From Promethearchaeati archaeon SRVP18_Atabeyarchaeia-1 (GTDB taxonomy: Archaea; Asgardarchaeota; Atabeyarchaeia; Atabeyarchaeales; Atabeyarchaeaceae): 64,000 bases of DNA. The DNA is taken from assembly GCA_037308085.1 (NCBI GenBank), contig CP147779.1, forward strand, positions 1,728,001-1,792,000, given 5' to 3'. The notes below the pieces were generated by a model that saw nothing but the letters and a program-made list of their open reading frames with translations, was not told where the DNA came from and did no database searches. Shown in pieces: positions 1 through 64,000 of this stretch. The translations under genes and the position numbers were made by a program. Positions within the stretch are counted from its first letter, which is position 1. Each line of letters starts with the position of its first letter.

Positions 1-298
1 GCTTGGACAGCTGGAGAAGGGAAAGGTGACCTCAACCATCACCGTAATATCAGAGCATGAGCGACACGACGTGGACGAGCGCCTGACCAGACTCAGGCAT
101 GAACACGATGACATAATCTCGGGTAACATGCACATACACTTGGGAAAGGCATATTGCCTCGAGATCTTCATCACAGAAGGCGATGTCGAGCAGGTACTAC
201 AGTTCATAGGGAGAATCAGGGCGATGAGGGGAATACAGCAGGTGAAATATACCATAGTCCCTTTGACGAAGATTGAGGAAAAAGAGAAAACGCAATAG
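1..298 (+). CDS. nikR: NikR-family nickel-responsive regulator, C-terminal part (5'-truncated by window edge)
   Basis: HEHDDII..MHIHL...CLE motif of the NikR metal-binding domain; frame is open back to base 2. Confidence 0.8.
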   Translation, partial: LGQLEKGKVTSTITVISEHERHDVDERLTRLRHEHDDIISGNMHIHLGKAYCLEIFITEGDVEQVLQFIGRIRAMRGIQQVKYTIVPLTKIEEKEKTQ

Positions 299-351
299 CA
301 TTTGCACGGGGTCTCCAAGGGAAAACGTGCATATTCAGTAATGACTGATCA

Positions 352-1149
352 CTAGAAGAGAATGGAGAGGCAAGTCAGGCTGCCTTCGCATTTCTTGAAC
401 TCCGAGACATCAAGTTCCTCTGTGGTGAATCCTTCCTTTTCGATCAGGTTCCTCGTCACTGGATATCCCTTTGAGACAAAAACCGTGCCGTTCACAGCTA
501 GACAGTTGGCCGCATAAGCTTCTTCCTTTGGCAGGAGAATCAAGTTGAAAGATGAGAGTACACCCAGATCGAAGTATCCCGGATTCGCGACGATGTAATG
601 ATCCCCAATATAGGAGCACGCTGATTTGAAGTGCAGTATTTTCTCAACTCTCACTGGGGTCACGTGACATTCCTCATTTTTCAGAGTCTCTTTCAGTTGA
701 TTCACGCCTTCCATGTTCGTTCGACTGGTGACCCCGATGAACAAATCGCTGTCCACCTTTAGGACATCTCCTCCTTCGATTGTAGCTGGCGGTCGAATGG
801 TCACCGTATTCTTGAATAGACTGGAGAGAGTCTTTCTCACTCCCTCAATTTCTCCCACCCTTGATCTAGCCCCCATTCTGCATATGACTGCGTTTTGTCT
901 GTATACTATTGCAGGGTCTTCTACGAAGACGCAGTCAGGGAAGGAATTGTCCGCAGGAACTCGGATCAGCTTCAGGGTTCTTCTCTGCAACGCATCACAG
1001 TACAGATCGTGTTGCTTCCTGGCGAGACTGATGTCGACCTCTTCTCTCGCTGAGTAGACTCTCACACATTTATGAAGAGTATCTGCGACCTGCCGGACAA
1101 CGGCATGCGTGAAGTGTGGTGTGTTACTGCTACCTATTTGGCATCCCAC
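352..1149 (-). CDS. Dimethylarginine dimethylaminohydrolase / amidinotransferase family
   Basis: FPDCVFVED, EGGDVL, LHFKS and GSLTCLS catalytic motifs. Confidence 0.9.
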   Translation of the reverse strand: MGCQIGSSNTPHFTHAVVRQVADTLHKCVRVYSAREEVDISLARKQHDLYCDALQRRTLKLIRVPADNSFPDCVFVEDPAIVYRQNAVICRMGARSRVGEIEGVRKTLSSLFKNTVTIRPPATIEGGDVLKVDSDLFIGVTSRTNMEGVNQLKETLKNEECHVTPVRVEKILHFKSACSYIGDHYIVANPGYFDLGVLSSFNLILLPKEEAYAANCLAVNGTVFVSKGYPVTRNLIEKEGFTTEELDVSEFKKCEGSLTCLSILF

Positions 1150-1292
1150 CTAAATGCGCTTCACCAAGGCGAAAATAGGCTTGATCCATGTAAACACATT
1201 TCAGGCTGGTAATAGGCAATGGCACGCTGGAGAAGAGCCTTTCTTTTTCAGGACGCGGTTCCGTCGACTGTAGGGTCGACCGACGAGAGGAA

Positions 1293-2402
1293 TCATGGGA
1301 TCAGCTGTGAGAGATCCCAGAGATTGAGACCACCCATCTCCCCTCCCGAAACAAGGTGCTTTCCATCTGGGAGGAAGGCAATCGTTTCCACTGGTTCCTT
1401 CGGGCTGGGATATTTCGATTGTGGTCCAAAATCGTCGTGAGAGGGTTTTGTCTGAAACTCTCCTATCATCTTACCGGTTTCGAGGTTCCACAAGGTGAGC
1501 ATAGAGTAGCTGGGTGTGACGAGATACTTCCCGTCGGGCGAGAGCGCAATTGAGGTGCAGCTACTCTCCCATCCAGCGTATTTGATCGAATCCATCTCGT
1601 TGAGTGAGGGCAGTTCCAAGAACCTTGTTCTTGAGTCCGAGTCCAAGGCCAAATAATCTCCGTTGGGCATTACCGCTGCCGCGCCCAGATGGTCATCGAA
1701 TGTTTTCTCCTGCACCACCTTCCCTTTTGACGCATCGCAGAGAACAAGTTTCTTGGATTGATGTGAACTAGATATGAAATACTTCGAGTCTGGCGTGAAT
1801 GTCAAACATTGAACAGCCATATTGGGTTTCACTTCGTGAACATCCAATTCAGGCCAGTTCATCGTCCATTCTTCGGGTCCTATATTAGGTGAGCTTAGAA
1901 AGCTCAGATCAAGCTCGTACAGAAATACATGTTCAGAATTGTCCGTCGCGAGCAGGAACCGTTCATCCGGAGAGACTGCAAGGCGGAATACACTCTTCAT
2001 CTTTGATTCCATAACATGAAAAGGAACGTGCTGAAATGGCTCCTTTAAGGCCATAAACGCGATCGTACCGTCACTCATACCTTGAATCAAGCACGGCTGC
2101 TTGGGCGTAAGTGCCGAACAGTATACCCTTGACTTCAACCCTTGAGGGCTGTATGCCGCTATCCCCGAGTTATCCAGCGCCCTCCACAAAAGCGTGCACC
2201 AATTCCAGTGGGTAGCGAGTACGGCTTCGTTGCCGAGAGGGATGAGATCTCTGATCGGTGTCTCGGCTTCTCGGGGAGGAATGAATAGCGGTCTCCCCCG
2301 AGCCTCGGGGTCATCAAAGTACCGTGAGCGCAAGTTGGTCTGGTAGCGTTCTTCCCAGCCAGATTGCAGCTTCAAGGGATGCCATACGTGAACGAGCGAC
2401 AT
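1293..2402 (-). CDS. WD40-repeat beta-propeller protein
   Basis: Repeated SPDG/TPDS blades ending LWNL/LWDL. Confidence 0.8.
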   Translation of the reverse strand: MSLVHVWHPLKLQSGWEERYQTNLRSRYFDDPEARGRPLFIPPREAETPIRDLIPLGNEAVLATHWNWCTLLWRALDNSGIAAYSPQGLKSRVYCSALTPKQPCLIQGMSDGTIAFMALKEPFQHVPFHVMESKMKSVFRLAVSPDERFLLATDNSEHVFLYELDLSFLSSPNIGPEEWTMNWPELDVHEVKPNMAVQCLTFTPDSKYFISSSHQSKKLVLCDASKGKVVQEKTFDDHLGAAAVMPNGDYLALDSDSRTRFLELPSLNEMDSIKYAGWESSCTSIALSPDGKYLVTPSYSMLTLWNLETGKMIGEFQTKPSHDDFGPQSKYPSPKEPVETIAFLPDGKHLVSGGEMGGLNLWDLSQLIP

Positions 2403-2639
2403 ACCCCTTTCCTCCAGTCATGTATAGTGACCGATGCTTCCTTCCTATCTTAAAAAAGCTTTTGATGCCGAAGGCGAATGCGCCACCAAGAGAATCTTAA
2501 GCGGTGGCTGACATATTCCCGAAGCCCTCAATGTTATCGCTTATGCGTATAAACAACGAAGGGAAGTGTTGTCGAAGACCACAGGCAGCTTCTTCGCGCA
2601 CGTTGTCACAGAAATCTCAGGAAGGACTGGATGATCCAT

Positions 2640-3077
2640 ATGCCTATCCCAAGAGGAGATTGGCCGCAAGCGGGTTTCAGGATCGAGAATCTTACCTGGT
2701 TTGCAGACGGCATCTTCGCGTTTTCGATAACTTAGTTGGCCATAGATACTAGAGTACCTGACATACCTGCGAATCTCCTTGCCGCGGAACTGCCTCTGGG
2801 CACAGCAAATCTAATTCCAAGGATTACAGGTTTCCTGATTACTTTCTGGATTGTTGGTAGTTACTGGGTGGTCCATCGCCGGATTGACAAGAGACTAGAT
2901 TCGCGGCTAATAAGAGGCATATCTCTTCGCAACCTTGTCTCTCCGGCTGTCTTCCTTGCATCAATTCCACTCTTCTACTTTGCCTCGACTTTTGCACCTT
3001 TCACCGCTTCTTTCATCGAATACTTCTGGTTCCTCTTGGTGCCATTTCACTCCATCATAGATCGCAGGCACAGGTGA
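2640..3077 (+). pseudogene. TMEM175-family K+ channel pseudogene
   Basis: ATG at 2640 reads ...FADGIFAFSIT*LAID with an in-frame TAG at 2733-2735; central helices appear deleted (WVVHRR joins directly to IDKRLDSRLIR). Confidence 0.7.
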
Positions 3078-3172
3078 AAACCGTCAGGCTTGGCCTTGAG
3101 CGGAAGGTATTTATCAAAGGGTAAAATCAAAGTGGATCGCGAAAGCCAGCGACGAGAAACACTCCGACTTAT

Positions 3173-3838
3173 GTGGTGGTTCTTGCAAAATTGCCGAGCA
3201 ACAATACATTCGCCGAGCCTACGCCACGTATTGAGACTCTTTCTGACATGATATTCGGTCTTGCGCTATCAATCGCGGCATTTGCACTTATCGACATGCC
3301 GCCAACCGACCTGAATGAGATCCTGGGCGACATTGTCTTGTTCGGGTTCAATTTCCTAGTCCTGATCTCTGTCTGGCTGAGATACTCGGCAATTATGTCA
3401 GTGCTTCCAGTGGAGACGCGTTTGGCAATGCTCCTAAACGTCGCGTTGTTGTTCCTCGTCGGAATTGAGCCCTACACGTTCAATCTTGTGAGTTTAATAG
3501 GCAGTTTCAGCAGCAGCCAACTTGACGAATATGCCTCTGTAGTCTACGCGCTTGACATGGCGGGACTGATGTTGTTGCTGGCTTCCTTTTCACATGTCCT
3601 ATCGACCGGGAAGAAGCTTGTGACACCACCCAGAGCACTGAGATATCATAAAGTCAGAAATGTCCTTTTCCTGTCTGCTGTGCTATTCTTGATAACCTTA
3701 TTGCCGCAGTTCTGGGAGATGAGAGTCAATGGCGCACCAATAAGATTCTATCTGTGGGCTATCCCTCTAGGTATCTCCTTTACCAGAAGAGGCTATAGCC
3801 TTCCGGGTGAAAAAGCCTATTCGCGTAGGAGGAGATAG
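3173..3838 (+). CDS. TMEM175-family membrane protein
   Basis: RIETLSDMIFGLALSI signature and about six TM segments. Confidence 0.8.
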   Translation: MVVLAKLPSNNTFAEPTPRIETLSDMIFGLALSIAAFALIDMPPTDLNEILGDIVLFGFNFLVLISVWLRYSAIMSVLPVETRLAMLLNVALLFLVGIEPYTFNLVSLIGSFSSSQLDEYASVVYALDMAGLMLLLASFSHVLSTGKKLVTPPRALRYHKVRNVLFLSAVLFLITLLPQFWEMRVNGAPIRFYLWAIPLGISFTRRGYSLPGEKAYSRRRR

Positions 3839-3870
3839 TGGGAACTGCGAGGACCTCGTAACCCGCAAAC

Positions 3871-4140
3871 TTACATCTTCATCTGCCCCAGCCAATCACC
3901 AGAGTCATTCGGGGGCATCACTCTTGCCAGTGCCGTATGATCGGGAACAAAATCTAACAGGTCTGTAATTACCTTGTCCCACGTGATTGAGAACAAGAGA
4001 ATGCGTTTCCTTCCAAACTCAGCAGCGAGCGCCCCAAATGTGATAACTCCAGTAACTGTTGCCATGTGCTTATTGGAGAAGACGAATCCGAGCAGCACAT
4101 TACTGGCTCCCAGTTCTGGTTTGATCCATAGTGACAGCAT
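3871..4140 (-). pseudogene. Fragment of an MFS transporter
   Basis: FGALAAEFGRKRILL resembles MFS motif A; only about 90 codons. Confidence 0.35.
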
Positions 4141-4184
4141 GTCTATTACTTACCGGATAGGATGCGGCATGCACCCATCCCAGG

Positions 4185-4290
4185 GACATCGAGACGGAGG
4201 CTACGGATTCCTTTTTGACGCGATTAGCCTCTGTCAAAGTGCCCCGCCACTTCTCCGAGTGCGCAATATGAGGTGCTCGGCGTACTATCT
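4185..4290 (-). pseudogene. Decayed copy of the 3' end of the nitrilase gene (5321..6220)
   Basis: Reads VA..LTEANRVK...RLDV versus parent VAELDLTEVRRTR...RLEL, collinear with indels. Confidence 0.45.
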
Positions 4291-4301
4291 TTCAGCCCCT
4301 G

Positions 4302-5243
4302 CTACTTGACTATTCGGTTTTCGCCTTCGATCTTTCTTATATCGGTTATATCTTGCACTACCTCCATGGTTCCAAGATAGCGACCATCATGATCTCTTAC
4401 GGCGAAGTACCTAATGTAGACCTTTCTTCCCTTCACATCGATCCAAGATTCAGCGACATCCTTTTCCCCGCTCCTAAGATCGGCCAATAGCTGGTTAACG
4501 CTGCGAATGCTCTTCTCTGGGTGACATTTCTGGACTTTTCTGCCTATTGCGGCTCTTGGTCTCGCGAAGTACTTCTTCTCTTTCTCCTTGTTGAAGTATC
4601 TCAAGGTTTCGTCTGAGTCAATGAATGTTATCTCCATCGGAATCGTGTTGAGCATCGCGTCCAAGACCTCGACCGGGAGGTTTTTGACTAGCGGTTCAGA
4701 GGCTGTCTCCTTTTCAAGCTTCGCAGCCAGTTCAAGGTACTTGTCATGAAAACCTTCGCCCAGTGCTCCTTCTATCTCCTCGAAGCCGGTTACCAGCTTC
4801 CTAGCATCGGCTTCGCTTAGAATCCTCTTCCCCATGGGGTAAAGCGTGTCGTCCTCTTTCCAAACGTGATCCTTTACAAGTTCCGCAAGTTGTTTTGACT
4901 CGACCTGAACGGACTTCGTGTCGCCTTTGGCGAGTCTACCCTTGATGGTTCGAAGGAACTCGCGCTCCTTCTCGTGCTCTGAAAGCATCACTCCTATTGG
5001 TCCCTGCTCCTTAGGAATGCCTCGTAGTTCAAGTAGAGGGAATAGGACCTTCTCCTCCTTCGTGTTATGGCACTTATCCATGAAGTTCTCGAGGAACTCA
5101 AGGCACGTACTCGTTCTCTCCTGAGGACCGTTGCTTTTCTCCTCAGCACTGCTAGGCTTCCCTGCTGCCCCTACCAGCACGGTCACAACTCTCTCTATGA
5201 CTCTATGCTCTCCCATGAGCATCTCGTCCCAACGCTCCGTCAT
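4302..5243 (-). CDS. Hemerythrin (HHE) + PAS domain protein
   Basis: EH..IE, CHNTKEE..LFP, EH and HVWKED motifs; C-terminal PAS (IGRKVQKCHP, YLGTMEVVQDIT). Confidence 0.85.
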   Translation of the reverse strand: MTERWDEMLMGEHRVIERVVTVLVGAAGKPSSAEEKSNGPQERTSTCLEFLENFMDKCHNTKEEKVLFPLLELRGIPKEQGPIGVMLSEHEKEREFLRTIKGRLAKGDTKSVQVESKQLAELVKDHVWKEDDTLYPMGKRILSEADARKLVTGFEEIEGALGEGFHDKYLELAAKLEKETASEPLVKNLPVEVLDAMLNTIPMEITFIDSDETLRYFNKEKEKKYFARPRAAIGRKVQKCHPEKSIRSVNQLLADLRSGEKDVAESWIDVKGRKVYIRYFAVRDHDGRYLGTMEVVQDITDIRKIEGENRIVK

Positions 5244-5320
5244 TTCCCTTGTTCACCTCTTGCAGTGATTTGCATCGAAATAGTGTGAATAGAAAAATAA
5301 ACTTGTTGTTTGGGTCCACC

Positions 5321-6220
5321 TCAGCGGAGAGAGGTGCTCGCATTTCTATGGTGCGTTGCAAGCTTATCATAGAGTTCAAGCCGAACATCTTTCGACAACA
5401 TCGGCAGGAATGGCCTTGTTCTTCTTACTTCGGTGAGATCAAGTTCTGCAACTACCGAGTCCTCTTCGTCGTACTTGGCCTTGGCGACAACCGTTCCCGC
5501 CGGCGAAACCACGTGCGAACCTCCCCAGAAGACGAGGTTCTCCTCCACGCCTGCTAAGTTGCAGAGAATCACGAAGACGCCATTCTCTATTGCCCTAGCC
5601 TTGGTCAACACCTCAAAGAAGTCCTTCCGAGCGCTTGGCGAAGCAGTCGGATAGATCAGGATTTCCGCTCCCTTCAAAGCATAGAAGCGTGCCAGCTCCG
5701 GGAAGTAGATGTCATAGCATATGCCGAGCGCCATATCGCCCAGGCAAGTTGAGAAGACCTCGGCTTTGGATCCTGGTGTGAAGTACCGCTTTTCGTCAAA
5801 CACGCTATGCCCGGGAAGAAACCACTTTCTATACTTCCCGATCAATCCCTTCTTTCCGCCCATAAGCACAACGGAATTGTAGAGGGTTCCTTCAACACCT
5901 GAACAAGCTTCGGGCATACCGAAGACAACATGAACCTTCGAACCTGCAAGCAGGCTGGCCACTCTTGATGTGAAGGGTCCGGGAATCGGCTCTGCGATCT
6001 TGTAGAACGAATCGTAGCAAAGGTAACCTGTGGCGCTAAGCTCAGGAAAAACAACAAGGTTCACCTCTTCAGCTTTGGCCTTGTTTATGAACTTCCTGTA
6101 GACCTCAAAGTTGGCTTCCTTGTCTCCAACGGTTGAATTCATCTGCACGAGCATAACCCTAATAGAGCCAGGTGTCTCATTCTTTTCCCTGCATGTGTCG
6201 CCGTTTGCAGCTGCGGTCAA
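5321..6220 (-). CDS. Carbon-nitrogen hydrolase (nitrilase superfamily)
   Basis: E-K-C triad in FPEL, YRK and ICYD motifs. Confidence 0.9.
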   Translation of the reverse strand: MTAAANGDTCREKNETPGSIRVMLVQMNSTVGDKEANFEVYRKFINKAKAEEVNLVVFPELSATGYLCYDSFYKIAEPIPGPFTSRVASLLAGSKVHVVFGMPEACSGVEGTLYNSVVLMGGKKGLIGKYRKWFLPGHSVFDEKRYFTPGSKAEVFSTCLGDMALGICYDIYFPELARFYALKGAEILIYPTASPSARKDFFEVLTKARAIENGVFVILCNLAGVEENLVFWGGSHVVSPAGTVVAKAKYDEEDSVVAELDLTEVRRTRPFLPMLSKDVRLELYDKLATHHRNASTSLR

Positions 6221-6416
6221 TCCGGCTCACCTCGGCGCCTTTTACAGTGGATTACTACTCTCATGGGCGATATATCTTCTTTCTTCTTGGTCTGATCAAT
6301 CAAGAACTAATGAAACCAAGGGGTAACTATGCCGAGACACGTTTAGTCTTGGGTCCATTGTCAATGAGAAGACCGAGAAGTGAAGTCCTTCGGCGGGTTC
6401 TGGCTAAACAGTACAC

Positions 6417-7070
6417 TCAAGGTCTGAATATCTTGGCAACGCAATTGGGCGGTTTTAACTCAATTATCTCATAATCATGAGCAATATTAGTCACGACCTC
6501 AGCAGTTACTGCACTACCCAAGCTGATCGTGCAGAGCGGTTTCTTGCTGCCGACCCTCATGATTCCTTCAGAGATCAACTTCCTGCAACCGTCCCCATTC
6601 GGGCAGTCTCTTATTTGTAGCTCAGAAGAACTCTCATCGCCTCTACAGTTATACGAATTCTCGTCAAGCAACTCTATCGATGTTGCAACCTTCTTGAACG
6701 CCTCAAGCGCCGCAGTGGTGTTGTCGCCTTTCCCAACCAATCCACCCACACCGTCCAATTCAGTCAAGCGCTTCACCACGTCCCTCAAATAGAGTCGGCT
6801 TGCAGGTCCAGCAGCGCCTTGAAGTACACTCTCCGCTTTTCCTATACCGTACCAGAAGGCACAGTGCCCTAACGGGTACTTGTCAAGTCTACTTCTCACA
6901 TAATCCGCAGCTTCTTGCAGGTCTTTGACTCTCGGGGGGTCCTCTCCAACCTCGTCACTCACGAAGCTGACCACAGCGTCGCGGACAAGATTCGAGAATA
7001 CTCCCCCATAAACCTCTGAAAGCTTCTCGGCTGTCATAACTCCAAAAGTAATCAAGATTTCGGGCTGCAA
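6417..7070 (-). CDS. Hypothetical protein with C-terminal four-Cys V4R-like domain; paralog of 50160..50819
   Basis: DCPNGDGC...C...DY....PPNC pattern shared with the paralog. Confidence 0.65.
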   Translation of the reverse strand: MQPEILITFGVMTAEKLSEVYGGVFSNLVRDAVVSFVSDEVGEDPPRVKDLQEAADYVRSRLDKYPLGHCAFWYGIGKAESVLQGAAGPASRLYLRDVVKRLTELDGVGGLVGKGDNTTAALEAFKKVATSIELLDENSYNCRGDESSSELQIRDCPNGDGCRKLISEGIMRVGSKKPLCTISLGSAVTAEVVTNIAHDYEIIELKPPNCVAKIFRP

Positions 7071-7363
7071 TGTGGCTCAGCTCCAAGTCGCGTAGAATGG
7101 GGAGGGGTCGTTATAGTGGAATATGCGGGGTCATTCTATTTAAGAGCAATCATACACGTGCGATTTTCGCAGTCTTGCGAGACCTAAGGTCTTCGTAGAG
7201 AGGTGAATTAGTGACCTGGGAGAAGGTCACATGCCATGGCATTAAGAAAATAGAGTCAGCGTTACCTCATTTTTTTCCGCCGTGAGTACGCTACCTAGCC
7301 ATTTTAAGTAGCTCTCACTTTCTGCTACTACCGGGATGGCAATGATTTCTGGAACTTCATAAG

Positions 7364-8823
7364 GGTTCCGAACTGTTCGGATGGATTGTATAAATACGTA
7401 TAGTGACATATGAGCGGGCATGGAACAACTACTTCCTCCTGGGGAAGCATCCAGACTGCTCAAGGCCTGCCTCAACAAGACTAGTACAGACACAGCAAGA
7501 GTCACGGTGGCGACCCATCGAGAGAGACACCGGTGGATGGCGATGGAAGGCGAGAAGAGACCCCTCACAGTAAGGTACCAAGCCTCGGAGAGCGTCCTAA
7601 CATACCTCAGAGATATGAGAGACGCCTTAAAGGAGGCCCTCGCCCACGGATACGCCTTGGCGGAGACAAACCCAAACAAGGAAGTACCGAACCCAATAAT
7701 GCTGAGGAGGAAAGTGAAGCCCTGGTTCGACGCCCGTTACAGCTATGCGAAGCACCATGTCAACCCCCTCTGCAGGTCCGCCGTGGCTTTGCTCAGGTCG
7801 TACAGGAAACGCAACAAGAAGCTGGGCTTACCACGGATCAGCAGGCTCGCCATGAGGATCGACTCCGAGCTATTCCGCTTCAAGAAGAACGACGGTGGAG
7901 CAGCCAGCATCAGAGTAACCCTGCAGCCACTCCACTACGAGTACATCACCTTCACCCCAAGCCACAAGAAGTGGAGCATGTACAGCAGCGCGGGTAAGAT
8001 ATCCGAGATCCTACTGACCGACAGAAAGCTGTGCATCACCTTCGTTGTGGGGGCTGATAGTAGGAAGCCTCTCGGCAAGAGGCTGGTGGGCTCGGACCTC
8101 AATTTCCACAGTATGGACTCCACGGCGTTCGGCGGCGACGGGTTGGAGCCACCCCACACCGAGCCCCTTGGCAGGATAGTTCAAGTTCAGAACGACTTCT
8201 CGAGGAGGCGGAGGAGACTCCAGCTGCACGTCAAGAACCCAAAGAAGAGAGCAAGGAAGCTAACCGAGACACGCGGCAGGCAGAAGAACAGGGTCACGGA
8301 CGAGCTACACAAGCTTTCAACAAGAATCGTCCGGGAGAACCCTGGCACATCCTTCATCTTCGAGGACTTGGAGGGCATAAGAGGAAAGGCAGGGAAAAGA
8401 AAGACGACGAGCAGGAAGCTGAGGACCTATTTGAATCGCTGGCCCTACTGAGCGTTCCAGGGGATGGTGGAGTATAAGAGCCGATGTAGAACGCTTTACG
8501 TTGACCCAAGGGGGACCTCATCGAAGTGTCCCGTCTGCGGTGGAGTCTTGGAGCACCCAGCTTGGGCAGTAAGCAGGTGCAGGAAATGTGGCGTAGACTA
8601 CGACCGGGACAGGCTCGCAAGCTTGGCGATACTCCAGCGTGGCCTGCGCCTATGCGGCCAACCGTTTACGGTGAGTGCGGGCGCCTCTTGGCAGCCTTTG
8701 AGGAGTGAATACCTGTACACTCCCGGAGAGCCGAAGGCTGGGAGAGCAGGCGGGACCGAACGGGTTGCCAACGCACCGAATAGAAATGCGGACTTCTATG
8801 AATCTCCACATTTCCAGAAACGG
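7364..8823 (+). mobile_element. Non-autonomous IS607-family element (tnpA remnant plus tnpB)
   Basis: GG at both junctions (ATAAG-GG-TTCC ... GAAAC-GG-TGGATC; empty site ATAAG-GG-TGGATC); palindrome TCCGAAC-T-GTTCGGA at the left end; MEQLLPPGEASRLL at 7420 resembles the IS607 TnpA N-terminus. Confidence 0.8.
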
Positions 8824-8859
8824 TGGATCTTCAGAACGGCTTCCTCTATTCGCTGGTAG
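7537..8859 (+). pseudogene. tnpB: RNA-guided nuclease TnpB with one in-frame TGA (8449-8451)
   Basis: RuvC motifs GSDLN, FEDL and DRD plus Zn finger CPVCG/CRKCG; reads NRWPY*AFQGMVEYK in one frame. Confidence 0.85.
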
Positions 8860-9172
8860 AGGGCTTTCTCTGTCTTAGCCATGCGAAGGCAATCTTTAGA
8901 AGTTACAATGCTTCCATTCCACCAGTAAGTGCTCGTGATCGGTCCGGCCAGCTGCACGCAGCCAGCCAACTTCTCTTCGACCAGCGTTTTGGCGATTGCG
9001 TCGGCATCTTCTTTCCTGCCGACGGTGGTAAAGACTTGTATATAGTCGCTTTCCAATGATCATACCTCCAACGGGGCGGGAAAAGACAAGCAGTTGCCAT
9101 TTGAAAAGAGTTAATAATTCCGCAATCTAGTATGATCCGATGAACAACCACATCAGCTTTTGGGGGAAGCTT

Positions 9173-10033
9173 ATGAAACTGGAGAGTAGCTTGCTGGCAA
9201 TTGACCTCGAATCGACCGAGAAGAGGATCTTGAAATTCCTTCAGGCTCGGCTATTGGAGAGTGGACGGAAGGGTTTTGTCGTGGGGCTCTCAGGAGGGGT
9301 TGACAGCTCAACGACTGCCACACTTTGCGTCAAGGCGGTTTCGCCCGACAACGTCCTTGGTTTGATAATGCCTCACAGGGAAAGCAATCCCCAGGACAGA
9401 GAGCATGCCATGCTTTTGGTTGAGAGCCTCAAGATACCCTACAGGCTCGTTGACATAACTAGTGCAGTCGAGGCAGTCAAAGCAAACATCACCGATCTTG
9501 CTCCGAGCGGAAATCTAGGAAAGGGCGAAGAGCAGAGGAGGCAAAATGCAATCGGAAATGTAAAGGCGAGGATCAGGATGGTGAACCTGTACCTGGCTGC
9601 GAACACTAGGGGCAGCTTGGTTGTCGGCTCAGGAGATAAAAGCGAGATCCTGGTCGGGTACTTCACGAAGTACGGCGACGGTGGCGCTGACATATTCCCT
9701 ATCGCAGACCTGTACAAGACACAGGTCAGAGCACTCGCCCGCCACATTGGCGTCCCAGAAACCATTGTCTCCAAGCCCTCCTCACCTGGGCTCTGGAGAG
9801 GACAGACGGCCGAGACAGAAATAGGGTTCAAGTACGAGCAGCTAGATCTCATCCTGTACGGATTGGAAAGATTCATGAGGCCGGAAGAGATAGCCGATCA
9901 ACTCGGAATGCAGGTTGAAGCCGTCACCAAAGTTGAGAACATGCTCAAGAGAGCTGAGCACAAGCGTAGAGGGGGAATCGTACTGAAGCTGGGCTACAGG
10001 ACACCGACAATGGACTGGAGAATGCCAATATAG
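9173..10033 (+). CDS. nadE: NH3-dependent NAD+ synthetase
   Basis: GLSGGVDS, GNVKARIRM, GYFTKYGDG and EHKR motifs. Confidence 0.95.
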   Translation: MKLESSLLAIDLESTEKRILKFLQARLLESGRKGFVVGLSGGVDSSTTATLCVKAVSPDNVLGLIMPHRESNPQDREHAMLLVESLKIPYRLVDITSAVEAVKANITDLAPSGNLGKGEEQRRQNAIGNVKARIRMVNLYLAANTRGSLVVGSGDKSEILVGYFTKYGDGGADIFPIADLYKTQVRALARHIGVPETIVSKPSSPGLWRGQTAETEIGFKYEQLDLILYGLERFMRPEEIADQLGMQVEAVTKVENMLKRAEHKRRGGIVLKLGYRTPTMDWRMPI

Positions 10034-10440
10034 ATATCTGTAAGATCATCGGGCGATAGACTCTAGCGTCGGCTAATCCACTTCTGCTCCTCGTCTAGTC
10101 TAGGAGTCGGGCAAAAAAACTGGATGTGAAGCTCGGAACTGCATAGGTGGCCGTGAGCCTAGATAGAGGGTCTGAGCCTTGAGGTAACATTCTTCTCCGG
10201 TCCGGCACGAATGCAGCAGTCAACCTTGCCATGAAGATTTCAAGCAGCAGGAGAATGTTCCTACAGGTTTGTATGGTACCTGCACCACCTTGACAGCATG
10301 CTTATGCTGGAACTCTGGAGAATCTTATTAGGTTCACAACTCGGAATGCTTTCTGAACTCACCATAGAAAGGTATTTTTGTTCTTTTTGTGCAGTATACT
10401 CGTGTAGCAAGATTCCGGATGAAAATGGGGGAGTAGTGTT

Positions 10441-10863
10441 TTGACACTACATATAAACTATGATCATAGATGTCCAAAGTGTAGCGCGTATTATATACCA
10501 TATGACAAGGATGTTCCCTGTCCACAGTGCGGGGTGGTGGAAGAAGAGAGGTTCGACTATATACCGAAAGCCGCGGCCTCCCTACTCTTCAACCTCGACA
10601 ACTATGGCTCGTACGCGCCAGCTGCTTGGTGGGTGAGTTCCCTTGCCGACCACATCCTTCTTGTTCTCTTCCCGGTGTTCGAACAGTATAGAAAATCGAA
10701 CCATGAAGACTTCGACTCATTCGCTTTGGACATTCTGTCAAAGAGCAACTGGGACGAGCAGAAATACCTTGAGAAACACGTGCACCGAATTGCAGTGCGC
10801 ATATACGAGAACCTGAAGGACATGAATAGAACTAGCGGGGATGGCTCCTCGTACTACACTTAG
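10441..10863 (+). CDS. Hypothetical protein with N-terminal Zn ribbon
   Basis: CPKC...CPQCG; 140-aa ORF. Confidence 0.7.
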   Translation: MTLHINYDHRCPKCSAYYIPYDKDVPCPQCGVVEEERFDYIPKAAASLLFNLDNYGSYAPAAWWVSSLADHILLVLFPVFEQYRKSNHEDFDSFALDILSKSNWDEQKYLEKHVHRIAVRIYENLKDMNRTSGDGSSYYT

Positions 10864-10887
10864 CAACTCCACTGCCTCCCGAATAGG

Positions 10888-10916
10888 GAGCAACCGACGT
10901 GTCCTTAGTGCTGAAA
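10888..10916 (+). pseudogene. Possible decayed nadE 3' scar
   Basis: GAGCA..CGACGT..TTAGTGCTGAAA (E..RR..LVLK) versus nadE EHKRRGGIVLK; very short. Confidence 0.25.
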
Positions 10917-11016
10917 TATCCTCTATCATTCCCCTTAAGAAGCGGTTTTTTGTCTGAAAGGATCCATATTAGTTTAAGTTCTATCTGGATCCTGTCTCAC
11001 ACCGTAGCATGCTAGA

Positions 11017-11760
11017 ATGGTGATTGTACTGCCCAAGAAAGTAATTTTACAGAAAGACTATGCCATCCTCAACTTGGGGTTCAGGTTCCTCATCTACCCA
11101 TTGAACACTTCCTTCATCAGAAACTTGGATCCTTCATTCATGGACAAGTGGATCCGTGCAGGATGGGCCACCGACAATACGGTCCTACTTGAGCTCAACC
11201 ATATGACTATCCCCACCTCAGGCTACCCCGACAGGAGTCCCGCATCGGCTATATTCTCAGGCGTGGTATGTGCATGGGATGCCAACAAGTACTTAAGATT
11301 CGTGGCATTCTCTAAGAACTATTTCCGCAACATCAGCCCTGTAAATTTGAAGATCGATTGCTGGCACGAGCAACGCCACGTGAGAAGCTACGAAGAATAC
11401 ATGTACGATGGATCTCTTCCTCCGAGTGAGGATGATGTTGTCGAGGAAGAAGTGAAACACGTGTATGAGACTTTGGGAGAGGAAGGGGTAAAGACGCGAA
11501 GTGATCATGCCCTCGCATCCATAGAGAAGTATAAGGACGCAGATGCGGTCCCCGGTCACGTAGTTCAGGTGTGGCTAAGAGAATTCTTCGAAAGCAGGAT
11601 CGCCAACTACAGGTCACAGACTAACCAGATCCCTCAGAACGAATACACTTCAAGAATGAAGGAAGCGAATGATAAGATGAGTGTGGTCGTTGCGAACGCC
11701 TACGAGAAGATGCTGCAAATCGACCCCAAAACAATATTCAAATACTCGCTGAAGCGCTAG
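11017..11760 (+). CDS. Hypothetical protein
   Basis: 247-aa ORF; no motif recognised. Confidence 0.7.
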   Translation: MVIVLPKKVILQKDYAILNLGFRFLIYPLNTSFIRNLDPSFMDKWIRAGWATDNTVLLELNHMTIPTSGYPDRSPASAIFSGVVCAWDANKYLRFVAFSKNYFRNISPVNLKIDCWHEQRHVRSYEEYMYDGSLPPSEDDVVEEEVKHVYETLGEEGVKTRSDHALASIEKYKDADAVPGHVVQVWLREFFESRIANYRSQTNQIPQNEYTSRMKEANDKMSVVVANAYEKMLQIDPKTIFKYSLKR

Positions 11761-11799
11761 CATCGGAGCAGAGGGGACGCGAATATGCGCCCGATTTTA

Positions 11800-11997
11800 C
11801 TACTCTTTCTGCTTCTTGTCCACTCTCCGTCTGATCTCTTCGCTTATCTTGCCGCTCTCTTTCTCTATTCTCGTGACCGTTTTCTTGTAGATATCTTTAG
11901 GGATTCTGCCTGATACGAAAGCCTCTGTCAAAGAAGTTTTCTCGTTTCTGAGTTCCTGTAGTCTAGCTTCGAGTTCCTCTTCTTTGAAAGCTCTCAA
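11800..11997 (-). CDS. Small coiled-coil / SHOCT-like protein
   Basis: Charged helical sequence with a SGRIPKDIY motif. Confidence 0.55.
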   Translation of the reverse strand: MRAFKEEELEARLQELRNEKTSLTEAFVSGRIPKDIYKKTVTRIEKESGKISEEIRRRVDKKQKE

Positions 11998-12132
11998 CTT
12001 GTATCCACCGTCTTAATCTCTGGAGAAGGCAACACGGCGATTGTATTCCTTTTTCTTTGCAGCACAACAACGTTGAAAGAAGCAACAAAGCTTTTAACGT
12101 TGCGTCGAGAAACTTATTGAAGATGTCGTAGC

Positions 12133-13092
12133 ATGTTTAGGAGATTGTTATCAATGGTCGATAAAACCAAACAGGATGCTGCTAGCTGGCGATCAAAAGG
12201 TGACGAGCTCGTAAAGCAGGGCAAATTCGAAGAAGCCATGAAATCCTTTGACGAATCTCTCAAACTTGATCCGAAGGACTATGCGGCGTGGAACGGCAAG
12301 GGCGTTGCCTTCTACCGACTGGGCAAGTTCGATGAAGCGATAAAGTGCTACAATGAAGCGACAAGGCTGGAACCAAGATACGCGACCGCTTGGTACAACA
12401 AGGGCGATGCCCAGAATAGAGTCAGCAAATACCAAGACTCAATAACTAGCTTAGACGAAGCTCTAAAGCTGGATTCCAAATTTGCCTTCTCTTGGTATCA
12501 GCGTGGTCTTGCCCTCCTGAATCTTGGCAAGGTTGACGAATCAGTAAAGAACTGCGATGAGGCAATCAAGTTGATGCCGAACCTAGCTGCAGCACGGAAC
12601 ATAAGAGGGGTAGCACTTTACAAACTTGGCAGATATGATGAAGCGATCAGGGACTTCGACGAGTACTTGAAGCTAGACCCAAAGAACTCTTATGTCCTCC
12701 ACAACAAAGGTGACGCCTTGAACAAACTCCGCAGGTCCGGGGAAGCGATCAAGTTCCTTGATGAAGCATTGAAGCTGAACCCGAAGTTCGCTGCGACATG
12801 GTTTGAGAGGGGCAGCGCCCTACTCGCTGAGGAACAATACCAGGCCGCTGCAGACAGCTTCACCGAATCCCTCAAGCTGGATCCAAGAAATACTAGGGCA
12901 CTCCTATTCAAAGCTTTAGCCTTTCACAACCTTGGTGAGTTCGAAGAAGCAGAGAAGCTGTACGATGAAGTCATCAAGATGGACCCGAAAGATGCAAGGG
13001 CAAAATCATTAAAGGGCAGGGCACAAGGCAGGCTGAAACCCGGAGAAGTGTACGCGTTTGGTGGAAGGAAGATAGACATAACGAAGGGCTAG
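12133..13092 (+). CDS. Tetratricopeptide repeat protein
   Basis: About eight 34-aa repeats of AW..KG....LG..EA..D..LKLDP. Confidence 0.92.
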   Translation: MFRRLLSMVDKTKQDAASWRSKGDELVKQGKFEEAMKSFDESLKLDPKDYAAWNGKGVAFYRLGKFDEAIKCYNEATRLEPRYATAWYNKGDAQNRVSKYQDSITSLDEALKLDSKFAFSWYQRGLALLNLGKVDESVKNCDEAIKLMPNLAAARNIRGVALYKLGRYDEAIRDFDEYLKLDPKNSYVLHNKGDALNKLRRSGEAIKFLDEALKLNPKFAATWFERGSALLAEEQYQAAADSFTESLKLDPRNTRALLFKALAFHNLGEFEEAEKLYDEVIKMDPKDARAKSLKGRAQGRLKPGEVYAFGGRKIDITKG

Positions 13093-13164
13093 CAGGATCA
13101 TTGATCAAAAGAAGAAAAGAGACAAGCTAGGTCGGTTTGCTTGTCTTCAAGTCATATTAGCCCA

Positions 13165-13947
13165 CTACCTTCCCTTTCTCTCTTCGTGAATGGCCTCATC
13201 TATCGCTATCACAAGTGAAATGACGAGTCTTCGGTCGACGTCACTGTTTATGACGACAGCGTAATTCTGCTTGAAATCCAGCATGCTTCCTCCAACGAAG
13301 ATGTCCTTCCACATGTCGGTCTTGTCTATCTCAGCGACTGTGTTCCCCATCATGTCGTGGATCTTGAAGCTGAAGCCAAGGAAATTGCCTTGCCCTTCAA
13401 GGATCTTCTGCCCGCGGGCATCTTCGACCCAGACAACTGGGTGCACCACTGCGAGTATCTTCTGCTTGACTCGACCTAGGAGTTGTTCGCGGCCATCCTT
13501 GATCTCAAAGGTGTCTCTAATTGCAGCAATTTTCCTGTTGATGGTTGCAGTTATTGTCACGTCATTAGCTTCACGGAACTCTGTCATGTGACGCAGGGAA
13601 AGGACTCGACGATACATATGACCTATAGCTTTTCCATTCTCGTCTAGGATATCTCCAGATCCCCAACCCCACCACTTCGGGTTAACCATGTAGTAGCGGC
13701 GACGTTGATCAAAGAGAGACATCGCTTCTGAAGGCACTGCCTCCGCCTGCTGTGGACGCTGAGGTGGAGGATATGTGGGAACTGTTTGGGGTTCAGGCAA
13801 GTTTGCTGGGGGCGCTGGCACGTCTATTCTTGCGGCAGCGTCCGCATACTGTCGCACTCTAACGGGAGCCCCGCAATCCGCGCAGTAATTAGAGCCTGGC
13901 CTGAGTCTGGCACCGCAATTCCAGCAATAGTTATGTACGTCTTGCAC
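13165..13947 (-). CDS. Zinc-ribbon + LURP-one/scramblase-like domain protein
   Basis: CWNCG...CADCG, Pro-rich linker, then a Tubby-C-like beta repeat ending in a hydrophobic helix. Confidence 0.75.
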   Translation of the reverse strand: MQDVHNYCWNCGARLRPGSNYCADCGAPVRVRQYADAAARIDVPAPPANLPEPQTVPTYPPPQRPQQAEAVPSEAMSLFDQRRRYYMVNPKWWGWGSGDILDENGKAIGHMYRRVLSLRHMTEFREANDVTITATINRKIAAIRDTFEIKDGREQLLGRVKQKILAVVHPVVWVEDARGQKILEGQGNFLGFSFKIHDMMGNTVAEIDKTDMWKDIFVGGSMLDFKQNYAVVINSDVDRRLVISLVIAIDEAIHEERKGR

Positions 13948-14130
13948 GATTGTAGATACCTCCGTTATGATCTGAGCAGCAACTACTGAGCTGGCTCAGA
14001 GTTGTTTGAGTAATGATTAGTAAGGAGGCTCTTTTATCCTTATTACTTTGAAAAACAAACATCAGCTTAAAACGATTACATAGAACGCAAACGCTACCTT
14101 CTGACAAGACGTTTCTTCCAGACGCGGTCA

Positions 14131-14167
14131 AGAAAGTCCACACCCTTCTGGGGTGGAATGAATGGCG
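14131..14167 (+). repeat. IS200/IS605-end-like palindromic repeat copy
   Basis: AGAAAGTCCACACCCTTCTGGGGTGG, similar to the copies at 21307, 28611, 62262 and 63255. Confidence 0.6.
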
Positions 14168-14229
14168 GGTCTAGATGGAGGAAGATGCGTCTGACTGGGC
14201 AATAGACATGGTGCATACCGAATCTGCGC

Positions 14230-15060
14230 CTACCCAAGTCCACGAACTTTGGGGCTGTTGGGTGCGGCGTTCACTGGGATTGATTTTGAAAGTAGCATGC
14301 GATCCTCTGACACCCTGACTCTGTAGGCGTAGGCTTCGACACCTCTTGACAGAGCATGGCATAAGGCCTCAGCGAATTGCGGGTCGGTTGACTTGTAAGG
14401 TTCAAAGCTTTCTGCGTCATCTCTCTGAACTATGAAGAGAATGCATGCTCTATCGTACTCGCCACTAGACTTCGCTTTCGTCAGTTCCTCAACATGTCTC
14501 CTTCCCCTCTTGGTCGGAGCATCAGGGAACAAGGCCACCCCACTCACAACCAAGTTGCAGGACTTGACCTCCAGCAAGCATCGTCTCTCGCTTGAATCAT
14601 TCTCCCTTTCAAGCATGAAGTCCAGCCTGCTTGATCCGTGCGTGAATTCGGGTTTTATCCTGTCGTACTCCATGAATTCCTTGATATTCTTCTGAACAAG
14701 CGCTTCGCGTACAAGTCTGTTAGGCATTCTCGTGTCCACCGACACAAGTTTCTCGCCCTTCCTCTCTTTACGGACGACGGCGAAAACATCGTACTGCGTC
14801 TTTCTCACTTTGCCTCCCGTCTCGGCACCCCTCGAATCCCACTCTCCTTCGACCCTTGGCAACCCGCCAGTCAAGGTTGAGCCTCGCATGCATCTAGTCA
14901 ACACTTCTGCTCCGGGGTAGAGAAGCTCTTTGAGCCTACCTGGGTCGGGCAAGTAGCAGGGTGTGATCTCATCGTTGATTCTAACGAGGGCAAGAAACCT
15001 GTTCGGTCTGCTAACAAAGGTTCCCCTCAGTTTCGGTCCTTCAATGAGCATTCGAATCAT
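14230..15060 (-). CDS. sfsA: DNA/RNA nuclease SfsA
   Basis: RPNRF, DPGRLKEL, SRLDF, EVKSC and FPDAPTKRGRRH motifs. Confidence 0.92.
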   Translation of the reverse strand: MIRMLIEGPKLRGTFVSRPNRFLALVRINDEITPCYLPDPGRLKELLYPGAEVLTRCMRGSTLTGGLPRVEGEWDSRGAETGGKVRKTQYDVFAVVRKERKGEKLVSVDTRMPNRLVREALVQKNIKEFMEYDRIKPEFTHGSSRLDFMLERENDSSERRCLLEVKSCNLVVSGVALFPDAPTKRGRRHVEELTKAKSSGEYDRACILFIVQRDDAESFEPYKSTDPQFAEALCHALSRGVEAYAYRVRVSEDRMLLSKSIPVNAAPNSPKVRGLG

Positions 15061-15189
15061 CTCAACGTTACGAGCGGAGCAATTCGACCTTTTCTCGCTC
15101 TTCTTATTTGAGGGTTACCCGACGGTAGGCCACATACCTCTAGGTTTAAGATGTTGATGGATGAACGATAACACAGAATCTGCCTTGGA

Positions 15190-16125
15190 GTGCGCTGTCT
15201 GATGTCCGCCGCTACACTGAGAACTCGCCATAGGGTTGTCTTCGGCGATAGTCGCAGAATGAGTGAAATTGACGACGGTTCAGTTCATTTGGTTGTAACC
15301 TCCCCTCCTTATCCTATGATCGAGATGTGGGACAGCCAATTCAGGAAATTGGATGGGAGAATAGATGACCTATTTCTTCAGATGGTTAGCGAGAAAGCTA
15401 GCGAGAAAAGGGAGGAGATAGTGAGTGAGATCTATTCTCTCATGCATGAGAACTTGGCGCAGGTCTGGAGGGAAGCCTACAGGGTTCTGGTTGATGGCGG
15501 TATAGCATGCATCAATATTGGGGATGCCACAAGAACCATCAATGGCACCTTCAGGCTGTTCCCAAACCACGTGCCCGTTGTGGAGCATTGCGAGAAGGCA
15601 GGGTTCATGTCTCTCCCCTACATCTTGTGGAAGAAACCAACGACGAAACCCAGGTACAGGGGCAAGGGCGCGTTTCTTGGCTCAGGGATGTTGCCTCCCA
15701 ACGCCTATGTTATGCTTGACTGCGAGTTCATCTTGATATTCAGGAAAGGTGGGCTAAGGAAGTTTAAGCCTAAGGACGCGCCCAGGTACGAAAGCAAATA
15801 CACCAAACAGGAAAGGGACAGATGGTTCACCCAGGTGTGGGGCATAACAGGGATGAAACAATCCATCACAGAGGTAGAGCGAAGGGTGGCAGCCTTCCCA
15901 GAGGAGATACCCAGACGGATAATCAGCATGTTCTCGATAGTGGGCGATACAGTGCTTGACCCATTCATAGGGACAGGGACCACGCTCAGGGCGGCAATCG
16001 AGCTCAGAAGGAGTAGCATAGGATACGAAATAGACGAGGAATTCAGAAAAGTGATTGAGCAGAAAGCCAAATCCGCTCAGAAGGCGACCCTTGAAGCGGG
16101 AATAGAAATCCTCCACAGGAATTGA
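15190..16125 (+). CDS. Site-specific DNA methyltransferase (N4/N6, beta class)
   Basis: VTSPPY motif IV precedes DPFIGTGTT motif I. Confidence 0.9.
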   Translation: MRCLMSAATLRTRHRVVFGDSRRMSEIDDGSVHLVVTSPPYPMIEMWDSQFRKLDGRIDDLFLQMVSEKASEKREEIVSEIYSLMHENLAQVWREAYRVLVDGGIACINIGDATRTINGTFRLFPNHVPVVEHCEKAGFMSLPYILWKKPTTKPRYRGKGAFLGSGMLPPNAYVMLDCEFILIFRKGGLRKFKPKDAPRYESKYTKQERDRWFTQVWGITGMKQSITEVERRVAAFPEEIPRRIISMFSIVGDTVLDPFIGTGTTLRAAIELRRSSIGYEIDEEFRKVIEQKAKSAQKATLEAGIEILHRN

Positions 16126-16308
16126 CGGCCGGCTTTGTCTTTCGCATTAGGATGAGGTTGGTCTTCTCACTTTGGCGAAATACTTATGAAAATCGGGGGC
16201 ATATTATAATATTAGATAAGTGTAGTCCATTGGACCGTTTAACCTTCTGCATGTTGTTCAATATGCCTCTTCGAAATGAGTCAGAGCTGAGGAGAGTGAC
16301 TTGACCAT

Positions 16309-17373
16309 TTGAGCTATGTTGAGAACGCAATGAAATGGTGTGACGACAAGTTTGGGGGAAGAGGAGAAGTCTCGTACGACCAGGTTCTTGCAGGTAGCAA
16401 GGGAGAGAAACATAAAATCGACGTTGTCGTCAAGGGCAAGGCAAAGAGTATCCCGGTTAAGTACAAACTCCTTAGATTGACCGAGACTAGACACGCCTAC
16501 AATAATGAGGTAACCTTCGTGAAGATAGTGGATGGCGTCTGCCATCTGAAAGACTTCGACCTGTTCGCTAAGACATGCGAAGACTTCGGAGATGGGCTTA
16601 TGGCAAAGCTTGACCCAAGCAGCGACGGAGAGCATCTCTTTCCGAGTTCTGCAATAATCATGGCGAAGGATGGCTTTGATTCAGACCTTCTCACAGACTG
16701 GTGGTTGCAGAAGGAGACAAACCTCAAACTAGATTATGGTGCCGGCAAGCTCTACCTCTTCAGCAAATACGTCGACGTCTGGGTTAGAACGGCTAAGCCA
16801 GATGCGTGCAAATGCTTTCTTGAGCTTTGGACGTGGAATAATGGCAACCCCGTCCAGGTTCTGCCATTCATGGATGAGAGGGGGCGAGAGAGGCTTAACT
16901 TCAAAGAAGCCCGTAACATTGGTCTCCCCAAGGTGTCGGAGTACGCGAGAAGGGAGGATAAGGCGATAGCTGGGTCAGAGGGTCTGAACATGTTGGACGA
17001 GTTGCTCGGCGTCTACGTATTCATGCAGGAGGGTAGCTGCGTCTTCGACCACAAATTCAGGGGCATGAAAGGTGACGCCAGCCTGCTCACCGGAGCGCTT
17101 ACAGCAATTTCATCAATAATCAAGGAGACTACGAGAAGTGAAGGCGGTCTCAGGTTCGTCGATCACGGAGATGTCAAGCTCATATTCACGGAAGAACCTA
17201 ATATTATCGCAGCCCTGGTTTCTACCCAATACCGGCAGCTTTTCAGAGTGAAACTTGAGCGTTTCGCACAAGCGTTCTATGATACGTTCAAGGAAGAGAT
17301 AGACAACTGGAAGGGCAATCTGAAAGCATTCAACGGCGCGCATGACTTCATCAAAGACATTTTCGAAGTATGA
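16309..17373 (+). CDS. Mrr-like restriction-endonuclease-fold domain fused to an Asgard-type longin domain
   Basis: N-terminus G.KG.KHKIDV...AIIMAKDGF; C-terminus LLTGALTAISSIIKE...DHGDVKLIF...LERFAQAF..F...W.G...F. Confidence 0.65.
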   Translation: MSYVENAMKWCDDKFGGRGEVSYDQVLAGSKGEKHKIDVVVKGKAKSIPVKYKLLRLTETRHAYNNEVTFVKIVDGVCHLKDFDLFAKTCEDFGDGLMAKLDPSSDGEHLFPSSAIIMAKDGFDSDLLTDWWLQKETNLKLDYGAGKLYLFSKYVDVWVRTAKPDACKCFLELWTWNNGNPVQVLPFMDERGRERLNFKEARNIGLPKVSEYARREDKAIAGSEGLNMLDELLGVYVFMQEGSCVFDHKFRGMKGDASLLTGALTAISSIIKETTRSEGGLRFVDHGDVKLIFTEEPNIIAALVSTQYRQLFRVKLERFAQAFYDTFKEEIDNWKGNLKAFNGAHDFIKDIFEV

Positions 17374-17379
17374 CTAATA

Positions 17380-17530
17380 TTCCCTGCAGAGTCCGATACG
17401 GGTTTTCCGTTCGTGCACTTGTGCCTTTGACATACGTTGCGAGGATCACCTAGCGATTCCTTCGGGGGTCTCGGCGCAACTCCCATATTCAATAATCAGA
17501 GAAACCTGTGAGAGCACGGCTCGCGATTCT
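17380..17530 (+). pseudogene. Possible decayed methyltransferase 3' scar
   Basis: FPAE...DSFGGLGAT versus parent FPEE...DPFIGTGTT; spacing differs by about four codons. Confidence 0.3.
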
Positions 17531-17696
17531 ACTAGCATGAGTCCAGCTGATGGAAAGCGGACTACAAAGACTAATATAACTCGAGAAGGGCAAAGCGTAC
17601 GTAGAAAAGAGATGCCCATTGATGGTAGAGATTGCTGGCTGATTTGTGGTGAATATTGCTGCTCTACAAGCCGAAGCATTTGGAGGTCAGAGGTCT

Positions 17697-18863
17697 ATGA
17701 TAGGTTTTCAGTTGACGGATGAACAGATCGCGCTGCGCGAGAAGGCTAGAAGATTCGCGCTTGAAGAAATGCTCCCGGTCGCCAAGAAATATGATCGGAG
17801 TGGAGAGTTCCCACGGGAAGTGATCGAGAAAGCATTCAAAGCTGGATTGATGAATCTAGCCGTTCCGAAGAAGTACGGCGGACCAGGATACGGCACGATG
17901 GAAGCAGTAATTGTCGTAGAGGAAATGGCTGCAGCCTGTGCTGGCATGACTACAACAATATACGTAAACGATCTTGGACTGACGCCAATAGTACTGGGCG
18001 CGAACGAGGCTCAGAAGCGAAAATTCCTGATTCCATTTACGGAAAGGCTCAAATTTGCCTCGTTCGCTACGAGCGAGCCGGGCATGGGATCGGATGTCGC
18101 CGGCATCCAAGCTACTTGTGACCGAGACGGGGAAAACTACGTCTTGAATGGAAGCAAGTTCTTCATCACGAACGGTGACTACGCGGATCAGTACGTTATC
18201 TTCGCTCGGAAACGGGGCACCAAGCGCCACGAGGGAATTTCTGCATTTGTAGTTCCTCGGCAAACGGAGGGGCTGTCAACCGCGAAGCCGCTCGAGAAGC
18301 TTGGGCATCGCGCCTCTGATACGGCCGCTGTCACCCTGAAGAATGTGCGTGTCCCAGCTGAGAATCTCGTTGGTGGAGAAGGGGGCGGGTTTCTGCTGGC
18401 GATGATGACCTTCATGCATACAAGACCAGCGATCGGGGCGATGGCAACTGGGCTCGCGCGATCGGCAATGGAGTACGCAATCAACTATGCTAAGCAAAGA
18501 GATGCCTTCGAACACAAGATCTCAAGTTTCCAGGCAATCCAAGATATGGTCGCAGATATGTACGCTCGCATCGAAGCCATGAGACTACTGACATGGAAAG
18601 CCGCATGGGGTCTAGATCAAGGCCAAAATGATAACATAGCCTCAAGTTGCGCAAAGCTCTTGGGGGCTGAAGACGCGATGCGGATCGCGACAGACGCACT
18701 GCAGATCTACGGCGGCAGAGGCTACCTCGAGAGCTATGCGATCGCCAAGTTGTTCAGAGACGCGAAACTGTACCAGATCTATGAAGGTACATCACAGGTT
18801 CAGCGATATGTTATCTCTCGTTATCTCTTTAAAGACTATAAGCCAGTTATGACCGGATTCTGA
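17697..18863 (+). CDS. Acyl-CoA dehydrogenase
   Basis: SEPGMGSD, NGSKFFITNG and IYEGTSQVQR motifs; GGAGG upstream of the ATG. Confidence 0.95.
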   Translation: MIGFQLTDEQIALREKARRFALEEMLPVAKKYDRSGEFPREVIEKAFKAGLMNLAVPKKYGGPGYGTMEAVIVVEEMAAACAGMTTTIYVNDLGLTPIVLGANEAQKRKFLIPFTERLKFASFATSEPGMGSDVAGIQATCDRDGENYVLNGSKFFITNGDYADQYVIFARKRGTKRHEGISAFVVPRQTEGLSTAKPLEKLGHRASDTAAVTLKNVRVPAENLVGGEGGGFLLAMMTFMHTRPAIGAMATGLARSAMEYAINYAKQRDAFEHKISSFQAIQDMVADMYARIEAMRLLTWKAAWGLDQGQNDNIASSCAKLLGAEDAMRIATDALQIYGGRGYLESYAIAKLFRDAKLYQIYEGTSQVQRYVISRYLFKDYKPVMTGF

Positions 18864-19007
18864 GGAATTGCGTGGAATAGGTAATCACTGGGAAAGAGTT
18901 CACAACACCCGAAACCCGTTCTATTCTCCTTTGCATTGCCGATTGGCAATCCTCGTCTTATCCACGTCAATGGAATGGCAGTAAAAAAGGAAGGCAGAGC
19001 ACCGCTC

Positions 19008-19331
19008 TCATTGCACAGAACTGCCACAGCTGGGGCAGAAGCGCGCACCTTCAGGTAGAGGATTGCTACAGTAAGCGCAGAAGTTTGGTGTTTGCTCAAT
19101 CGTTTCGGCTTCATATTCGCCGATAACCAGTTCACCTGTATCTTTGTCAAAGCCAATCTTGATTGCGATCTTAGCGGTCAGCTTTACAATGATGGACCTC
19201 AACTCTTCCTCATCTACGGAGAGTTCTTCCGCAAGCTCGCTGAGCTGAACCCTTTGCCCCTCATGTTCGAATATTGCCACAAGGATATCACTCTCAATGT
19301 TCCTTCCATCAGAACTGGTATTAGCAGACAT
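19008..19331 (-). CDS. PCI-like winged helix + double zinc ribbon protein
   Basis: LSELAEELSV.EEEL..II.KL....I.IGFD..TGEL followed by CAYC/CPSCG. Confidence 0.65.
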   Translation of the reverse strand: MSANTSSDGRNIESDILVAIFEHEGQRVQLSELAEELSVDEEELRSIIVKLTAKIAIKIGFDKDTGELVIGEYEAETIEQTPNFCAYCSNPLPEGARFCPSCGSSVQ

Positions 19332-19683
19332 GGATCAAACTACTCCTTCCTCAGGGTTGGTAACTAAGATAGACACACTTGCACTCTTAGATAAATATGC
19401 TTGTCTCTACGAAACGCAGCTCCTTTAGAGGGACATAATATTATCCGTCATTTCGCAACGTGATTCATTTGTGGTCGGGTCGCTTTGCCAGAAGCTAGTT
19501 CCTAGATCCCTTCCTTTTCCCTGAAAGGTTAATTAGAACAGTCCGCGGTAACGTATGAACCAACCCCCTTGGGGGCGAGATCACTAGAACCTCATGAGCT
19601 CTTAATCTTGAGCAATGCATGTTAGCTGGAGGCAGGATCGGTTCACAACCAGTAACATCAGGGCTTTAGGAAAGGTAGGAAAG

Positions 19684-20637
19684 ATGTACACACCGATGAA
19701 AGAGGTCAGTCACAAGGACTACTTGGAATTCATCAAGGAGCGCGGAACAGGTGTTATCATAGGCGACCAGCAAGTGGAGCTCAGACAGGAATGGAGAATA
19801 GAAAGCTATGCGCCTCCAGATGACTACAAGCCTGAGAAAGAAACTGTCTGGAGTTTCCCCAATAGGGGGAACTGGGCAACCCATGTGGGTGACTACAGGG
19901 GAAACTGGTCGCCATATATCCCTAGGAACCTGATCATGAGATATACCAAGCCAGGCGATCACGTGCTGGATCAAATGGCGGGTAGCGGAACAACACTCGT
20001 CGAGTGCAAACTGCTCTGGAGAAACGGCGTTGGGGTAGACATAAACCCAAACGCGGTCATGGTCGCGAGAGATCGCTTGAACTTTGAGTATGCGTCCTCA
20101 TCAGAACAGGGAAAGAGCTGCGTTATAAGAACCTACGTTGGAGACGCGAGGTATCTAAATGAAATAGCGTCGGAAAGCGTGGATCTGGTGGCGACCCATC
20201 CGCCCTACGCACGAATGATAATGTACACGAGGAAAAGTGCCGGAGCCTTAGATGGCGATCTGTCCTGGCTGCCACTGCAAACGTACCTACGAGAGATGAG
20301 CAGAGTCGCCGAGGAATCGCTGCGCGTGCTGAAGCCCAGCAAGCACTGCGCCATATTGATCGGTGACACAAGAAAGCAGTTACACTATGTCCCAATTGCC
20401 TTTAGAGTTATGCAAGCATTTCTCGACGCTGGCTTTATTCTTAGAGAAGACATAATCAAGCGTCAGTGGAAAATGAAAGGGACAAGAGAGCGATGGAGAG
20501 GCAAGGGGTACGACTTCTACCTTATAACTCATGAGCACGTTTTTGTTTTCAGGAAACCGGCAAGTGAGGAGGAGCTCTCTAGGTTTAGGCACAGCAGCCG
20601 CAACATGTTTCGGATGGAGACACGGGAAGACAAATGA
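19684..20637 (+). CDS. N4/N6 DNA methyltransferase (motif I before motif IV; TRM11-like)
   Basis: DQMAGSGTT, THPPY and HEHVFVFRKP motifs. Confidence 0.88.
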   Translation: MYTPMKEVSHKDYLEFIKERGTGVIIGDQQVELRQEWRIESYAPPDDYKPEKETVWSFPNRGNWATHVGDYRGNWSPYIPRNLIMRYTKPGDHVLDQMAGSGTTLVECKLLWRNGVGVDINPNAVMVARDRLNFEYASSSEQGKSCVIRTYVGDARYLNEIASESVDLVATHPPYARMIMYTRKSAGALDGDLSWLPLQTYLREMSRVAEESLRVLKPSKHCAILIGDTRKQLHYVPIAFRVMQAFLDAGFILREDIIKRQWKMKGTRERWRGKGYDFYLITHEHVFVFRKPASEEELSRFRHSSRNMFRMETREDK

Positions 20638-20821
20638 AGCGCAGGCAAAAGCGTGCTCTCCCATGTTCACTCGCTCTTTTTTGGGGCAAAGCACGCAATC
20701 AGCTTTTTCCCATTTGTCATTTCTATAGCCACATACTCTTTGCTGGGCACTAGACATTTATAGGAATTCAATCTGATCGTGTTTGGAATTGTCCCCTTAG
20801 GGGAGAAGGAGCTGAGAACAA

Positions 20822-21160
20822 ATGGAGCAACTCTCAACGGCATTAAGGGAAACCACTCTGCAGGTGCCGAATCGGAAAATCGAGAACCTCTTGAGGGTAA
20901 CATTCTCGCCCAAGAGGGAAGAGATATGCAAGGAGTGTTCGCTTCGCCCTGCGTACTGCTTGGGAAGCATGGCTGAGTTTCATAGGTGCAGATACGCACT
21001 GAGGATAAGAGGAGATAGGGTAATCTTCCCGTCAGACGTCGGTTCTCAGGGGAAAGAGGATAAGGCCAAGGCGCTAACAAGCGGGATCGAAGACCTAATA
21101 ATAAAAACACTGCGTAGGGTCCGCGTCCTGACTGCGCCTTACGAGAGGGTGCCCTCGTGA
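20822..21160 (+). CDS. Hypothetical protein
   Basis: 112-aa ORF with CKEC..C..C; GGAG upstream. Confidence 0.55.
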   Translation: MEQLSTALRETTLQVPNRKIENLLRVTFSPKREEICKECSLRPAYCLGSMAEFHRCRYALRIRGDRVIFPSDVGSQGKEDKAKALTSGIEDLIIKTLRRVRVLTAPYERVPS

Positions 21161-21232
21161 AGACGAGTTGAAATGCCCTATCTAGATGGCTCAGACTTCC
21201 TTGCCGGCATGAACTAGATGGAGCTCTGCAGG
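21159..21232 (+). pseudogene. Decayed copy of the 3' end of methyltransferase 19684..20637
   Basis: Collinear blocks GAAGAC, GAAATG, GATGG, GACTTC, CCGGCA and GGAGCTCT..AGG match parent 20446..20583 with deletions. Confidence 0.55.
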
Positions 21233-21306
21233 CCAAGAGGCTTGGTGCTAAATGATTTTTGACAATGTCGCGTTAGAGGCCTTCACCATCTCGAGTGGTT
21301 GAGCCT

Positions 21307-21358
21307 TTACCAAATCGACCCAGAAAGCCCACACCCTTCAAGGGGTTGGTAGCTCACC
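21307..21358 (+). repeat. IS200/IS605 right-end-like repeat
   Basis: TTACCAAATCGACCCAGAAAGCCCACACCCTTCAAGGGGTTGGTAGCTCACC; closely similar copy at 63255. Confidence 0.75.
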
Positions 21359-21470
21359 CTAGATCTCTCGAACTTCGGGTCACCCCGCGAAAGAAGGCAG
21401 CCTCGGAAAGGTAATAAGAAGGGCATTACCCACTTTAATTTGGGAATATGCTCTTTGAGGGAAACGGGTC

Positions 21471-21806
21471 ATGGGGGACGTTGCACCAACAACTAGGTAT
21501 GGAGCTACCCTGACCCTCATCGGCGGTCTCTTGTTGCTGATATTTGGCAACCCTGCGTTACCTGAGGGCATGTTGTTTATACCATACATGACTTACATGA
21601 ATCTGGCTACTCCTGTAGGACAGCTATCGGTTGTCTGCGGAATCTCGATTCTCATCTTTGATTACCTTATGTTTCGCGGGCGCAAGTGGAGTGGCATGGT
21701 AATCGCAATTCTAGCGGGTCTGAGCATCGTAGTGGGTTTGGATCGTTACTACGTCGGATCGATAATGGCATTCATTGGCGGGCTAGTTGGATACTTTGGT
21801 AGATAG
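21471..21806 (+). CDS. Small membrane protein
   Basis: About four Gly-rich TM segments; T-rich tract after the stop. Confidence 0.75.
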   Translation: MGDVAPTTRYGATLTLIGGLLLLIFGNPALPEGMLFIPYMTYMNLATPVGQLSVVCGISILIFDYLMFRGRKWSGMVIAILAGLSIVVGLDRYYVGSIMAFIGGLVGYFGR

Positions 21807-22064
21807 CAGGCGTGAAGGCGTGCATTAACTCGCTTTTTGTTGTTTTTTTGGAGACTTCCTTTCTGATCCTATCAAGTCTGATGCCTCTAGTGAGGTTGAG
21901 GAACGCATACGTTCGCGGTCAGCATTGAAGTCTTTTGAGCTACTCTGCCGGCAGTGGGATCTCGACGAGAAGCCTGCCTCACCATGGCTTCTGCAGTAAT
22001 CATTATGTCAAAGAGCTAATATCTCCATGAAGGTATCTTCAAAGGGTACGGGATGGTGTGTTGG

Positions 22065-23144
22065 ATGGCAAAGAAAGTTGTTGCCATGGGCGGCGACGGT
22101 GTGGGACCGGAGGTAGTCAACGCGGCATGCACTATTCTTGAGAGCATGGGGCTTGATATAGAGATAACAAAAGCGCCATGTGGTGAGGCTGCGATCAAAT
22201 CCCATGGCACGCCACTGCCAGATGAAACGAAGCAACTCTGCGACACAGCAGATGCCATCCTCTTCGGAGCGGTAGGCGACAAGAGCACGCAAATCATAAC
22301 CTACCTGCGCTGGGTTCTCGACACGTACGCAAACATCAGGCCAGTCAAGTACTATGGGGGGGTCCGCTCGCCCCTCAGGGAGCCATCCGGCATAGACTTC
22401 GTCATAGTCAGAGAGAACAGCGAAGGACTCTATCCAGCCAGGGAAGGAGACCTCTCAATGCTCGCGCGGCAGCTTCCAGACTACAGGGACCTCTTAGGGA
22501 GATCCTTCATGCAGTTTGGCAAAGGCAAATTCGCGATACGAGTAATCACAGAGAAGGGGACAAGTAGAATAGCGAAATTCGCCTGCGAATACGCAAGAAG
22601 GAGGAGGAATCTAGGATTTCCCGGAAAACTGACATGCGTTACAAAGTCGAATCTGCTGGTCCAGAGTTGCGGCCTTTTCAGGAAGACAGTTGAAGACGAG
22701 GTAAGGAAGTACGATGATCTTGTGTACGAACACTACTATGTTGACGATGCCGCAAGAAGGATAATCCGATATCCCAAGGAGATGGATGTGATCGTGACAT
22801 CCAACATGTTCGGTGACATACTGTCAGATCTTGCTGCGGAAGTCGTTGGCGGTCTAGGTCTGGCTCCTAGCGCATGCGTCGGAAACAAACATGCCTACTT
22901 CGAACCTGTCCACGGTTCAGCGCCAAAATACGCTGGAAAGAACATGGTGAACCCTACTGCCACCATCCTCTCGGCGAAAATGATGCTCGAACACCTTGGA
23001 ATGCAGCGACCGGCTTTCGATTTGGAGAAGGCAGTTCAAGAAATCTACAAGAAAGGGGAAACCCTAACGTATGACCAAGGCGGAAATGCCAGCACTATGG
23101 ACTTCGCAGAGGCAGTTCTGAGGAAGCTCAATGAGCAGAAATAG
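22065..23144 (+). CDS. Isocitrate/isopropylmalate dehydrogenase family
   Basis: GDGVGPEV, RENSEG, NMFGDILSD and EPVHGSAP motifs. Confidence 0.95.
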   Translation: MAKKVVAMGGDGVGPEVVNAACTILESMGLDIEITKAPCGEAAIKSHGTPLPDETKQLCDTADAILFGAVGDKSTQIITYLRWVLDTYANIRPVKYYGGVRSPLREPSGIDFVIVRENSEGLYPAREGDLSMLARQLPDYRDLLGRSFMQFGKGKFAIRVITEKGTSRIAKFACEYARRRRNLGFPGKLTCVTKSNLLVQSCGLFRKTVEDEVRKYDDLVYEHYYVDDAARRIIRYPKEMDVIVTSNMFGDILSDLAAEVVGGLGLAPSACVGNKHAYFEPVHGSAPKYAGKNMVNPTATILSAKMMLEHLGMQRPAFDLEKAVQEIYKKGETLTYDQGGNASTMDFAEAVLRKLNEQK

Positions 23145-23193
23145 AATATTGCTGCAGAACTGGCTGCGACTACGGTATGCAGAGGTGGACAGC

Positions 23194-23697
23194 ATGAAAT
23201 CGGCAATTGCTATCCGAGGCTACGAGAGTGGCGACAGAGACCGGTGCCGAGCGTTGTGGAAGGAACTTACCGATAGGCATCGTGAGATCTATCATGATCC
23301 AGGTATTGGTGGAGAGCATCCCGAAGACTTTTTTGACAAGCACTTGGCACAGGTCGGGTCAGGGCAACTGTGGGTTGCCGTTAGTGGCTCAACAGTCATT
23401 GGACTCGTAGGCCTAATCTTTAAGGAAAAAGAGGCGCAGATCGAGCCGCTGATAGTGGCAAAGAGTTCCCGTGGAAGAGGCGTAGGAAAGCAACTTATCG
23501 AGAAAGCTATTTCCGAGGCAAAGAGCAAAGGCGTGTCGCTGCTGACTGTAAGCCCCGTCGCGCGGAACGTTGAGGCGGTAAGGCTCTTCTACAAGATGGG
23601 TTTCCACAACCTCGGCTTTTTAGAGATGTTCATCGACTTTTCCGGTCGGTCTTGGAAACTGGGTCCCAATGTATTAGGATGCAAATTCAATTACTAG
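23194..23697 (+). CDS. GNAT N-acetyltransferase
   Basis: SRGRGVGKQL and N..A..LFYKMGF motifs. Confidence 0.9.
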   Translation: MKSAIAIRGYESGDRDRCRALWKELTDRHREIYHDPGIGGEHPEDFFDKHLAQVGSGQLWVAVSGSTVIGLVGLIFKEKEAQIEPLIVAKSSRGRGVGKQLIEKAISEAKSKGVSLLTVSPVARNVEAVRLFYKMGFHNLGFLEMFIDFSGRSWKLGPNVLGCKFNY

Positions 23698-23790
23698 GAC
23701 TCCAGTATCGGAAGGCCAGCTTCCAGCATGAGATAGGCAATTCGCAACGAGGAGACCTGTTGCGGCCAGCCCGACCTGCAATCACAGACA
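23698..23790 (+). pseudogene. Possible decayed 3' scar of the dehydrogenase 22065..23144
   Basis: GAC..CGGAA.GCCAGC...AGGCAATTC versus parent GAC..CGGAAATGCCAGC...AGGCAGTTC. Confidence 0.35.
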
Positions 23791-23839
23791 CACTAAAATA
23801 GGGAAAGAAGGGAGATCTTGAACTCGTTTTCTCACTGTC

Positions 23840-24757
23840 TTAGCTCTTCACCGCAAGGATGTCTGCGTGCGATATTTTCACCTTAAGGTTGTTCTTGTTC
23901 TCCCTTGCGAAGTCAATGACTCCCTTCAATTTTCTCTGCTGCCCCTTGTCCTTTACGGCTTCTGATTCGCTTTCGAGTGAGCTTTGGATTAGATCCTTGG
24001 AGTACTCCTCATGCTTGACCACTTTAGCTTCACTGAATCCAGCGGATCTGATCTTGCTTAGATACTCTTCGAGTTCTATTGCTCCACCAATGCAGCTCGC
24101 CCAAAGTGATAGGTCTTTCTTTACTACGTCGGGTATCCCGGAAGCCATCATGTCTGAAACCTGCATTCTTCCTCCTTTCTTGAGGACTCTGTAGGCTTCC
24201 TTGAACACCTGATCCTTCTCTGGAGATAGGTTGATGACGCAGTTGCTGATTATAACGTCCACACTCTCATCAGGAACAGGGAGGTGTTCTATCTCACCCA
24301 ACCTGAACTCAACGTTCTTCAAACCGCTCTTCCGCGCATTCTTTCTTGCTGCGTCGAGCATCTCAGGAGTCATATCCACGCCGATCGCTTTGCCACTGGG
24401 ACCGACTCTCCTGGCCGCTAGAAGGACATCGATGCCTCCTCCTGACCCCAAGTCCAAAACGACCTCACCGGACTTGAGTTCCGCTATTGCTGTCGGGTTG
24501 CCACAACCTGCAGAAACACTTACTGCCGAATCAGGCAATGAACTAAGCTCCTCGTCTGCATATCCTGCCTCTGAGGTGACAGAACCAGACTGGGGGCAAC
24601 AGCTTTCGCCAGAGAGCTTGGCCCGTTGAGCGTATGCCTTTCTCACACCAGTTCTCACATCTGCCTCATCCGGGTTCTTATCTCTCTCCTCGGGTGGGAC
24701 CGTTCCACCGCAACCGCATTGTTTTCTTTCATTAGATTTCATATTATCATCCTCCAT
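23840..24757 (-). CDS. arsM: Arsenite S-adenosylmethionine methyltransferase
   Basis: N-terminal CC; AGCGNP, DLGSGGGID, SNCVINL and WASCIGGA motifs. Confidence 0.9.
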   Translation of the reverse strand: MEDDNMKSNERKQCGCGGTVPPEERDKNPDEADVRTGVRKAYAQRAKLSGESCCPQSGSVTSEAGYADEELSSLPDSAVSVSAGCGNPTAIAELKSGEVVLDLGSGGGIDVLLAARRVGPSGKAIGVDMTPEMLDAARKNARKSGLKNVEFRLGEIEHLPVPDESVDVIISNCVINLSPEKDQVFKEAYRVLKKGGRMQVSDMMASGIPDVVKKDLSLWASCIGGAIELEEYLSKIRSAGFSEAKVVKHEEYSKDLIQSSLESESEAVKDKGQQRKLKGVIDFARENKNNLKVKISHADILAVKS

Positions 24758-24807
24758 ACATTTTTTTGACTTGCACTTTTGCTCTCATGTTTACTTGTCA
24801 GAGACTA

Positions 24808-25527
24808 TTAGCGGAGTCCCTGTGGTGGGGCTAACCAGCCTGGAACTGGAAGTGCCATTCCAGCCCTCCCTATTTCCTCAAGGCTCTTGACGATGTCGTC
24901 TAGCTGTCCACCTGGGATGCCTATGAGCATCTCGTCGTCTTGGTAGAGCCCATACATTCTGGCCCCTATGCAGGGTATGCCAATCTGGGGCTTCCTAGCA
25001 AGGAGTGGCGCAGCCACGCCTTCGCCGCACACTGCTGCATGACCCGTCGAGCTGAATGATATTCTCTCGCCACTGATCCACGTGATGGCGTTGAGCATAC
25101 TCATAATCTGGGCAGGTGTGCCGGTAACAATCACTACGTCCGGATCAACTTGGGCCTTTTGCAGTGGCGAAGTCATAACCGCTTCATACGTGCCCGTCTT
25201 GATCTTCGGGAGTGTTGCCACGAACTTTACAGCTCCCTCGTCTGTCCTTGAGGCGCGGAGTCTCTTGCCGCTTTTGATATCCTCGGGAAAATCCGTCATG
25301 CCTAGTACTGACGTAGCGTGTGAGCAGCCGATGCTGTCCTTGGTTCCAGCCTGAACCCCGCCATTCAGTCTGGCCAGTGCAGCAAGCTGGCAGAATGTGA
25401 AGCCAGACTTGGGTATATCGACGCCTAAGGGAATCTGTTTAACGCTCTTAAACAGACTCACTGATACAGGAGGCGTCCTCAACCTCAGGATCCTCGTCAA
25501 CTTATCACTCAAAATGCCCTTATCCAC
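24808..25527 (-). CDS. DUF169 family protein
   Basis: FCQ...AR, C, C and PCIGAR...DDE pattern. Confidence 0.8.
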   Translation of the reverse strand: MDKGILSDKLTRILRLRTPPVSVSLFKSVKQIPLGVDIPKSGFTFCQLAALARLNGGVQAGTKDSIGCSHATSVLGMTDFPEDIKSGKRLRASRTDEGAVKFVATLPKIKTGTYEAVMTSPLQKAQVDPDVVIVTGTPAQIMSMLNAITWISGERISFSSTGHAAVCGEGVAAPLLARKPQIGIPCIGARMYGLYQDDEMLIGIPGGQLDDIVKSLEEIGRAGMALPVPGWLAPPQGLR

Positions 25528-25586
25528 TTTTCATCTCTCCAAACTCATTGTTCTGGGTGTTATTCATGTGAATTCTTACGCATACC

Positions 25587-25607
25587 ATACTTTACCAAGT
25601 AAAGTAT
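25587..25607. promoter_or_regulatory. Putative HxlR-family operator in a divergent promoter
   Basis: Perfect inverted repeat ATACTTTAC-CAA-GTAAAGTAT followed by further GTAAAG half-sites. Confidence 0.65.
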
Positions 25608-25646
25608 TTAAGGTGTAAAGAGTAAAGTGATAAAGTAGGTGTAAAC

Positions 25647-26066
25647 ATGGAAAGTATTGAGGTAACAGCCTCCGAACTCGCGGAGATAGGGAAGGATACA
25701 CTTAGGCTCCTCGGCAGCCGAGGAACAATAGAGATAATCTCTATGTTTTGCTGTTCGGACAAGCGAGTGAGGTTCAATGAGCTCAGTTCACTTCTGGACC
25801 ACATCAGCACGAAGACTCTAGCTTCCAGACTCAAGATGCTTGAGAAATTCGGTATATTGAAGAGAACGGCTTACAATGAGATCCCCCCCAGAGTTGAGTA
25901 TTCCATGACGGATGAGGGTCAGAAGCTTGCTGAGGCGATAGCTCCTCTTCTAAGATGGATGATTGATTGGGAAGGTCAAGGAGAAAGACACACGGAGAAA
26001 CAGATCTCAAAAGACAAGATCCTGAAGATCCCAGCCTCTTGCGTCTGCTCAGACCCCAAGAAGTGA
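25647..26066 (+). CDS. HxlR-family winged-helix regulator with vicinal cysteines
   Basis: RFNEL...ISTKTL..RLK.LE and PPRVEYSMT motifs; CC and CVC. Confidence 0.88.
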   Translation: MESIEVTASELAEIGKDTLRLLGSRGTIEIISMFCCSDKRVRFNELSSLLDHISTKTLASRLKMLEKFGILKRTAYNEIPPRVEYSMTDEGQKLAEAIAPLLRWMIDWEGQGERHTEKQISKDKILKIPASCVCSDPKK

Positions 26067-26114
26067 CAAATCGGTTGTAAGAAAAAAGTGGGATTGCCCG
26101 GAAGAATTCCTACC

Positions 26115-26273
26115 CTAGACCGTCTTCTTCTTGGCTCCGGGCGGAGGTGGTTTGACTTCCTTCATAGGCTGGCTACAGCAGACCAAATCACATTGACTGC
26201 AGCCACACGCTTCGTCAACCATGACTACTAATCCACACTGTCCGCACTTGAACTTCTGTCCTTTCTTTGCCAC
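26115..26273 (-). CDS. 52-aa Cys-rich desulforedoxin-like protein (not in the ORF track)
   Basis: GTG start after GGAG; MAKKGQKFKCGQCGLVVMVDEACGCSQCDLVCCSQPMKEVKPPPPGAKKKTV. Confidence 0.8.
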   Translation of the reverse strand: MAKKGQKFKCGQCGLVVMVDEACGCSQCDLVCCSQPMKEVKPPPPGAKKKTV

Positions 26274-26405
26274 AAGATGAGTCTCCTAGTATTCCATGAT
26301 ATGCAGATCTAGACTCTCGCAAACATATAAACCTATTTTGCAGATGAAGAGTAAGTCTCTCAAAATCAGATCACCCGGCGGAGGAAGACTGGCTGAGGAG
26401 CTACA

Positions 26406-27137
26406 CTATCGCCGCGAGATGCGAAAGATTCTACCCCCATTAATCCAGGAGCTATCCAAGTCTAGCGTTCTGAACATCGACCATAGAGTCGCAGTATTGC
26501 TCGATATCACTGGCTTCTTCATAGCTTGCTCCAAGTAGTTGATCATGCTAATCGTTGGCAGATTTGTGCAGCTGACAAATATCGACTGTGCCTTCTCGTC
26601 ATTCACCTTTCTAACGAGTTCGACTATGTTCTGCCTCTGAATGTTACCGATATCCAGGTTCTCCTCCAAGCCTAACCCCTTAATGTTCGAGACCTCGAAT
26701 CCATTGTCTTCGAGGAATTTCTTCTCAAGGTTGTTTACCTCCGCTGTATAAGGCGTTGCCACGCAGACTCTGCTTGTGCCCATTGCTTTCAGTGCCTTAA
26801 CCACGCAGCCAGAGGTAACCACAGAAGGCAGACCAGTCTTTTCATGGATTTGGTTCGCAATCTCGACATCGTGCCCAAGCCCGCGGAAAAGGCTGCCGCT
26901 CGTGCACCCATAGGCTATGATTTCGACCGCCGCGTCAGCCAGAAGCGCAGCTGCCTCTCCAAACCCCTTCTCCATCTTCTCGAGTTCACCGACTGTGACC
27001 CTTCTCAGCCTCAGTCTGGTTGCATGCGTCGAGAACCTGTCCTTCCCTATCCAGTTGAACTCAGCTTCCATTGTTGTGTTTGATGACGGAATGATGATTC
27101 CGAGTCTTGGGATGCCAATACTACCACGTGAGAGCAT
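26406..27137 (-). CDS. Maleate cis-trans isomerase / Asp-Glu racemase family
   Basis: PSSNTTME, YGCTSGS and SCTNL motifs. Confidence 0.9.
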   Translation of the reverse strand: MLSRGSIGIPRLGIIIPSSNTTMEAEFNWIGKDRFSTHATRLRLRRVTVGELEKMEKGFGEAAALLADAAVEIIAYGCTSGSLFRGLGHDVEIANQIHEKTGLPSVVTSGCVVKALKAMGTSRVCVATPYTAEVNNLEKKFLEDNGFEVSNIKGLGLEENLDIGNIQRQNIVELVRKVNDEKAQSIFVSCTNLPTISMINYLEQAMKKPVISSNTATLWSMFRTLDLDSSWINGGRIFRISRR

Positions 27138-27217
27138 AAGAATTCAATCTCCTTCAATTCCGGCTTTCATGAAGCATTCCAGAAGAATTCACTGACTTCA
27201 TCAACAGCCAGGCGACC

Positions 27218-28447
27218 CTATTTCGGTAATCCTCTGATTTCAAATCTGCATTTTGGGCTACCTTTCGCTATGCAGTCTGTTTCCTTAACCATGTACCTTT
27301 GGCCAAAAGCCCGCTCCATCAGCGCAGCGAGTATTCCAACCACGAAGTAGCACACAGCTTTGTTCCCTCTTGGATACTCCTCTGCAAAGGCACTTCGCTC
27401 ACACGTGACTTCTCCACCATTCTCACCCAAGTCTGTGACATTGAACATGCCCCATCCCGTGATTGCCATATACTTCATGTATTCCTCGACAAGCTGTTTT
27501 CCGGTGCTCTTATATCTCTTCACGTCTTCAGCAGCGAAAAGGCTGCCAGTCCTCACAAAGACAGCCCTGACAGTTCCCTCGCCAAGCATATCAGAGGCTC
27601 GATAGGTTAGTCCGACTATGCTCTGAACATCCTTTGTTGCTACCTGAACCTCGCCATTGATGTCATGGTAGGTCAGTTTCCCCTCATCAAGCATGTTCGT
27701 GTTCTTTAATGCCTCTTTGAAATCGTTTTTCAGGGTCTGAGCCTCTCCTGGAGTGGGAGTCGTTGGTTTTGCGCTTTCCTCCAAGACCATAGCACGAACT
27801 GGTTCTGTCACATTTTCAGCCGCATCAGCCTTCTTCCAGGTGAATTCACAGAATGGATCCCCCTTAGCCATGCACTTAGTTTCCCTGACCTCAAGAGGAA
27901 CATGGAATGCTTCGTCTCCCGCAGCGATTATCTCGCCCTTGAAGTTGTCATGGAAAGTGGCGTCCTTGGGGGCGTTCTTGGGAAGAGATCCCTTGTACTC
28001 CAGTTGCCAGAAGCCCTCGATCTTCTCCGGGTCGAACTTGAATCCCTTGATCTCGCCCCATCCGATAGCAGATATCAACCAGAAATAGAATTCAAATGCA
28101 AACTGGTCTTTCAGCCCGAAATTGCGCCTACCAACCTGGACTATAGTCCGCCCAGTATCCCTGTGGAACGATGTTATTATCTTCGGTGCAAGCCTCTTCC
28201 CCAAGATTTCGTAGAGGGCAGACCAGATCCCTAACACAAATAGGGAGGGGTAAGTTATGACGTGGAAACCAGTCATTTTCTCAATGATTTTCCCATCTAT
28301 AGGCATGGTTACAAGACTCTTCATCACGCTGAATGACGTCTTCACATTCGGCATTCGCAGGCGGTCTGCGAGTTCCCTCATTGGATACTCCGTGCCGCTG
28401 GTGTTGCTCCCTGCAATGGAGGTTGTTGCATGAGTTGTCTCATCCAT
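27218..28447 (-). CDS. Tandem V4R-domain protein
   Basis: Two GWG...ETKCMAKGDPFCEF / ETDCIAKGSPKCRF units; start codon uncertain. Confidence 0.85.
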   Translation of the reverse strand: MDETTHATTSIAGSNTSGTEYPMRELADRLRMPNVKTSFSVMKSLVTMPIDGKIIEKMTGFHVITYPSLFVLGIWSALYEILGKRLAPKIITSFHRDTGRTIVQVGRRNFGLKDQFAFEFYFWLISAIGWGEIKGFKFDPEKIEGFWQLEYKGSLPKNAPKDATFHDNFKGEIIAAGDEAFHVPLEVRETKCMAKGDPFCEFTWKKADAAENVTEPVRAMVLEESAKPTTPTPGEAQTLKNDFKEALKNTNMLDEGKLTYHDINGEVQVATKDVQSIVGLTYRASDMLGEGTVRAVFVRTGSLFAAEDVKRYKSTGKQLVEEYMKYMAITGWGMFNVTDLGENGGEVTCERSAFAEEYPRGNKAVCYFVVGILAALMERAFGQRYMVKETDCIAKGSPKCRFEIRGLPK

Positions 28448-28610
28448 GGACAGAGTCGCGCCCCATGTGATTCTACACCGCTGCTGAAAAAGGTGAGTGG
28501 CCCACTTAAACCGCGGATCTGAGTACACTGGCTTGAAACTAATACAAAAGCATTATTGGGAGATCCCGCAATCCTCAAGGCAATCTAGCGAAGTTCACAA
28601 TATGCATTCC

Positions 28611-28646
28611 GAAGAAGCCCCCGCCTTTCAGGGTGGGAGAAATTGC
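28611..28646 (+). repeat. IS200/IS605-end-like palindromic repeat copy
   Basis: GAAGCCCCCGCCTTTCAGGGTGGGAG hairpin. Confidence 0.6.
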
Positions 28647-29249
28647 AGCGACATGCAAGTTGTGAGCCCTAAATACGGCACCCTCTAACATCCTTTGGCC
28701 ATACTGTTAGAACGTGCCGCCAGTTGAGGCTGATCCCAGCTACACGCCTCAGACGTGCCCCATTCTCCTACTTTCCTCAGCTCAATAGCACTCATCTGTC
28801 CACGTCCGCACCAAAGGCATCTCTGTTTTTGTCTCTCTCCTCAAAGTCTAACATTATTTGACCTTTTTTCTTCATGCTTCGCTTGACTTCTAGGTCTTTG
28901 ATCTCTGCCTTAACTGCGTCGTACCTTTTCGGGGCAACATTGATTGATTCGACGTAGATTGCCTAGTCAGCGGGGCAATCAAAGTAACATACCAAAAGAA
29001 CAGAGTGGAGCGTCCCTGCCAGACCTGGGATCACGATCATGTGCCTAGGCGCATGCAAACTAGTTTCTTGGATTCCTTGTTTGTTCTGCGATTACATGAT
29101 CAACATGTTGAGCATTCCAGAAGTTCTAGCCCACCCGTGACTATGCGCCCACATTTCGATTTCCGGGAGGCCTCTTGCCAATCTCGGAAAATCCGGTATC
29201 GGTGATAGGGTCTAACAATCTTAAATACAGAGAACGGGAATTCTTCTTT

Positions 29250-29936
29250 ATGAGACTGGCCACATTGTTCAGCGGAGGTAAGGATTCGACATATTCGACA
29301 TACAGGGCAATGGACTCAGGCAATGAGATAGTTCTCTTGGTCACTATGGTACCTAAGAGACCAGATTCTTGGATGTTCCATCATCCATGTATTGAGTTGA
29401 CTAGACTGCAGGCAGAGTCCATTGGAATTGAACAACTCACGAGGGAAACGGGGGGTGAGAAGGAAAAGGAGTTGTCGGATTTGAGAAGTGCGCTGAATGA
29501 GATTAGGAATGAGATTGATGGGATTGTAACTGGTGCCGTTGCCAGTAATTATCAGAAATCTAGAATCGACAAGATCTGCGGTGAACTGGGGTTGGTTCAT
29601 GTTGCCCCCTTATGGGGGAGAGACGAAGAAGGAATCTTGCTTGACGAGGTCAATGTTGGTCTTGAGATTATCTTCACTGGTGTATATGCAGAAGGTCTTG
29701 ATGAGAAATGGCTCGGTAGGAAAATAGATAAGGTGTGCATTGAGGATCTGAAAAAGCTGAACCGAAAGTATGGGATTCACTTAACAGGAGAGGGAGGATG
29801 CTACGAGACTCTGGTATTGGATTGCCCCCTTTTCAGAAAGAGAATTCAGATCCAAGACAGCCATAAGATCTGGGAAAGGTCAAGTGGGTATTTGCAGATT
29901 GACGAAGCCAGACTAGTAGCTAAGAGCGTGTCTTAA
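29250..29936 (+). CDS. dph6: Diphthine--ammonia ligase family ATP pyrophosphatase
   Basis: FSGGKDS, SWMFH, SNYQ and GEGG.YETLV.D.PLF motifs. Confidence 0.9.
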   Translation: MRLATLFSGGKDSTYSTYRAMDSGNEIVLLVTMVPKRPDSWMFHHPCIELTRLQAESIGIEQLTRETGGEKEKELSDLRSALNEIRNEIDGIVTGAVASNYQKSRIDKICGELGLVHVAPLWGRDEEGILLDEVNVGLEIIFTGVYAEGLDEKWLGRKIDKVCIEDLKKLNRKYGIHLTGEGGCYETLVLDCPLFRKRIQIQDSHKIWERSSGYLQIDEARLVAKSVS

Positions 29937-31068
29937 TTCTGTAAACTCCAACCTCGGTTGATTCAATCAAACCACGTTTTTTGTACCTTGAAAGGTACGC
30001 ACTGGGCGACTTGTATCCCATCTCTCTCATTTTGCTAGCAAAGTCTTTTGTGAGGAAGATACCACCTCTCTGTAAATGCTTTATCACTTGATTGAAGCTA
30101 GACAGTTTCCTCCTTCTGCCGCGGACCTTCAACATTTTTGTCACTCTTGAATTCTTGTTCCTCGGCAGAAATCCTATTTCATGGGCAAACCGTGGCAAAT
30201 CCTCTGAGTATATGTTGAGCGACCATTTTGCGCTGATTTTCCCCCTTCTGAGAGACGTCTTGTTTCTTCTAATCGACTCTGGGGCCACGGTGCTCTGTAT
30301 TTTGAAATGATGAAGTAGAACTAAGTGTTCACCAAGTAAGGTTGGTGGAGGATTTGCGAGAACAAGATTTGCTAGTTTCGGATGTGTGCGCTTGAGTTGA
30401 CCGAATGTCACTTTCTGTCCTACGGATATGTCGAGTTCACGTGTAAAGTCAGAGACATCGGTGGTTCTAACTAGGTGTATATATCTCTTTGATTTTGAAT
30501 TACTGGGGCTGCCCTCTGCTTCGAAAGCAATTCTGAGATACTCCCTACAGAATTCCTTGTTATGAAGAATGAATCTTGGTATACGTTCGGGGATCGGCAA
30601 GAGATATCTTATGGCGCTGGGGAAACGGGTCCTGGGTACATTTCTCGATTTTGTCTTATGCATGAAATGCAAAAGCTGCTTTCCCAGCAGATTTCTTAAT
30701 GAAGAAGAGAGTATTCCATGGAACACTTCTTCGGGCACATGCAATCTGAATTCGGTTCGGAATGAACCCTCTGACAGCATTACAGCATAGATTCTGACAT
30801 AGTCTAGATTGTCAAGATTTAGTGGCAGTCTTATCCTCAACTTGCGAGTCTTCTGCCTGACCCCGCGTACTGGGATGTAGCTGATTGAGTCCTCAGTTTT
30901 CCGTCTGCCGCCAAGACCTAAGAGCTTCTTGACTGATATGGAACCGGTTTTCGATTGCAGACCTTCTGGCAGTCTATTGAAGCCGACAAGAATACTCGGT
31001 CCAAGATCCCAGTAGTGTGTTCGCCTGACGTTAGGCGCAGTATTGGCGTATTCTTCCCAGCTTTTCAT
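29920..31068 (-). CDS. Free-standing double-motif LAGLIDADG endonuclease-like protein with C-terminal winged helix
   Basis: IYAVMLSEGS and YLRIAFEAEGS helices, LPRFAHEIGF, very basic; no flanking intein or intron context. Confidence 0.7.
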   Translation of the reverse strand: MKSWEEYANTAPNVRRTHYWDLGPSILVGFNRLPEGLQSKTGSISVKKLLGLGGRRKTEDSISYIPVRGVRQKTRKLRIRLPLNLDNLDYVRIYAVMLSEGSFRTEFRLHVPEEVFHGILSSSLRNLLGKQLLHFMHKTKSRNVPRTRFPSAIRYLLPIPERIPRFILHNKEFCREYLRIAFEAEGSPSNSKSKRYIHLVRTTDVSDFTRELDISVGQKVTFGQLKRTHPKLANLVLANPPPTLLGEHLVLLHHFKIQSTVAPESIRRNKTSLRRGKISAKWSLNIYSEDLPRFAHEIGFLPRNKNSRVTKMLKVRGRRRKLSSFNQVIKHLQRGGIFLTKDFASKMREMGYKSPSAYLSRYKKRGLIESTEVGVYRIKTRS

Positions 31069-31309
31069 GTTATATCGTCTTTTTTGGACGCATATAAGGT
31101 AAACAACTGGTAAAAGCGAGCCATTCAAAATTGAAGGAGAGCGGCGATATTCAATACACTGAAAGACCGCAAAACCATTGGTGTGGTTGTGCTAGAGATC
31201 TTTGTCAATCACGCAGTGCAGCGATGAATGCCTAAGACGATTATATATGGCGAACGGAGTTGGGTTAGCCTGGATGAATTCAATGTGGCAGCAACCGAGA
31301 GTCTTATGG

Positions 31310-31465
31310 TCCGCGGGGGAATGTGAATTGGTTGTCTGTGATGGGCCTACTTTTAGGCGCAGAATAGAATTCCTGAAGAGCGAGAAGGTCTGGGACAGCA
31401 AGACGGGGAGCTGGTACTTGAAGGTGGATGAGGCTGAACTCGTTCAGAATAGGGGCACCAAGTAA
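31310..31465 (+). pseudogene. dph6: Orphan 3' end of a second dph6 allele
   Basis: GECELVVCDGPTFRRRIEFLKSEKVWDSKTGSWYLKVDEAELV versus parent GCYETLVLDCPLFRKRIQIQDSHKIWERSSGYLQIDEARLV. Confidence 0.85.
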
Positions 31466-31466
31466 C

Positions 31467-31958
31467 TCAGAGAAATGACTTGAGAGCTCCATAGGACATT
31501 GTCTCGTTGATTTCTTCCACAAATCTGATCCTCTCTGCGTCGCCAGATGCAAGGGACCCCTTCAATATTATGGGCTTGAAGTCTAGGTCTTCGGCGCCCC
31601 TGTATGTGGATAAGACGCAGTACTCTGCGCAGTACCCAGTCAGGATCAGAGTGTCAACGCCGAGTTTCCTTAGTTTTTCTGCGAGTCCTGTCTTCGTGAA
31701 AGCGTTGCCATAGGTCTTTGCGATACGCGTGTCCTGAGGATCAAGCTTAACACTGTCTGGAACATCAAAGCCCGGTTTGCCTGGTACGAGTCCTTCCTCT
31801 TCGCTCTTGTGTTGGATGACGAAGATTGGGAGATTCTTCTTTCTAAAAAGGTCAATCGCTGCATTTATGTACTCAATGGCTGAGTTTAGGGAGTCTGAGG
31901 AAGCTCGGCTCTTGAAGAACTCATTCTGAATGTCTATCACGAGTAGGGCTGGTTTCAT
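31467..31958 (-). CDS. Isochorismatase-family cysteine hydrolase
   Basis: ALLVIDIQNEF, K...NAF and G..AEYCVLST motifs. Confidence 0.9.
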   Translation of the reverse strand: MKPALLVIDIQNEFFKSRASSDSLNSAIEYINAAIDLFRKKNLPIFVIQHKSEEEGLVPGKPGFDVPDSVKLDPQDTRIAKTYGNAFTKTGLAEKLRKLGVDTLILTGYCAEYCVLSTYRGAEDLDFKPIILKGSLASGDAERIRFVEEINETMSYGALKSFL

Positions 31959-31996
31959 TTCTTGCTCTCCTTCTTCGCTAGGTGTAGGATGGTGCA

Positions 31997-33265
31997 CTAC
32001 TCATAGACCTTTTCGTCCTCCTTATCTGACTCAGCGGCGTCGTGTTCCACGTCCCTGACTTTCTCTTTTAGCTCGCTAAGCTCCCTGTAGTATTCGTGCT
32101 GAATTATCAGGTTCATTATCTGGCTTGTGCCTGTCCAGATCATTGCAAGCCTCGAATCTCTGAGAAGTCTTTCGATCGGGTAGACGTTTGTGTATCCGAT
32201 TCCCCCGAGTATCTGCATCGAGTTGTTTAGGATCTCCCATGCGGCTTCCGTTGCAAACTTCTTGGCCTCGGAGGCCATGCGGCGCTGGAGTCCCGAGTCT
32301 TTCCGCTCATCGACTGTGCGAGCTGCGGCGTAAACCAAGCCTCTTGCGGCATCAAGTAGGGTGATCGAGTCGGCAACCATGAAGCTGACTGCCTCGAACT
32401 TGTTTATTGGCTTTCCAAATGCCTTTCTTTTCTCGCTGTACCTTGCAGCTATTTCGATGGCTGCCCGGGCAGTGCCGAGCGCTCCTGCTGCGCTGGTCAT
32501 CCTCTCAGGAATCATCATTTGCCAGAAGACGTCACTGGCGGAGTTCTCCTTCCAGAGCAGGTTCTCCGCTGGAACCTTGACGTCGTCGAAAACGAGTCTC
32601 CCCGCTCCTCCTCCTCGAGTGCCCATAAGTCCATAGACGTAATCGGCCCTCACTCGGGGGCCTCTGTCTACTAGGAAGGCGCTCAGTGATGCGTGACCGG
32701 GTGCATCGCTCCGCGTTTTTGCATAGGCGAGGAAATAGTCGGCACCATCGGCTCCAACCACGAACCGTTTCTGTCCCTTCAGAATATAGTCTTCGCCATC
32801 CTTCTTCGCCACAGTTGTCGTTCCGAAGAAATCTGAGCCTCCTCGGGGCTCGGTTAGCGCCTCAGCGCAACATAGCTTCCCTTCGAGTGTGGGCTTGAGA
32901 TATTTCGCTTTCTGCTCATTAGTTCCAAATACATTTAGTGCCTCTCCAACGATTATTGGAAGTGAGAATAAGCATCCAAGCGACATTCCAAGGACCCCTA
33001 TTTCCTCCAACGCGAGCACGTCGTCTACCCACTTCAGACCTCTTCCACCGTATTTGGGAGGGAATCGGAGTCCAAGCAAGTTTCTCTTAGCTAGGTTCTG
33101 CACGTACTCCTTAGGGTATCTGACCTTATCGGCGTCCATGTCGATAAGTAAGCTTCTTGGGACCTCATTCCTGACAAAATCTCTGACTTCATCCCTGAGC
33201 CTTCTCTGCTCAGGCGTGAGAAGCGCATCGAACATTATATCGTTATCCTCCGCGAAATCGCTCAC
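31997..33265 (-). CDS. Acyl-CoA dehydrogenase
   Basis: [14 protein letters not shown] and ILGGIGY..ERLLRD motifs. Confidence 0.93.
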
Positions 33266-33315
33266 GGATCCATTCTGCCTATAATTGTCCGGACATATAA
33301 ACGCTTAGAAGTCGG

Positions 33316-34077
33316 TCAGGGTCGTCCGGAGGGGCTTTTGCCTCGTAGCGTATCGGTGATGAACTTCGTTAGTTTGCCTCTTTCGACAAGATAGTAGCGC
33401 TGCGAATTTGCTGTCTGAGGAACAAGTTTGTTCTTGATGATTATGACCTTCATTCCAGTCCTCAGTGCACCATCTACATCCGTCCCAGGGTTATCCCCAA
33501 TCGAAACACAGGACGCGGCATTAGTCTTGAGCCTATCCACTATCAAGGTGTAGGGCTCAGCGTCAGGCTTCACATTCGCCGTTTCCTCTCCTGCCACCAC
33601 TGTCGCATCGAACATCGCTGCCAAACCAGACGCTTCAATTCGCTCAGTTTTCATTCCTTTCGTTCCGTCCGTGTCGCTTATAAGGCCAAGCTTGATGCCT
33701 TCACGCTTGAGTGCCTGGAGCATGCTCTTCGTCCCAGGATAGATGGTTGATTTCTTCTTGATCGATTCCCAGTACAGCACCGAGGTCTCCGTGATTGCTG
33801 ACTCAGGCAGATCGGCGGGCTTACCTGAGTACCGCCTTAAGACCTTGGCCCACCATAAGTTTCTGTCATAGATCCTGTTTTGGTGCATCTCGATGTCGAT
33901 CTTCGAGATTATATCGGTCATCTTTCTTACATTATCTTCGCTGTCGTGCCATCCTAGTTGATCCAGCAGAAAAGCCGAGACTTTCTTATGGGTGTTCTTG
34001 CGAGGAGTAAAGGAGTCCACTAGTGTTCCATCGAAATCGAATACAGCAGCGCTTTCTTTTAGCATGTTCTCCGCCAT
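33316..34077 (-). CDS. HAD-superfamily hydrolase
   Basis: FDFDGTL, KP and IGDN..TD motifs. Confidence 0.9.
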   Translation of the reverse strand: MAENMLKESAAVFDFDGTLVDSFTPRKNTHKKVSAFLLDQLGWHDSEDNVRKMTDIISKIDIEMHQNRIYDRNLWWAKVLRRYSGKPADLPESAITETSVLYWESIKKKSTIYPGTKSMLQALKREGIKLGLISDTDGTKGMKTERIEASGLAAMFDATVVAGEETANVKPDAEPYTLIVDRLKTNAASCVSIGDNPGTDVDGALRTGMKVIIIKNKLVPQTANSQRYYLVERGKLTKFITDTLRGKSPSGRP

Positions 34078-34099
34078 ATATAGGCTTCACCGATTCCAC

Positions 34100-34363
34100 T
34101 CACTGATCATTACTTGAGGGGGCTGGCACTGATGCTGCGTCCGCTTTTCTTCTGTCTGGCAACTGCGAGTAGTTTCCATCAGAGGACCTGTATACGGCAA
34201 TTCGTGCAACCGACTGCCAAACGTCTTTTTCAAGCTTCCTGATCTCAACGCGGATGACCTCGGATTTCGGGTCACTTCTTCCCTGCCAAACTGACAAGTT
34301 CAGAAACTCCCCGGTTGAAAGCCGGGTAGAGAAGCGAGCTTTGGGATAATTCCGTTGTTCCAT
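34100..34363 (-). CDS. Small beta-rich hypothetical protein (possibly PC4-like)
   Basis: 87-aa ORF, GGAGG upstream, alternating beta pattern. Confidence 0.7.
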   Translation of the reverse strand: MEQRNYPKARFSTRLSTGEFLNLSVWQGRSDPKSEVIRVEIRKLEKDVWQSVARIAVYRSSDGNYSQLPDRRKADAASVPAPSSNDQ

Positions 34364-34433
34364 CTCAGCCTTCCTCCTCCGAATACCTCATTGATAATAT
34401 TGTTTTCACATGTCTATGAATATTGCTGCCATG

Positions 34434-34736
34434 CTACTCTTTCTCCATGATAGAAACTCTGAAAGAGTGCAGGTCCCCAGCCATTACTCCCTTCTTGATC
34501 GCCGGGTCATTCTTCATGAAGCTCTCTGCATCCTTAATGGATGTCGCACGGAAGATGACAATCCCGAACTCTCCATCCAAGCACGGACCGGCTAGAATCA
34601 CTCTTTTCTCCGCCAAGCCCTTCTTCAGGTACTCGAAGTGTTCATCGACGACTGCCTGTTCCTTGGGGGAGAAATTGCCAAAGGCTTCCCGTCTCGTCAG
34701 CCTTAAGACATACGCAAAAGTTGGAGTCTCATTCAC
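34434..34736 (-). CDS. YciI family protein
   Basis: EHFEYL, LAGP and DPA motifs. Confidence 0.85.
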   Translation of the reverse strand: MNETPTFAYVLRLTRREAFGNFSPKEQAVVDEHFEYLKKGLAEKRVILAGPCLDGEFGIVIFRATSIKDAESFMKNDPAIKKGVMAGDLHSFRVSIMEKE

Positions 34737-34932
34737 TTGGATCGCCTATAGTCTACCCCTTCATGGCTGGGATTGGGATCATGATCTACTCTCTAAAATC
34801 CCTTGTGGTCGAAGGCACGAAGCAGGTACGAAGAGTCAAATAGTCATCCAAACTTACTTGATCCAGTCTCACAGCAAACGTTATTTGGGATCGAAAGCCC
34901 TACCGTTCTGATGGCTTTCGTCGGATTGCGAC

Positions 34933-36249
34933 ATGATGTATGAGATCTACGGATTCCCGCACTGGGAAGCGAGGGGCTCAACTACGACAGACCTGATGGT
35001 CTATAATACCAAGTCTGAAAGGAAGGAAAAGTTCGAACCTTTAGAAAACAAGACAGTGAAGATCTATGTATGTGGTCCGACCGTCTACGATGTTCCTCAC
35101 ATCGGTCATGGAAGGTCATACGTCTTCTTCGACGTTGTAAGAAGGTACCTAGAGTTTCTCGGTTACCGGGTCACCTTGGTAACAAACTTCACTGACACAG
35201 AAGAGAGCATAACTAGGCGAGCCCATGAGCTTGGAAAACAACCTGCGAAACTCGCTGAAGAAATGATTCAGGTCTTCCTCAAAGAGATGGATCAACTCGG
35301 CGTAAAGAGAGCCGACATTTATCCGCGGGTAACAGAGCACATCAACGATATCATCGATATGGCACAACGCCTAGTACAGATGGGGTACGCCTACGTTGTT
35401 GATGGTGAGGTCTTCTTCGACGTCAAGAAGGCTGGAGGATATGGCGCCGTAGTGAATAGACCAGTTGAAGAGTTAATTGCAAGCGAAGGCGGAGAATCAG
35501 TTCCCGCCGCTTCCAGCGGGAAACGGAGTCCCAGCGATTTTGCGTTATGGAGGAAGGAGAAGCCAGGGGAACCGTCCTGGGAGAGTCCATGGGGGCACGG
35601 CAGACCAGGATGGCACATTGAATGTTCAGCAATGGCAACCAAGTACCTTGGCTCGATGATAGATATTGAGGGAGGAGGACAGGATCTCATATTCCCTCAC
35701 CACGAGTGTTCCAGCCTCATCTGTCAGACCCGCTTTGGAAAACCCTTCGCCAAGTACTATTTGCACAATGGATTCATAACCGTAAATAAGCAGAAGATGT
35801 CGAAGTCGAAGGCCAACTTCGTGACCCTTAGAGAAGTCTTGAAGAAATACGATTATCAAGTTGTTAGATTTTTCCTGCTCAAGAGACGGTATAGAGAGCC
35901 ACTTGAGTATGACGACAAAGAGATGGCTGAAGCGGAGAGAAACCTTGGAAGAATACAGGCTGCCATCAAGAAAGCTGTTAAAGCGTCCGCAGCCAAATCT
36001 GGCAAGGCGTGCATAGAAGCAGAGAAGAAGCTCGTCAGTGAACTCGTTGAAGCCAAGGGCAAATTCATTGAAGCCATGAACGATGACTTGAATACCGAGC
36101 AGGCCGTCAATACACTTCTGAGAGTTTCTTTGTGCATTGAAGAGTTTGCAGAGACATGCAAGCGCTTCACGAGCGAGGAAACGGGTCAAGAGGCAAAAGC
36201 CATTTGCAGGCAGTTCAATGACGTGATGGGAGTCTGCAGGAAACTGTAG
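34933..36249 (+). CDS. cysS: Cysteine--tRNA ligase-like protein, divergent and lacking the C-terminal anticodon domain
   Basis: CGPTVYD, HIGH, GRPGWHIECS, FPHHE, KMSKS and MNDDLNT motifs; ends right after the helical bundle. Confidence 0.85.
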   Translation: MMYEIYGFPHWEARGSTTTDLMVYNTKSERKEKFEPLENKTVKIYVCGPTVYDVPHIGHGRSYVFFDVVRRYLEFLGYRVTLVTNFTDTEESITRRAHELGKQPAKLAEEMIQVFLKEMDQLGVKRADIYPRVTEHINDIIDMAQRLVQMGYAYVVDGEVFFDVKKAGGYGAVVNRPVEELIASEGGESVPAASSGKRSPSDFALWRKEKPGEPSWESPWGHGRPGWHIECSAMATKYLGSMIDIEGGGQDLIFPHHECSSLICQTRFGKPFAKYYLHNGFITVNKQKMSKSKANFVTLREVLKKYDYQVVRFFLLKRRYREPLEYDDKEMAEAERNLGRIQAAIKKAVKASAAKSGKACIEAEKKLVSELVEAKGKFIEAMNDDLNTEQAVNTLLRVSLCIEEFAETCKRFTSEETGQEAKAICRQFNDVMGVCRKL

Positions 36250-36442
36250 AGTGAGTTCAGCACGACGTCTAATATCCACAGAATTCTTGTTCTCCACCTT
36301 CATGGATTAGAATACATATTGCGAATCGGAGATCTCAATTTCACTCAGCAAAAGACAAGATGCAGGGAGGTACAGGACAAAAAAAGGGGGAGAGAATCAT
36401 CGAAGACGCTCATTCTCCGGTTCTCTTTTGCAGGTCGGATAG

Positions 36443-36646
36443 CTATTTCGGTTTGACTTTCTTAACAGTCAAGTCTATCAAAGGGGCGTTGACATTGTTC
36501 TTGACAGACTGCATGCCCTCCATAGCCCCTTCTCTCTGATGATATGACTGGCTCGCTTGTGCGATACACTGACCGTTCGCAGCCCTCAATCTGAACCTGT
36601 ACTTTCCGCTCTTACCTTTGAAAAGCTCCCACTTACCTTCCGGCAT
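36443..36646 (-). CDS. YegP/DUF1508 family protein
   Basis: GKYRFRLRAANGQ.IA.S..Y motif. Confidence 0.85.
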   Translation of the reverse strand: MPEGKWELFKGKSGKYRFRLRAANGQCIAQASQSYHQREGAMEGMQSVKNNVNAPLIDLTVKKVKPK

Positions 36647-36919
36647 TTAGAAAACCTCCCTTTATGTGTGCTGACTTGTATATCGCTTCATCTATAAAAA
36701 CGCTCCCAATCTGGAATTGCTCAACTGGCTGTGGGAGATCTGTCGGTGGTCGTAAGAGAGAGGCGCTTTCTCGCACCGGGATACTTGTTTTGATGTTGGC
36801 GCGATGTCAATATCCTTATAAGCGAAGTTTTATCTCGCGTGAGTGAAATCCCAGATTTCGGCGGAGGGAAGCGGAGTGGCGCCGCGACTGGATTTCTGGT
36901 TTTCTTGCTTGGTGGAACC

Positions 36920-38344
36920 ATGGGCAGAAACGAGAAGCAACGCGCTACCGTTATCGGAGTCGTTGCGGCTTCTTTTTTGACTGGGATCAAGCTGATCGCA
37001 GGTATACTGAGCAATAGCCTCGCTGTTCTAGCTGAGGCGGCGCATTCAGGTCTAGACCTTGCTTCAGCGGCTCTCGGGTTCTTCGCCATAAGAGTCTCAA
37101 GTAAGCCTGCCGACAAGGAGCACCAGTATGGACATGGCAAGGCTGACACGATAGGAGGGTTCTTCGCAGCGCTTTTTCTTCTTGTGACATGCTTTTGGAT
37201 CATCTCGGAAGGTTACAGCAGACTAGTCCATGGAGGAGTCGGGCTGGACATTACTCTTTTGACCTTTGCCGTGATAATGATCTCGATAGCCGTGGACACC
37301 GAGAGAACAATAGTATTTCGCAGAATCGGAAAGAAAACCGGAAGTCCAACCATCCAAGGGGAAGCCCTGCACTTTGCGAGCGACATTGCGAGCTCATTTG
37401 CAGTGCTAGGTGGGCTCGCCCTCGTGAGCATTGGATACGTGAGTCTCGACGTGTATTTGGCGCTCGCCATAGCGGTGTACTTTGGGTACACCAGCATACA
37501 CCTAGTGGTCAGCAGGACCAATGAGCTTATCGACAGAGCCCCATCCCAGCTTCGCGGTCAAATTAGACGCATCGTGAAGTCGGTTGACGGAGTCGAATCC
37601 TGTGACCGGGTACGCGCAAGGAGAAGTGGTTCCGAGCTATTCGTCGATCTCGTCATAAGCGTCCATCCTAGGACGCCATTCGTCGCGTCTCATAGAATCG
37701 CCTCCAAGGTTGAGAAGGCAATCAAAAAAGAGTTCAAACAAAGTGATGTTGTCGTACACGTCAACCCAGGTTTCTACGGAGAAGAGATCATAGACGAAAT
37801 CAGGGAACTGGCACTTGCTGAAGGCGCCTCGGGGGTACATGGAGTTGAGATAGAATCCCATGGAGAAAGCCAGCGGATCAACTTTGACTTGGAGTTCCCA
37901 GGATCAACGTCGATTGGCAGAGGTCATGAAATTGCCTCTAGAGTGGAATCAGAGCTGCGAAAGGCGTTTCCAGAAATCACTGTAGTAACCACGCATCTTG
38001 AGCCAGAAGAGACAAAACAAGGGGCCCAGAAGGTTGATAGCAGGACACTCGTGGACAGAATCAGTGCCATAGCAGAGTCGAGAAAAGGTGTCCAGAGCTG
38101 CCATGAAATCTATGTGACCAAGATCGGCGATAATCTGCATGTGAGCATGCACTGCAACTTCGATGAGCGTCTCACGATCGCGAAGGTTCATGACATAATT
38201 TCATCATTGGAGCAGGAAATAAGGAGAGATTTGAAGGAAGTCGCCGATGTCACGATTCATTCTGAACCTATGCCCCTCAAGCCATTGTCGACGATGCCAG
38301 TAAAAAGTGTAGAATCAGACAAGAATCTGGGAAAAGCAGGATAG
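36920..38344 (+). CDS. Cation diffusion facilitator with three C-terminal dimerisation domains
   Basis: HSGLD, HQYGHGK and HFASD motifs; three H..AS.VE...V.H.P repeats. Confidence 0.9.
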   Translation: MGRNEKQRATVIGVVAASFLTGIKLIAGILSNSLAVLAEAAHSGLDLASAALGFFAIRVSSKPADKEHQYGHGKADTIGGFFAALFLLVTCFWIISEGYSRLVHGGVGLDITLLTFAVIMISIAVDTERTIVFRRIGKKTGSPTIQGEALHFASDIASSFAVLGGLALVSIGYVSLDVYLALAIAVYFGYTSIHLVVSRTNELIDRAPSQLRGQIRRIVKSVDGVESCDRVRARRSGSELFVDLVISVHPRTPFVASHRIASKVEKAIKKEFKQSDVVVHVNPGFYGEEIIDEIRELALAEGASGVHGVEIESHGESQRINFDLEFPGSTSIGRGHEIASRVESELRKAFPEITVVTTHLEPEETKQGAQKVDSRTLVDRISAIAESRKGVQSCHEIYVTKIGDNLHVSMHCNFDERLTIAKVHDIISSLEQEIRRDLKEVADVTIHSEPMPLKPLSTMPVKSVESDKNLGKAG

Positions 38345-38425
38345 GCGGGACTAGGCCCGCCAACACTTCGGACAAACACGAACAAAAAAGCCGATCCTCA
38401 AAGAGAGGTATTGTTCCGCTGCATC

Positions 38426-39163
38426 TCATTTCTTGAGGAGTCTAATTGTGTCTTTGTCCGTTCTCGAAACTATGCCTTTCTGCTCAAGCGATTCGATTGC
38501 CTTGGTCACGCTAGCAGAATTGATCTTAGTCGTCTTCTTCAGATCGTCTATCGAGATCTGACCGTTCTCACCGATTAGCTTGGACACTATGGTGACCTCA
38601 GGAGGTTCGGATTTCGTCTCACTCAACAGGAAGTGCGTAATCGGCTCCTTCTCCGACAGCTCCTTGGTTTTCCGCTGGAACTCGCTCCTTGCGTTCTCCA
38701 AGGTTTCAAATTCCTTTTCGTTTGAAAGGTTCAAGGTATCGAGGTTCCCATGGACGCTATTTGACTCTTTTTCGAGCTCCACGAGTTGAGCTTTTAGCGC
38801 ATCGGCTTTGGTCTGATATTGTTGAAGGGTACTCTGCATCTTGTCAATTTCCTTCTGGTTGTTTTTGATATCGGAAGAAGCTGATGAGTATCTCTTTTCG
38901 GTTTCCTTGGTCTTCTGCTCCAGCTGGTTGACTTCCGTCTTCAGTTCCTGCCTCCTCTCTTCGAGTCTCTCAATATTCTCGTCATGCACACCCATTTTCT
39001 TGTTGAATTCTCCCTGCTCTGCGCTAACCCTGACCGCTGCCTCTACGACCTTCCGGCTTTCACTTGAGAACGTGTCCCTTGCCTTTTGGATCGAGTTCTC
39101 CAGCTCGGTTATCCTCGCCTCGCTCTTGTTAATCAATTCTCTAATTTTGTCAATTTCGGACAT
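38426..39163 (-). CDS. Long coiled coil + C-terminal winged-helix protein
   Basis: About 175 aa of heptads, then ISIDDLKK...KAIESLEQKGIV. Confidence 0.8.
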   Translation of the reverse strand: MSEIDKIRELINKSEARITELENSIQKARDTFSSESRKVVEAAVRVSAEQGEFNKKMGVHDENIERLEERRQELKTEVNQLEQKTKETEKRYSSASSDIKNNQKEIDKMQSTLQQYQTKADALKAQLVELEKESNSVHGNLDTLNLSNEKEFETLENARSEFQRKTKELSEKEPITHFLLSETKSEPPEVTIVSKLIGENGQISIDDLKKTTKINSASVTKAIESLEQKGIVSRTDKDTIRLLKK

Positions 39164-39191
39164 TTTGCTTCAACCTCCAATGTTCTAACTC

Positions 39192-39935
39192 TCAATCCTC
39201 CAAGTGGCGGAGAACTCTGACGTCTCCCGCCTTCGAGTCGTACTGGAGAAATGCCTTTTTCGCTAGCGGCTTGATTATAGACTCGATTTCATTCCGCTTC
39301 AGCTGTGTCGTAGTCTCAAGATGCTGCATGGTAGTCGTGGACTGCTCCCGCAGGGCATCTATCACTCTGAGTTCGGGGAAGGATACTGCCTTCTCCTTCG
39401 CGAGTAATCGGAGGGCATTATGCTTAGCTCCCTTCGAAGCTAGTTCCAGCTGCGCATTATCGTGTGATTCTCTTAGAGATCGAATATCTGAGTCGTGCTT
39501 CTTCTTGAGCGATTGGAGCTCAGACTTCAGCTTGTCTACCTCGCGTTTCTTGTCATTCACGGATCGCTCTAGTTCATTCACTTGCTTGGAAGCGACTGCG
39601 ACTTCCTCTTTGATGCTCTCCAGCTTATTCTGGAGTTCCTTGACCTTGTCAACCTGCTCCGTGCTTGAGGTCTTCTCAGTGTAGGTAGATTGTCCCGAGG
39701 ATTTCCTTTTCTCTAACTCATCGATCTCCTTTTCGGTCTGAGTTACCTTCCTTGTCTTCTCGTCTTCGGTCTTACTCCTGTCTTTGACTTGTGACTCAAG
39801 GCGCCTGCCGAGGTCTGAGACTGCATTTAATGCATCGGATAGGTTCTTGGATTCCCTGTCCACGGCGGACAAGGCGTCTTTCATCGCCGCTTTCATCTTG
39901 TTAAGAGCAGATGTCATATTTGTGATCTCGGACAT
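39192..39935 (-). CDS. Long coiled coil + C-terminal winged-helix protein (partner of the adjacent gene)
   Basis: Same architecture, also starts MSEI; PELRVI...IESIIKPLAKKAFLQYD. Confidence 0.8.
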   Translation of the reverse strand: MSEITNMTSALNKMKAAMKDALSAVDRESKNLSDALNAVSDLGRRLESQVKDRSKTEDEKTRKVTQTEKEIDELEKRKSSGQSTYTEKTSSTEQVDKVKELQNKLESIKEEVAVASKQVNELERSVNDKKREVDKLKSELQSLKKKHDSDIRSLRESHDNAQLELASKGAKHNALRLLAKEKAVSFPELRVIDALREQSTTTMQHLETTTQLKRNEIESIIKPLAKKAFLQYDSKAGDVRVLRHLED

Positions 39936-40229
39936 ATTAGAAAATACCCCCATTCTTATCCATGTGGATGCTGATGGAATATCTCATTGCTAAACGCATA
40001 TTTAAACAAGTAGAACGGGAATTTCAAAAACCACTTCCTCTCTTTTTCTGGTGCGGCACTCCAAGTACTAGCGGGCATTGACTTTCGAGCTTTAATAGAG
40101 AAAGCACAGCCTGAGACTGCATCTTCAACCACGCAAAAACCATTGTCGTCGAGCCGATTTCTTGCCTGATCAATTGAAGGGAAATTGGCTGGCTCATGAG
40201 GAACGAACCTGAATGCATTTGAAGTCCAT

Positions 40230-40395
40230 TCAGCTACCGCACACACACCGTTACCGCACGAATCACCGGGTTCGGTGGGCTGAGAGGGATGCCTTGGTCT
40301 CGCGATTGCATGCCGGGAAGCGATGCTTGCTGAGACCCTTTTCCTAATCTCGCCCATGTCGTATCATGGCCACGCTGCACTAGAAACGTGGCTAG
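40230..40395 (-). pseudogene. Possible decayed 3' scar of an Ldh_2 dehydrogenase
   Basis: SH...DMGEIRKRV...PGD keeps the D-to-G spacing of parent GH...DLKDFRRI...AGE. Confidence 0.25.
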
Positions 40396-40613
40396 CGCTA
40401 ATGCACGCGTTGCTCACTGGAGTTCTCAGACGGCGGCAGAAAAGCAGGACGAGATCAATATGACGACCACGAAATGGGTAGCCCTCCAACAAATAGGAAA
40501 CCGATATCAGACACCTCGTCATCGTTAGTTGACTACGTACAGGTTCGCTTATCATGAACGTTGGAGAAAAAGAGGAATGAACATCGGATAGGAAGAGATC
40601 ATGTGCATTACTC

Positions 40614-41000
40614 ATGGCAGCGGCAATCATGGCAACGATCGTCACCGCAACAGCAACCACAACACTCAACCCCACGGCAACACCAACAAGAACACCACAA
40701 ATCAATGCGACCCCAACGATAAACCTCACAACACCTCCACCACAAACGGAGTGGAGCAGGACGTACGGAGGAACAGGCGATGACATTGCGTATTCGGTTC
40801 AGCAGACCTCCGACGGTGGATACATCGCGGCAGGATACACGGATTCCCTCGGTCTCGGGTCGCGTGACTTCTGGCTCGTGAAGATCCAAGGTGGCGGGGC
40901 AGGGGAAGGACTCCCATTGTTTGTCATAATGGGCGGAGTGGCTGCAGTAGCGGTAGTCCTAGCAATCTCTATAATCGTCCTGAAGAAGAGGAAGGCATAG
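40614..41000 (+). CDS. Membrane-anchored surface protein with a single propeller repeat (possibly degenerate)
   Basis: Thr/Pro stalk, one WSRTYGG...QTSDGGYI...DFWLVK repeat, C-terminal TM plus KKRK. Confidence 0.6.
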   Translation: MAAAIMATIVTATATTTLNPTATPTRTPQINATPTINLTTPPPQTEWSRTYGGTGDDIAYSVQQTSDGGYIAAGYTDSLGLGSRDFWLVKIQGGGAGEGLPLFVIMGGVAAVAVVLAISIIVLKKRKA

Positions 41001-41488
41001 GCATGAGTCACGTTCTCTAACCTAGCTTCTCCCCCTATTTTTCTGTTGGGATTGCAGCTATCTCTTTTACTGTACTTCTTCTTACTGATCGCAGCATAGA
41101 GCCCTAATTGTTTCAAAACAAGTATGGACAAGAAGTGTTGAAGTTGAATCGAGAACACTGGGAAGCTGAGATGAAGAAATACGGTACAGACTTGATGAAA
41201 CATTCCTAGCACGCTTCTGAAACGCAGGATCCAAGAAGGATACAATACAGTCTCCGTGTGCACTGCAAAGATGAACGCATATTTGAGCCAGAGGAATGTG
41301 GGTGATAGAAATCCCGTTCGCATCTTTCTAAACTGAGGGGAGAGAACCGCTGGATTAGTCTTCTGGAAAACGGGAGGTAAAGCGTTCTCTCCACGATGTC
41401 CAGGAATCCATGCAGAGCTGGAATAGCGGCTCCATGTTGACCTTATCCGTGCTTCATCAGCCTAGATCGGTTGGAAAGGATGCATAAT

Positions 41489-42592
41489 CTAGTCAGGAGC
41501 AAATTTGTACTGGCTCAGTCCCAGTTCGGACTTCAATGTCAGCAGATCCCTGAGGATGCTTTTGTTGATTGGGATCCCGTTCTTGCGTCTCTCTAGCTCG
41601 ATGTAGTACTCCTTTTCTCCCGCTGTGTAGATGCGCTGCTGCCCTGGCGCTTTCTTGGAGTTCCTGAGCGCCCTGCAGATGTTGCCTGCAATTCTTCTAA
41701 AATCCTTGAGGTCGTTGAAGCTTTCGACGTTGATGGCCATGAGGAAGTGCCCCAGGAAGTAGGTCTTGGGGTTGTTCAGGTCCTTCATGAAGGGTCCACC
41801 CCAGAGAGCTGCGGAGAGAATCTCTACCGCCGCCGCATAGCCATATCCCTTGTGACCGCCGAGGGTTTCGCCCAGACCGCCCAGCGGGAGGAGAGCAGCA
41901 GTCCCCTTGCTCAGACCCTCTAGGATCTTTGGGCTATCAGTCATTATTCCACTGTGCTCATCGATGACCCACCCCTCGGGGACCGGCGACTCGGTTCTTG
42001 ACAGGACCTCGATTCTTCCTCTCTGTGTAATCGAGGTTGCGCAGTCGATCAGGAAGGGGAATTTCTCATCAGTTGGGATACCGATAGTCAGGGGGTTAGT
42101 GCCCATCATGGGTTCTACGCCGAAGGTTGGTGGTATGGATGGTCTTGCATTGGTGACCGTGATGCCGATCATGCCCTCTTTGATGGCCATCATGGAGTAG
42201 TAGCCTGCGATCCCGAAGTGTGTTGAGTTGCCAACAGAAACCGCGCCAGTTCCGTATTGCCTCGCCTTCTTGATGGCCATCTCCATGGCGCGGTATCCTG
42301 CAACGTGACCCATTCCATGGCCGACATCTATCCTAGCCGTTGTAGGTGTCTCCTTTAGGATCTTGATCTTAGTCACTGGTGACTGGACACCAGTCTTTAT
42401 GCGATCATAATACATCTTGAGTCTTTGAACTCCGTGGGACTCAATTCCTCTGAGATCCGAGGTGATCAGCACCTCGGCGCAAATCGCGGCATCCTCTTTT
42501 GGACAGCCGACCTTAAGAAAGACATCCTTCATAAAGCTCTCTAGCGTTCCCGCGTCGATATGGATGATCTCCTCAGTCAACCTAGAAAACAC
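41489..42592 (-). CDS. Ldh_2 family oxidoreductase (malate/L-lactate/sulfolactate dehydrogenase)
   Basis: DLRGIESHG, NSTHFG, GTNP and GHKGYG motifs. Confidence 0.92.
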   Translation of the reverse strand: MFSRLTEEIIHIDAGTLESFMKDVFLKVGCPKEDAAICAEVLITSDLRGIESHGVQRLKMYYDRIKTGVQSPVTKIKILKETPTTARIDVGHGMGHVAGYRAMEMAIKKARQYGTGAVSVGNSTHFGIAGYYSMMAIKEGMIGITVTNARPSIPPTFGVEPMMGTNPLTIGIPTDEKFPFLIDCATSITQRGRIEVLSRTESPVPEGWVIDEHSGIMTDSPKILEGLSKGTAALLPLGGLGETLGGHKGYGYAAAVEILSAALWGGPFMKDLNNPKTYFLGHFLMAINVESFNDLKDFRRIAGNICRALRNSKKAPGQQRIYTAGEKEYYIELERRKNGIPINKSILRDLLTLKSELGLSQYKFAPD

Positions 42593-42747
42593 CTTCTAAT
42601 CTGATATTCAGTTTATCTTCTTGAATCACATATTGAGAATAGATTCTTGCGGATATATGAAAACTGCGGATGCTGGCACGGAAGCGCCTGCCTAAAAACT
42701 GAAATATGTGATGCGGCAGAGTTCTTTTCAGGAACGAGGTAGTCTTT

Positions 42748-43266
42748 ATGACGAAAATCCTGATTGTATACGAGTCTCAGACGGGTAACACTGAGAAGAT
42801 GGCTGAAGCTATCGCAGCAGGCGTCGGTGAGGTAAAGGGAGTTGAGTGTGAAGTCAAGAAAGTAAGCAAGGCAAGGCTTGACGACTTGGTTGCTGCGGAT
42901 GCGATCATTATGGGATCCCCGACATACTATGGAGAGATGTCTGCGGCACTGAAGTCTTTCATTGATTCGTCAGCGCAGATCCACGGGAAACTTGAAGGAA
43001 AAGTTGGGGCTGCTTTCACTAGTGCAGGAGGAACTGCAAGCGGCGCAGAAACTACTTTGCTCTCGATACTACAGACTATGTTAGTACACGGGATGATCAT
43101 ACAAGGTCGGCCTGATGACAAGCACTATGGTGTTGCATGCGTTGAGTCCCCCAATGAAGGAGCCACTGAGAATTGCAGGAAGCTTGGCAGGAGAACTGCA
43201 GAGCTTACCCTGAAGATTCTTGGTGGGACTGGGAGAAGGCTGCAAAGCAAAGGATCCAAGAAGTGA
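42748..43266 (+). CDS. WrbA-like flavodoxin
   Basis: SQTGNTEKMA, GSPTYYG and GAAFTS motifs. Confidence 0.9.
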   Translation: MTKILIVYESQTGNTEKMAEAIAAGVGEVKGVECEVKKVSKARLDDLVAADAIIMGSPTYYGEMSAALKSFIDSSAQIHGKLEGKVGAAFTSAGGTASGAETTLLSILQTMLVHGMIIQGRPDDKHYGVACVESPNEGATENCRKLGRRTAELTLKILGGTGRRLQSKGSKK

Positions 43267-43275
43267 AGGCGGGAA

Positions 43276-44490
43276 ATGAGACTTGGTTTTGTCGTCAACC
43301 CCGTAGCTGGAATGGGTGGGCGAGTTGGTCTGAAGGGGACTGACGGGGTCGCCGAGGAGGCCGTAAGACGCGGGGCCAAACCGATGTCGCCAGCGAGGGC
43401 GATAGAGTTCCTAGAAGCACTAAAGAGAGATTCAGATGGCGGGAAGCGGCTTGAGTTTGTTACGTGTAGGGGATCGATGGGCGAGGATGAACTCGAACAG
43501 GTTGGGCTGAGAATTCATGAGATCCTAGCAATACCCACCAAGCGCTCTGAGGCTGGGGCTCAGAAGACGTCGGGTGAAGACACAAAGGCGGCAGTAAGAT
43601 CGTTTGTCGCCGGCAAGGTTGAACTGGTGGTGTTCGTTGGTGGAGATGGGACGGCAAGAGATGTCCTAGATGCACTTGAAGAAGTCCGGTTCAGCGGAGG
43701 GTCGAGGAGCACCTCGGCGGATGAAGAGGGTGGCGGATCGTCACCCAATACCCCTCCTGCTCTGGGGGTTCCTTCTGGCGTAAAGATGTACAGTGCAGTA
43801 TTCGCGTTGAATCCTGCCGACGCGGCCCAAATAGTCTCTCTCTACGCTGAAGGGAAGTCCCAAGTCACCGACTTGGAGGTTGTCGATATCGATGAATATG
43901 CCTTCAGAAATGACGAGCTTTCAATACGCCTGTACGGTTACATGAAGTGCCTCTACGTACCGTCGATGAGCCAAGCCAGCAAGGAGCTCTCACCCGATTT
44001 GACTGATGAGAAAGACAACCAGGAAGCAATAGCGAAGGCAATCACAGAGGAAATGGATCCAGAAGGCCTCTATGTCCTTGGACCGGGAACTACAATCAAG
44101 ACCTTGGCAGAAGCGCTTAAAGTCAAGAAGACCACGCTAGGCGTCGACATATACTACAAGGGAAAAATGGTCGGAATCGACGCCGATGAGAAAAGCATCG
44201 TAGATGAAATAGAGACACACGGAGGGAAGAAGAACGCTTGGATCGTGGTCTCGCCAATTGGCCGGCAAGGCGTGCTTTTCGGAAGAGGAAACCAACAGAT
44301 AAGCCCTGCAGTCCTGAAGGGCGTCAACAGAGACCACATAATTGTCGCTGCAACTAGAAGCAAAGTGCGAGACTTGGATTGCGGAAGCATTAAGGTAGAT
44401 ACAGGCGACAAGGACCTCGACAGTACCTTTAGGGGGTACATAAAGGTAATGACAGATTACAGGGAGTGGAGAATGGTTCCGGTAGACTGA
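43276..44490 (+). CDS. ATP-NAD kinase family protein
   Basis: NPVAGMGG, GGDGTARD and GRGNQQIS motifs. Confidence 0.9.
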   Translation: MRLGFVVNPVAGMGGRVGLKGTDGVAEEAVRRGAKPMSPARAIEFLEALKRDSDGGKRLEFVTCRGSMGEDELEQVGLRIHEILAIPTKRSEAGAQKTSGEDTKAAVRSFVAGKVELVVFVGGDGTARDVLDALEEVRFSGGSRSTSADEEGGGSSPNTPPALGVPSGVKMYSAVFALNPADAAQIVSLYAEGKSQVTDLEVVDIDEYAFRNDELSIRLYGYMKCLYVPSMSQASKELSPDLTDEKDNQEAIAKAITEEMDPEGLYVLGPGTTIKTLAEALKVKKTTLGVDIYYKGKMVGIDADEKSIVDEIETHGGKKNAWIVVSPIGRQGVLFGRGNQQISPAVLKGVNRDHIIVAATRSKVRDLDCGSIKVDTGDKDLDSTFRGYIKVMTDYREWRMVPVD

Positions 44491-44616
44491 CAAAATTCAG
44501 TGTGTGCAGGTCGACACTCTTCAGCTGGATCCAGCAGAATCAAGGCAAGTATAATAAAGAGAGTTCCAGTAATAGTAAGGCATCTGATAGAAGCAGAGCA
44601 TTCAGGAGTGTCTTCC

Positions 44617-45075
44617 ATGTCAACGAAAGCACAAAAGAAAGGATCTGGCGCTGAAGACCGTCGTATAGCGTTCTTGCTTGCACTCATCGGAGGAGCGTGC
44701 TTGATTCTAGCTGGCGTGAGTGGGGGTGTGTGGATCTACGCCCAAGCCTTTGCCGCGATCGTGCTGGTGTACCCCGAGCTCGCAGGTATTCTTGGGCTTA
44801 TTCTCCCGATTCTAACTGCGATCGCTTCGCTTGGTGGCATAGCTGTAATCATAGGCGGAGTACTCATCCTCGGCGTGAGACTGACGACAGGCAAATTCCT
44901 CATCATGATGGGAGCTGGAGTCGGGATACTCGGGATCTTCATAGGTTTGGCTTCAGGTCTGGCTCAGGGTTGGGGTCTCGTCCAGAGCGCTCAGGCTGTC
45001 TTCGCGACTTACCAGGTTATCGGTTGGATCGGGATACTCTTCGCGATACTCGCGAGATTTATGGCTAGGAAGTAG
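44617..45075 (+). CDS. Gly-rich four-TM membrane protein
   Basis: Hydrophobic helices; GGAG upstream. Confidence 0.8.
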   Translation: MSTKAQKKGSGAEDRRIAFLLALIGGACLILAGVSGGVWIYAQAFAAIVLVYPELAGILGLILPILTAIASLGGIAVIIGGVLILGVRLTTGKFLIMMGAGVGILGIFIGLASGLAQGWGLVQSAQAVFATYQVIGWIGILFAILARFMARK

Positions 45076-45135
45076 AGTCAAGCTAAGGTGAAGGGGTGAA
45101 GGCTGTCTGCTGATTCCTTCGCTCCAGCTTTTTTC

Positions 45136-45222
45136 TCGATCAATTGACCACCGCGGATCTCAAGTGCCTATTGTATTGTCATGAAAATCACAGTCGGGGT
45201 GGGCAGGGCTAAAGCTGACAAA
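45136..45222 (+). pseudogene. Decayed copy of the NAD-kinase gene 3' end
   Basis: GGATCTCAAGTGCCT...GTCATGAAAATCACAG...CTGACAAA versus parent GGACCTCGACAGTACCT...GTAATGACAGATTACAG...CTGACAAA. Confidence 0.5.
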
Positions 45223-45371
45223 TGGATCATGTGATCTTCGCAAAACGCGCGTGCCCCGTGGAAGCTAATGAGGAGAATATATATGCAGGATGTTACCTAA
45301 GTTTATCAACAACCGGACGCAGATACGGTCAGATCCTAGTGATATGAGTGAACTTGGAGGTTTGATTAAGC

Positions 45372-45557
45372 TTGGCAAGAAAGCCGAAGGAATTTGAGAC
45401 TAAAGAGTCCACCGGAACTCGAGTAGTCTGTCCAAAGTGCGGATCGATCCACGTAAGGAGCAGTGATGAGAAAGGCAAGGTTATGACTTACATGGGCGGC
45501 ATGCCCGTCTACAAGAAGCTCTGGGTATGCAAGGATTGTGGAAACCAGTGGGGATAG
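45372..45557 (+). CDS. Small Zn-ribbon protein
   Basis: CPKCG...PVYKK..CKDCG..W; GGAGG upstream. Confidence 0.8.
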   Translation: MARKPKEFETKESTGTRVVCPKCGSIHVRSSDEKGKVMTYMGGMPVYKKLWVCKDCGNQWG

Positions 45558-45563
45558 ATCTTG

Positions 45564-45770
45564 ATACTCCCCTCTTGGGGAAGTGAGAATTCACGCTTGG
45601 GAAATTGATCAGGCCATGATGCATGATCTTTGACGCACGTGCACACCGAGAAGATTTTCCGAATTCCGAGTGAACTGGAGTCGTGTCCAACCTTCTGATT
45701 CTCAGCATTGTGGAGTTACAATAGCTCCAATACTCTTTCTTTTGATTAGCCTCCCGACACGGGATAAGAG
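45564..45770 (+). pseudogene. Decayed copy of the 3' half of membrane protein gene 44617..45075
   Basis: GTGAGAATTCACGCTTGGGAAATTGATC..CATGATG versus GTGAGACTGACGACAGGCAAATTCCTCATCATGATG; later WSRVQ/WGLVQ and ILFLLIS/ILFAILA are collinear. Confidence 0.65.
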
Positions 45771-45815
45771 AGCTATTTCTGGATTCATCTACGCAAGTAG
45801 CGCAGTAAGCTATTT

Positions 45816-47228
45816 ATGAACCATGGGCGAAAAGTAGCACAGGTCCCGGCGCAAGACAAGTCAATTGCAGGGAGTATTCAGGTCGGCAGGGTGATCAAGC
45901 TGTCAAGTCCGGAGAGAAAGAACTTTCGAGGCTACATGGCATTCTGGTCTGGACAGATGATCTCCACCTTTGGAACCAACATTGTGCAGTTCGCCATCAT
46001 CATATGGTTCGCGATTGTAACTGGCAGTCCGCTCATACTAGGTCTGGCAGGGTTTGGCGCTCTTGGCACCCAGCTGGCTTTGACTCCAATTGCAGGGGTC
46101 TATGTCGACAGATGGTCGAGAAAAAAAGTCATCGCCGTCTCAGATGGTTTGCAGGCAGTTGCGGCGCTAATCCTTATCTACTTCTTCTTCACGGGTCAGG
46201 CAACTGTCTGGCATGTGCTCATCATACTCTCAGCCCGCGGCGGTCTCGGCGCGTTTCACGATCCAGCCTTCCAGGCTGTTATCCCCATTATGGTCCCCGA
46301 GCGCTGGCTTAGCAGGATCAATGGTCTTACCCTTTTGGCAACGGGAATGTCAGCCGCAATTGGGGCGCCGACAGCCGTCTTACTATACTCATTACTTGGA
46401 GGAGATCTGGCAAGAATCCTATGGATAGACGTGATCACTTTCTTGATTGCAGTTGTTCCAACCGTAATCGTCTACATCCCACGAGTAGACAAGGGCAAAT
46501 CACGCGGTGAGAAGGTTGCCTTTAGAAGCGAATTCTCAGAGGGTCTCACTTTTATTCGAAAGAAGAGAGGACTGCTCACACTGCTCAGTACCTTCACGAT
46601 TGCCAACTTCCTCCTTGTTCCTCTTGGAGTGCTGTTACCCTTGTTCTCCATTCAAATCTTAGCGAAGGGAGACACCACTACAGGTAAATTTCTTTTTGGC
46701 TTCCTGTCATTCTTGACCAATGTCAGCCTTCTTGTCGGCGCCGGCATAATGACCGCTTGGAAGGGATTCAAAAGAAACATCGTCGGAGTTGTTGGGGGGC
46801 TGGCGCTGGGAAGCATAGGAATGTTGCTTTTTGCACTCTCAACTCATATAGGCAGTCTCCTACTATGGTTGACCCCTCAGGCAGTTGTCTATGTTGCCGC
46901 TTTTGGGGCGCTTCTGGTTGGGCTAGTTGTACCCATCGCAAATGTCTCGAGCCAAACCATTTGGCAGAAGATAGTGCCCCCCGAGAAGCTTGGCCGAGTG
47001 TTCTCAGTCAGGTTGGCGCTCGCCCAGATGTCGGCACCCTTTGCCATGCTCTTCAGTGGTCTAGCGGCCGACCTCATCGGAATGCAGATGGTCTTACTCA
47101 TCTGTGGGGGATTGGAACTGCTAGTACTGGTAGTTACGTGGTCAATGACATCGCTCCCGCACGTGGAAGACACTATTCTAGAGAACCAGAAGCCTCCTGA
47201 AGAGGGAAACCTGAAGAATAGGAAATAG
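45816..47228 (+). CDS. MFS transporter (macrolide efflux-like)
   Basis: GVYVDRWSRKK and LGRVFS motifs; about 12 TM. Confidence 0.9.
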   Translation: MNHGRKVAQVPAQDKSIAGSIQVGRVIKLSSPERKNFRGYMAFWSGQMISTFGTNIVQFAIIIWFAIVTGSPLILGLAGFGALGTQLALTPIAGVYVDRWSRKKVIAVSDGLQAVAALILIYFFFTGQATVWHVLIILSARGGLGAFHDPAFQAVIPIMVPERWLSRINGLTLLATGMSAAIGAPTAVLLYSLLGGDLARILWIDVITFLIAVVPTVIVYIPRVDKGKSRGEKVAFRSEFSEGLTFIRKKRGLLTLLSTFTIANFLLVPLGVLLPLFSIQILAKGDTTTGKFLFGFLSFLTNVSLLVGAGIMTAWKGFKRNIVGVVGGLALGSIGMLLFALSTHIGSLLLWLTPQAVVYVAAFGALLVGLVVPIANVSSQTIWQKIVPPEKLGRVFSVRLALAQMSAPFAMLFSGLAADLIGMQMVLLICGGLELLVLVVTWSMTSLPHVEDTILENQKPPEEGNLKNRK

Positions 47229-47261
47229 GGAAGAAACTTAGTAGATTCGCGAGGTGTTTAC

Positions 47262-47714
47262 TTGAGGGAGAATAAGATGCCTGTGTCATTGGATAAGAGA
47301 AGTGGGACGGTCAGCTTCATCGGACTAGTTCAAAAAGATACATCAAGAATAATTGTGTTCCCAGAATTCTGCAAAGGTATAGAGGGATTGGAGAACTATT
47401 CGCACGTGATCATACTATACTGGTTTCATCAGCGCGACAACCCCAAAGAAAGATGCACTCTCCAAGTTATTCCGAAGAGACACGCGGGAGCCCCACAGAT
47501 TGGCGTATTTGCATCAAGAAGCCCGAGCCGGCCAAATCCAATCGGACTCTGCGTCGCGGAACTAATCGGAGTTGAGAAATGCATTCTGACCGTAAAGGGG
47601 CTTGACGCTGACGAGGGGTCCCCGATAATAGACATAAAACCCTACTTGCCCAAGGCAGAGTCGATCCCTGATGCCAGAACGCCCTATTGGGCACAGAGCG
47701 GGCCTTTGACCTAA
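47262..47714 (+). CDS. tsaA: tRNA m6t6A37 methyltransferase TrmO/TsaA
   Basis: GVFASRSPSRPNPIGL and GLDA..GSPIIDIKPY motifs. Confidence 0.92.
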   Translation: MRENKMPVSLDKRSGTVSFIGLVQKDTSRIIVFPEFCKGIEGLENYSHVIILYWFHQRDNPKERCTLQVIPKRHAGAPQIGVFASRSPSRPNPIGLCVAELIGVEKCILTVKGLDADEGSPIIDIKPYLPKAESIPDARTPYWAQSGPLT

Positions 47715-47721
47715 GCCTTCC

Positions 47722-48954
47722 TCATTTCTTAGAGGACTTTCTTTCTTCTTTTAGTGGTTCAGGGAGACGTAAACTGAAGAGCGCACCCAGCGTAACATAG
47801 AGGCACATTAGCAGAACGAAGCCGATCGTTCCGAAGGTCGGGATCACAAGTGAGCCACTTAGCGGACCCACGATCAGTCCTGTGCCCAGTATCATCGAAT
47901 ATACTCCGAAGGTTGTTCCACGCGTCTCATGTTTTGCTATGTCGCTGAGGTAAGCGAGGACAGCTGGCGGAAACGCCCCAGCCCCGAAACTCACTAACCC
48001 CACTAGTGGCAAGATAGGCCACAATATCTCAATCGAGTTCACGTTGAGGGTCAGCAGAGTTGCGAGAACGCCGAAGCAGAACAAGCCCACAATGATGAAG
48101 GGTTTGCGCCGCAGCAAACGATCGGATAGCCGCCCCAATAGGAGTAACCCCAAGATCAAACAGAATCCGACAACGCCTAGCGTGAACAACGCTTGTGTTG
48201 AACTGAAAATGCTTCCTGACTCAGCGATACCCTCAGCGAAGGCGATGATCAGTCCGTATAGACAGATAATGGGCGTGTAAACTGGAAGCAGACGAAGTAT
48301 ATCTTTGTTTGAAAAGGTTTGCTTAAAGAGCGCTTTAACGCCAATTGAAGTGACTTCTTTGCCTTTTGTTTCTGTGACAAGTAACAGAACCAAGACAACG
48401 GAGACCATGACCATTCCCCCTGCCAGAACAAGACTCGAGAATATCGTGAAGTGGAGTAGATTGATGAGCATCGCCCCAGCAACATACCCACCTGCTAATC
48501 CTCCGAGAGTTGTCATGTCGAAGATCCCCATGCTCTGCGCCCTGTTCTTAATAGTGGACATGTCGGAGATCATCGTCAGCGTTGAGGAAACTTTGGCTGC
48601 GGCCCCAACTCCAAACAGGGCTGAGAAACCCATCATAAGTGCAAGTGCGCCTTGGGAAAAAATGAACGAGAAGGCTGCTAGGGCGGTCAGGAAATGCCCT
48701 AAGATTAGTACAGGCTTTCTTCCAATCTTGTCACACATGGCGCCAAAACCCATCACGGTAACTAGCTCAGCGGCAGGATAGCTGGCAACTATTATCCCGC
48801 GCATGAAGTCAGCCGCAGGACCGACACCTAAGTAGACGTGGCTGGTTGCGACAGCTATGGAAGCGAATCCGGCAGCACGCATGACGAATGTGGCAATATA
48901 CAAGACCGCGAGACTGACTCGAGACGATACCATACGCGACTCCGCTCCGACCAA
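47722..48954 (-). CDS. MFS transporter
   Basis: GAMCDKIGRKP and GRLSDRLLRRKP motifs. Confidence 0.9.
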   Translation of the reverse strand: MVGAESRMVSSRVSLAVLYIATFVMRAAGFASIAVATSHVYLGVGPAADFMRGIIVASYPAAELVTVMGFGAMCDKIGRKPVLILGHFLTALAAFSFIFSQGALALMMGFSALFGVGAAAKVSSTLTMISDMSTIKNRAQSMGIFDMTTLGGLAGGYVAGAMLINLLHFTIFSSLVLAGGMVMVSVVLVLLLVTETKGKEVTSIGVKALFKQTFSNKDILRLLPVYTPIICLYGLIIAFAEGIAESGSIFSSTQALFTLGVVGFCLILGLLLLGRLSDRLLRRKPFIIVGLFCFGVLATLLTLNVNSIEILWPILPLVGLVSFGAGAFPPAVLAYLSDIAKHETRGTTFGVYSMILGTGLIVGPLSGSLVIPTFGTIGFVLLMCLYVTLGALFSLRLPEPLKEERKSSKK

Positions 48955-49192
48955 GAATCTACAATTTCACAGTAGCATTGACATGCGCTATGCTTGCTCC
49001 AAGCAAATGACCCTGAAAGTAAGTTGGATGAAATCAGGACGTTGAGTTGTTGCGGAGAGTTGAGAAAGAGAATGATATAAGGATGTTGGTGCCGTCATTG
49101 AGAAGAGTCACTCTGGTGCCATATGATTATATACTCAAACGACAAAAGGTTTTCGCGAATTGAGACCCGCATGTTGTTGAAGGTGCCGCTTC

Positions 49193-49927
49193 TTGAATGT
49201 CCATGAGAAGTCTATCAGAGCGAGCGAATACTTGACCTACGTGATTGGCAACATCATTTTGATGGTTGTCCTCTTTTACATCCTGCTTAATAATCTCCTC
49301 TATGAATGGACGGGGCAGCTGTACCCGGTTACCTCTGGCTTTCGCTTACTCCTAGGAGGTTTAGATGACGCGATCCCATTTGTCCCCGAGATGGTGATCT
49401 TCTACCAATACCTGTTTTACGGGATCGTGATTCTGACGATGCTCTTCTTTGCCTTTGTTGAATACAGGAAAGGCTACGCCCTAAGTTGGTCCTTGGTGAT
49501 AGTCAGCGCCATCGCAATAATCATCTACATTGTCTTCCCAGTTTCAACCTATGAGTGGCGAGTAGCTCTCACCCCACACTTAGACTTGGGCAACTTCTGG
49601 CAAGCTCAAGTATACAGTATTTACACCATTGACACTCCTTTCAATTGCTTCCCCAGCTTGCACGCCGCGGTGTCCACAATCTGCTTCTACACATGGTATC
49701 AATATAGCAAAGTGCGACCCAGCCGGGCAACCAAGATAGCTGCAATCGTTGCATTTGTAATTTCAGCAGGCGTTATTCTCTCTACCCTGTTCATCAAGCA
49801 ACATTATATTGTAGATGAGATTGCTGGAATCTTGCTCGCCTGGGTGATAGGCAGAACCATCTTCAACTATCTGTGGAAAGCTTTCAAGTTGACTGGATCT
49901 CGGGTGGATAAGCGCAAGGTGAAGTGA
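49193..49927 (+). CDS. PAP2-superfamily (Aur1/IPC-synthase-like) membrane protein
   Basis: FPSLHAA and QHYIVD motifs. Confidence 0.85.
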   Translation: MNVHEKSIRASEYLTYVIGNIILMVVLFYILLNNLLYEWTGQLYPVTSGFRLLLGGLDDAIPFVPEMVIFYQYLFYGIVILTMLFFAFVEYRKGYALSWSLVIVSAIAIIIYIVFPVSTYEWRVALTPHLDLGNFWQAQVYSIYTIDTPFNCFPSLHAAVSTICFYTWYQYSKVRPSRATKIAAIVAFVISAGVILSTLFIKQHYIVDEIAGILLAWVIGRTIFNYLWKAFKLTGSRVDKRKVK

Positions 49928-50159
49928 GGCACCCCATTATGGGTGTCTCTAATTCGTTTTCTGTTTCTATACCCACCTTGCGAGCTATAGGAACGCAAGG
50001 GGGAAAACATGACGTATCCTTCAAAGGTGTCTGGGTTGCGTAAATTGCAATCAGACTTCGGGTTGTGCTCAGAACGCGGGATAGAATATAAGGGCGATTG
50101 CGAATGTTTGTTTACCCCCGCAGTTTTCCTTGATAAGCATCATTTAGGAGTGTGGAGAC

Positions 50160-50819
50160 TTGAGCGAAGCTGCCGGCAGAATGATAGCAGGAAATATCGT
50201 TCAGGGAATAAAGAAGGCAGGCGCGGTCCTCGGTCCAGGGTACGTGCAACTCGCGGCAAGATATTCGACCGCTTTCTTTGCCAAACTGATCGGCCAGACG
50301 CCACCCGAGGTCAAGGACATAGATGAGGCTCTTGAGTACGCAATTGGGAACATGAAGATCTTCATGAATGGCTATGAAGCATTCGCATATGGCGCCCTCA
50401 AGGCTGAGAGTACCATCCAAGGAGCCACTGGATCCGTTATCAGAATGGTAGCTAAGACCTCGACGGCTCACACGTTTGAGGAGGCTGGTTTCGGCAAGGC
50501 ACTAGGAAAGGCAAGTACTGCTCCAGAGGCCTTAAGGAAGTACTACTCTTCGCTTGTCAAGCTCGGCTCGATGAGGGAACAGGACCTAAAGTTTACCGAT
50601 TCTGGCGCAGAGCTGAAGTTGGATATCGACAATTGCCCGTTCGCTGATGCATGTCTGGCCGCAGTCGCTGAAGGCATTCCAAAGATCCTAGGCGGACACG
50701 AGTGTGTGAGGATTCTAGCTTTTGCAACAATAATCGAAGTCATGACGGGAAGGCAACAAGACTACAAGCTGACCAGACTGAGTCCGCCCAAGTGTGGCGG
50801 CACAATCCTCCAAGCGTAA
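50160..50819 (+). CDS. Hypothetical protein with four-Cys V4R-like domain; paralog of 6417..7070
   Basis: KAES..QGA.G and CPFADAC...C...DY...PPKC shared with the paralog. Confidence 0.7.
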   Translation: MSEAAGRMIAGNIVQGIKKAGAVLGPGYVQLAARYSTAFFAKLIGQTPPEVKDIDEALEYAIGNMKIFMNGYEAFAYGALKAESTIQGATGSVIRMVAKTSTAHTFEEAGFGKALGKASTAPEALRKYYSSLVKLGSMREQDLKFTDSGAELKLDIDNCPFADACLAAVAEGIPKILGGHECVRILAFATIIEVMTGRQQDYKLTRLSPPKCGGTILQA

Positions 50820-50861
50820 GAGATCCCAACACAGGATATCTCATTTCTTCGCCGTCGGATT

Positions 50862-51134
50862 CTACACTAGCTGGGATCGTTGCAGGCGATCCGTCCCCAT
50901 GACCTGAAGTACCTTATTCACGCCATTGACCCCGTCGACTACTGGCAGTGCTATCTTCCACCGCAGTTCACTCGGCAGCCTCGAGAAGTTTGCCGTCTGG
51001 CATTTTCGCCGTCAACTGCCCCTACTGTAGCCGCATACTGCTACACCTCGTGGTCTCCCATGACTCCCCCGATCTGATGTGAAATACCGCGGCGTTGGCT
51101 CGTCGAACCTTCCTCTCCAGGTCCAGCATTGATC
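50862..51134 (-). pseudogene. guaA: Decayed copy of the guaA 3' end
   Basis: Exact 18-bp (51050..51067 = 52081..52098) and 15-bp (50983..50997 = 52013..52027) matches at 67 versus 68 bp spacing; reads GVMGDH..*QY..V.AV..E.A / TANFSRLP...IAL.VVD.V.GVNKVL. Confidence 0.9.
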
Positions 51135-51141
51135 TACTCCA

Positions 51142-51759
51142 TCAGACGGTTTTCATCATTACGGTGCTTGGTCCGATGACAAGTGCGGTTGAATGCGCTT
51201 TCAGAATATCGAACATCACCTTAAGTGCGTCGGCGCTTCCCCTTTCGGCGACGGTTTGCTGGTCATACGCGCATATCGCCGTCATGGGGAGATCCAGCGT
51301 TCTGTGAAGCGCTCTCTCATACTGGATAAGTTCTTCCGTCATATTGTTCTCGAAGAAGCATGCCATCTCTCCAGTCACCCTCAAGCCCTTGAAACCCCTT
51401 TTCTTTGAGTCTGCCAGCAAGTCCTTCCACATCTGCAAGGTTCTCGAGGGGTCAAACTTTCCGTCGATTATGTACCAGTCCTTGTAGTCCATTACTTTGA
51501 GGGCACCCTTCTGTTCATACTTGTCGACATCTATGCCGAACTTGCGCATTGCTCTTTTGCTCTCTTCGGGTGATTGCTGGCTAGCCACGTAGGCGGCCGC
51601 TTCTTTTCTTTCCAGGCCAGCTTTCAGGTATGTGAAGAGAACCTCGTTCTTGTCTTCGGTTCTTGTATAGAACAGTACTACGTGGTCTCTGGGTTTCATC
51701 TTCTTCACGAATTCAAGAACCTGGTTTCTCATGAACTCTGCGGTGACGTCCTTTTCCAA
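51142..51759 (-). CDS. Stand-alone MEDS domain protein
   Basis: DHVVLFY, GLRVTGEM and YE...AICAYD motifs. Confidence 0.88.
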   Translation of the reverse strand: MEKDVTAEFMRNQVLEFVKKMKPRDHVVLFYTRTEDKNEVLFTYLKAGLERKEAAAYVASQQSPEESKRAMRKFGIDVDKYEQKGALKVMDYKDWYIIDGKFDPSRTLQMWKDLLADSKKRGFKGLRVTGEMACFFENNMTEELIQYERALHRTLDLPMTAICAYDQQTVAERGSADALKVMFDILKAHSTALVIGPSTVMMKTV

Positions 51760-51891
51760 TTCAGATTCCCAGTTATCTATCTCTTCAGGGTTTTATAAAT
51801 CTCTGGCAGACCGTGCCGTTACAGAATGCCCATTTGAGTGGTATATAAGAAGATTATACATTGCGAACAGGGTTCCCCAGAGCTAGTTGTT

Positions 51892-53469
51892 CTATTCCAG
51901 CTCGATTGTCGCTGGTGGTTTGTCGGTGATGTCATAGAGGATCCTGTTGACACCCTTGACTTCATCTACTATTCTCAAGGCGATCCGTTCAAGCAGATCC
52001 CAAGGTAGCTTTGAGAAGTTTGCCGTCATTGCGTCCTCGCTTTCAACCGCCCTTACAACCACCGAATACTGGTATGTTCTGTGGTCTCCCATGACTCCGA
52101 CCGTCTTAACTGGGAGTATTGCGGCGAACGCTTGCCAGAGCTTCCTCTCGAGTCCAGCCTTCTTGATTTCCTCTCTGACAATTGCGTCTGCGCCACGCAG
52201 AATCTCCAGCTTCTCTTTCGTGACTTCGCCTGGGCATCTAACGGCAAGTCCTGGCCCTGGGAAAGGCTGGCGCCACGTAATCTCGTCCGGTATGCCCAGC
52301 TTCTCAGCGACAACTCGTACTTCGTCCTTGTAGAGGTCCCTAATAGGCTCGACAAGCTTCAGGTGCATCCACTCAGGGAGCACGACGTTGTGATGACTCT
52401 TGATACGTGATGACGTCTTAGTGGCTTGGGCGCTCTCAATCCTGTCAGGATAGATCGTGCCTTGTCCAAGGAATTCGAAGCCGCCATACTTCTCCTTAAG
52501 CTCCTCAGCCTTACTCTCAAAAACTTCGATGAAGGCTGATCCTATTATTCTCCTCTTTTGCTCCGAATCCTCGACCCCTTTCAGCTTCGACAAGAAGAGT
52601 TCGCTCGAATCTAGGAAGTAGAAATTCTTGAATCTAAGATGCTTGGTGAAAGTGCCCAGCACCTGTTCTGCTTCACCTTCCCTCAGCATCCCAGTGTCGA
52701 CGAATATGCAGTGCAGGTTGTCTCCGATCGCTCTATGAATTAGCTCGGCAGCCACTGTCGAGTCGACCCCTCCGCTGACGCCCATGACGACTCTTCCTTC
52801 GCCGACCTGATCTTTGACTTGCTTCACGGTTGCTTGAATGAAATCTAGGGGGTTCCATGTGGGGGCAAGCTTGCATATGTTCAGAACAAAGTTACTCAGT
52901 ATCTTGATACCATTCACGGTGTGCCGAACCTCTGGGTGGAACTGAACCGAGTAAATGCCCATTGCCTTCGAACGGAAAGCCGCGTTCGGGCAGATCTCGG
53001 TAGAGGCTATTCTCTCAAACCCTGGAGGCAGTGATACAACTTGGTCTCCGTGGCTCATCCACACTGTCTCTTCCTTATTCAAGCCCTTTAGAAGGTCGCT
53101 CCGGTCATTCACAGTGAGCTTCACTTTGCCGTATTCTCTGCTACTGGTTGGTTCGACTTTTCCGCCGAACAGGTGAGCTATTAGCTGGTGACCGTAGCAT
53201 ATTCCGAGTACGTGGATCCCTCGCTTAGTAAGGGACTCAATGAGACTTCTGCTCATTGTCGGAGCCCCTTCATCGTACACGCTACTAGGTCCGCCTGAAA
53301 GTATTACTCCACCTAACCATTTCTCCCCTAGTAGTTTCTCGTCAACGACGTCACTGTACGCAATCAATTCGGAGTAGGCTCCCACTTCCCGGATCCGTCT
53401 TGTTATCAGGTGAGCATATTGGCCGCCGAAATCGATGACGAGTATAAACTTCCTCTCTTCACTTTCCAT
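51892..53469 (-). CDS. guaA: Glutamine-hydrolysing GMP synthase (fused form)
   Basis: GICYGHQ, QFHPE, SGGVDS, IKSHHN and KPPATIE motifs. Confidence 0.97.
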   Translation of the reverse strand: MESEERKFILVIDFGGQYAHLITRRIREVGAYSELIAYSDVVDEKLLGEKWLGGVILSGGPSSVYDEGAPTMSRSLIESLTKRGIHVLGICYGHQLIAHLFGGKVEPTSSREYGKVKLTVNDRSDLLKGLNKEETVWMSHGDQVVSLPPGFERIASTEICPNAAFRSKAMGIYSVQFHPEVRHTVNGIKILSNFVLNICKLAPTWNPLDFIQATVKQVKDQVGEGRVVMGVSGGVDSTVAAELIHRAIGDNLHCIFVDTGMLREGEAEQVLGTFTKHLRFKNFYFLDSSELFLSKLKGVEDSEQKRRIIGSAFIEVFESKAEELKEKYGGFEFLGQGTIYPDRIESAQATKTSSRIKSHHNVVLPEWMHLKLVEPIRDLYKDEVRVVAEKLGIPDEITWRQPFPGPGLAVRCPGEVTKEKLEILRGADAIVREEIKKAGLERKLWQAFAAILPVKTVGVMGDHRTYQYSVVVRAVESEDAMTANFSKLPWDLLERIALRIVDEVKGVNRILYDITDKPPATIELE

Positions 53470-53539
53470 GCCTGCGCCGCCTCGGAGGATAGTGATCCAG
53501 ACTGGGCTGACCGTGAATCTCAACGCAAATGAATAGATG

Positions 53540-53662
53540 CTCTACCTTCTTAACGTTTTTCGGGGCAAGGTAGTACTGAAACAGGAGGAAATAGCGGCAA
53601 AAGCAGGATTCCTCGTCTAAGTTCTTGCCGCAACTTGCCCACTGCTTGGACAGAGCTTCTCG
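53540..53662 (-). pseudogene. Decayed copy of the amidohydrolase 3' end
   Basis: EAL..AVG..KNLDEE...LAPKNVKKV versus parent DALKAIGIKNFTPKE..ILGENAKKL. Confidence 0.45.
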
Positions 53663-53664
53663 CA

Positions 53665-54201
53665 CTACTTAGTCTCGAATCTCTCTACGATCTTCTGGTA
53701 CTTCTCGTGGATCAACTTTCTGTCGAACTCCCAGAACTCCTGAAGCATTGCATCTTGTTCCTGCTTCGTGAAGTAGTCCAGTATGGGGAAGAAGAAGTGC
53801 TTGTCCTCCTTCTCGATGTGCTTCGGGTAGAATTCGGCTAGCGCTCCTAGCTTGGCAGTGATTTCCTTCAAGGCGTTACTGTTGCCCTGAACGTACTTGT
53901 CCTTGGCGGCAACTAGCTCGCCAACCGTTTTTCTGGCGTAGACGTGCTCCTCTACCAGTTCATCCACAGTCTTCTTGTGCCCTGGCGAGAGCTTCTTCTT
54001 CGCCAGATCTCTGAAAAGTATGTCCTCTTCTTTGCCGTGGTGGCACCTGTCCGCATATGTTCTTGCGAAGTCGACATAGGTGTCGATGAAGATGGGATCA
54101 GCCTTCTTTCCTCTTTCTATTTTGTTCAACTCTTCTTTCACAATCGCGATCATGCGCTCGATCAGCCTGTGTTCAATCATTAATGGACCAATCGGCTTCA
54201 A
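53665..54201 (-). CDS. Hemerythrin (HHE) domain protein
   Basis: EHRLIE, CHHGKEED, EEH and HIEKED motifs. Confidence 0.9.
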   Translation of the reverse strand: MKPIGPLMIEHRLIERMIAIVKEELNKIERGKKADPIFIDTYVDFARTYADRCHHGKEEDILFRDLAKKKLSPGHKKTVDELVEEHVYARKTVGELVAAKDKYVQGNSNALKEITAKLGALAEFYPKHIEKEDKHFFFPILDYFTKQEQDAMLQEFWEFDRKLIHEKYQKIVERFETK

Positions 54202-54271
54202 TTGAGATCACCCTCCAAACTAGCTTGCAAAGGAATACGTGTCTCAGGTCTTTTGGATCTTTCTGCAGTTA

Positions 54272-55216
54272 TCAAATCTTTAGGAGCTTCTTGGCGTTCT
54301 CGCCTAGGATCTCACTTCTTTCCTTGGGCGTGAAGTTCTTGATGCCAATTGCTTTCAATGCATCTGGGACCTGGTACTCCCTTATGAATTTCACCCAATC
54401 CTTCTGGCTTAGTACTGATTTGGCCCATCCCCAATCAGATCCGAACAGGATCCTTGAGTGGGCTGTGTTTACGAGTCTTCTCAGTGACATGACAAGATAG
54501 TTTATGTCATAGTAGTGAGATGTCTGTCCCCACGCTGAAATGTCAGCGTAGACGTTTGGTCTCGTTATCAGGATAGCGATAACTTCGTCGAGCCATGCTC
54601 CCCATCCAGCGTGTGCCATAATTATCTGTAGCTCGGGGAATTTGCCGGCTGCCTCATCGATATACATTGGGTGCGTACATTTCATGTAGAAAGGCCCGGA
54701 CACGGGACCAGTGTGGGACAATACGGGAACGCCATAATCCAAGGCTATCCTATATACTGGCGTGCAGGCGTCATCACTCGGATAGAAACCCGTTGGTGGG
54801 TAAAACTTGATCCCCTTCATTCCCCACTCCTTCAGACCACGCTCAACGGTCTCCACGGCATTCTTGCGGCGCGGGTCAACCGCAATGAATCCGACAAGCC
54901 GGTCGGGGTATTTCTTCACGGCATCAAGAACGAACTTGTTGCACTCATCTATTTCTGCTCCCACCCGGAGCCCTGGAACAAAGCCCTTTCCCCAGTCAAC
55001 GGTGAAAACCACACTCTTGTCGATTCCCGCCCCATCCATCTCTTTGATCAGCTTCTCGGGGTTCCCGTCGATCATGTCTTGCATCAGGGCACCTTTCATT
55101 ATGTCCTCTCTTTTCAGTCCCAATCCGATAGCATACTGATCTGCGATGCCTTCAATCATGTTTTCTGTGTAGTGCTTTCTCAGGTAGACATGCACGTGCG
55201 AATCTATGACAACCAT
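54272..55216 (-). CDS. Amidohydrolase_2 family protein
   Basis: DSHVH, GIKFYP, HTG, AHAG and FGSDW motifs. Confidence 0.9.
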   Translation of the reverse strand: MVVIDSHVHVYLRKHYTENMIEGIADQYAIGLGLKREDIMKGALMQDMIDGNPEKLIKEMDGAGIDKSVVFTVDWGKGFVPGLRVGAEIDECNKFVLDAVKKYPDRLVGFIAVDPRRKNAVETVERGLKEWGMKGIKFYPPTGFYPSDDACTPVYRIALDYGVPVLSHTGPVSGPFYMKCTHPMYIDEAAGKFPELQIIMAHAGWGAWLDEVIAILITRPNVYADISAWGQTSHYYDINYLVMSLRRLVNTAHSRILFGSDWGWAKSVLSQKDWVKFIREYQVPDALKAIGIKNFTPKERSEILGENAKKLLKI

Positions 55217-55379
55217 ATCTGCCTCTTCCTCCTTCCACATTTTCGTCCCGAAGATGGCTAGTATCTCCTTGCATCTTCCATATATACTTCGTTTCTGGAA
55301 TCACTTAGTCCCTAGGTTTCCGTCTGCTATTCTCCTCGAAAATACGGCACTTGATCCACTAGATTGTAGTAGGAGGTAT

Positions 55380-55937
55380 TTACAGGGGCAATTGAAGCGT
55401 CTCAAGCAGCTTCGTGAGAATTATGTAGGTCAACCCCCAGATGACACTATCGCCGATGAGGTAAGCTGGGAAGGCTCCAAAGTTGAATTTGACGCTGCCT
55501 CTGCTCCTGATAAGCTGTTTAGGGTCGACCCAGATGTAGCGCTCCAACTCTTCGGCACTCAGTTTTATTTCAGGGTCATGCTCAAGCACGAAGACAAATG
55601 GCAATACGGTCATGCCAGGTCTGACCGCTGACCTCACGGGCTCCAATACCCCAAGAAATCGACAGCGATTAGCGAGGTCAATATTGGTCTCTTCTAAGGT
55701 TTCTCTAATGACCGTTTCCTTGAGACTTCGATCCCCAGGCTCGCGCCTTCCACCAGGCAGAGCCATCTGCCCCGACCAGGGATCCTTTGGGTTCTCAACC
55801 CTCTTAACAACAAGAAGTCTTAGATTCCTATCGGCTTCTCTCAGCAATATTGCGACGGCGGCTACTGCCTGCGTTTCTTCAGAGAACTTCGTCAGTTTTC
55901 TTGACAGTGCTTCCACGTCTCTCAAAGCAGGATCCAA
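55380..55937 (-). CDS. Nudix hydrolase (CoA pyrophosphatase-like)
   Basis: WSGQMALPGG...RETLEET and IWGLT motifs. Confidence 0.88.
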   Translation of the reverse strand: MDPALRDVEALSRKLTKFSEETQAVAAVAILLREADRNLRLLVVKRVENPKDPWSGQMALPGGRREPGDRSLKETVIRETLEETNIDLANRCRFLGVLEPVRSAVRPGMTVLPFVFVLEHDPEIKLSAEELERYIWVDPKQLIRSRGSVKFNFGAFPAYLIGDSVIWGLTYIILTKLLETLQLPL

Positions 55938-56044
55938 AGTCGATCGCCCTCGCCGTTTCTCCGGCCATTATTGTGATCATCCGATAACCTTTCTCACTCC
56001 CATCCACCTTAATACACGTGAAATAAAAGCCTTTGGCAATAAGA

Positions 56045-56215
56045 TATTGCAGAACTAGAATAGTCTGCGAGGACGAAGAACGCAATAGCCTTCAACTCAT
56101 ATCGGAAACGCTAGCGAAGAGACGGCACAATTGACTCAGAGAAAGGCGGACCCTGGCTTGAACGTGACACAGTGTTGTGATGATGCTCTCGCTGGAACCA
56201 TGGAATCAGTCTTAG
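56045..56215 (-). pseudogene. Decayed copy of the alpha/beta hydrolase (57815..58621) 3' end
   Basis: TGGTTCCAGC-GA-GAG and CAGACTA-TTC-TAG match parent TGGTTCCAGCCGAAGAG and CAGACTACTTCATAG in order. Confidence 0.55.
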
Positions 56216-56246
56216 TCGCCCTAGATTCTCGTTATTCCAGGTTGAT

Positions 56247-57500
56247 CTATTGGCAAACAAACTCACAGTAGTCGTCGCCTTTTGCCACGCACTTTGTCTC
56301 AATGCACCTCACTGTCCTAGCGAGCAGCAATTCCATTACGCCTGCTATGAGACCCGCAAGATGCGGATTCATGGGTTTGTCGGAACTTCGGATCAGTGAA
56401 CAGAGTGCATTCCTTACCCGAAAAATCGAGCGGCCGTTGTCGAAGACCAGCAACTCCGCCAGCCCCATCCCCGAAGCTGATATGTAGCCAGCCAAGAGCT
56501 CAAGTACCCTCCTCGGATCCAGGTCGTCTAGTCTTAGGTTCATCGAAGAAAGCAGTTCCTTAATATTCTGTGCCCCGGCAGATTTTGCCCTATTGTACAT
56601 TTCTTCTGTTGCAGACTCGTAGGTGCCCTGGTCCATGAACTCCTCCATCAGTCTCGCCATGTTCTTCGCGTTGTTAAGGGTGAATCTTATGCCCATCAGA
56701 CTTATTGTTCCATCAGGATTATGCTTCAACTGGTTTCTCAGTGTACGGGTCAACTCAGCAGAAGCTGTCACTAGAGTGGGCTTGCCGTCGATGATATCGT
56801 AGGGAACCTCATTCAACTGGAAATCGGGAATCGGGGACTGCTTGACGCGAAGGAACCTCTGATACCTACCCTTGACCTCTCTAACAGTCAATACGATTAT
56901 CGAGTCACCCAGATCCTCAATGGCGGTGGCGATGCTTTCATCAAACATTTTTGGGTTGAAAAGCGCTAGGGTCACCATCCTATCTACCTTGATCAGTGTC
57001 CTAGCCATTCTACTTATTTTGTAGGCGGATTCGAACTTGTAGTTGGCCAGTGCCGAAGATGCCGAATATACGAGCATTCTCATGCCCTCGAATTTTCCGG
57101 ACTCAATTTGGCTCTTAGATATCTCCGCCAAGTCGTAGTATAGGCGGAGAAGCGAATTTGGGTCGCTAAGGCTCTTGCTTCTAAGTATTGGGCCTCGCCG
57201 CTCAGGGTCATATTCCCCCTCGCTGTAGAGGTCCGCTATGATCATGGAGCCAGATTCGAGGGCATTCTTCATGTCGACGCCGAGATCCGTTAGCTTTGCT
57301 ATGAAAGTACTGGGTGGCAGATCATACAGCAATATCGAACAGACGTCCCGGTGGCGCAATCCTTCATTTATGAATGCTACTATAAAAGAAAGCTCTTGAG
57401 TTCCACGCTCAACTTCTAGGTAAGTGGTAGAGCGATTGGTCAGTCCACCGCCCAGCAGCCGATCAACCTCAGGAACCCCGAAGCTCACGACATCAGACAT
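56247..57500 (-). CDS. KaiC/RAD55-like ATPase (degenerate Walker A) fused to V4R
   Basis: FGVPEVDRLLGGG; Walker A replaced by VERGTQEL; C-terminal ETKCVAKGDDYCEF. Confidence 0.85.
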   Translation of the reverse strand: MSDVVSFGVPEVDRLLGGGLTNRSTTYLEVERGTQELSFIVAFINEGLRHRDVCSILLYDLPPSTFIAKLTDLGVDMKNALESGSMIIADLYSEGEYDPERRGPILRSKSLSDPNSLLRLYYDLAEISKSQIESGKFEGMRMLVYSASSALANYKFESAYKISRMARTLIKVDRMVTLALFNPKMFDESIATAIEDLGDSIIVLTVREVKGRYQRFLRVKQSPIPDFQLNEVPYDIIDGKPTLVTASAELTRTLRNQLKHNPDGTISLMGIRFTLNNAKNMARLMEEFMDQGTYESATEEMYNRAKSAGAQNIKELLSSMNLRLDDLDPRRVLELLAGYISASGMGLAELLVFDNGRSIFRVRNALCSLIRSSDKPMNPHLAGLIAGVMELLLARTVRCIETKCVAKGDDYCEFVCQ

Positions 57501-57619
57501 GTTAGAACCTCCCGCCGAGAAAATCTATCTCGAAACTTCCGTATTAGGTTTTTGGGGCGGTTGGGGATCATGACAGCCTCGAGTTGCAAGCTCGCAAGCT
57601 TCAGCGGTGGATAACTGAC

Positions 57620-57814
57620 TTGTCGACGAGACACCTAATGCCCAGGCAATACGATTTCGGAATCGGATTATCTCTCGGAATCATAGGGGTACCTTGCCGC
57701 ACACCTTGTGTTGCGTCACTCGAGTACTCTGAGAGTGACAGCCTGTACGTAACCGTGAGTAAATGCTTCCATGGAAAGGGAGGATGCCTTGTCCTGAAGC
57801 TGATGGCTCCTGAT
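57620..57814 (-). pseudogene. Decayed copy of the acyl-CoA synthetase 3' end
   Basis: Collinear remnants I.E.I..RHP, AV.L, AARY and F..IA versus parent IEEVIARHP, AAVVL, AAKY and DFPRNIAG. Confidence 0.4.
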
Positions 57815-58621
57815 CTAGGACTTGGGCTTCTTCTTGGATTCATCGATGAAGTATAGTATCAAGTCTATGAAGTAGTCTGGTCTCTCCATTAGTGCGCCGT
57901 GCCCTGCGAAAGGAATAACAGCTATCTTCGAATTCTGGATTTCCTTGTGGATCAGTTCAGCCTCTTCGGCTGGAACCACTTCGTCTTCCCTGCCATGAAT
58001 GATCAGTGTCGGAACCGTGATCTTCTTGATGTCCTTCTCCATTACCGGGGGGCTCTTCATGTACCCCTGCTGAACCCGTGCTGAGGTCTTTGCTTCCCTG
58101 GTCTTCATGGAATCCGCAAATCTCTTGATTGCATCCTTGTGTCTGCGCGCAAACATTGGGTGGAAGATGTCCTTGATCTCGGCGTCGATATATGCCTGCA
58201 ATCCTTTTTCAGCAAACGCTTTTGCCCATGCTCCTGCGACCTGTATTGACTTGGCAGGCATTCTGGACGTCGTGTCTATGAGGATTAGACCCTCGACTTT
58301 CTCCGGATGTGTCAAAGCCATCTTCTGTGCTACAAATCCACCCATGCTGATTCCGCAAATGTACGCCTTGTCTACCTTGAGCACGTCAAGGAGTGCTGCA
58401 ACATCGTCGGCGAACATGTCTTGGGTGTAGGGCATATCCGGTTTCTCGGATTTCCCGTGTCCTCTCAAATCCACGGCTATGCATCGGATCTCCTTTGACA
58501 TATCTGGAGTCACTTCTGACCATTCAGTCGAGTCTCCTCCCACTCCATGTATTAATACTAAAGGTGTTCCTTTTCCAGTATCCTCATAATACATCATGAA
58601 GTCCTTCACTTTTGCTTTCAA
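57815..58621 (-). CDS. Alpha/beta hydrolase (enol-lactonase-like)
   Basis: HG, DLRGHG, GISMGG, HGRED and AGH motifs. Confidence 0.92.
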   Translation of the reverse strand: MKAKVKDFMMYYEDTGKGTPLVLIHGVGGDSTEWSEVTPDMSKEIRCIAVDLRGHGKSEKPDMPYTQDMFADDVAALLDVLKVDKAYICGISMGGFVAQKMALTHPEKVEGLILIDTTSRMPAKSIQVAGAWAKAFAEKGLQAYIDAEIKDIFHPMFARRHKDAIKRFADSMKTREAKTSARVQQGYMKSPPVMEKDIKKITVPTLIIHGREDEVVPAEEAELIHKEIQNSKIAVIPFAGHGALMERPDYFIDLILYFIDESKKKPKS

Positions 58622-58666
58622 GATATTTTCTCTCCTCCTGATGCTTCTGGCTGTTCTCGCTACTCT

Positions 58667-60223
58667 CTACTTTTTGACCAAATACTCCTCACGCATTACC
58701 CGTTTAAGGATCTTCCCTGCTATATTGCGAGGGAAGTCCTCGCTGACAATGACTCTGCTTACGCGCTGATATTTCGCCGCCACGTTTTCGTTAATCCACT
58801 TTAGGAGAGATTCCTCAGTTGTGCTTCCAGGTTGGTTGAGGACAACTGCAGCAACTGGGGTTTCCCCCCATTTTGGATCGGGAATGCCGAAGACTGCGAC
58901 TTCTCTCACATCAGGATGTCTTGCAATGACCTCCTCGATGTCCCTGGGGTAGACTTTCACTCCTCCTGAATCTATCATATCCTTCTTCCGATCAACGAGA
59001 TATAGGTATCCATCGCTATCGACGTAGCCTACGTCCCCGGTGAACAACCAACCGTCTCTGATAGCCTGTTTGGTCTGGTCGGGACGCTTGTAATATCCTG
59101 GCATGAGTACAGGACCGCGGCCAATGATCTCGCCTATCTTCCCTGTTGGAACATCCTTTCCATCGTCGTCCACAATCCGCATCTGGAGCAATGGCCCTGG
59201 GGTTCCAACGGAGCTTGGCTTTCTTGGATAGTCATATTTGTCAAGAACTGTCACAAACCCTTCAGTCAGGCCGTAGAGCTCGTAGAATCGGCTAGGTAGG
59301 CGCTTATTCAATTCCTGCTTATGCTCCATCAATAGGGGAGCCCCGACGTTGCATATCATTTCAATTGATCGTAGCGCTTTGAGCGAGAACTTGGGTGAGC
59401 GGAGAATAGCAATGATCTGCGCAGGAACTACCATCATGTGGGTCACTTTTTCCTGTCTCACGGTTTCTATGAACAGATCTGGACTGAACGCGGGAAGAAG
59501 AACGAAAGTACAACCCATGTAGAGGGCGGGCATCAAAGTCACAAAAGTAGCGTTAAATACGATTGAACCGGAGTGTAGCATTACTGATTCTGGCGTCATC
59601 CTGAAGACTGGGGGAAAAGTCAAGGCGTACATTAGCCGGATGTAGTGGGTGTGGACTATTCCTTTGGGCAGTCCTGTCGTCCCACTGCTGTAGATGATGT
59701 TGAAAGGATCATTCTCGCTGATTTCTATACCTTGAGGTTCCTGATCGCTGGCGTCAGCCTTCACATCGTTATAGTACCTGTACCCAGGCATGTCTGGTGA
59801 ATCGACAACCAGGTAGCCATCATCCATTATACCGGTAAGCTCGGGTCTGATCTCTTCAACAATCTTAGCGAGAATAGAGTTGGTGATTATCACCTTTGAA
59901 TCAGAGTCTTCGAGAAGAGACTTTAACCCCTTTGGCAGAAGCATTGTGCTAAGTGGCACTACAACTGCCCCTGTTTTTGCCGCAGCCCAGTACGTTTCAA
60001 GCAATTCAACGCAGTTTGTGAGCAGAGTCGCTACTTTATCGCCTTTCTTGATCCCCATGCCAAGCAGGGCATTTGCAGCGCGGTTCACTTCCGCATTGAA
60101 TTGCCTGTAATTCAAACGCTTTTCCTTGAAGACGACTGCCGTGTGGCTAGGTCGATAGCGAGCGTGTCGGCTCAGAATCATTCCAATATTGATGGGATGG
60201 CCACGATCAATTGTACCAGACAT
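58667..60223 (-). CDS. Acyl-CoA synthetase (AMP-forming)
   Basis: YSSGTTGLPKG, YGLTE, TGD and DRKKD motifs. Confidence 0.93.
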   Translation of the reverse strand: MSGTIDRGHPINIGMILSRHARYRPSHTAVVFKEKRLNYRQFNAEVNRAANALLGMGIKKGDKVATLLTNCVELLETYWAAAKTGAVVVPLSTMLLPKGLKSLLEDSDSKVIITNSILAKIVEEIRPELTGIMDDGYLVVDSPDMPGYRYYNDVKADASDQEPQGIEISENDPFNIIYSSGTTGLPKGIVHTHYIRLMYALTFPPVFRMTPESVMLHSGSIVFNATFVTLMPALYMGCTFVLLPAFSPDLFIETVRQEKVTHMMVVPAQIIAILRSPKFSLKALRSIEMICNVGAPLLMEHKQELNKRLPSRFYELYGLTEGFVTVLDKYDYPRKPSSVGTPGPLLQMRIVDDDGKDVPTGKIGEIIGRGPVLMPGYYKRPDQTKQAIRDGWLFTGDVGYVDSDGYLYLVDRKKDMIDSGGVKVYPRDIEEVIARHPDVREVAVFGIPDPKWGETPVAAVVLNQPGSTTEESLLKWINENVAAKYQRVSRVIVSEDFPRNIAGKILKRVMREEYLVKK

Positions 60224-60390
60224 GGATCTCAGCCCCCTGTGTTGGGCGCTCCGTTGCCCAAGTTATCTTTTTCCTTGAGGTCTTGCTCAAGGCGTCGCTC
60301 CCCTTCTCGCCATCGGCTGCATTAATCTGGAAGCGCGAGTGAGTATGAGTTGCGTGAAAGGTTAGCTTCTGCTGAACATGATCTCCATCT

Positions 60391-60458
60391 TCAAATATAT
60401 AAGAGCTTAAGAATGTTGAAGTTGGAGGCGCGCTTCCTGAAGTATTTGCATCTTCGAA
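60391..60458 (-). pseudogene. Decayed copy of the ferritin-like gene 3' end
   Basis: ILQE.....TF..LLYI* versus parent ILEEEEDHHDTFSTLLEEI*. Confidence 0.45.
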
Positions 60459-60577
60459 GCAAGTTCACTTTCTCTGCGGCGAAGAGAGGGGAAACTAGAC
60501 TGCTCTGGTACGTAGAAAGGGAAGTACAAGAAGTCCAAGAGCAGGGCCAGTCCAAGTCTGAAGCATGATCCACTATT

Positions 60578-61687
60578 CTACCGCGCCTGGCCTTCGAATT
60601 GCTCCAATTTGATTAAGGAATTATCCTTCGCAGATGCATAGGCTGCCTCCACAACCTTGTGCGCATAAACTCCAACTTCGAAATCCGGCTGTGGATGACG
60701 CTTCGATTGGATTGACTTGATAAACGAGTAGTCTTGGTACGTGTATTCTCCAAGTTCATATTTGCTTTGAATGCCAAGCTTATCTTTGGTATAGTTGTTC
60801 GCATCTTTGTATCCTATTCTTGCTGGGAGTTCTTCACCTATTTGGTAGAAGTATGGCGCAGCAGACTTCGTTTCTCCATCCAGCTCTAGGTGGAACAGGG
60901 CCTTGTTGTAGAAGATCTCGATCAGGCGGCTTGATCCTCTTGTTCCCAGCTCGTGCCATATGCTTGACAGCATCCCCTCAGCGCCATTCTCGAATTTGAG
61001 CCATACGTTGGCTTGGTCTTCAACTTCTCTCCCAGAGAAGTACCTTATGCTTGCCCTGAGCGCTTCAATTCTCCCGAAGAACCACCGCATGAAGTCGACA
61101 TCGTGTATCGAGTGCTCGATTAGTGTTCCTCCCCCAGCGAGATCCTTGTCCTTACGCCATGTGCTCTGGTATTGGCCTCTAATTGGAAAGAACTGATCGT
61201 CTCTCAACACGAAGTCCATGGCAGGTCCGATCCTGCCCGTATTGTCGTCGATTAGATGCTTGCAGTAATTGAGGAGTGGGTCAAACCTCATTACCAAGCC
61301 AACCTGTGCCTTCACGCCCGCTTTTTCCACAAGGTGGAGCATCTCTTCTGCGTCTTTCAAATTCCTTGCCATTGGCTTCTCGCAGAAGATGTTCTTTCCT
61401 GCTGCAGTGGCCTCAGCAACGTACTGTTTGTGGAACTTCGTGGGTGTGCAGATAAACACGGCATCTACACTGTCGCTCCTGATAAGGGAAGTAGCGCTAT
61501 CGCAGATTTTGACGCCAGGTCTTAGCCGAGTGACAACCTTGAGCCTTTCAGGATCGACATCGTACGCGGAAGTGACCTTCACATCCAGCAGTTTGGATTG
61601 TGTCAGTAGGTCTAGTGACTGGAAGTGGGTCATTGAGATCCATCCGCAACCCACAAACCCAACTCGAGTGGTATTTGCCAATGACAT
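60578..61687 (-). CDS. Gfo/Idh/MocA oxidoreductase
   Basis: GCGWIS, CEKPMA and GGG.LIEHSIHDVD motifs. Confidence 0.92.
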   Translation of the reverse strand: MSLANTTRVGFVGCGWISMTHFQSLDLLTQSKLLDVKVTSAYDVDPERLKVVTRLRPGVKICDSATSLIRSDSVDAVFICTPTKFHKQYVAEATAAGKNIFCEKPMARNLKDAEEMLHLVEKAGVKAQVGLVMRFDPLLNYCKHLIDDNTGRIGPAMDFVLRDDQFFPIRGQYQSTWRKDKDLAGGGTLIEHSIHDVDFMRWFFGRIEALRASIRYFSGREVEDQANVWLKFENGAEGMLSSIWHELGTRGSSRLIEIFYNKALFHLELDGETKSAAPYFYQIGEELPARIGYKDANNYTKDKLGIQSKYELGEYTYQDYSFIKSIQSKRHPQPDFEVGVYAHKVVEAAYASAKDNSLIKLEQFEGQAR

Positions 61688-61777
61688 TACCCTCTCGTGA
61701 GCGGCGGGCAGAATAACCGATCTGGCTGTATGATGGGGAAAAGCAAAAAAGTGGTAAGTTGGGGAAGACGGTTGCGC

Positions 61778-62209
61778 CTATATCTCCTCGAGTAGAGTTG
61801 AGAATGTGTCGTGGTGATCTTCTTCTTCCTCGAGTATCTCCCTGAAGACTCTGTTAGTTGTCTCATCGTTTTCTGCTCTTGCCTTGTCGACGATCTGCTT
61901 GTATAGTTTGATGGCAGTCTCCTCATCCTTCATGTCTTGCTCGACCATTTCTCGGGGTGTTTCTCTGACGAAGATCGGATCTGGTTTGGTCGTCGGTGTT
62001 CCTCCGAGGTAGAAGAGCCTCTCGGCGATTTTCTCTGCGTGTTTCATCTCTACTTTAGCTATGTCCTCAAGTTCGTCCTTTATGGTGAATCCTTTTATTC
62101 CGCTCCACTGAACATGTTGCCACATGTACTGGATTGAGACCTGTATCTCCCTTGCTATTGCCTTGTTGAGTAGATCCAACAATTCCTTTGAGACTTTAAC
62201 TACGCTCAT
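61778..62209 (-). CDS. Bacterioferritin / ferritin-like protein
   Basis: E..VSIQY, EMKHAE, DE..AI..Y and EEDH ferroxidase ligands. Confidence 0.9.
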   Translation of the reverse strand: MSVVKVSKELLDLLNKAIAREIQVSIQYMWQHVQWSGIKGFTIKDELEDIAKVEMKHAEKIAERLFYLGGTPTTKPDPIFVRETPREMVEQDMKDEETAIKLYKQIVDKARAENDETTNRVFREILEEEEDHHDTFSTLLEEI

Positions 62210-62261
62210 GCTTCTTTCCCTCCTGCGTTTGTCTAGGAATAAGCGTTCAACTATATGATGG

Positions 62262-62306
62262 TTACTAAATTGAGCCAGAAAGCCCAAACCTTTAAGAGGT
62301 CGATGA
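62262..62306 (+). repeat. Degenerate copy of the IS200/IS605-end-like repeat
   Basis: TTACTAAATTGAGCCAGAAAGCCCAAACCTTTAAGAGGT aligns with the 21307 copy. Confidence 0.6.
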
Positions 62307-62409
62307 GAAATGCCGAGAAGAAGGGCAGGAAGTCTGTGTGAGCGGACAAATCAAAGAAAGAGCTAGTTCTTATCGGGTAGACATGCTATTACAGCTTCAG
62401 GGGTGAACC

Positions 62410-63170
62410 GTGAGAATGGAACACTCGAGTGTTGAAAGCGTCGGCTTCTCGAGTGGGGGTCAGAAGGTTGTCGGCGTTCTCCACCTTCCATGCGGAGATG
62501 CAGCGCAGAAGAACAAGATAGTCGTTACTTGCCATGGGCTTATGAGTAGCAAGGACTCCCAGAAGTACCTAGACATAGCCCATCGTTTCTCGGCCGAAGG
62601 TCTGGCCGTTCTCAGATTTGATTTCCGCGGATCTGGCGAGAGCGAAGGAAGAGGCGACCTGCTCAGCAACAGGATTTTGGATCTGAGATCTGCCATCGAC
62701 TTCGTCGTTGACAAAGGCTACAAGTCGGTGGCTTGCTCGGAAGTAGTTATGGAGGGGCGACCGCGATACTCGTAGCGGGGGAAGGTCCCGCCGCCCAGGC
62801 CTTGGTTACTTGGTCTGCGCCGTGCCAGCTTACTCAACTCTTCGGTTCGATGACGAAACAACCGCAACGGAATCGTGGTCGAGGACTCGTTGGAATTGGT
62901 GAGGAAGCTGGTACCTCAAAATTCATGGCGGACTTGTCTGCCTATAATGTGGTTGAAGCTGCCAAGAAGGTTGGAATGGTTCTAGTGATACACTGCAAGG
63001 GAGACGAGGTTGTTCCATGGATTCAGGCCAAGATCATATACGATAATGCTATACAACCGAAAAGACTACAGATATTTGAGGGAGGGGACCATCAGTTTCT
63101 GCAGCCCTCGATTAGAAGAGAGGCAACAGAACTGAGCTTGGCTTGGATGAACAGCCATCTGGGTACGTAG
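62410..63170 (+). pseudogene. Alpha/beta hydrolase split by a one-base frameshift near 62730
   Basis: Adding one G to GTGGCTTG gives SVGLLGSSYGG and joins ORFs 62410..62775 and 62733..63170. Confidence 0.8.
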
Positions 63171-63254
63171 AGGTCGGCAAGTCTAACATATCTGAGACCG
63201 GCCGATTTGTGGTGTCGCACGAGCTCAAACTGGTTTTCAAGCGCAGCGGAAAGA

Positions 63255-63319
63255 TTACCAAATCGATCCAGAAGACCCACACCCTTTAGCCGACCCCTTC
63301 AAGAAGTTGGTAGCTCACC
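63255..63319 (+). repeat. IS200/IS605 right-end-like repeat
   Basis: TTACCAAATCGATCCAGAAGACCCACACCCTT...GTTGGTAGCTCACC; matches 21307 with a short internal duplication. Confidence 0.75.
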
Positions 63320-63372
63320 GTGATGTAGGACGATCAATTGCGCTGGTGAAGCTTCCTGAGACGTTGGGGGAA

Positions 63373-64000
63373 TCAAAGTGAGAAGATGATGGCAGCTGCG
63401 AGAAGTACTAAGCCAAGCGAGAGGAAGGAGATCGAGTACATTGATGTCGCTGCGAGTATGAAACCAGTCACAATTGGTCCGAGTGCCTGCCCCACATCCA
63501 TTATCGTTCCAAGGAATCCCATCGCTGATCCATAGACTTCTTTTCTGCAAGCCTCAGACACAAGTGGGGGAGTTGAAGATGTAACTAGTGAAAAACCTAG
63601 GCCATATGTGACTGAGACTAAGATTAGTTCAGGGAAAGATACTGCAAACTGCATAGCAAGCATTGGAGCTGCGCCCAACGCAAGACCAAGGACAATCGGC
63701 TTCTTTCTTCCAATCTTGTCCGAGAATCTACCCATGATGGGTTTCGCTAAGACGAAAGTGGCTATCTCAGAAGTCAAAATGACACCTATCAGCAAATCGT
63801 CAATGTTCAGCAAATGGGCGAACGGCACAAGGTAGAATTCGAAGGCCCCGTAGACATAATAGATGGCTGCCTCCGCAAGACTCGCGAGAAGGATGCGCCG
63901 ATTTGAAGCAACTTCCTTCCAGTCTTGGAAGACATTGCGCGAGATTTTGTCCCTCGCCTTATCAGCATATTGCGCCACATTTGCGGCACTGCGGTTGGGT
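63373..64000 (-). CDS. MFS transporter, C-terminal half (5' part outside the window)
   Basis: GRFSDKIGRKKP motif and six TM helices. Confidence 0.88.
   Translation of the reverse strand, partial: PNRSAANVAQYADKARDKISRNVFQDWKEVASNRRILLASLAEAAIYYVYGAFEFYLVPFAHLLNIDDLLIGVILTSEIATFVLAKPIMGRFSDKIGRKKPIVLGLALGAAPMLAMQFAVSFPELILVSVTYGLGFSLVTSSTPPLVSEACRKEVYGSAMGFLGTIMDVGQALGPIVTGFILAATSMYSISFLSLGLVLLAAAIIFSL

Follow-up and report, generated by a model that had tools for sequence, protein, structure and literature searches.

Duplicated Gene Tails in the Window

The window analyzed here, a stretch of 64,000 nt from the chromosome of Promethearchaeati archaeon SRVP18_Atabeyarchaeia-1 (CP147779.1:1728001-1792000; genome G000), contains two loci, dph6 and guaA, at which the 3' end of a gene is present twice. 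Their features, with positions counted from the first nucleotide of the window and with reference to the close relatives G001 and G002, are as follows.

28951-29031, plus strand: fragment from within dph6 (profile positions 86-112), left over from the native gene body; HMM 21.0 bits, tblastn E 1e-6 with G001
29250-29936, plus strand: live dph6 (diphthine-ammonia ligase, PF01902; Pfam E 6e-76)
29920-31068, minus strand: putative free-standing homing endonuclease gene, 382 aa, two LAGLIDADG-like motifs and a C-terminal wHTH
31313-31456, plus strand: displaced native dph6 tail (profile positions 180-223); native-type dph6 HMM 37.9 bits
31467-31997, minus strand: isochorismatase-family gene, synteny anchor for the native dph6 3' end
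49193-49927, plus strand: PAP2-family gene, in G002 the direct convergent neighbor of guaA (empty site)
50160-50819, plus strand: gene between the guaA scar and PAP2, no Pfam hit, V4R-like by cysteine motifs only
50859-51147, minus strand: decayed displaced guaA tail (scar), spanning codon ~447 through the former stop codon
51142-51759, minus strand: MEDS-domain sensor protein, the cargo (Pfam MEDS E 9e-40); its last codons enter the scar
51889-52179, minus strand: live guaA tail, last ~96 codons with the GMP_synt_C domain, the segment present twice
51892-53523, minus strand: guaA (fused GMP synthase), intact (Pfam GATase, NAD_synthase, GMP_synt_C)

Fourteen structures consisting of a gene, an intervening cargo gene and an eroded same-strand copy of the first gene's 3' end had been proposed for this window. 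For evaluating them, each gene was compared with its claimed scar by Smith-Waterman alignment in the three same-strand frames and ranked among length-matched proteins of the genome, while the corresponding DNA alignments (also Smith-Waterman) were scored against 200 shuffles. Significance was obtained for two of the 14, guaA/MEDS/scar and dph6/LAGLIDADG/scar. The guaA gene (51892-53523, minus strand) reached a protein score of 88 against 50820-51141 (rank 1 of 624; DNA z = 26) and dph6 (29175-29936, plus strand) a score of 98 against 31129-31466 (rank 1 of 1033). The other 12 claimed scars stayed at background in protein (ranks 175-1077 of about 700-1100) and DNA comparisons (z ≤ 2.3), being ranked like random proteins. 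In line with this, among the 43 same-strand gene/spacer pairs of the window having one gene in between, only these two stand out, with scores of 98 and 88 followed by 39, compared to a background maximum of 34-43. The gene names assigned in the original prediction (nitrilase, hemerythrin-PAS, KaiC-V4R, NAD kinase, MTase, Gfo, MEDS, and dph6) are correct, and, as it had stated for integrases, a recombinase domain was not found among the window genes scanned. We consider it likely that the window holds two unrelated true arrangements of gene, cargo and old tail, a cassette at dph6 and a one-off insertion at guaA, and that a systematic process is absent.

The guaA Locus

In G000, the guaA gene is 81-83% identical to its counterparts in G001 and G002 and phylogenetically concordant with its neighbors. 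It is separated by 132 nt from the MEDS gene, the sole cargo, which runs straight into the scar; a recombinase gene is not present. Live tail and scar can be aligned over about 290 nt at 65% DNA identity with seven indels. The longest exact run, of 18 nt, falls within the conserved GVMGDH codons, away from the boundaries, and identical att repeats were not encountered. From the scar stop to the next gene only about 40 nt remain, in which neither a second spacer nor a trace of MEDS was found. The stretch from the V4R-like gene across scar and MEDS to guaA is spanned by contigs of three other metagenome runs.

In G002, guaA directly abuts PAP2, the neighbor beyond the scar, as had been predicted for relatives free of the cargo. 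In G001, guaA is followed by a MEDS orthologue (77.6% identical) with its own C-terminus and no scar. Comparison of these C-termini (...KTV in G000 versus ...KALGD in G001) indicates that the G000 junction cuts off the last MEDS codons. The V4R-like gene was found by tblastn in G000 only among the guaA loci and is missing between guaA and PAP2 in G002.

Scar and live tail share 72, 82, and 52% of first, second, and third codon positions, respectively. From the second positions, a third-position identity of about 70% would be expected for a duplicate formed in situ; the observed 52% is roughly 3.8 SE lower, as estimated from 94 sites of a local alignment under a Jukes-Cantor clock. Since third positions are far more diverged than second ones, the two tails appear to be diverged functional alleles. 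A breakpoint within live guaA is not visible, third positions being saturated among G000, G001, and G002.

The guaA scar is consistent with a one-off insertion of the sensor gene behind guaA, and here the original model of an added homologous 3' end plus a new downstream gene holds up as a single event, given the empty site in G002, the illegitimate right junction cutting MEDS and the codon-position pattern of the tails. The lack of a scar in G001 and the concordance of guaA with its neighbors weigh against it. Donor DNA from a moderately diverged relative already bearing MEDS behind guaA would have recombined into the G000 lineage. The left join would have been made by homology within guaA and the right one illegitimately, linking guaA codon ~447 to a point a few codons ahead of the MEDS stop. 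The guaA tail already in place would thereby have been displaced downstream and left to decay.

Two other origins are conceivable for this scar, both unlikely. A local tandem duplication in a guaA-MEDS ancestor, beginning at guaA codon 447 and extending almost to the MEDS end, with subsequent loss of the second MEDS copy, predicts exactly the observed junction between the MEDS 3' end and guaA codon ~447. The scar-free guaA-MEDS order it starts from exists in G001, and the scar is closest to G000's own guaA tail. However, the short distance behind the scar stop, devoid of a second spacer or MEDS trace, the excessive third-position divergence in view of 82% identity at second positions, and the cargo-free arrangement in G002 all conflict with it. 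Just as improbable is a relic of a tail-replacing endonuclease cassette or integrase-type element which had captured MEDS and whose mobility gene was later deleted. Tail-replacing cassettes do occur in this genome, at dph6 and at genes for an acyl-CoA dehydrogenase, an M28 peptidase, dodecin, and an ATPase subunit, and the resemblance of the guaA tails to diverged alleles would suit such an origin. In contrast, the intervals between guaA and MEDS and between MEDS and scar are too short to accommodate a nuclease or integrase ORF, the cargo is truncated by the junction, which is not placed at a highly conserved motif, and G001 is likewise without a nuclease gene at this position.

The dph6 Locus and Its Endonuclease

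The live dph6 of G000 shows only 43-45% identity to dph6 of G001 and G002 but 80 and 62% to the endonuclease-linked dph6 of loci L046 and L044, respectively, and bears the recoded motif GEGGCYET. Judged from these identities, the gene appears to be a foreign xenologue. The endonuclease gene is convergent with it and shares 17 nt with its 3' end, thus lying on the opposite strand and not in the all-one-strand order originally assumed. Beyond it, the scar begins with the GE(Y)E motif and terminates beside the isochorismatase gene where the syntenic native gene is expected to end. It is most similar to dph6 of G001 and G002 (50-51% identity, E 4e-14 and 7e-13), with which it has a KTGS insertion in common, and both the scar and the upstream fragment are closest to native-type dph6. 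The two relatives possess an intact native dph6 at the syntenic place without such an endonuclease and hence represent empty sites; in G002, the gene is directly followed by the isochorismatase and an acyl-CoA dehydrogenase gene, as anticipated for a relative lacking the cargo.

Besides the two segments listed above, most of the native dph6 body is undetectable at the G000 locus, and because of this a simple one-point insertion is suggested by geometry only: projecting from position 112 of the upstream fragment places profile position 179 at about 29232, just ahead of the live ATG (29250). The inserted DNA consists of the endonuclease gene and dph6, without a recombinase gene. Both duplicated segments are about 46% identical at the amino acid level along their whole length, and an identical att core is not present.

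Homologues of the endonuclease gene are convergent with, and abut, a full dph6 in all 24 other archaeal contigs examined, i.e., in 6/6 from metagenomes (a seventh entry, L047, duplicates the record L084) and at 18/18 loci of named genomes, the latter from Aenigmatarchaeota, Nanoarchaeota, Woesearchaeota, Thermoplasmatales, and Methanosarcinales. Beyond the endonuclease gene, a tail scar is found in G000 and at 11 other loci (nine of the 18 named-genome loci, L044, and L049). Across phyla, the first profile position of these scars is 178-183 (192 in one weak case), corresponding to the GEGGEYET motif. From the consensus (G)EGGE[YF]ET, 19 of 21 endonuclease-linked live alleles depart, with EAE, CYE, ETE, HAD, QAD or YWD replacing E[YF]E. 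The consensus, on the other hand, is kept in all six endonuclease-free relatives and, as GE[YF]E, in nine out of ten inspected scars, PAES being read in the remaining one. This pattern suggests that the recoded motif in the carried tail may confer resistance to cleavage, i.e., immunity. Endonuclease identity correlates with that of the dph6 body (rho 0.60) no less well than with that of the tail (rho 0.43). These correlations do not allow a decision on whether the tail alone or the entire gene is the usual mobile unit.

The motifs of the endonuclease are LYALMxSEGS and IAFEAEGS, whose acidic residues E100 (SEG) and E185 (AEG) are invariant in 26 homologues. An AF2 model (pLDDT 89, pTM 0.84) shows a pseudo-dimeric alpha-beta-beta-alpha-beta-beta-alpha fold, for which the top Foldseek matches are the intein homing endonuclease domains of TliVMA, PI-SceI, and PI-PfuI as well as I-DmoI (probability 1.0, target TM 0.56-0.63). 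At the sequence level, the Pfam profile LAGLIDADG_3 (PF14528) gives 16 bits with this protein, below the cutoff of 22.5, while matching 11 of 26 family members at E < 1 (best 0.004), and a sequence-profile search against the PDB retrieved nothing. Both the predicted fold and the invariance of the acidic residues speak for an active nuclease.

WhiA, a LAGLIDADG plus HTH transcription factor (PDB 3hyi), is also among the Foldseek matches and likewise combines a double LAGLIDADG fold with an HTH at the C-terminus. WhiA-like relatives that are not nucleases have this same domain order, a point counting against the nuclease reading. Hence, the protein might be a domesticated, vertically inherited regulator of dph6 and the dph6 fragments unrelated duplications, a reading with which the co-variation of endonuclease and dph6 body identities would agree as well. 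This is nevertheless very unlikely: the catalytic acidic residues are missing from WhiA, which is inherited vertically, whereas the dph6-linked family retains these residues in both motifs and is associated with insertion footprints. Its distribution is patchy, being absent from G001 and G002 but present in DPANN, Thermoplasmatales, and Methanosarcinales. In addition, scars of different phyla begin at the identical point, alleles linked to the gene have a recoded target motif, and the G000 dph6 seems to be foreign.

On this comparative evidence, the dph6 scar is most plausibly the footprint of a selfish homing-endonuclease cassette, built around a putative nuclease, that targets dph6 in many archaea. 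A homology-anchored swap of gene tails, as originally proposed, does not fit a site-specific LAGLIDADG family which adjoins dph6 in each of the 24 contigs and has its insertion point fixed at the GEGGEYET codons. Nor is the displacement confined to the 3' end, the whole gene being replaced in G000 with a native-type fragment also on the 5' side. The native dph6 would have been interrupted at the conserved GEGGEYET codons by a cassette composed of the LAGLIDADG plus wHTH endonuclease gene and accompanying dph6 sequence. The enzyme would cut endonuclease-free alleles at this site, and repair would copy in its gene along with a dph6 tail that is recoded and cleavage-resistant. In G000, the donor may have been too diverged for homologous repair, resulting in entry of the entire donor dph6, with the native body (recognizable at 28951-29031) and tail (31313-31456) left decaying.

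Comparison With Known Mobile Systems

In Allomyces, atp6 has been the target of a mobile endonuclease ORF carrying a replacement C-terminus. In mitochondria of Endoconidiophora resinifera, partial C-terminal duplications of cob and atp6 are flanked by LAGLIDADG and GIY-YIG ORFs (PMC6279837). As in these fungal systems, the endonuclease gene at dph6 has an intact host gene on one side and a decaying copy of that gene's 3' end on the other, and the host gene would be kept functional by the divergent tail carried along. In contrast to them, the host at dph6 is an archaeal chromosome and the target a gene for a cytosolic enzyme, the endonuclease is encoded antisense with an overlap of 15-41 nt with the new tail and has a wHTH, and the replacement in G000 goes beyond the tail to the whole dph6.

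Intronless homing is known for the free-standing phage endonucleases T4 mobE, Seg proteins, and F-CphI (PMC2790892, PMC6083498). There, too, a free-standing endonuclease gene resides beside a resistant target allele, a resistance that is predicted for dph6, and sensitive alleles are cleaved with co-conversion of flanking DNA, the scheme proposed here. Unlike the dph6-linked family, however, the phage enzymes belong to the HNH, GIY-YIG, and EndoVII-like types, and a displaced tail is normally missing after their homing, donor and recipient being similar enough for both sides to be repaired by homology.

Integrase-type elements restoring the 3' end of their target gene, such as e14 in icd and elements in tRNA genes, produce the same order of gene, inserted DNA and displaced original 3' end, but neither an integrase nor an identical att core is found at guaA or dph6. 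Homology-facilitated illegitimate recombination occurs in naturally transformable bacteria; we know of no demonstration in archaea. The guaA scar would resemble its products in having one end anchored by homology and the other joined illegitimately inside the last codons of the cargo, yet the joint at guaA lies upstream of the resident tail, which was consequently duplicated rather than deleted.

Tail Scars Throughout the Genome

Over the whole genome, the mean score of same-strand pairs with one gene in between is 27.28, compared to 26.6-27.6 in 17 control classes, showing no bulk shift. Pairs scoring ≥60 number seven of 1539 in this class and 0-6 in the controls. An enrichment of C-terminal scars on the same strand behind the next gene but one, as expected from the original model, was not observed over the controls, with only about seven extreme pairs standing out. 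Among fragments, C-terminal ones lying downstream on the same strand indeed predominate, albeit at low density, true tail scars amounting to about ten loci in 2.8 Mb. That 5'-end scars are lacking, as had been reported for the window, does not hold: an internal dph6 fragment is located upstream of live dph6, and N-terminal fragments precede three other genes in the genome.

Dense accretion of homologous 3' ends plus new genes at almost any gene, with most scars decayed past detection by alignment, is largely refuted, since 12 of 14 cases are at chance level in protein and DNA comparisons and bulk enrichment is absent, and it is the least probable of the explanations considered, even though guaA itself is consistent with it and the genes flanking guaA, mainly for sensors, vary among relatives (a KaiC-V4R paralogue adjoins guaA in G001 and G002 but not in G000); moreover, at least half of the genuine scars in the genome flank nuclease genes. 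Besides dph6, LAGLIDADG/HTH genes are flanked by at least five further tail scars in G000. At the locus of the ATPase subunit, three tails are stacked together with captured defence genes.

Test of the Predicted Gene-Tail Scars

The original prediction held that at 14 loci of the window a decayed copy of a gene's 3′ end (scar) lies beyond an intervening gene (cargo). The genome studied (G000) is closed, with a size of 2.81 Mb and a GC content of 49.6%, the window corresponding to G000:C1:1728001–1792000. Its gene set, deduced by dicodon score, comprises 2433 genes, which account for 82.7% of the sequence. Each gene was compared with its claimed scar at the protein level, in the three same-strand frames and ranked among all genome proteins of similar length, as well as at the DNA level against 200 shuffles. 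Significant resemblance was found for guaA versus 50820–51141 (protein score of 88, rank 1 of 624, DNA z = 26) and dph6 versus 31129–31466 (score of 98, rank 1 of 1033), while the other 12 scars are at chance level, with ranks between 175 and 1077 of about 700 to 1100 and DNA z values of at most 2.3. Among the 43 pairs of the window having one gene between on the same strand, the top scores are 98 and 88, followed by 39, with control classes reaching up to 34–43. Genome-wide, the mean of this class is not shifted (27.28 versus 26.6 to 27.6 in 17 control classes) and its upper-tail excess is small (7 pairs at a score ≥ 60 versus 0 to 6 in controls). With two real scars out of 14 and the class at control level, the predicted dense, systematic architecture is not present, and neither is a new nuclease-free accretion of genes at very high density. 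The gene names assigned at the outset were confirmed by Pfam. The proposed single crossover or one-ended invasion is plausible for guaA, but it is the wrong explanation both for dph6 and for the genome at large.

A Probable Homing Endonuclease Cassette Within dph6

At the dph6 locus, the following features can be distinguished, with profile positions referring to an HMM built from native-type dph6:

28951–29031, upstream dph6 fragment, profile positions 86–112 (21 bits)
29250–29936, live dph6, compared below with dph6 of the two closest genomes (G001, G002) and of metagenome contigs
29920–31068, minus strand, ORF of 382 aa between dph6 and scar, on the strand opposite to dph6
31313–31456, downstream dph6 scar, best matching the native type of G001 and G002 (E-values of 4e-14 and 7e-13)

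The 382-aa protein bears two LAGLIDADG-like motifs, AVMLSEGS and IAFEAEGS, whose acidic residues are invariant in 26 homologues, and a winged helix at its C-terminus with a weak match to AbiEi_4. Its AlphaFold model (pLDDT of 89) resembles intein-borne homing endonucleases, I-DmoI and WhiA; the match to Pfam LAGLIDADG_3 is under the family cutoff and a sequence-profile search of the PDB gave nothing useful.

The live dph6 shares only 43–45% identity with dph6 of G001 and G002, whereas guaA is 81–83% identical in the same genomes. Higher identities, 80% and 62%, are reached with dph6 genes on metagenome contigs that adjoin homologues of the endonuclease gene. The scar, in turn, carries the KTGS insertion of G001 and G002 dph6 and is positioned exactly as the native gene end in G002, against an isochorismatase gene. 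When the upstream fragment is extrapolated, native position 179 falls at about 29232, immediately ahead of the ATG of live dph6. Searching for the other native body (profile positions 1–85 and 113–179) gave nothing significant. We read this arrangement as a block of about 2.1 kb, consisting of a foreign dph6 and the endonuclease gene, sitting within native dph6 at position 179/180.

Homologues of the endonuclease (35–80% identity) are encoded in assemblies labelled Njordarchaeota, Aenigmatarchaeota, Nanoarchaeota, Woesearchaeota, Thermoplasmatales and Methanosarcinales. In genome contigs, a single-sequence pattern scan for the endonuclease gave no match, but an alignment-based scan worked. A full-length dph6 convergent with the homologue, either abutting or overlapping by 15–41 nt, is present on six further metagenome contigs (a seventh look-up, L047, being the same record as L084) and at all 18 named-genome loci. 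Just past the endonuclease gene, 11 of these loci show a dph6 tail fragment, always starting at the residues G-E-[YF]-E-[TS] (profile positions 178–183, in one weak case 192) and preceded by unrelated sequence. In 19 of 21 endonuclease-linked live dph6 alleles, exactly the GEGGE[YF]ET motif is changed, to FEGGEAE[TS] in 13 alleles and otherwise to GEGGCYE[TS], GEGGETES, FEGG[HQ]ADT or AEGGYWDS. The motif is kept in nine of ten scars inspected and in all six endonuclease-free relatives. Such a recoded linked allele combined with a fixed scar start is the signature expected of a site-specific homing endonuclease, from which we infer cleavage at the motif, the linked allele presumably being resistant.

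The comparative evidence supports well the assignment of the dph6 element as a putative free-standing homing endonuclease that brings a gene end along. Among described systems, it comes nearest to mitochondrial mobile ORFs, where a C-terminus likewise travels with the endonuclease ORF; examples are cob and atp6, whose partial C-terminal duplications are flanked by LAGLIDADG/GIY-YIG ORFs (PMC6279837). In the literature searched, no such element has been described for archaeal chromosomal protein genes, and the same holds for homing endonucleases at the dph6 locus and for free-standing LAGLIDADG genes of archaea, Asgard included; the term LAGLIDADG is absent from the paper on mobile elements of 'Atabeyarchaeum deiterrae-1' (PMC11529989). 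The dph6 family would represent well-supported homing endonucleases residing in archaeal chromosomes outside introns and inteins, targeting a conserved enzyme motif and apparently moving between phyla along with a replacement for the gene they break. For the replacement of an Asgard housekeeping gene by a xenologue, this provides a concrete mechanism.

Divergent guaA Tails Flanking a MEDS Gene

The second real scar lies beyond the MEDS gene, in minus-strand order:

51892–53523, minus strand, guaA
132-nt spacer between guaA and MEDS, minus strand
51142–51759, minus strand, MEDS gene
50859–51147, minus strand, guaA scar, a copy of about 290 nt of the last ~96 guaA codons

Scar and live tail are 65% identical with seven indels, the old stop codon still being aligned. 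The empty site is found in G002, where guaA is directly convergent with a PAP2 gene. G001 carries MEDS after guaA in co-linear order (73% nucleotide identity); its next gene downstream differs, and a search of the ~620 nt available revealed no scar. The MEDS frame ends with ...KTV* in G000 and ...KALGD* in G001, and the last two codons plus stop in G000 fall within sequence aligning to guaA codons 447–449. By this alignment, the right-hand junction is an illegitimate joint clipping the cargo, neither a cassette boundary nor an att site; derivation of the scar from a decayed nuclease or integrase element is nevertheless possible.

Also possible is a tandem duplication with subsequent loss. Had the scar arisen by in-situ duplication and later decay, third positions should be roughly 70% identical, given a distance of about 0.21 at second positions. 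Identities at codon positions 1, 2 and 3 are actually 72, 82 and 52%, the latter (49 of 94) being about 3.8 SE under expectation by our calculation, which suggests that scar and live tail derive from functional alleles that had diverged beforehand. The scar is nearer to the tail of G000 itself than to that of either G001 or G002, so that a fairly closely related donor would be expected. Sliding-window identity along live guaA does not resolve a breakpoint because synonymous sites are saturated. The guaA phylogeny is concordant with that of its neighbours. Within this region, G000 is the most distant of the three genomes, G001 and G002 being nearest to one another.

The structure is not a misassembly, as scar, MEDS and guaA tail are also joined on contigs of three further metagenome runs. 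A cargo-skipping joint was not seen in contigs of four runs aligned to 49000–53600, although cargo-free variants may still exist. As one case, guaA fits the single-crossover or one-ended-invasion model, and would then be one of the rare instances in which the gain of a sensor gene by one-sided homologous recombination can be dated.

In the vicinity, G001 and G002 possess a KaiC-V4R paralogue (46–47% identical to 56247–57500) between guaA and a hemerythrin gene. It is missing from G000 (53524–53664 compared with the G002 and G001 loci L101 and L103) and no scar was detected, so sensor-gene content near guaA also changes without leaving tails.

Tail Copies Elsewhere in the Genome

Partial-gene matches were searched within 20 kb of each gene, weaker cases coming from separate comparisons. 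C-terminal, same-strand, downstream and non-coding fragments exist for about ten genes, including dph6 and guaA, a C5 DNA methylase, TldD as an only possible case, and the following:

G000:C1:596267–606536, A-type ATPase subunit with three stacked tails 5.0, 6.3 and 8.7 kb downstream
G000:C1:826268–826392, acyl-CoA dehydrogenase tail beyond a LAGLIDADG-like ORF
G000:C1:826562–827007, tail of a CCG-domain protein (160 codons, 72–83% identity) beyond a serpin gene
G000:C1:1621930–1624507 and 1635427–1637508, M28 peptidase and dodecin with tail copies past opposite-strand ORFs

The weak TldD scar (score of 77) was not counted as secure, as it may reflect a neighbouring PmbA/TldD paralogue. The stacked ATPase tails represent the last ~30–40 codons (63–78% identity) and the cargo comprises a DpnII restriction-modification pair, a SocA/Panacea-like gene, a PKD protein and a 513-aa ORF matching the dph6-endonuclease profile, so that this site looks like repeated tail replacement with captured defence genes. 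The acyl-CoA dehydrogenase and CCG scars are convergent in one common spacer (G000:C1:823593–829979). The M28 peptidase gene and the dodecin gene each have a LAGLIDADG_3 ORF and a multi-HTH ORF facing them on the opposite strand, beyond which the last 30–50 codons of the host gene are repeated at 60–80% identity. Across these two loci and that of the acyl-CoA dehydrogenase, the cargo consists of LAGLIDADG_3 and/or multi-HTH ORFs in convergent orientation to the host gene.

Upstream N-terminal fragments were found for about three genes. The predicted C-terminal bias is therefore real, albeit sparse, and is explained mainly by tail-replacing nuclease cassettes. At somewhat short of even odds, we consider such cassettes a general class of archaeal chromosomal mobile elements, in which the dph6 LAGLIDADG-wHTH family would be spread across DPANN, Asgard, Thermoplasmatales and Methanosarcinales, inserting at GEGG|EYET with a recoded tail or whole gene, and at least five genes would be targeted in G000. 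Together with occasional homeologous insertions (guaA-MEDS), they would provide a low-rate route for stacking foreign alleles and captured accessory genes behind conserved genes. A description of this element class was not encountered in the literature searched. Cassettes of this kind also account for a class of unannotated 'intergenic' gene fragments.

Further Observations

Genes of ~400 aa near tail fragments had been considered as TnpB/IS605 copies, but Pfam shows mostly ordinary genes (ATPase subunit, acyl-CoA dehydrogenase, CCG protein, M28 peptidase, Dcm and TldD), TnpB being confined to g1705 and window 7420–8790. The latter, on the plus strand, encodes a TnpB-like protein with OrfB_IS605 and Cas12f-like TNB domains, its frame being broken by a stop at about 8452; a 113-aa C-terminal piece is 76–87% identical to at least four other genome copies.

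Only two copies of the 11-mer AATTAACTTAT exist in the genome, at G000:C1:2590417 and 2601284, 10,867 bp apart, the same as the att repeat and size of the Yucahu-i element of the Asgard archaeon 'Atabeyarchaeum deiterrae-1' (PMC11529989).

At 10174–10312, short same-strand matches to the N-termini (residues ~15–72) of two proteins of ~420–437 aa encoded elsewhere were found (E-values of 5e-5 to 1e-4). Finally, the 740 nt at 45076–45815, between genes for 191-aa and 470-aa proteins, are without a confident gene call. A gap of comparable length (about 930 nt) exists at the syntenic place in G002, and this stretch may encode an RNA or small genes.

Follow-up and report, generated by a model that had tools for sequence, protein, structure and literature searches.

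The one intact dph6 gene of the 2.8-Mb archaeal genome studied here is a xenologue, closest to alleles of the Aenigmatarchaeota type, and it is linked to a free-standing LAGLIDADG gene, with decayed pieces of a resident dph6 on either side of the pair. It is likely that this arrangement represents a dph6-specific homing-endonuclease cassette that occupies neither an intron nor an intein and brings its own replacement dph6. The fold of the protein and its conserved acidic residues, the invariable linkage of the two genes, the xenology, a common junction and a pair of empty and filled alleles are all shown. Positions are those of the window, by which we mean the whole 64,000-nucleotide stretch that was analysed (Table 1). 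The nearest database relatives of the window's lineage are labelled Njordarchaeota.

Table 1. Features of the dph6 locus, in positions of the window.
Feature	Positions	Strand	Remarks
Decayed 5'/middle fragment of resident native-type dph6	28912-29034	+	Contains a stop codon; left of foreign block
Left leader of foreign cassette	29120-29249	+	DNA homology block with L056 from 29120, with L032 from 29209
Intact dph6	29250-29936	+	228 aa, diphthine-ammonia ligase, xenologous
Probable LAGLIDADG homing endonuclease gene, free-standing, double-motif	29920-31068	-	382 aa; N-terminal domain, LAGLIDADG core, C-terminal winged helix (modelled)
Right-hand cassette spacer	31069-31314	-	77% identity to L056 spacer, up to junction
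Decayed 3' tail of resident dph6	31315-31465	+	From inside EGGE motif to native stop
Native right flank: isochorismatase-family gene and acyl-CoA dehydrogenase	31467-33265	-	Synteny anchor

Intact dph6 and the remains of a resident gene

A preliminary description, made from the sequence alone, had placed the intact dph6 tail to tail with a basic 382-aa protein, had judged this block more AT-rich than its flanks, and had recognized the readable tail of a different dph6 allele beyond it. Each of these claims held. The two genes overlap by 17 nt at the dph6 3' end, and the protein has a pI of 10.9; a GC scan identified the cassette as the lowest-GC 2.2-kb stretch in the window (45.0% against a window mean of 49.6%, with a SD of 1.2-1.4% for stretches of the same size); and the tail shares 46% identity over 48 aa with the intact gene (E 2e-10). 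The block had been drawn too narrowly, its span being about 29120-31314 (~2.2 kb, comprising leader, dph6, nuclease gene and spacer), and the dph6 remnant to its left had been missed.

The intact gene is full length (Pfam Diphthami_syn_2, E 4e-76, profile positions 1-218 of 219), and no other intact dph6 copy is present in the genome. Dph2 is also encoded there. The intact dph6 shares 43-45% identity with the native genes of G001, from the same genus, and G002, from the same family, which are themselves 68% identical; the corresponding values are 89% for locus L056, 79% for locus L032 and 58-64% for Aenigmatarchaeota proteins. In a dph6 tree the intact gene falls with 98% support among nuclease-linked alleles, including one allele from an Aenigmatarchaeota metagenome-assembled genome (MAG). 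An AU test (p = 0.008) supports the placing of the linked dph6 with such alleles, away from the native genes of its own family, the group having been chosen after the tree had been seen. The trees of the nuclease and of the linked dph6 agree for the most part.

The 3' tail corresponds to dph6 profile positions 182-225 and forms the terminal part of an ORF at 31202-31465 (+). It begins within the EGGE motif (…AGECELVVCDGP…), and its native stop lies 1 nt from the isochorismatase gene (Pfam Isochorismatase, E 1e-29). The tail is 50-51% identical at the amino acid level to the native tails of G001 and G002, with a KTGS insertion common to all, and 69% identical to G001 at the DNA level over 116 nt. 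It stands where synteny places the native dph6 in G002, and also in G001, where one extra gene lies between; the right flank is 77-80% (amino acid) and 75-78% (DNA) identical to those of G001, G002 and L056. A further extension of this remnant upstream of the EGGE site, through a GVGLAWMNSMW stretch, was considered and finds no support from the dph6 profile. The remnant on the left, DVDCLVSGAIKVTYQKNRVE, matches dph6 profile positions 87-115 at 28948-29034 (E 8e-8 for the region alone). A tblastn search with the native G001 dph6 aligns residues 73-109 to it at 41% identity (E 7e-6), and it is 46% identical to the G002 protein over 26 aa.

Both genes of the cassette are preceded by TATA-like boxes, which we infer to be leaderless promoters. 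The first, TTAAATA (29221-29227, read from the sequence), ends ~22 nt before the dph6 ATG; the second, TTATATGC (minus strand, 31090-31097), ends ~21 nt upstream of the endonuclease ATG, and a TATATA-type box stands at an equal distance from the endonuclease start in L030, L033 and L042. The 245-nt spacer may be an older remnant from a previous host, for which the alignment with L030 and L033 is merely suggestive and the dph6 profile finds no match.

The LAGLIDADG protein and its linkage to dph6

An AF2 model of the 382-aa protein (pLDDT 89.9, pTM 0.83) and the structural matches of that model establish a double-motif LAGLIDADG fold with confidence. Every top match, in Foldseek as in VIA, is a LAGLIDADG protein (Z 13-16, 160-194 residues); in VIA-align, PI-PfuI leads (Z 16.1, rmsd 2.6, 184 residues), followed by the TliVMA intein endonuclease (Z 14.6), WhiA (Z 13.9) and I-DmoI (Z 13.6). 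The claim that two LAGLIDADG-type helices retain acidic residues (SEGS, AEGS) is upheld, both by the model, in which helices at residues 88-99 and 171-185 end in E100-G101 (…AVMLSEGS) and E185-G186 (…IAFEAEGS), and by conservation in 35 sequences, which show G101, E183 and E185 without exception and E100 and G186 almost so (at least 90% conserved). The C-terminal winged helix that had also been proposed is on weaker ground: it is modelled at residues 323-378, a part that the structural alignments barely cover, and its AbiEi_4 match (residues 330-378, E 8.5e-4) reaches 19.8 bits against a cut-off of 25. The curated LAGLIDADG profile threshold was likewise missed (PF14528 LAGLIDADG_3, E 0.015, 16 bits against a cut-off of 22.5), and we regard the family as lying outside current Pfam coverage. 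The protein is probably a monomeric two-motif LAGLIDADG endonuclease, although cleavage is inferred and no cleavage assay has been performed.

Adjacency to dph6 proved to be repeated without exception. In all 26 distinct homologue loci the nuclease gene is convergent with dph6 and overlaps its 3' end, by 9-41 nt in the 24 loci that were measured and by 15-17 nt in the other two. These loci have differing flanks and carry the labels Aenigmatarchaeota, Nano/Woesearchaeota and other archaeal MAGs, though such taxon labels may be unreliable. The family is rare, with 41 clusters among 1.8 billion representatives, and among 41 relatives searched a strong match was found in the window's genome only. 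Viral contigs were scanned for a nuclease homologue or possible vector and none was found. Broken copies exist: the nuclease gene of L056 has one in-frame TAA, and that of L055 is truncated. Full-length conserved copies also persist across 35-68% identity; dN/dS was left out because synonymous sites are saturated at these divergences. A purely selfish element would need continual transfer for such copies to persist, and a role beneficial to the host remains a possible alternative. Weak paralogue matches in the same genome (L002-L004, 32-33% identity) were considered as repeats of a dph6-like cassette, which was not supported; one of them, L003, is a separate 534-aa two-motif LAGLIDADG ORF that adjoins tmk, with no Pfam match and no tmk remnant.

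The insertion site in empty and filled alleles

Ten loci retain, past the nuclease start, a remnant of the dph6 tail that begins at profile positions 176-193 and mostly at 180-184. One further contig, for which no DNA sequence was available, has a 43-aa ORF matching Diphthami_syn_2_C in the same place. At the DNA level most remnants begin at (G)GN GGA GAA TAY GAA, directly after the TATA-like box, and wherever the start can be aligned it falls within the EGGE codons.

The clearest view of the event comes from L056, which is filled, and G002, which is empty, having a native dph6 and no nuclease gene. Their flanks are 95% identical over 4.7 kb on the left and 3.6 kb on the right, and in L056 the cassette replaces everything from the start codon to GAA GG/, to the right of which stands G002's own tail (91% of 152 nt). 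The right junction defined by this pair is GAA GG/A GGC GAA TAC, the slash marking the breakpoint. Presence and absence at one defined site are also seen in the window's genus, where the window is filled and G001 is empty. The cassettes of the window and L056 share 84.8% identity over 2307 nt, their flanks 75-76.5% and their dph6 remnants only 61%. From this excess of cassette over flank identity, the divergent remnants, and the native allele kept by the cassette-free relative in each genus (G001 or G002), we conclude that the two cassettes represent independent invasions. Left junctions vary: that of L056 lies at the start codon, that of the window in mid-gene, and those elsewhere directly against the neighbouring genes. 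The left side of the event is not accounted for by one simple mechanism.

The intact dph6 of the window has EGGCYE at the site, as opposed to the EGGE(Y/F)E of remnants and of empty alleles without the nuclease gene. Among the 120 closest dph6 proteins, 8 have EGGCYE, and linkage to the nuclease is confirmed for 7 of them. The commonest motif in linked alleles is EGGEAE, whose alanine fails as a marker of linkage, since L059 and L060 possess it with neither nuclease gene nor remnant; L042 has an intact nuclease, yet a canonical EGGEYE. Given EGGEAE in nuclease-free loci and EGGEYE in L042, changes of amino acid at the site are no clean marker of immunity.

Probable intron-less homing, its rivals and its precedents

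The preliminary description had left two alternatives, intron-less homing and a domesticated WhiA-like regulator carried as cargo. The former is supported by the fold, the linkage, the foreign dph6 and the empty/filled junction, with activity and allele resistance remaining inferences, and the latter is disfavoured. Under the homing model, the target would be the conserved DNA that encodes EGGE(Y/F)E(T/S) of dph6 (GGN GAR GGN GGN GAR TAY GAR ACN in empty alleles), and the cut would be expected around GAA GG/N GGN GAA, within GAAGGNGGNGAA. Both are inferred from the anatomy of the loci, there being no cleavage assay behind either activity or target. The basic element would consist of a replacement dph6 3' end, the overlapping nuclease gene on the opposite strand, and a short stretch with the nuclease TATA box. 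Its insertion would leave dph6 functional without an intron or intein, and the displaced resident tail would decay downstream. Break repair is envisaged to copy the element together with a variable length of donor dph6; if the divergence between donor and recipient is too great, the donor dph6 would enter in full, with its own promoter. In the window, the resident native-type dph6 would have been broken at the EGGE site, the ~2.2-kb block now standing between a mid-gene fragment and the tail, and the linked EGGCYE allele is taken, again by inference, to resist cutting.

One rival explanation, which we consider very unlikely, is a domesticated LAGLIDADG and winged-helix DNA-binding protein similar to WhiA, which would regulate dph6 or a neighbour and travel as cargo without cutting. 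In its favour are the rank of WhiA among the top structural matches, the modelled winged helix with its weak AbiEi_4 match, and the retention over deep divergence of full-length copies that always overlap the dph6 3' end. WhiA has lost the catalytic acidic residues. Against a regulator of this kind stand the conservation of both motif-terminal acidic residues (E100 and E185), the extreme rarity and patchy distribution of the family (one of the 41 relatives), its polymorphism between genomes that are 95% identical, its tie to insertion scars at one fixed site, and the broken copies in L056 and L055. Also very unlikely is ordinary xenologous replacement by homologous or illegitimate recombination, with the nuclease gene merely carried along, inactive or irrelevant, and with remnants that are generic scars. 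The differing left junctions would fit it, but it predicts neither one right junction inside EGGE in ten loci of different lineages nor the presence of a rare protein family next to a single gene, dph6, in 26/26 loci. Integration by an integrase typically duplicates the 3' end of the target gene. An element with a recombinase that integrates at the dph6 3' end and restores it, as at tRNA genes or guaA, with the LAGLIDADG gene as cargo, has a Phage_integrase gene ~1.1 kb beyond dph6 in L037 to recommend it, but is most improbable given that the insert in L056 and the window comprises dph6 and the nuclease gene only, that gene calls inspected at other loci show no integrase within ~4 kb of the nuclease (17 loci were outside this screen), that no viral-contig relatives were found, and that the empty/filled difference is a clean 2.2 kb.

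For the homing cassette, the closest precedent is provided by the mobile ORF elements (mORFs) of fungal mitochondria, known from atp6 of Allomyces macrogynus, atp6, atp9, cox2 and nad3 of Glomus sp., atp9 of Rhizopus and cox2 of Mortierella (PMC3630166). In these, an endonuclease ORF, mostly LAGLIDADG, enters the 3' part of a conserved protein gene; a foreign replacement C-terminus keeps the gene intact, and the native C-terminus remains downstream, unexpressed and diverging (PMC3630166). The dph6 cassette likewise has an in-frame replacement C-terminus with the native one left downstream. It differs in residing in an archaeal chromosome rather than an organelle, and in its target. Whereas the mORF endonuclease is co-oriented and often in phase with the host gene, the dph6 nuclease is on the opposite strand, overlaps the 3' end without fusion and has its own TATA-like box; its protein has additional N-terminal and (modelled) winged-helix domains, and in the window's lineage the whole gene, not the tail alone, was replaced. 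Intron-less homing by free-standing endonucleases is also known from T-even phages, for example SegB and other Seg and Mob enzymes (PMC2330249, PMC2988022). It co-converts flanking markers through break repair. There, as here, a free-standing nuclease gene adjoins the gene targeted in nuclease-less genomes, but the phage enzymes belong to the GIY-YIG or HNH type and not to LAGLIDADG, operate between the genomes of co-infecting phages and leave no duplicated tail of the target gene. I-DmoI (from an rRNA intron) and the intein-borne PI-PfuI and TliVMA have the same monomeric two-motif fold, in which each motif helix terminates in an acidic residue, and the PI-PfuI match extends into the N-terminal part of the model (model residues 2-324). 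Sequence identity to these enzymes is only 11-20%, and dph6 is kept whole by replacement of its tail at the DNA level, not by splicing. WhiA, a bacterial LAGLIDADG-derived transcription factor, similarly has a LAGLIDADG scaffold followed by a C-terminal helix-turn-helix-type domain, of which the counterpart in the 382-aa protein is the modelled winged helix; the 382-aa protein differs from WhiA in retaining the catalytic acidic residues, and its gene context, its spread among taxa and its signs of mobility are different too. No relevant paper turned up in literature searches that combined dph6 or diphthamide with homing endonucleases, and those for free-standing archaeal LAGLIDADG genes returned general reviews only.

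Homing endonucleases are generally thought to survive in conserved genes only within self-splicing introns or inteins (PMC3943268). The dph6 cassette would represent a third solution in archaeal chromosomes, described earlier for fungal mitochondria, in which the element brings a replacement for the part of the gene that it disrupts. It would also represent a documented whole-gene xenologous replacement of a translation-related gene by a selfish element, the selfish drive being inferred and cleavage untested. A bolder reading, which we consider less likely than not, is that of a gene-drive-like cassette moving across archaeal phyla, in which an Aenigmatarchaeota (DPANN)-type dph6 entered an Asgard-affiliated lineage. 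According to this reading, the nuclease would cut a universally conserved EGGE-coding site, the cassette would still be spreading between genera, the decaying tail of the target gene would be the right homology arm, and EGGE to EGGC substitutions would confer immunity. If true, cellular chromosomes would harbour a natural allele-replacement drive that complements itself, and the cassette might also be a trace of DNA flow from symbiont to host. More generally, the uncharacterized LAGLIDADG subfamily described here has a predicted target of ~20 bp, for which natural empty and filled alleles are available; the cassette may help to trace the flow of DNA between DPANN-type and other archaea, and archaeal dph6 phylogenies may be distorted by it.

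Gene content of the block and fold of the encoded protein

Comparative evidence makes it likely that the dph6 block of the window is a homing cassette that targets dph6 itself; cleavage, the exact cut site and immunity are inferred. The preliminary description, made from the sequence alone, had placed an intact dph6 tail to tail over the gene of a basic 382-aa protein, with the tail of a clearly different dph6 allele beyond it, and ORF, Pfam, identity and pI analyses upheld this observation in every detail. The intact ORF contains a full-length Diphthami_syn_2 domain (Pfam, E 4e-76) and overlaps the convergent gene by 17 nt. The displaced tail, a decayed remnant of the resident gene, matches profile positions 179-217 only (Pfam, E 4.6e-5) and shares 46% identity with the intact gene. 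The higher AT content first judged by eye was likewise confirmed by a GC scan: the block has 45.0% GC, the window as a whole 49.6%, and no window stretch of equal size is lower. No other dph6 was found when the window's genome was searched; Dph2 is encoded there.

Features of the dph6 block (window coordinates)
Feature	Position	Strand	Description
Second dph6 remnant	28912-29034		mid-gene, native-type; upstream of intact dph6
Intact dph6	29250-29936	+	228 aa; ORF listing and translation
382-aa ORF (nuclease gene)	29920-31068	-	ORF listing and translation
87-aa ORF	31202-31465	+	final ~50 codons resemble the dph6 C-terminus

The 382-aa protein (pI 10.9) gives only sub-threshold Pfam matches (LAGLIDADG_3, E 0.015; AbiEi_4, E 8.5e-4) and belongs to a small, tight family: sequence searches returned 32 members among 5.8 billion proteins and 41 clusters in a set of 1.8 billion representatives, nearly all ~380 aa long. 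Alignment of 35 members reveals two LAGLIDADG-type motifs, with consensus LYALMxSEGS and YLRIAFEAEGS; no member deviates at G101, E183 or E185, and conservation reaches at least 90% at E100 and G186. From this alignment AlphaFold2 produced a confident model (pLDDT 89.9, pTM 0.83) in which helices 88-99 and 171-185 terminate exactly at the acidic-Gly pairs. Its top Foldseek and VIA-align matches are LAGLIDADG proteins only: PI-PfuI (Z 16.1; rmsd 2.6 over 184 residues, 20% identity), the TliVMA intein endonuclease (Z 14.6), WhiA (Z 13.9), I-DmoI (Z 13.6) and I-Tsp061I (Z 12.5). The LAGLIDADG fold suspected at the outset is thus supported, and the protein is predicted from the model to be a LAGLIDADG enzyme, cleavage not having been shown. 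The alternative raised in the preliminary description, a domesticated WhiA-like regulator, is unlikely, since the family keeps both acidic residues, which argues for a nuclease over a WhiA-like binder.

Replacement of the resident dph6 in two lineages

The right flank of the window (an isochorismatase-family gene and an acyl-CoA dehydrogenase gene) is syntenic with the same-genus relative G001 and the same-family relative G002, where the family's own (native) dph6 ends one gene away from, and directly before, the isochorismatase gene, respectively. The window allele is only 43-45% identical to these native alleles, which share 68% identity with each other amid neighbouring genes at 77-87%. In a maximum-likelihood tree it joins the nuclease-linked alleles of loci L032, L030 and an Aenigmatarchaeota MAG (98% support), and the native alleles group with the phylum's other nuclease-free alleles. 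A constrained topology uniting the window and L032 alleles with the native ones was rejected (AU p = 0.008), although this group was picked only after the tree had been inspected. The nearest nuclease-free relatives of the window allele are Aenigmatarchaeota proteins (58-64% identity), and the 3' remnant has the KTGS insertion seen in native-type alleles. Against the cassette of L056, a filled site, the window shows a single homology block (29120-31420) at 84.8% identity, with flanks at 75-76.5%. Given the xenologous dph6, the two native-type remnants and this cassette homology, we conclude that a foreign block of ~2.2 kb lies between the pieces of a broken resident dph6. A third copy of the cassette, with 75.7% DNA identity from 29209, occurs in L032, a relative whose left neighbour differs. 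From the V4R gene start to the mid-gene remnant, ~380 nt (28529-28911) lack a convincing ORF; searched alone, this region gives a faint dph6 profile match (positions 32-58, E 0.08), which hints at a more strongly decayed 5' end of the resident gene.

L056 carries the database dph6 closest to that of the window (P0070, 89% identical), and its DNA is 95% identical to that of G002 over 4.7 kb leftward and 3.6 kb rightward. G002 has a native dph6 that is not accompanied by a nuclease gene. L056 has lost the native gene from the start codon up to the junction GAA GG|A GGC GAA TAC and holds instead a leader, a foreign dph6, a nuclease gene (interrupted by a single in-frame TAA) and a 245-nt spacer; the sequence right of the junction is the tail of the G002 gene (identical at 91% of 152 nt and 88% of amino acids). 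Of the 14 tail mismatches, 7 lie in the initial 26 nt. One of these, GTC where G002 has GCC, agrees with the G001/window-type tail, which is suggestive only but might reflect a short conversion tract from a donor's remnant. The window and L056 remnants are only 61% identical. Because G001 and G002 are still empty, we conclude that the window and L056 lineages were invaded separately by related cassettes. The TAA of the L056 nuclease gene (L056:5671-6987, minus strand), at the window's Tyr89, interrupts an otherwise full-length, 80% identical gene and could be early decay or a sequencing error. In G002 the V4R gene is also separated from the region upstream of dph6 by ~3.1 kb (L057:8796-11884; G002:C1:1682795-1685883) with no counterpart in the window or in L056, which is otherwise 95% identical; either G002 may have gained this DNA or the others may have lost it.

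Linkage and a common junction across archaeal loci

We looked at eight database homologues, 17 loci from GTDB genomes (one a duplicate), and L056 and L061, both reached later via their dph6. The nuclease gene and a dph6-domain gene converge in all 26 distinct loci, so the expectation of repeated adjacency to dph6 held. The 3' ends overlap by 9-41 nt in 24 measured loci and by 15-17 nt in the remaining two; neighbouring genes vary, and taxon labels include Aenigmatarchaeota, Nanoarchaeota/Woesearchaeota, Thermoplasmatales and Methanosarcinales MAGs. Among 41 relatives searched, a strong nuclease match occurred in the window's genome only. Four DPANN loci carry the dph6 domain in fusion with an asparagine-synthase-like protein, the nuclease gene still lying at the 3' end. 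Such fusions include the ORFs of 684-715 aa in L035, L044, L046 and L053 (Nanoarchaeota/Woesearchaeota), where dph6 forms the C-terminal part behind a GATase/asparagine-synthase-like protein and the nuclease gene overlaps the 3' end.

When six-frame translations of the loci were scanned with a dph6 profile, ten of them proved to have a tail remnant just past the nuclease start codon. All ten remnants begin within profile positions 176-193 (mostly 180-184), where the EGGE motif lies; on one further contig a 43-aa ORF matches Diphthami_syn_2_C at the same position. Most remnants begin with (G)GN GGA GAA TAY GAA. In the most compact loci (L030, L033, L042 and L047) the remnant lies 37-64 nt from the nuclease ATG, and in the first three it starts directly after a TATATA-type box ~26 nt upstream of that ATG, a putative nuclease promoter for a leaderless mRNA. 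From this compact anatomy we infer an ancestral element of ~1.3 kb, comprising a replacement dph6 tail (~46 codons), the opposite-strand nuclease gene and its presumed TATA box. The remnants L040:2845-2976 and L052:1589-1720 stand 0.6-1 kb from the nuclease start, rather than 37-64 nt, extra DNA having apparently been inserted between element end and remnant; in L040 a 624-aa open frame runs into the nuclease gene.

Proposed homing mechanism and its precedents

The observations agree with homing, in which an empty allele would be cut at the EGGE-coding site and repaired from a filled allele, the displaced dph6 tail providing homology on the right and the donor dph6 on the left. If donor and recipient genes diverge too much, the left end would resolve elsewhere (at the start codon in L056, mid-gene in the window), and the whole donor gene would enter with its own TATA-like box (29221-29227). 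Nuclease and linked-dph6 trees are largely congruent, which fits co-transfer or long co-conversion. The proposal in the preliminary description that the nuclease cuts the resident dph6 and brings a resistant allele thus has comparative support, both activities still being inferences. Among the 120 nearest dph6 proteins, EGGCYE is found in eight, seven of them confirmed as nuclease-linked, and remnants and empty alleles have EGGE(Y/F)E; immunity of the linked allele is plausible on this basis, without cleavage data. However, EGGEAE is present in linked alleles and also in the nuclease-free L059 and L060, and L042 retains EGGEYE beside an intact nuclease gene; resistance may therefore rest on nucleotides not identified here. 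Degenerate nuclease copies, one with a stop codon (L056) and one truncated (L055), are compatible with the usual life cycle of homing genes.

Full-text literature searches found no paper joining dph6 or diphthamide with a homing endonuclease, and only general treatments of free-standing LAGLIDADG genes. The closest precedent is offered by fungal mitochondrial mobile ORFs, which insert into atp6, atp9, cox2 or nad3 (PMC3630166, citing the Allomyces atp6 case), bringing a foreign C-terminus and leaving the native one downstream (PMC3630166). The dph6 family shares this arrangement but resides in archaeal chromosomes, and it differs in that its nuclease gene lies on the opposite strand and has its own promoter-like box, and in that the whole dph6 was replaced in the window's lineage. 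Phage intron-less homing follows an analogous logic but involves other nuclease families.

A second free-standing two-motif LAGLIDADG ORF of 534 aa is present in the window's genome (L003:715-2319, plus strand; G000:C1:891494-893098), with motifs LLAARFSDGS and LRQAFGDEGS and a long, charged N-terminal extension. It has no Pfam match and is convergent with a thymidylate kinase gene, no tmk remnant having been found nearby; weaker relatives occur in L002 and L004 and also in G001 and G002.
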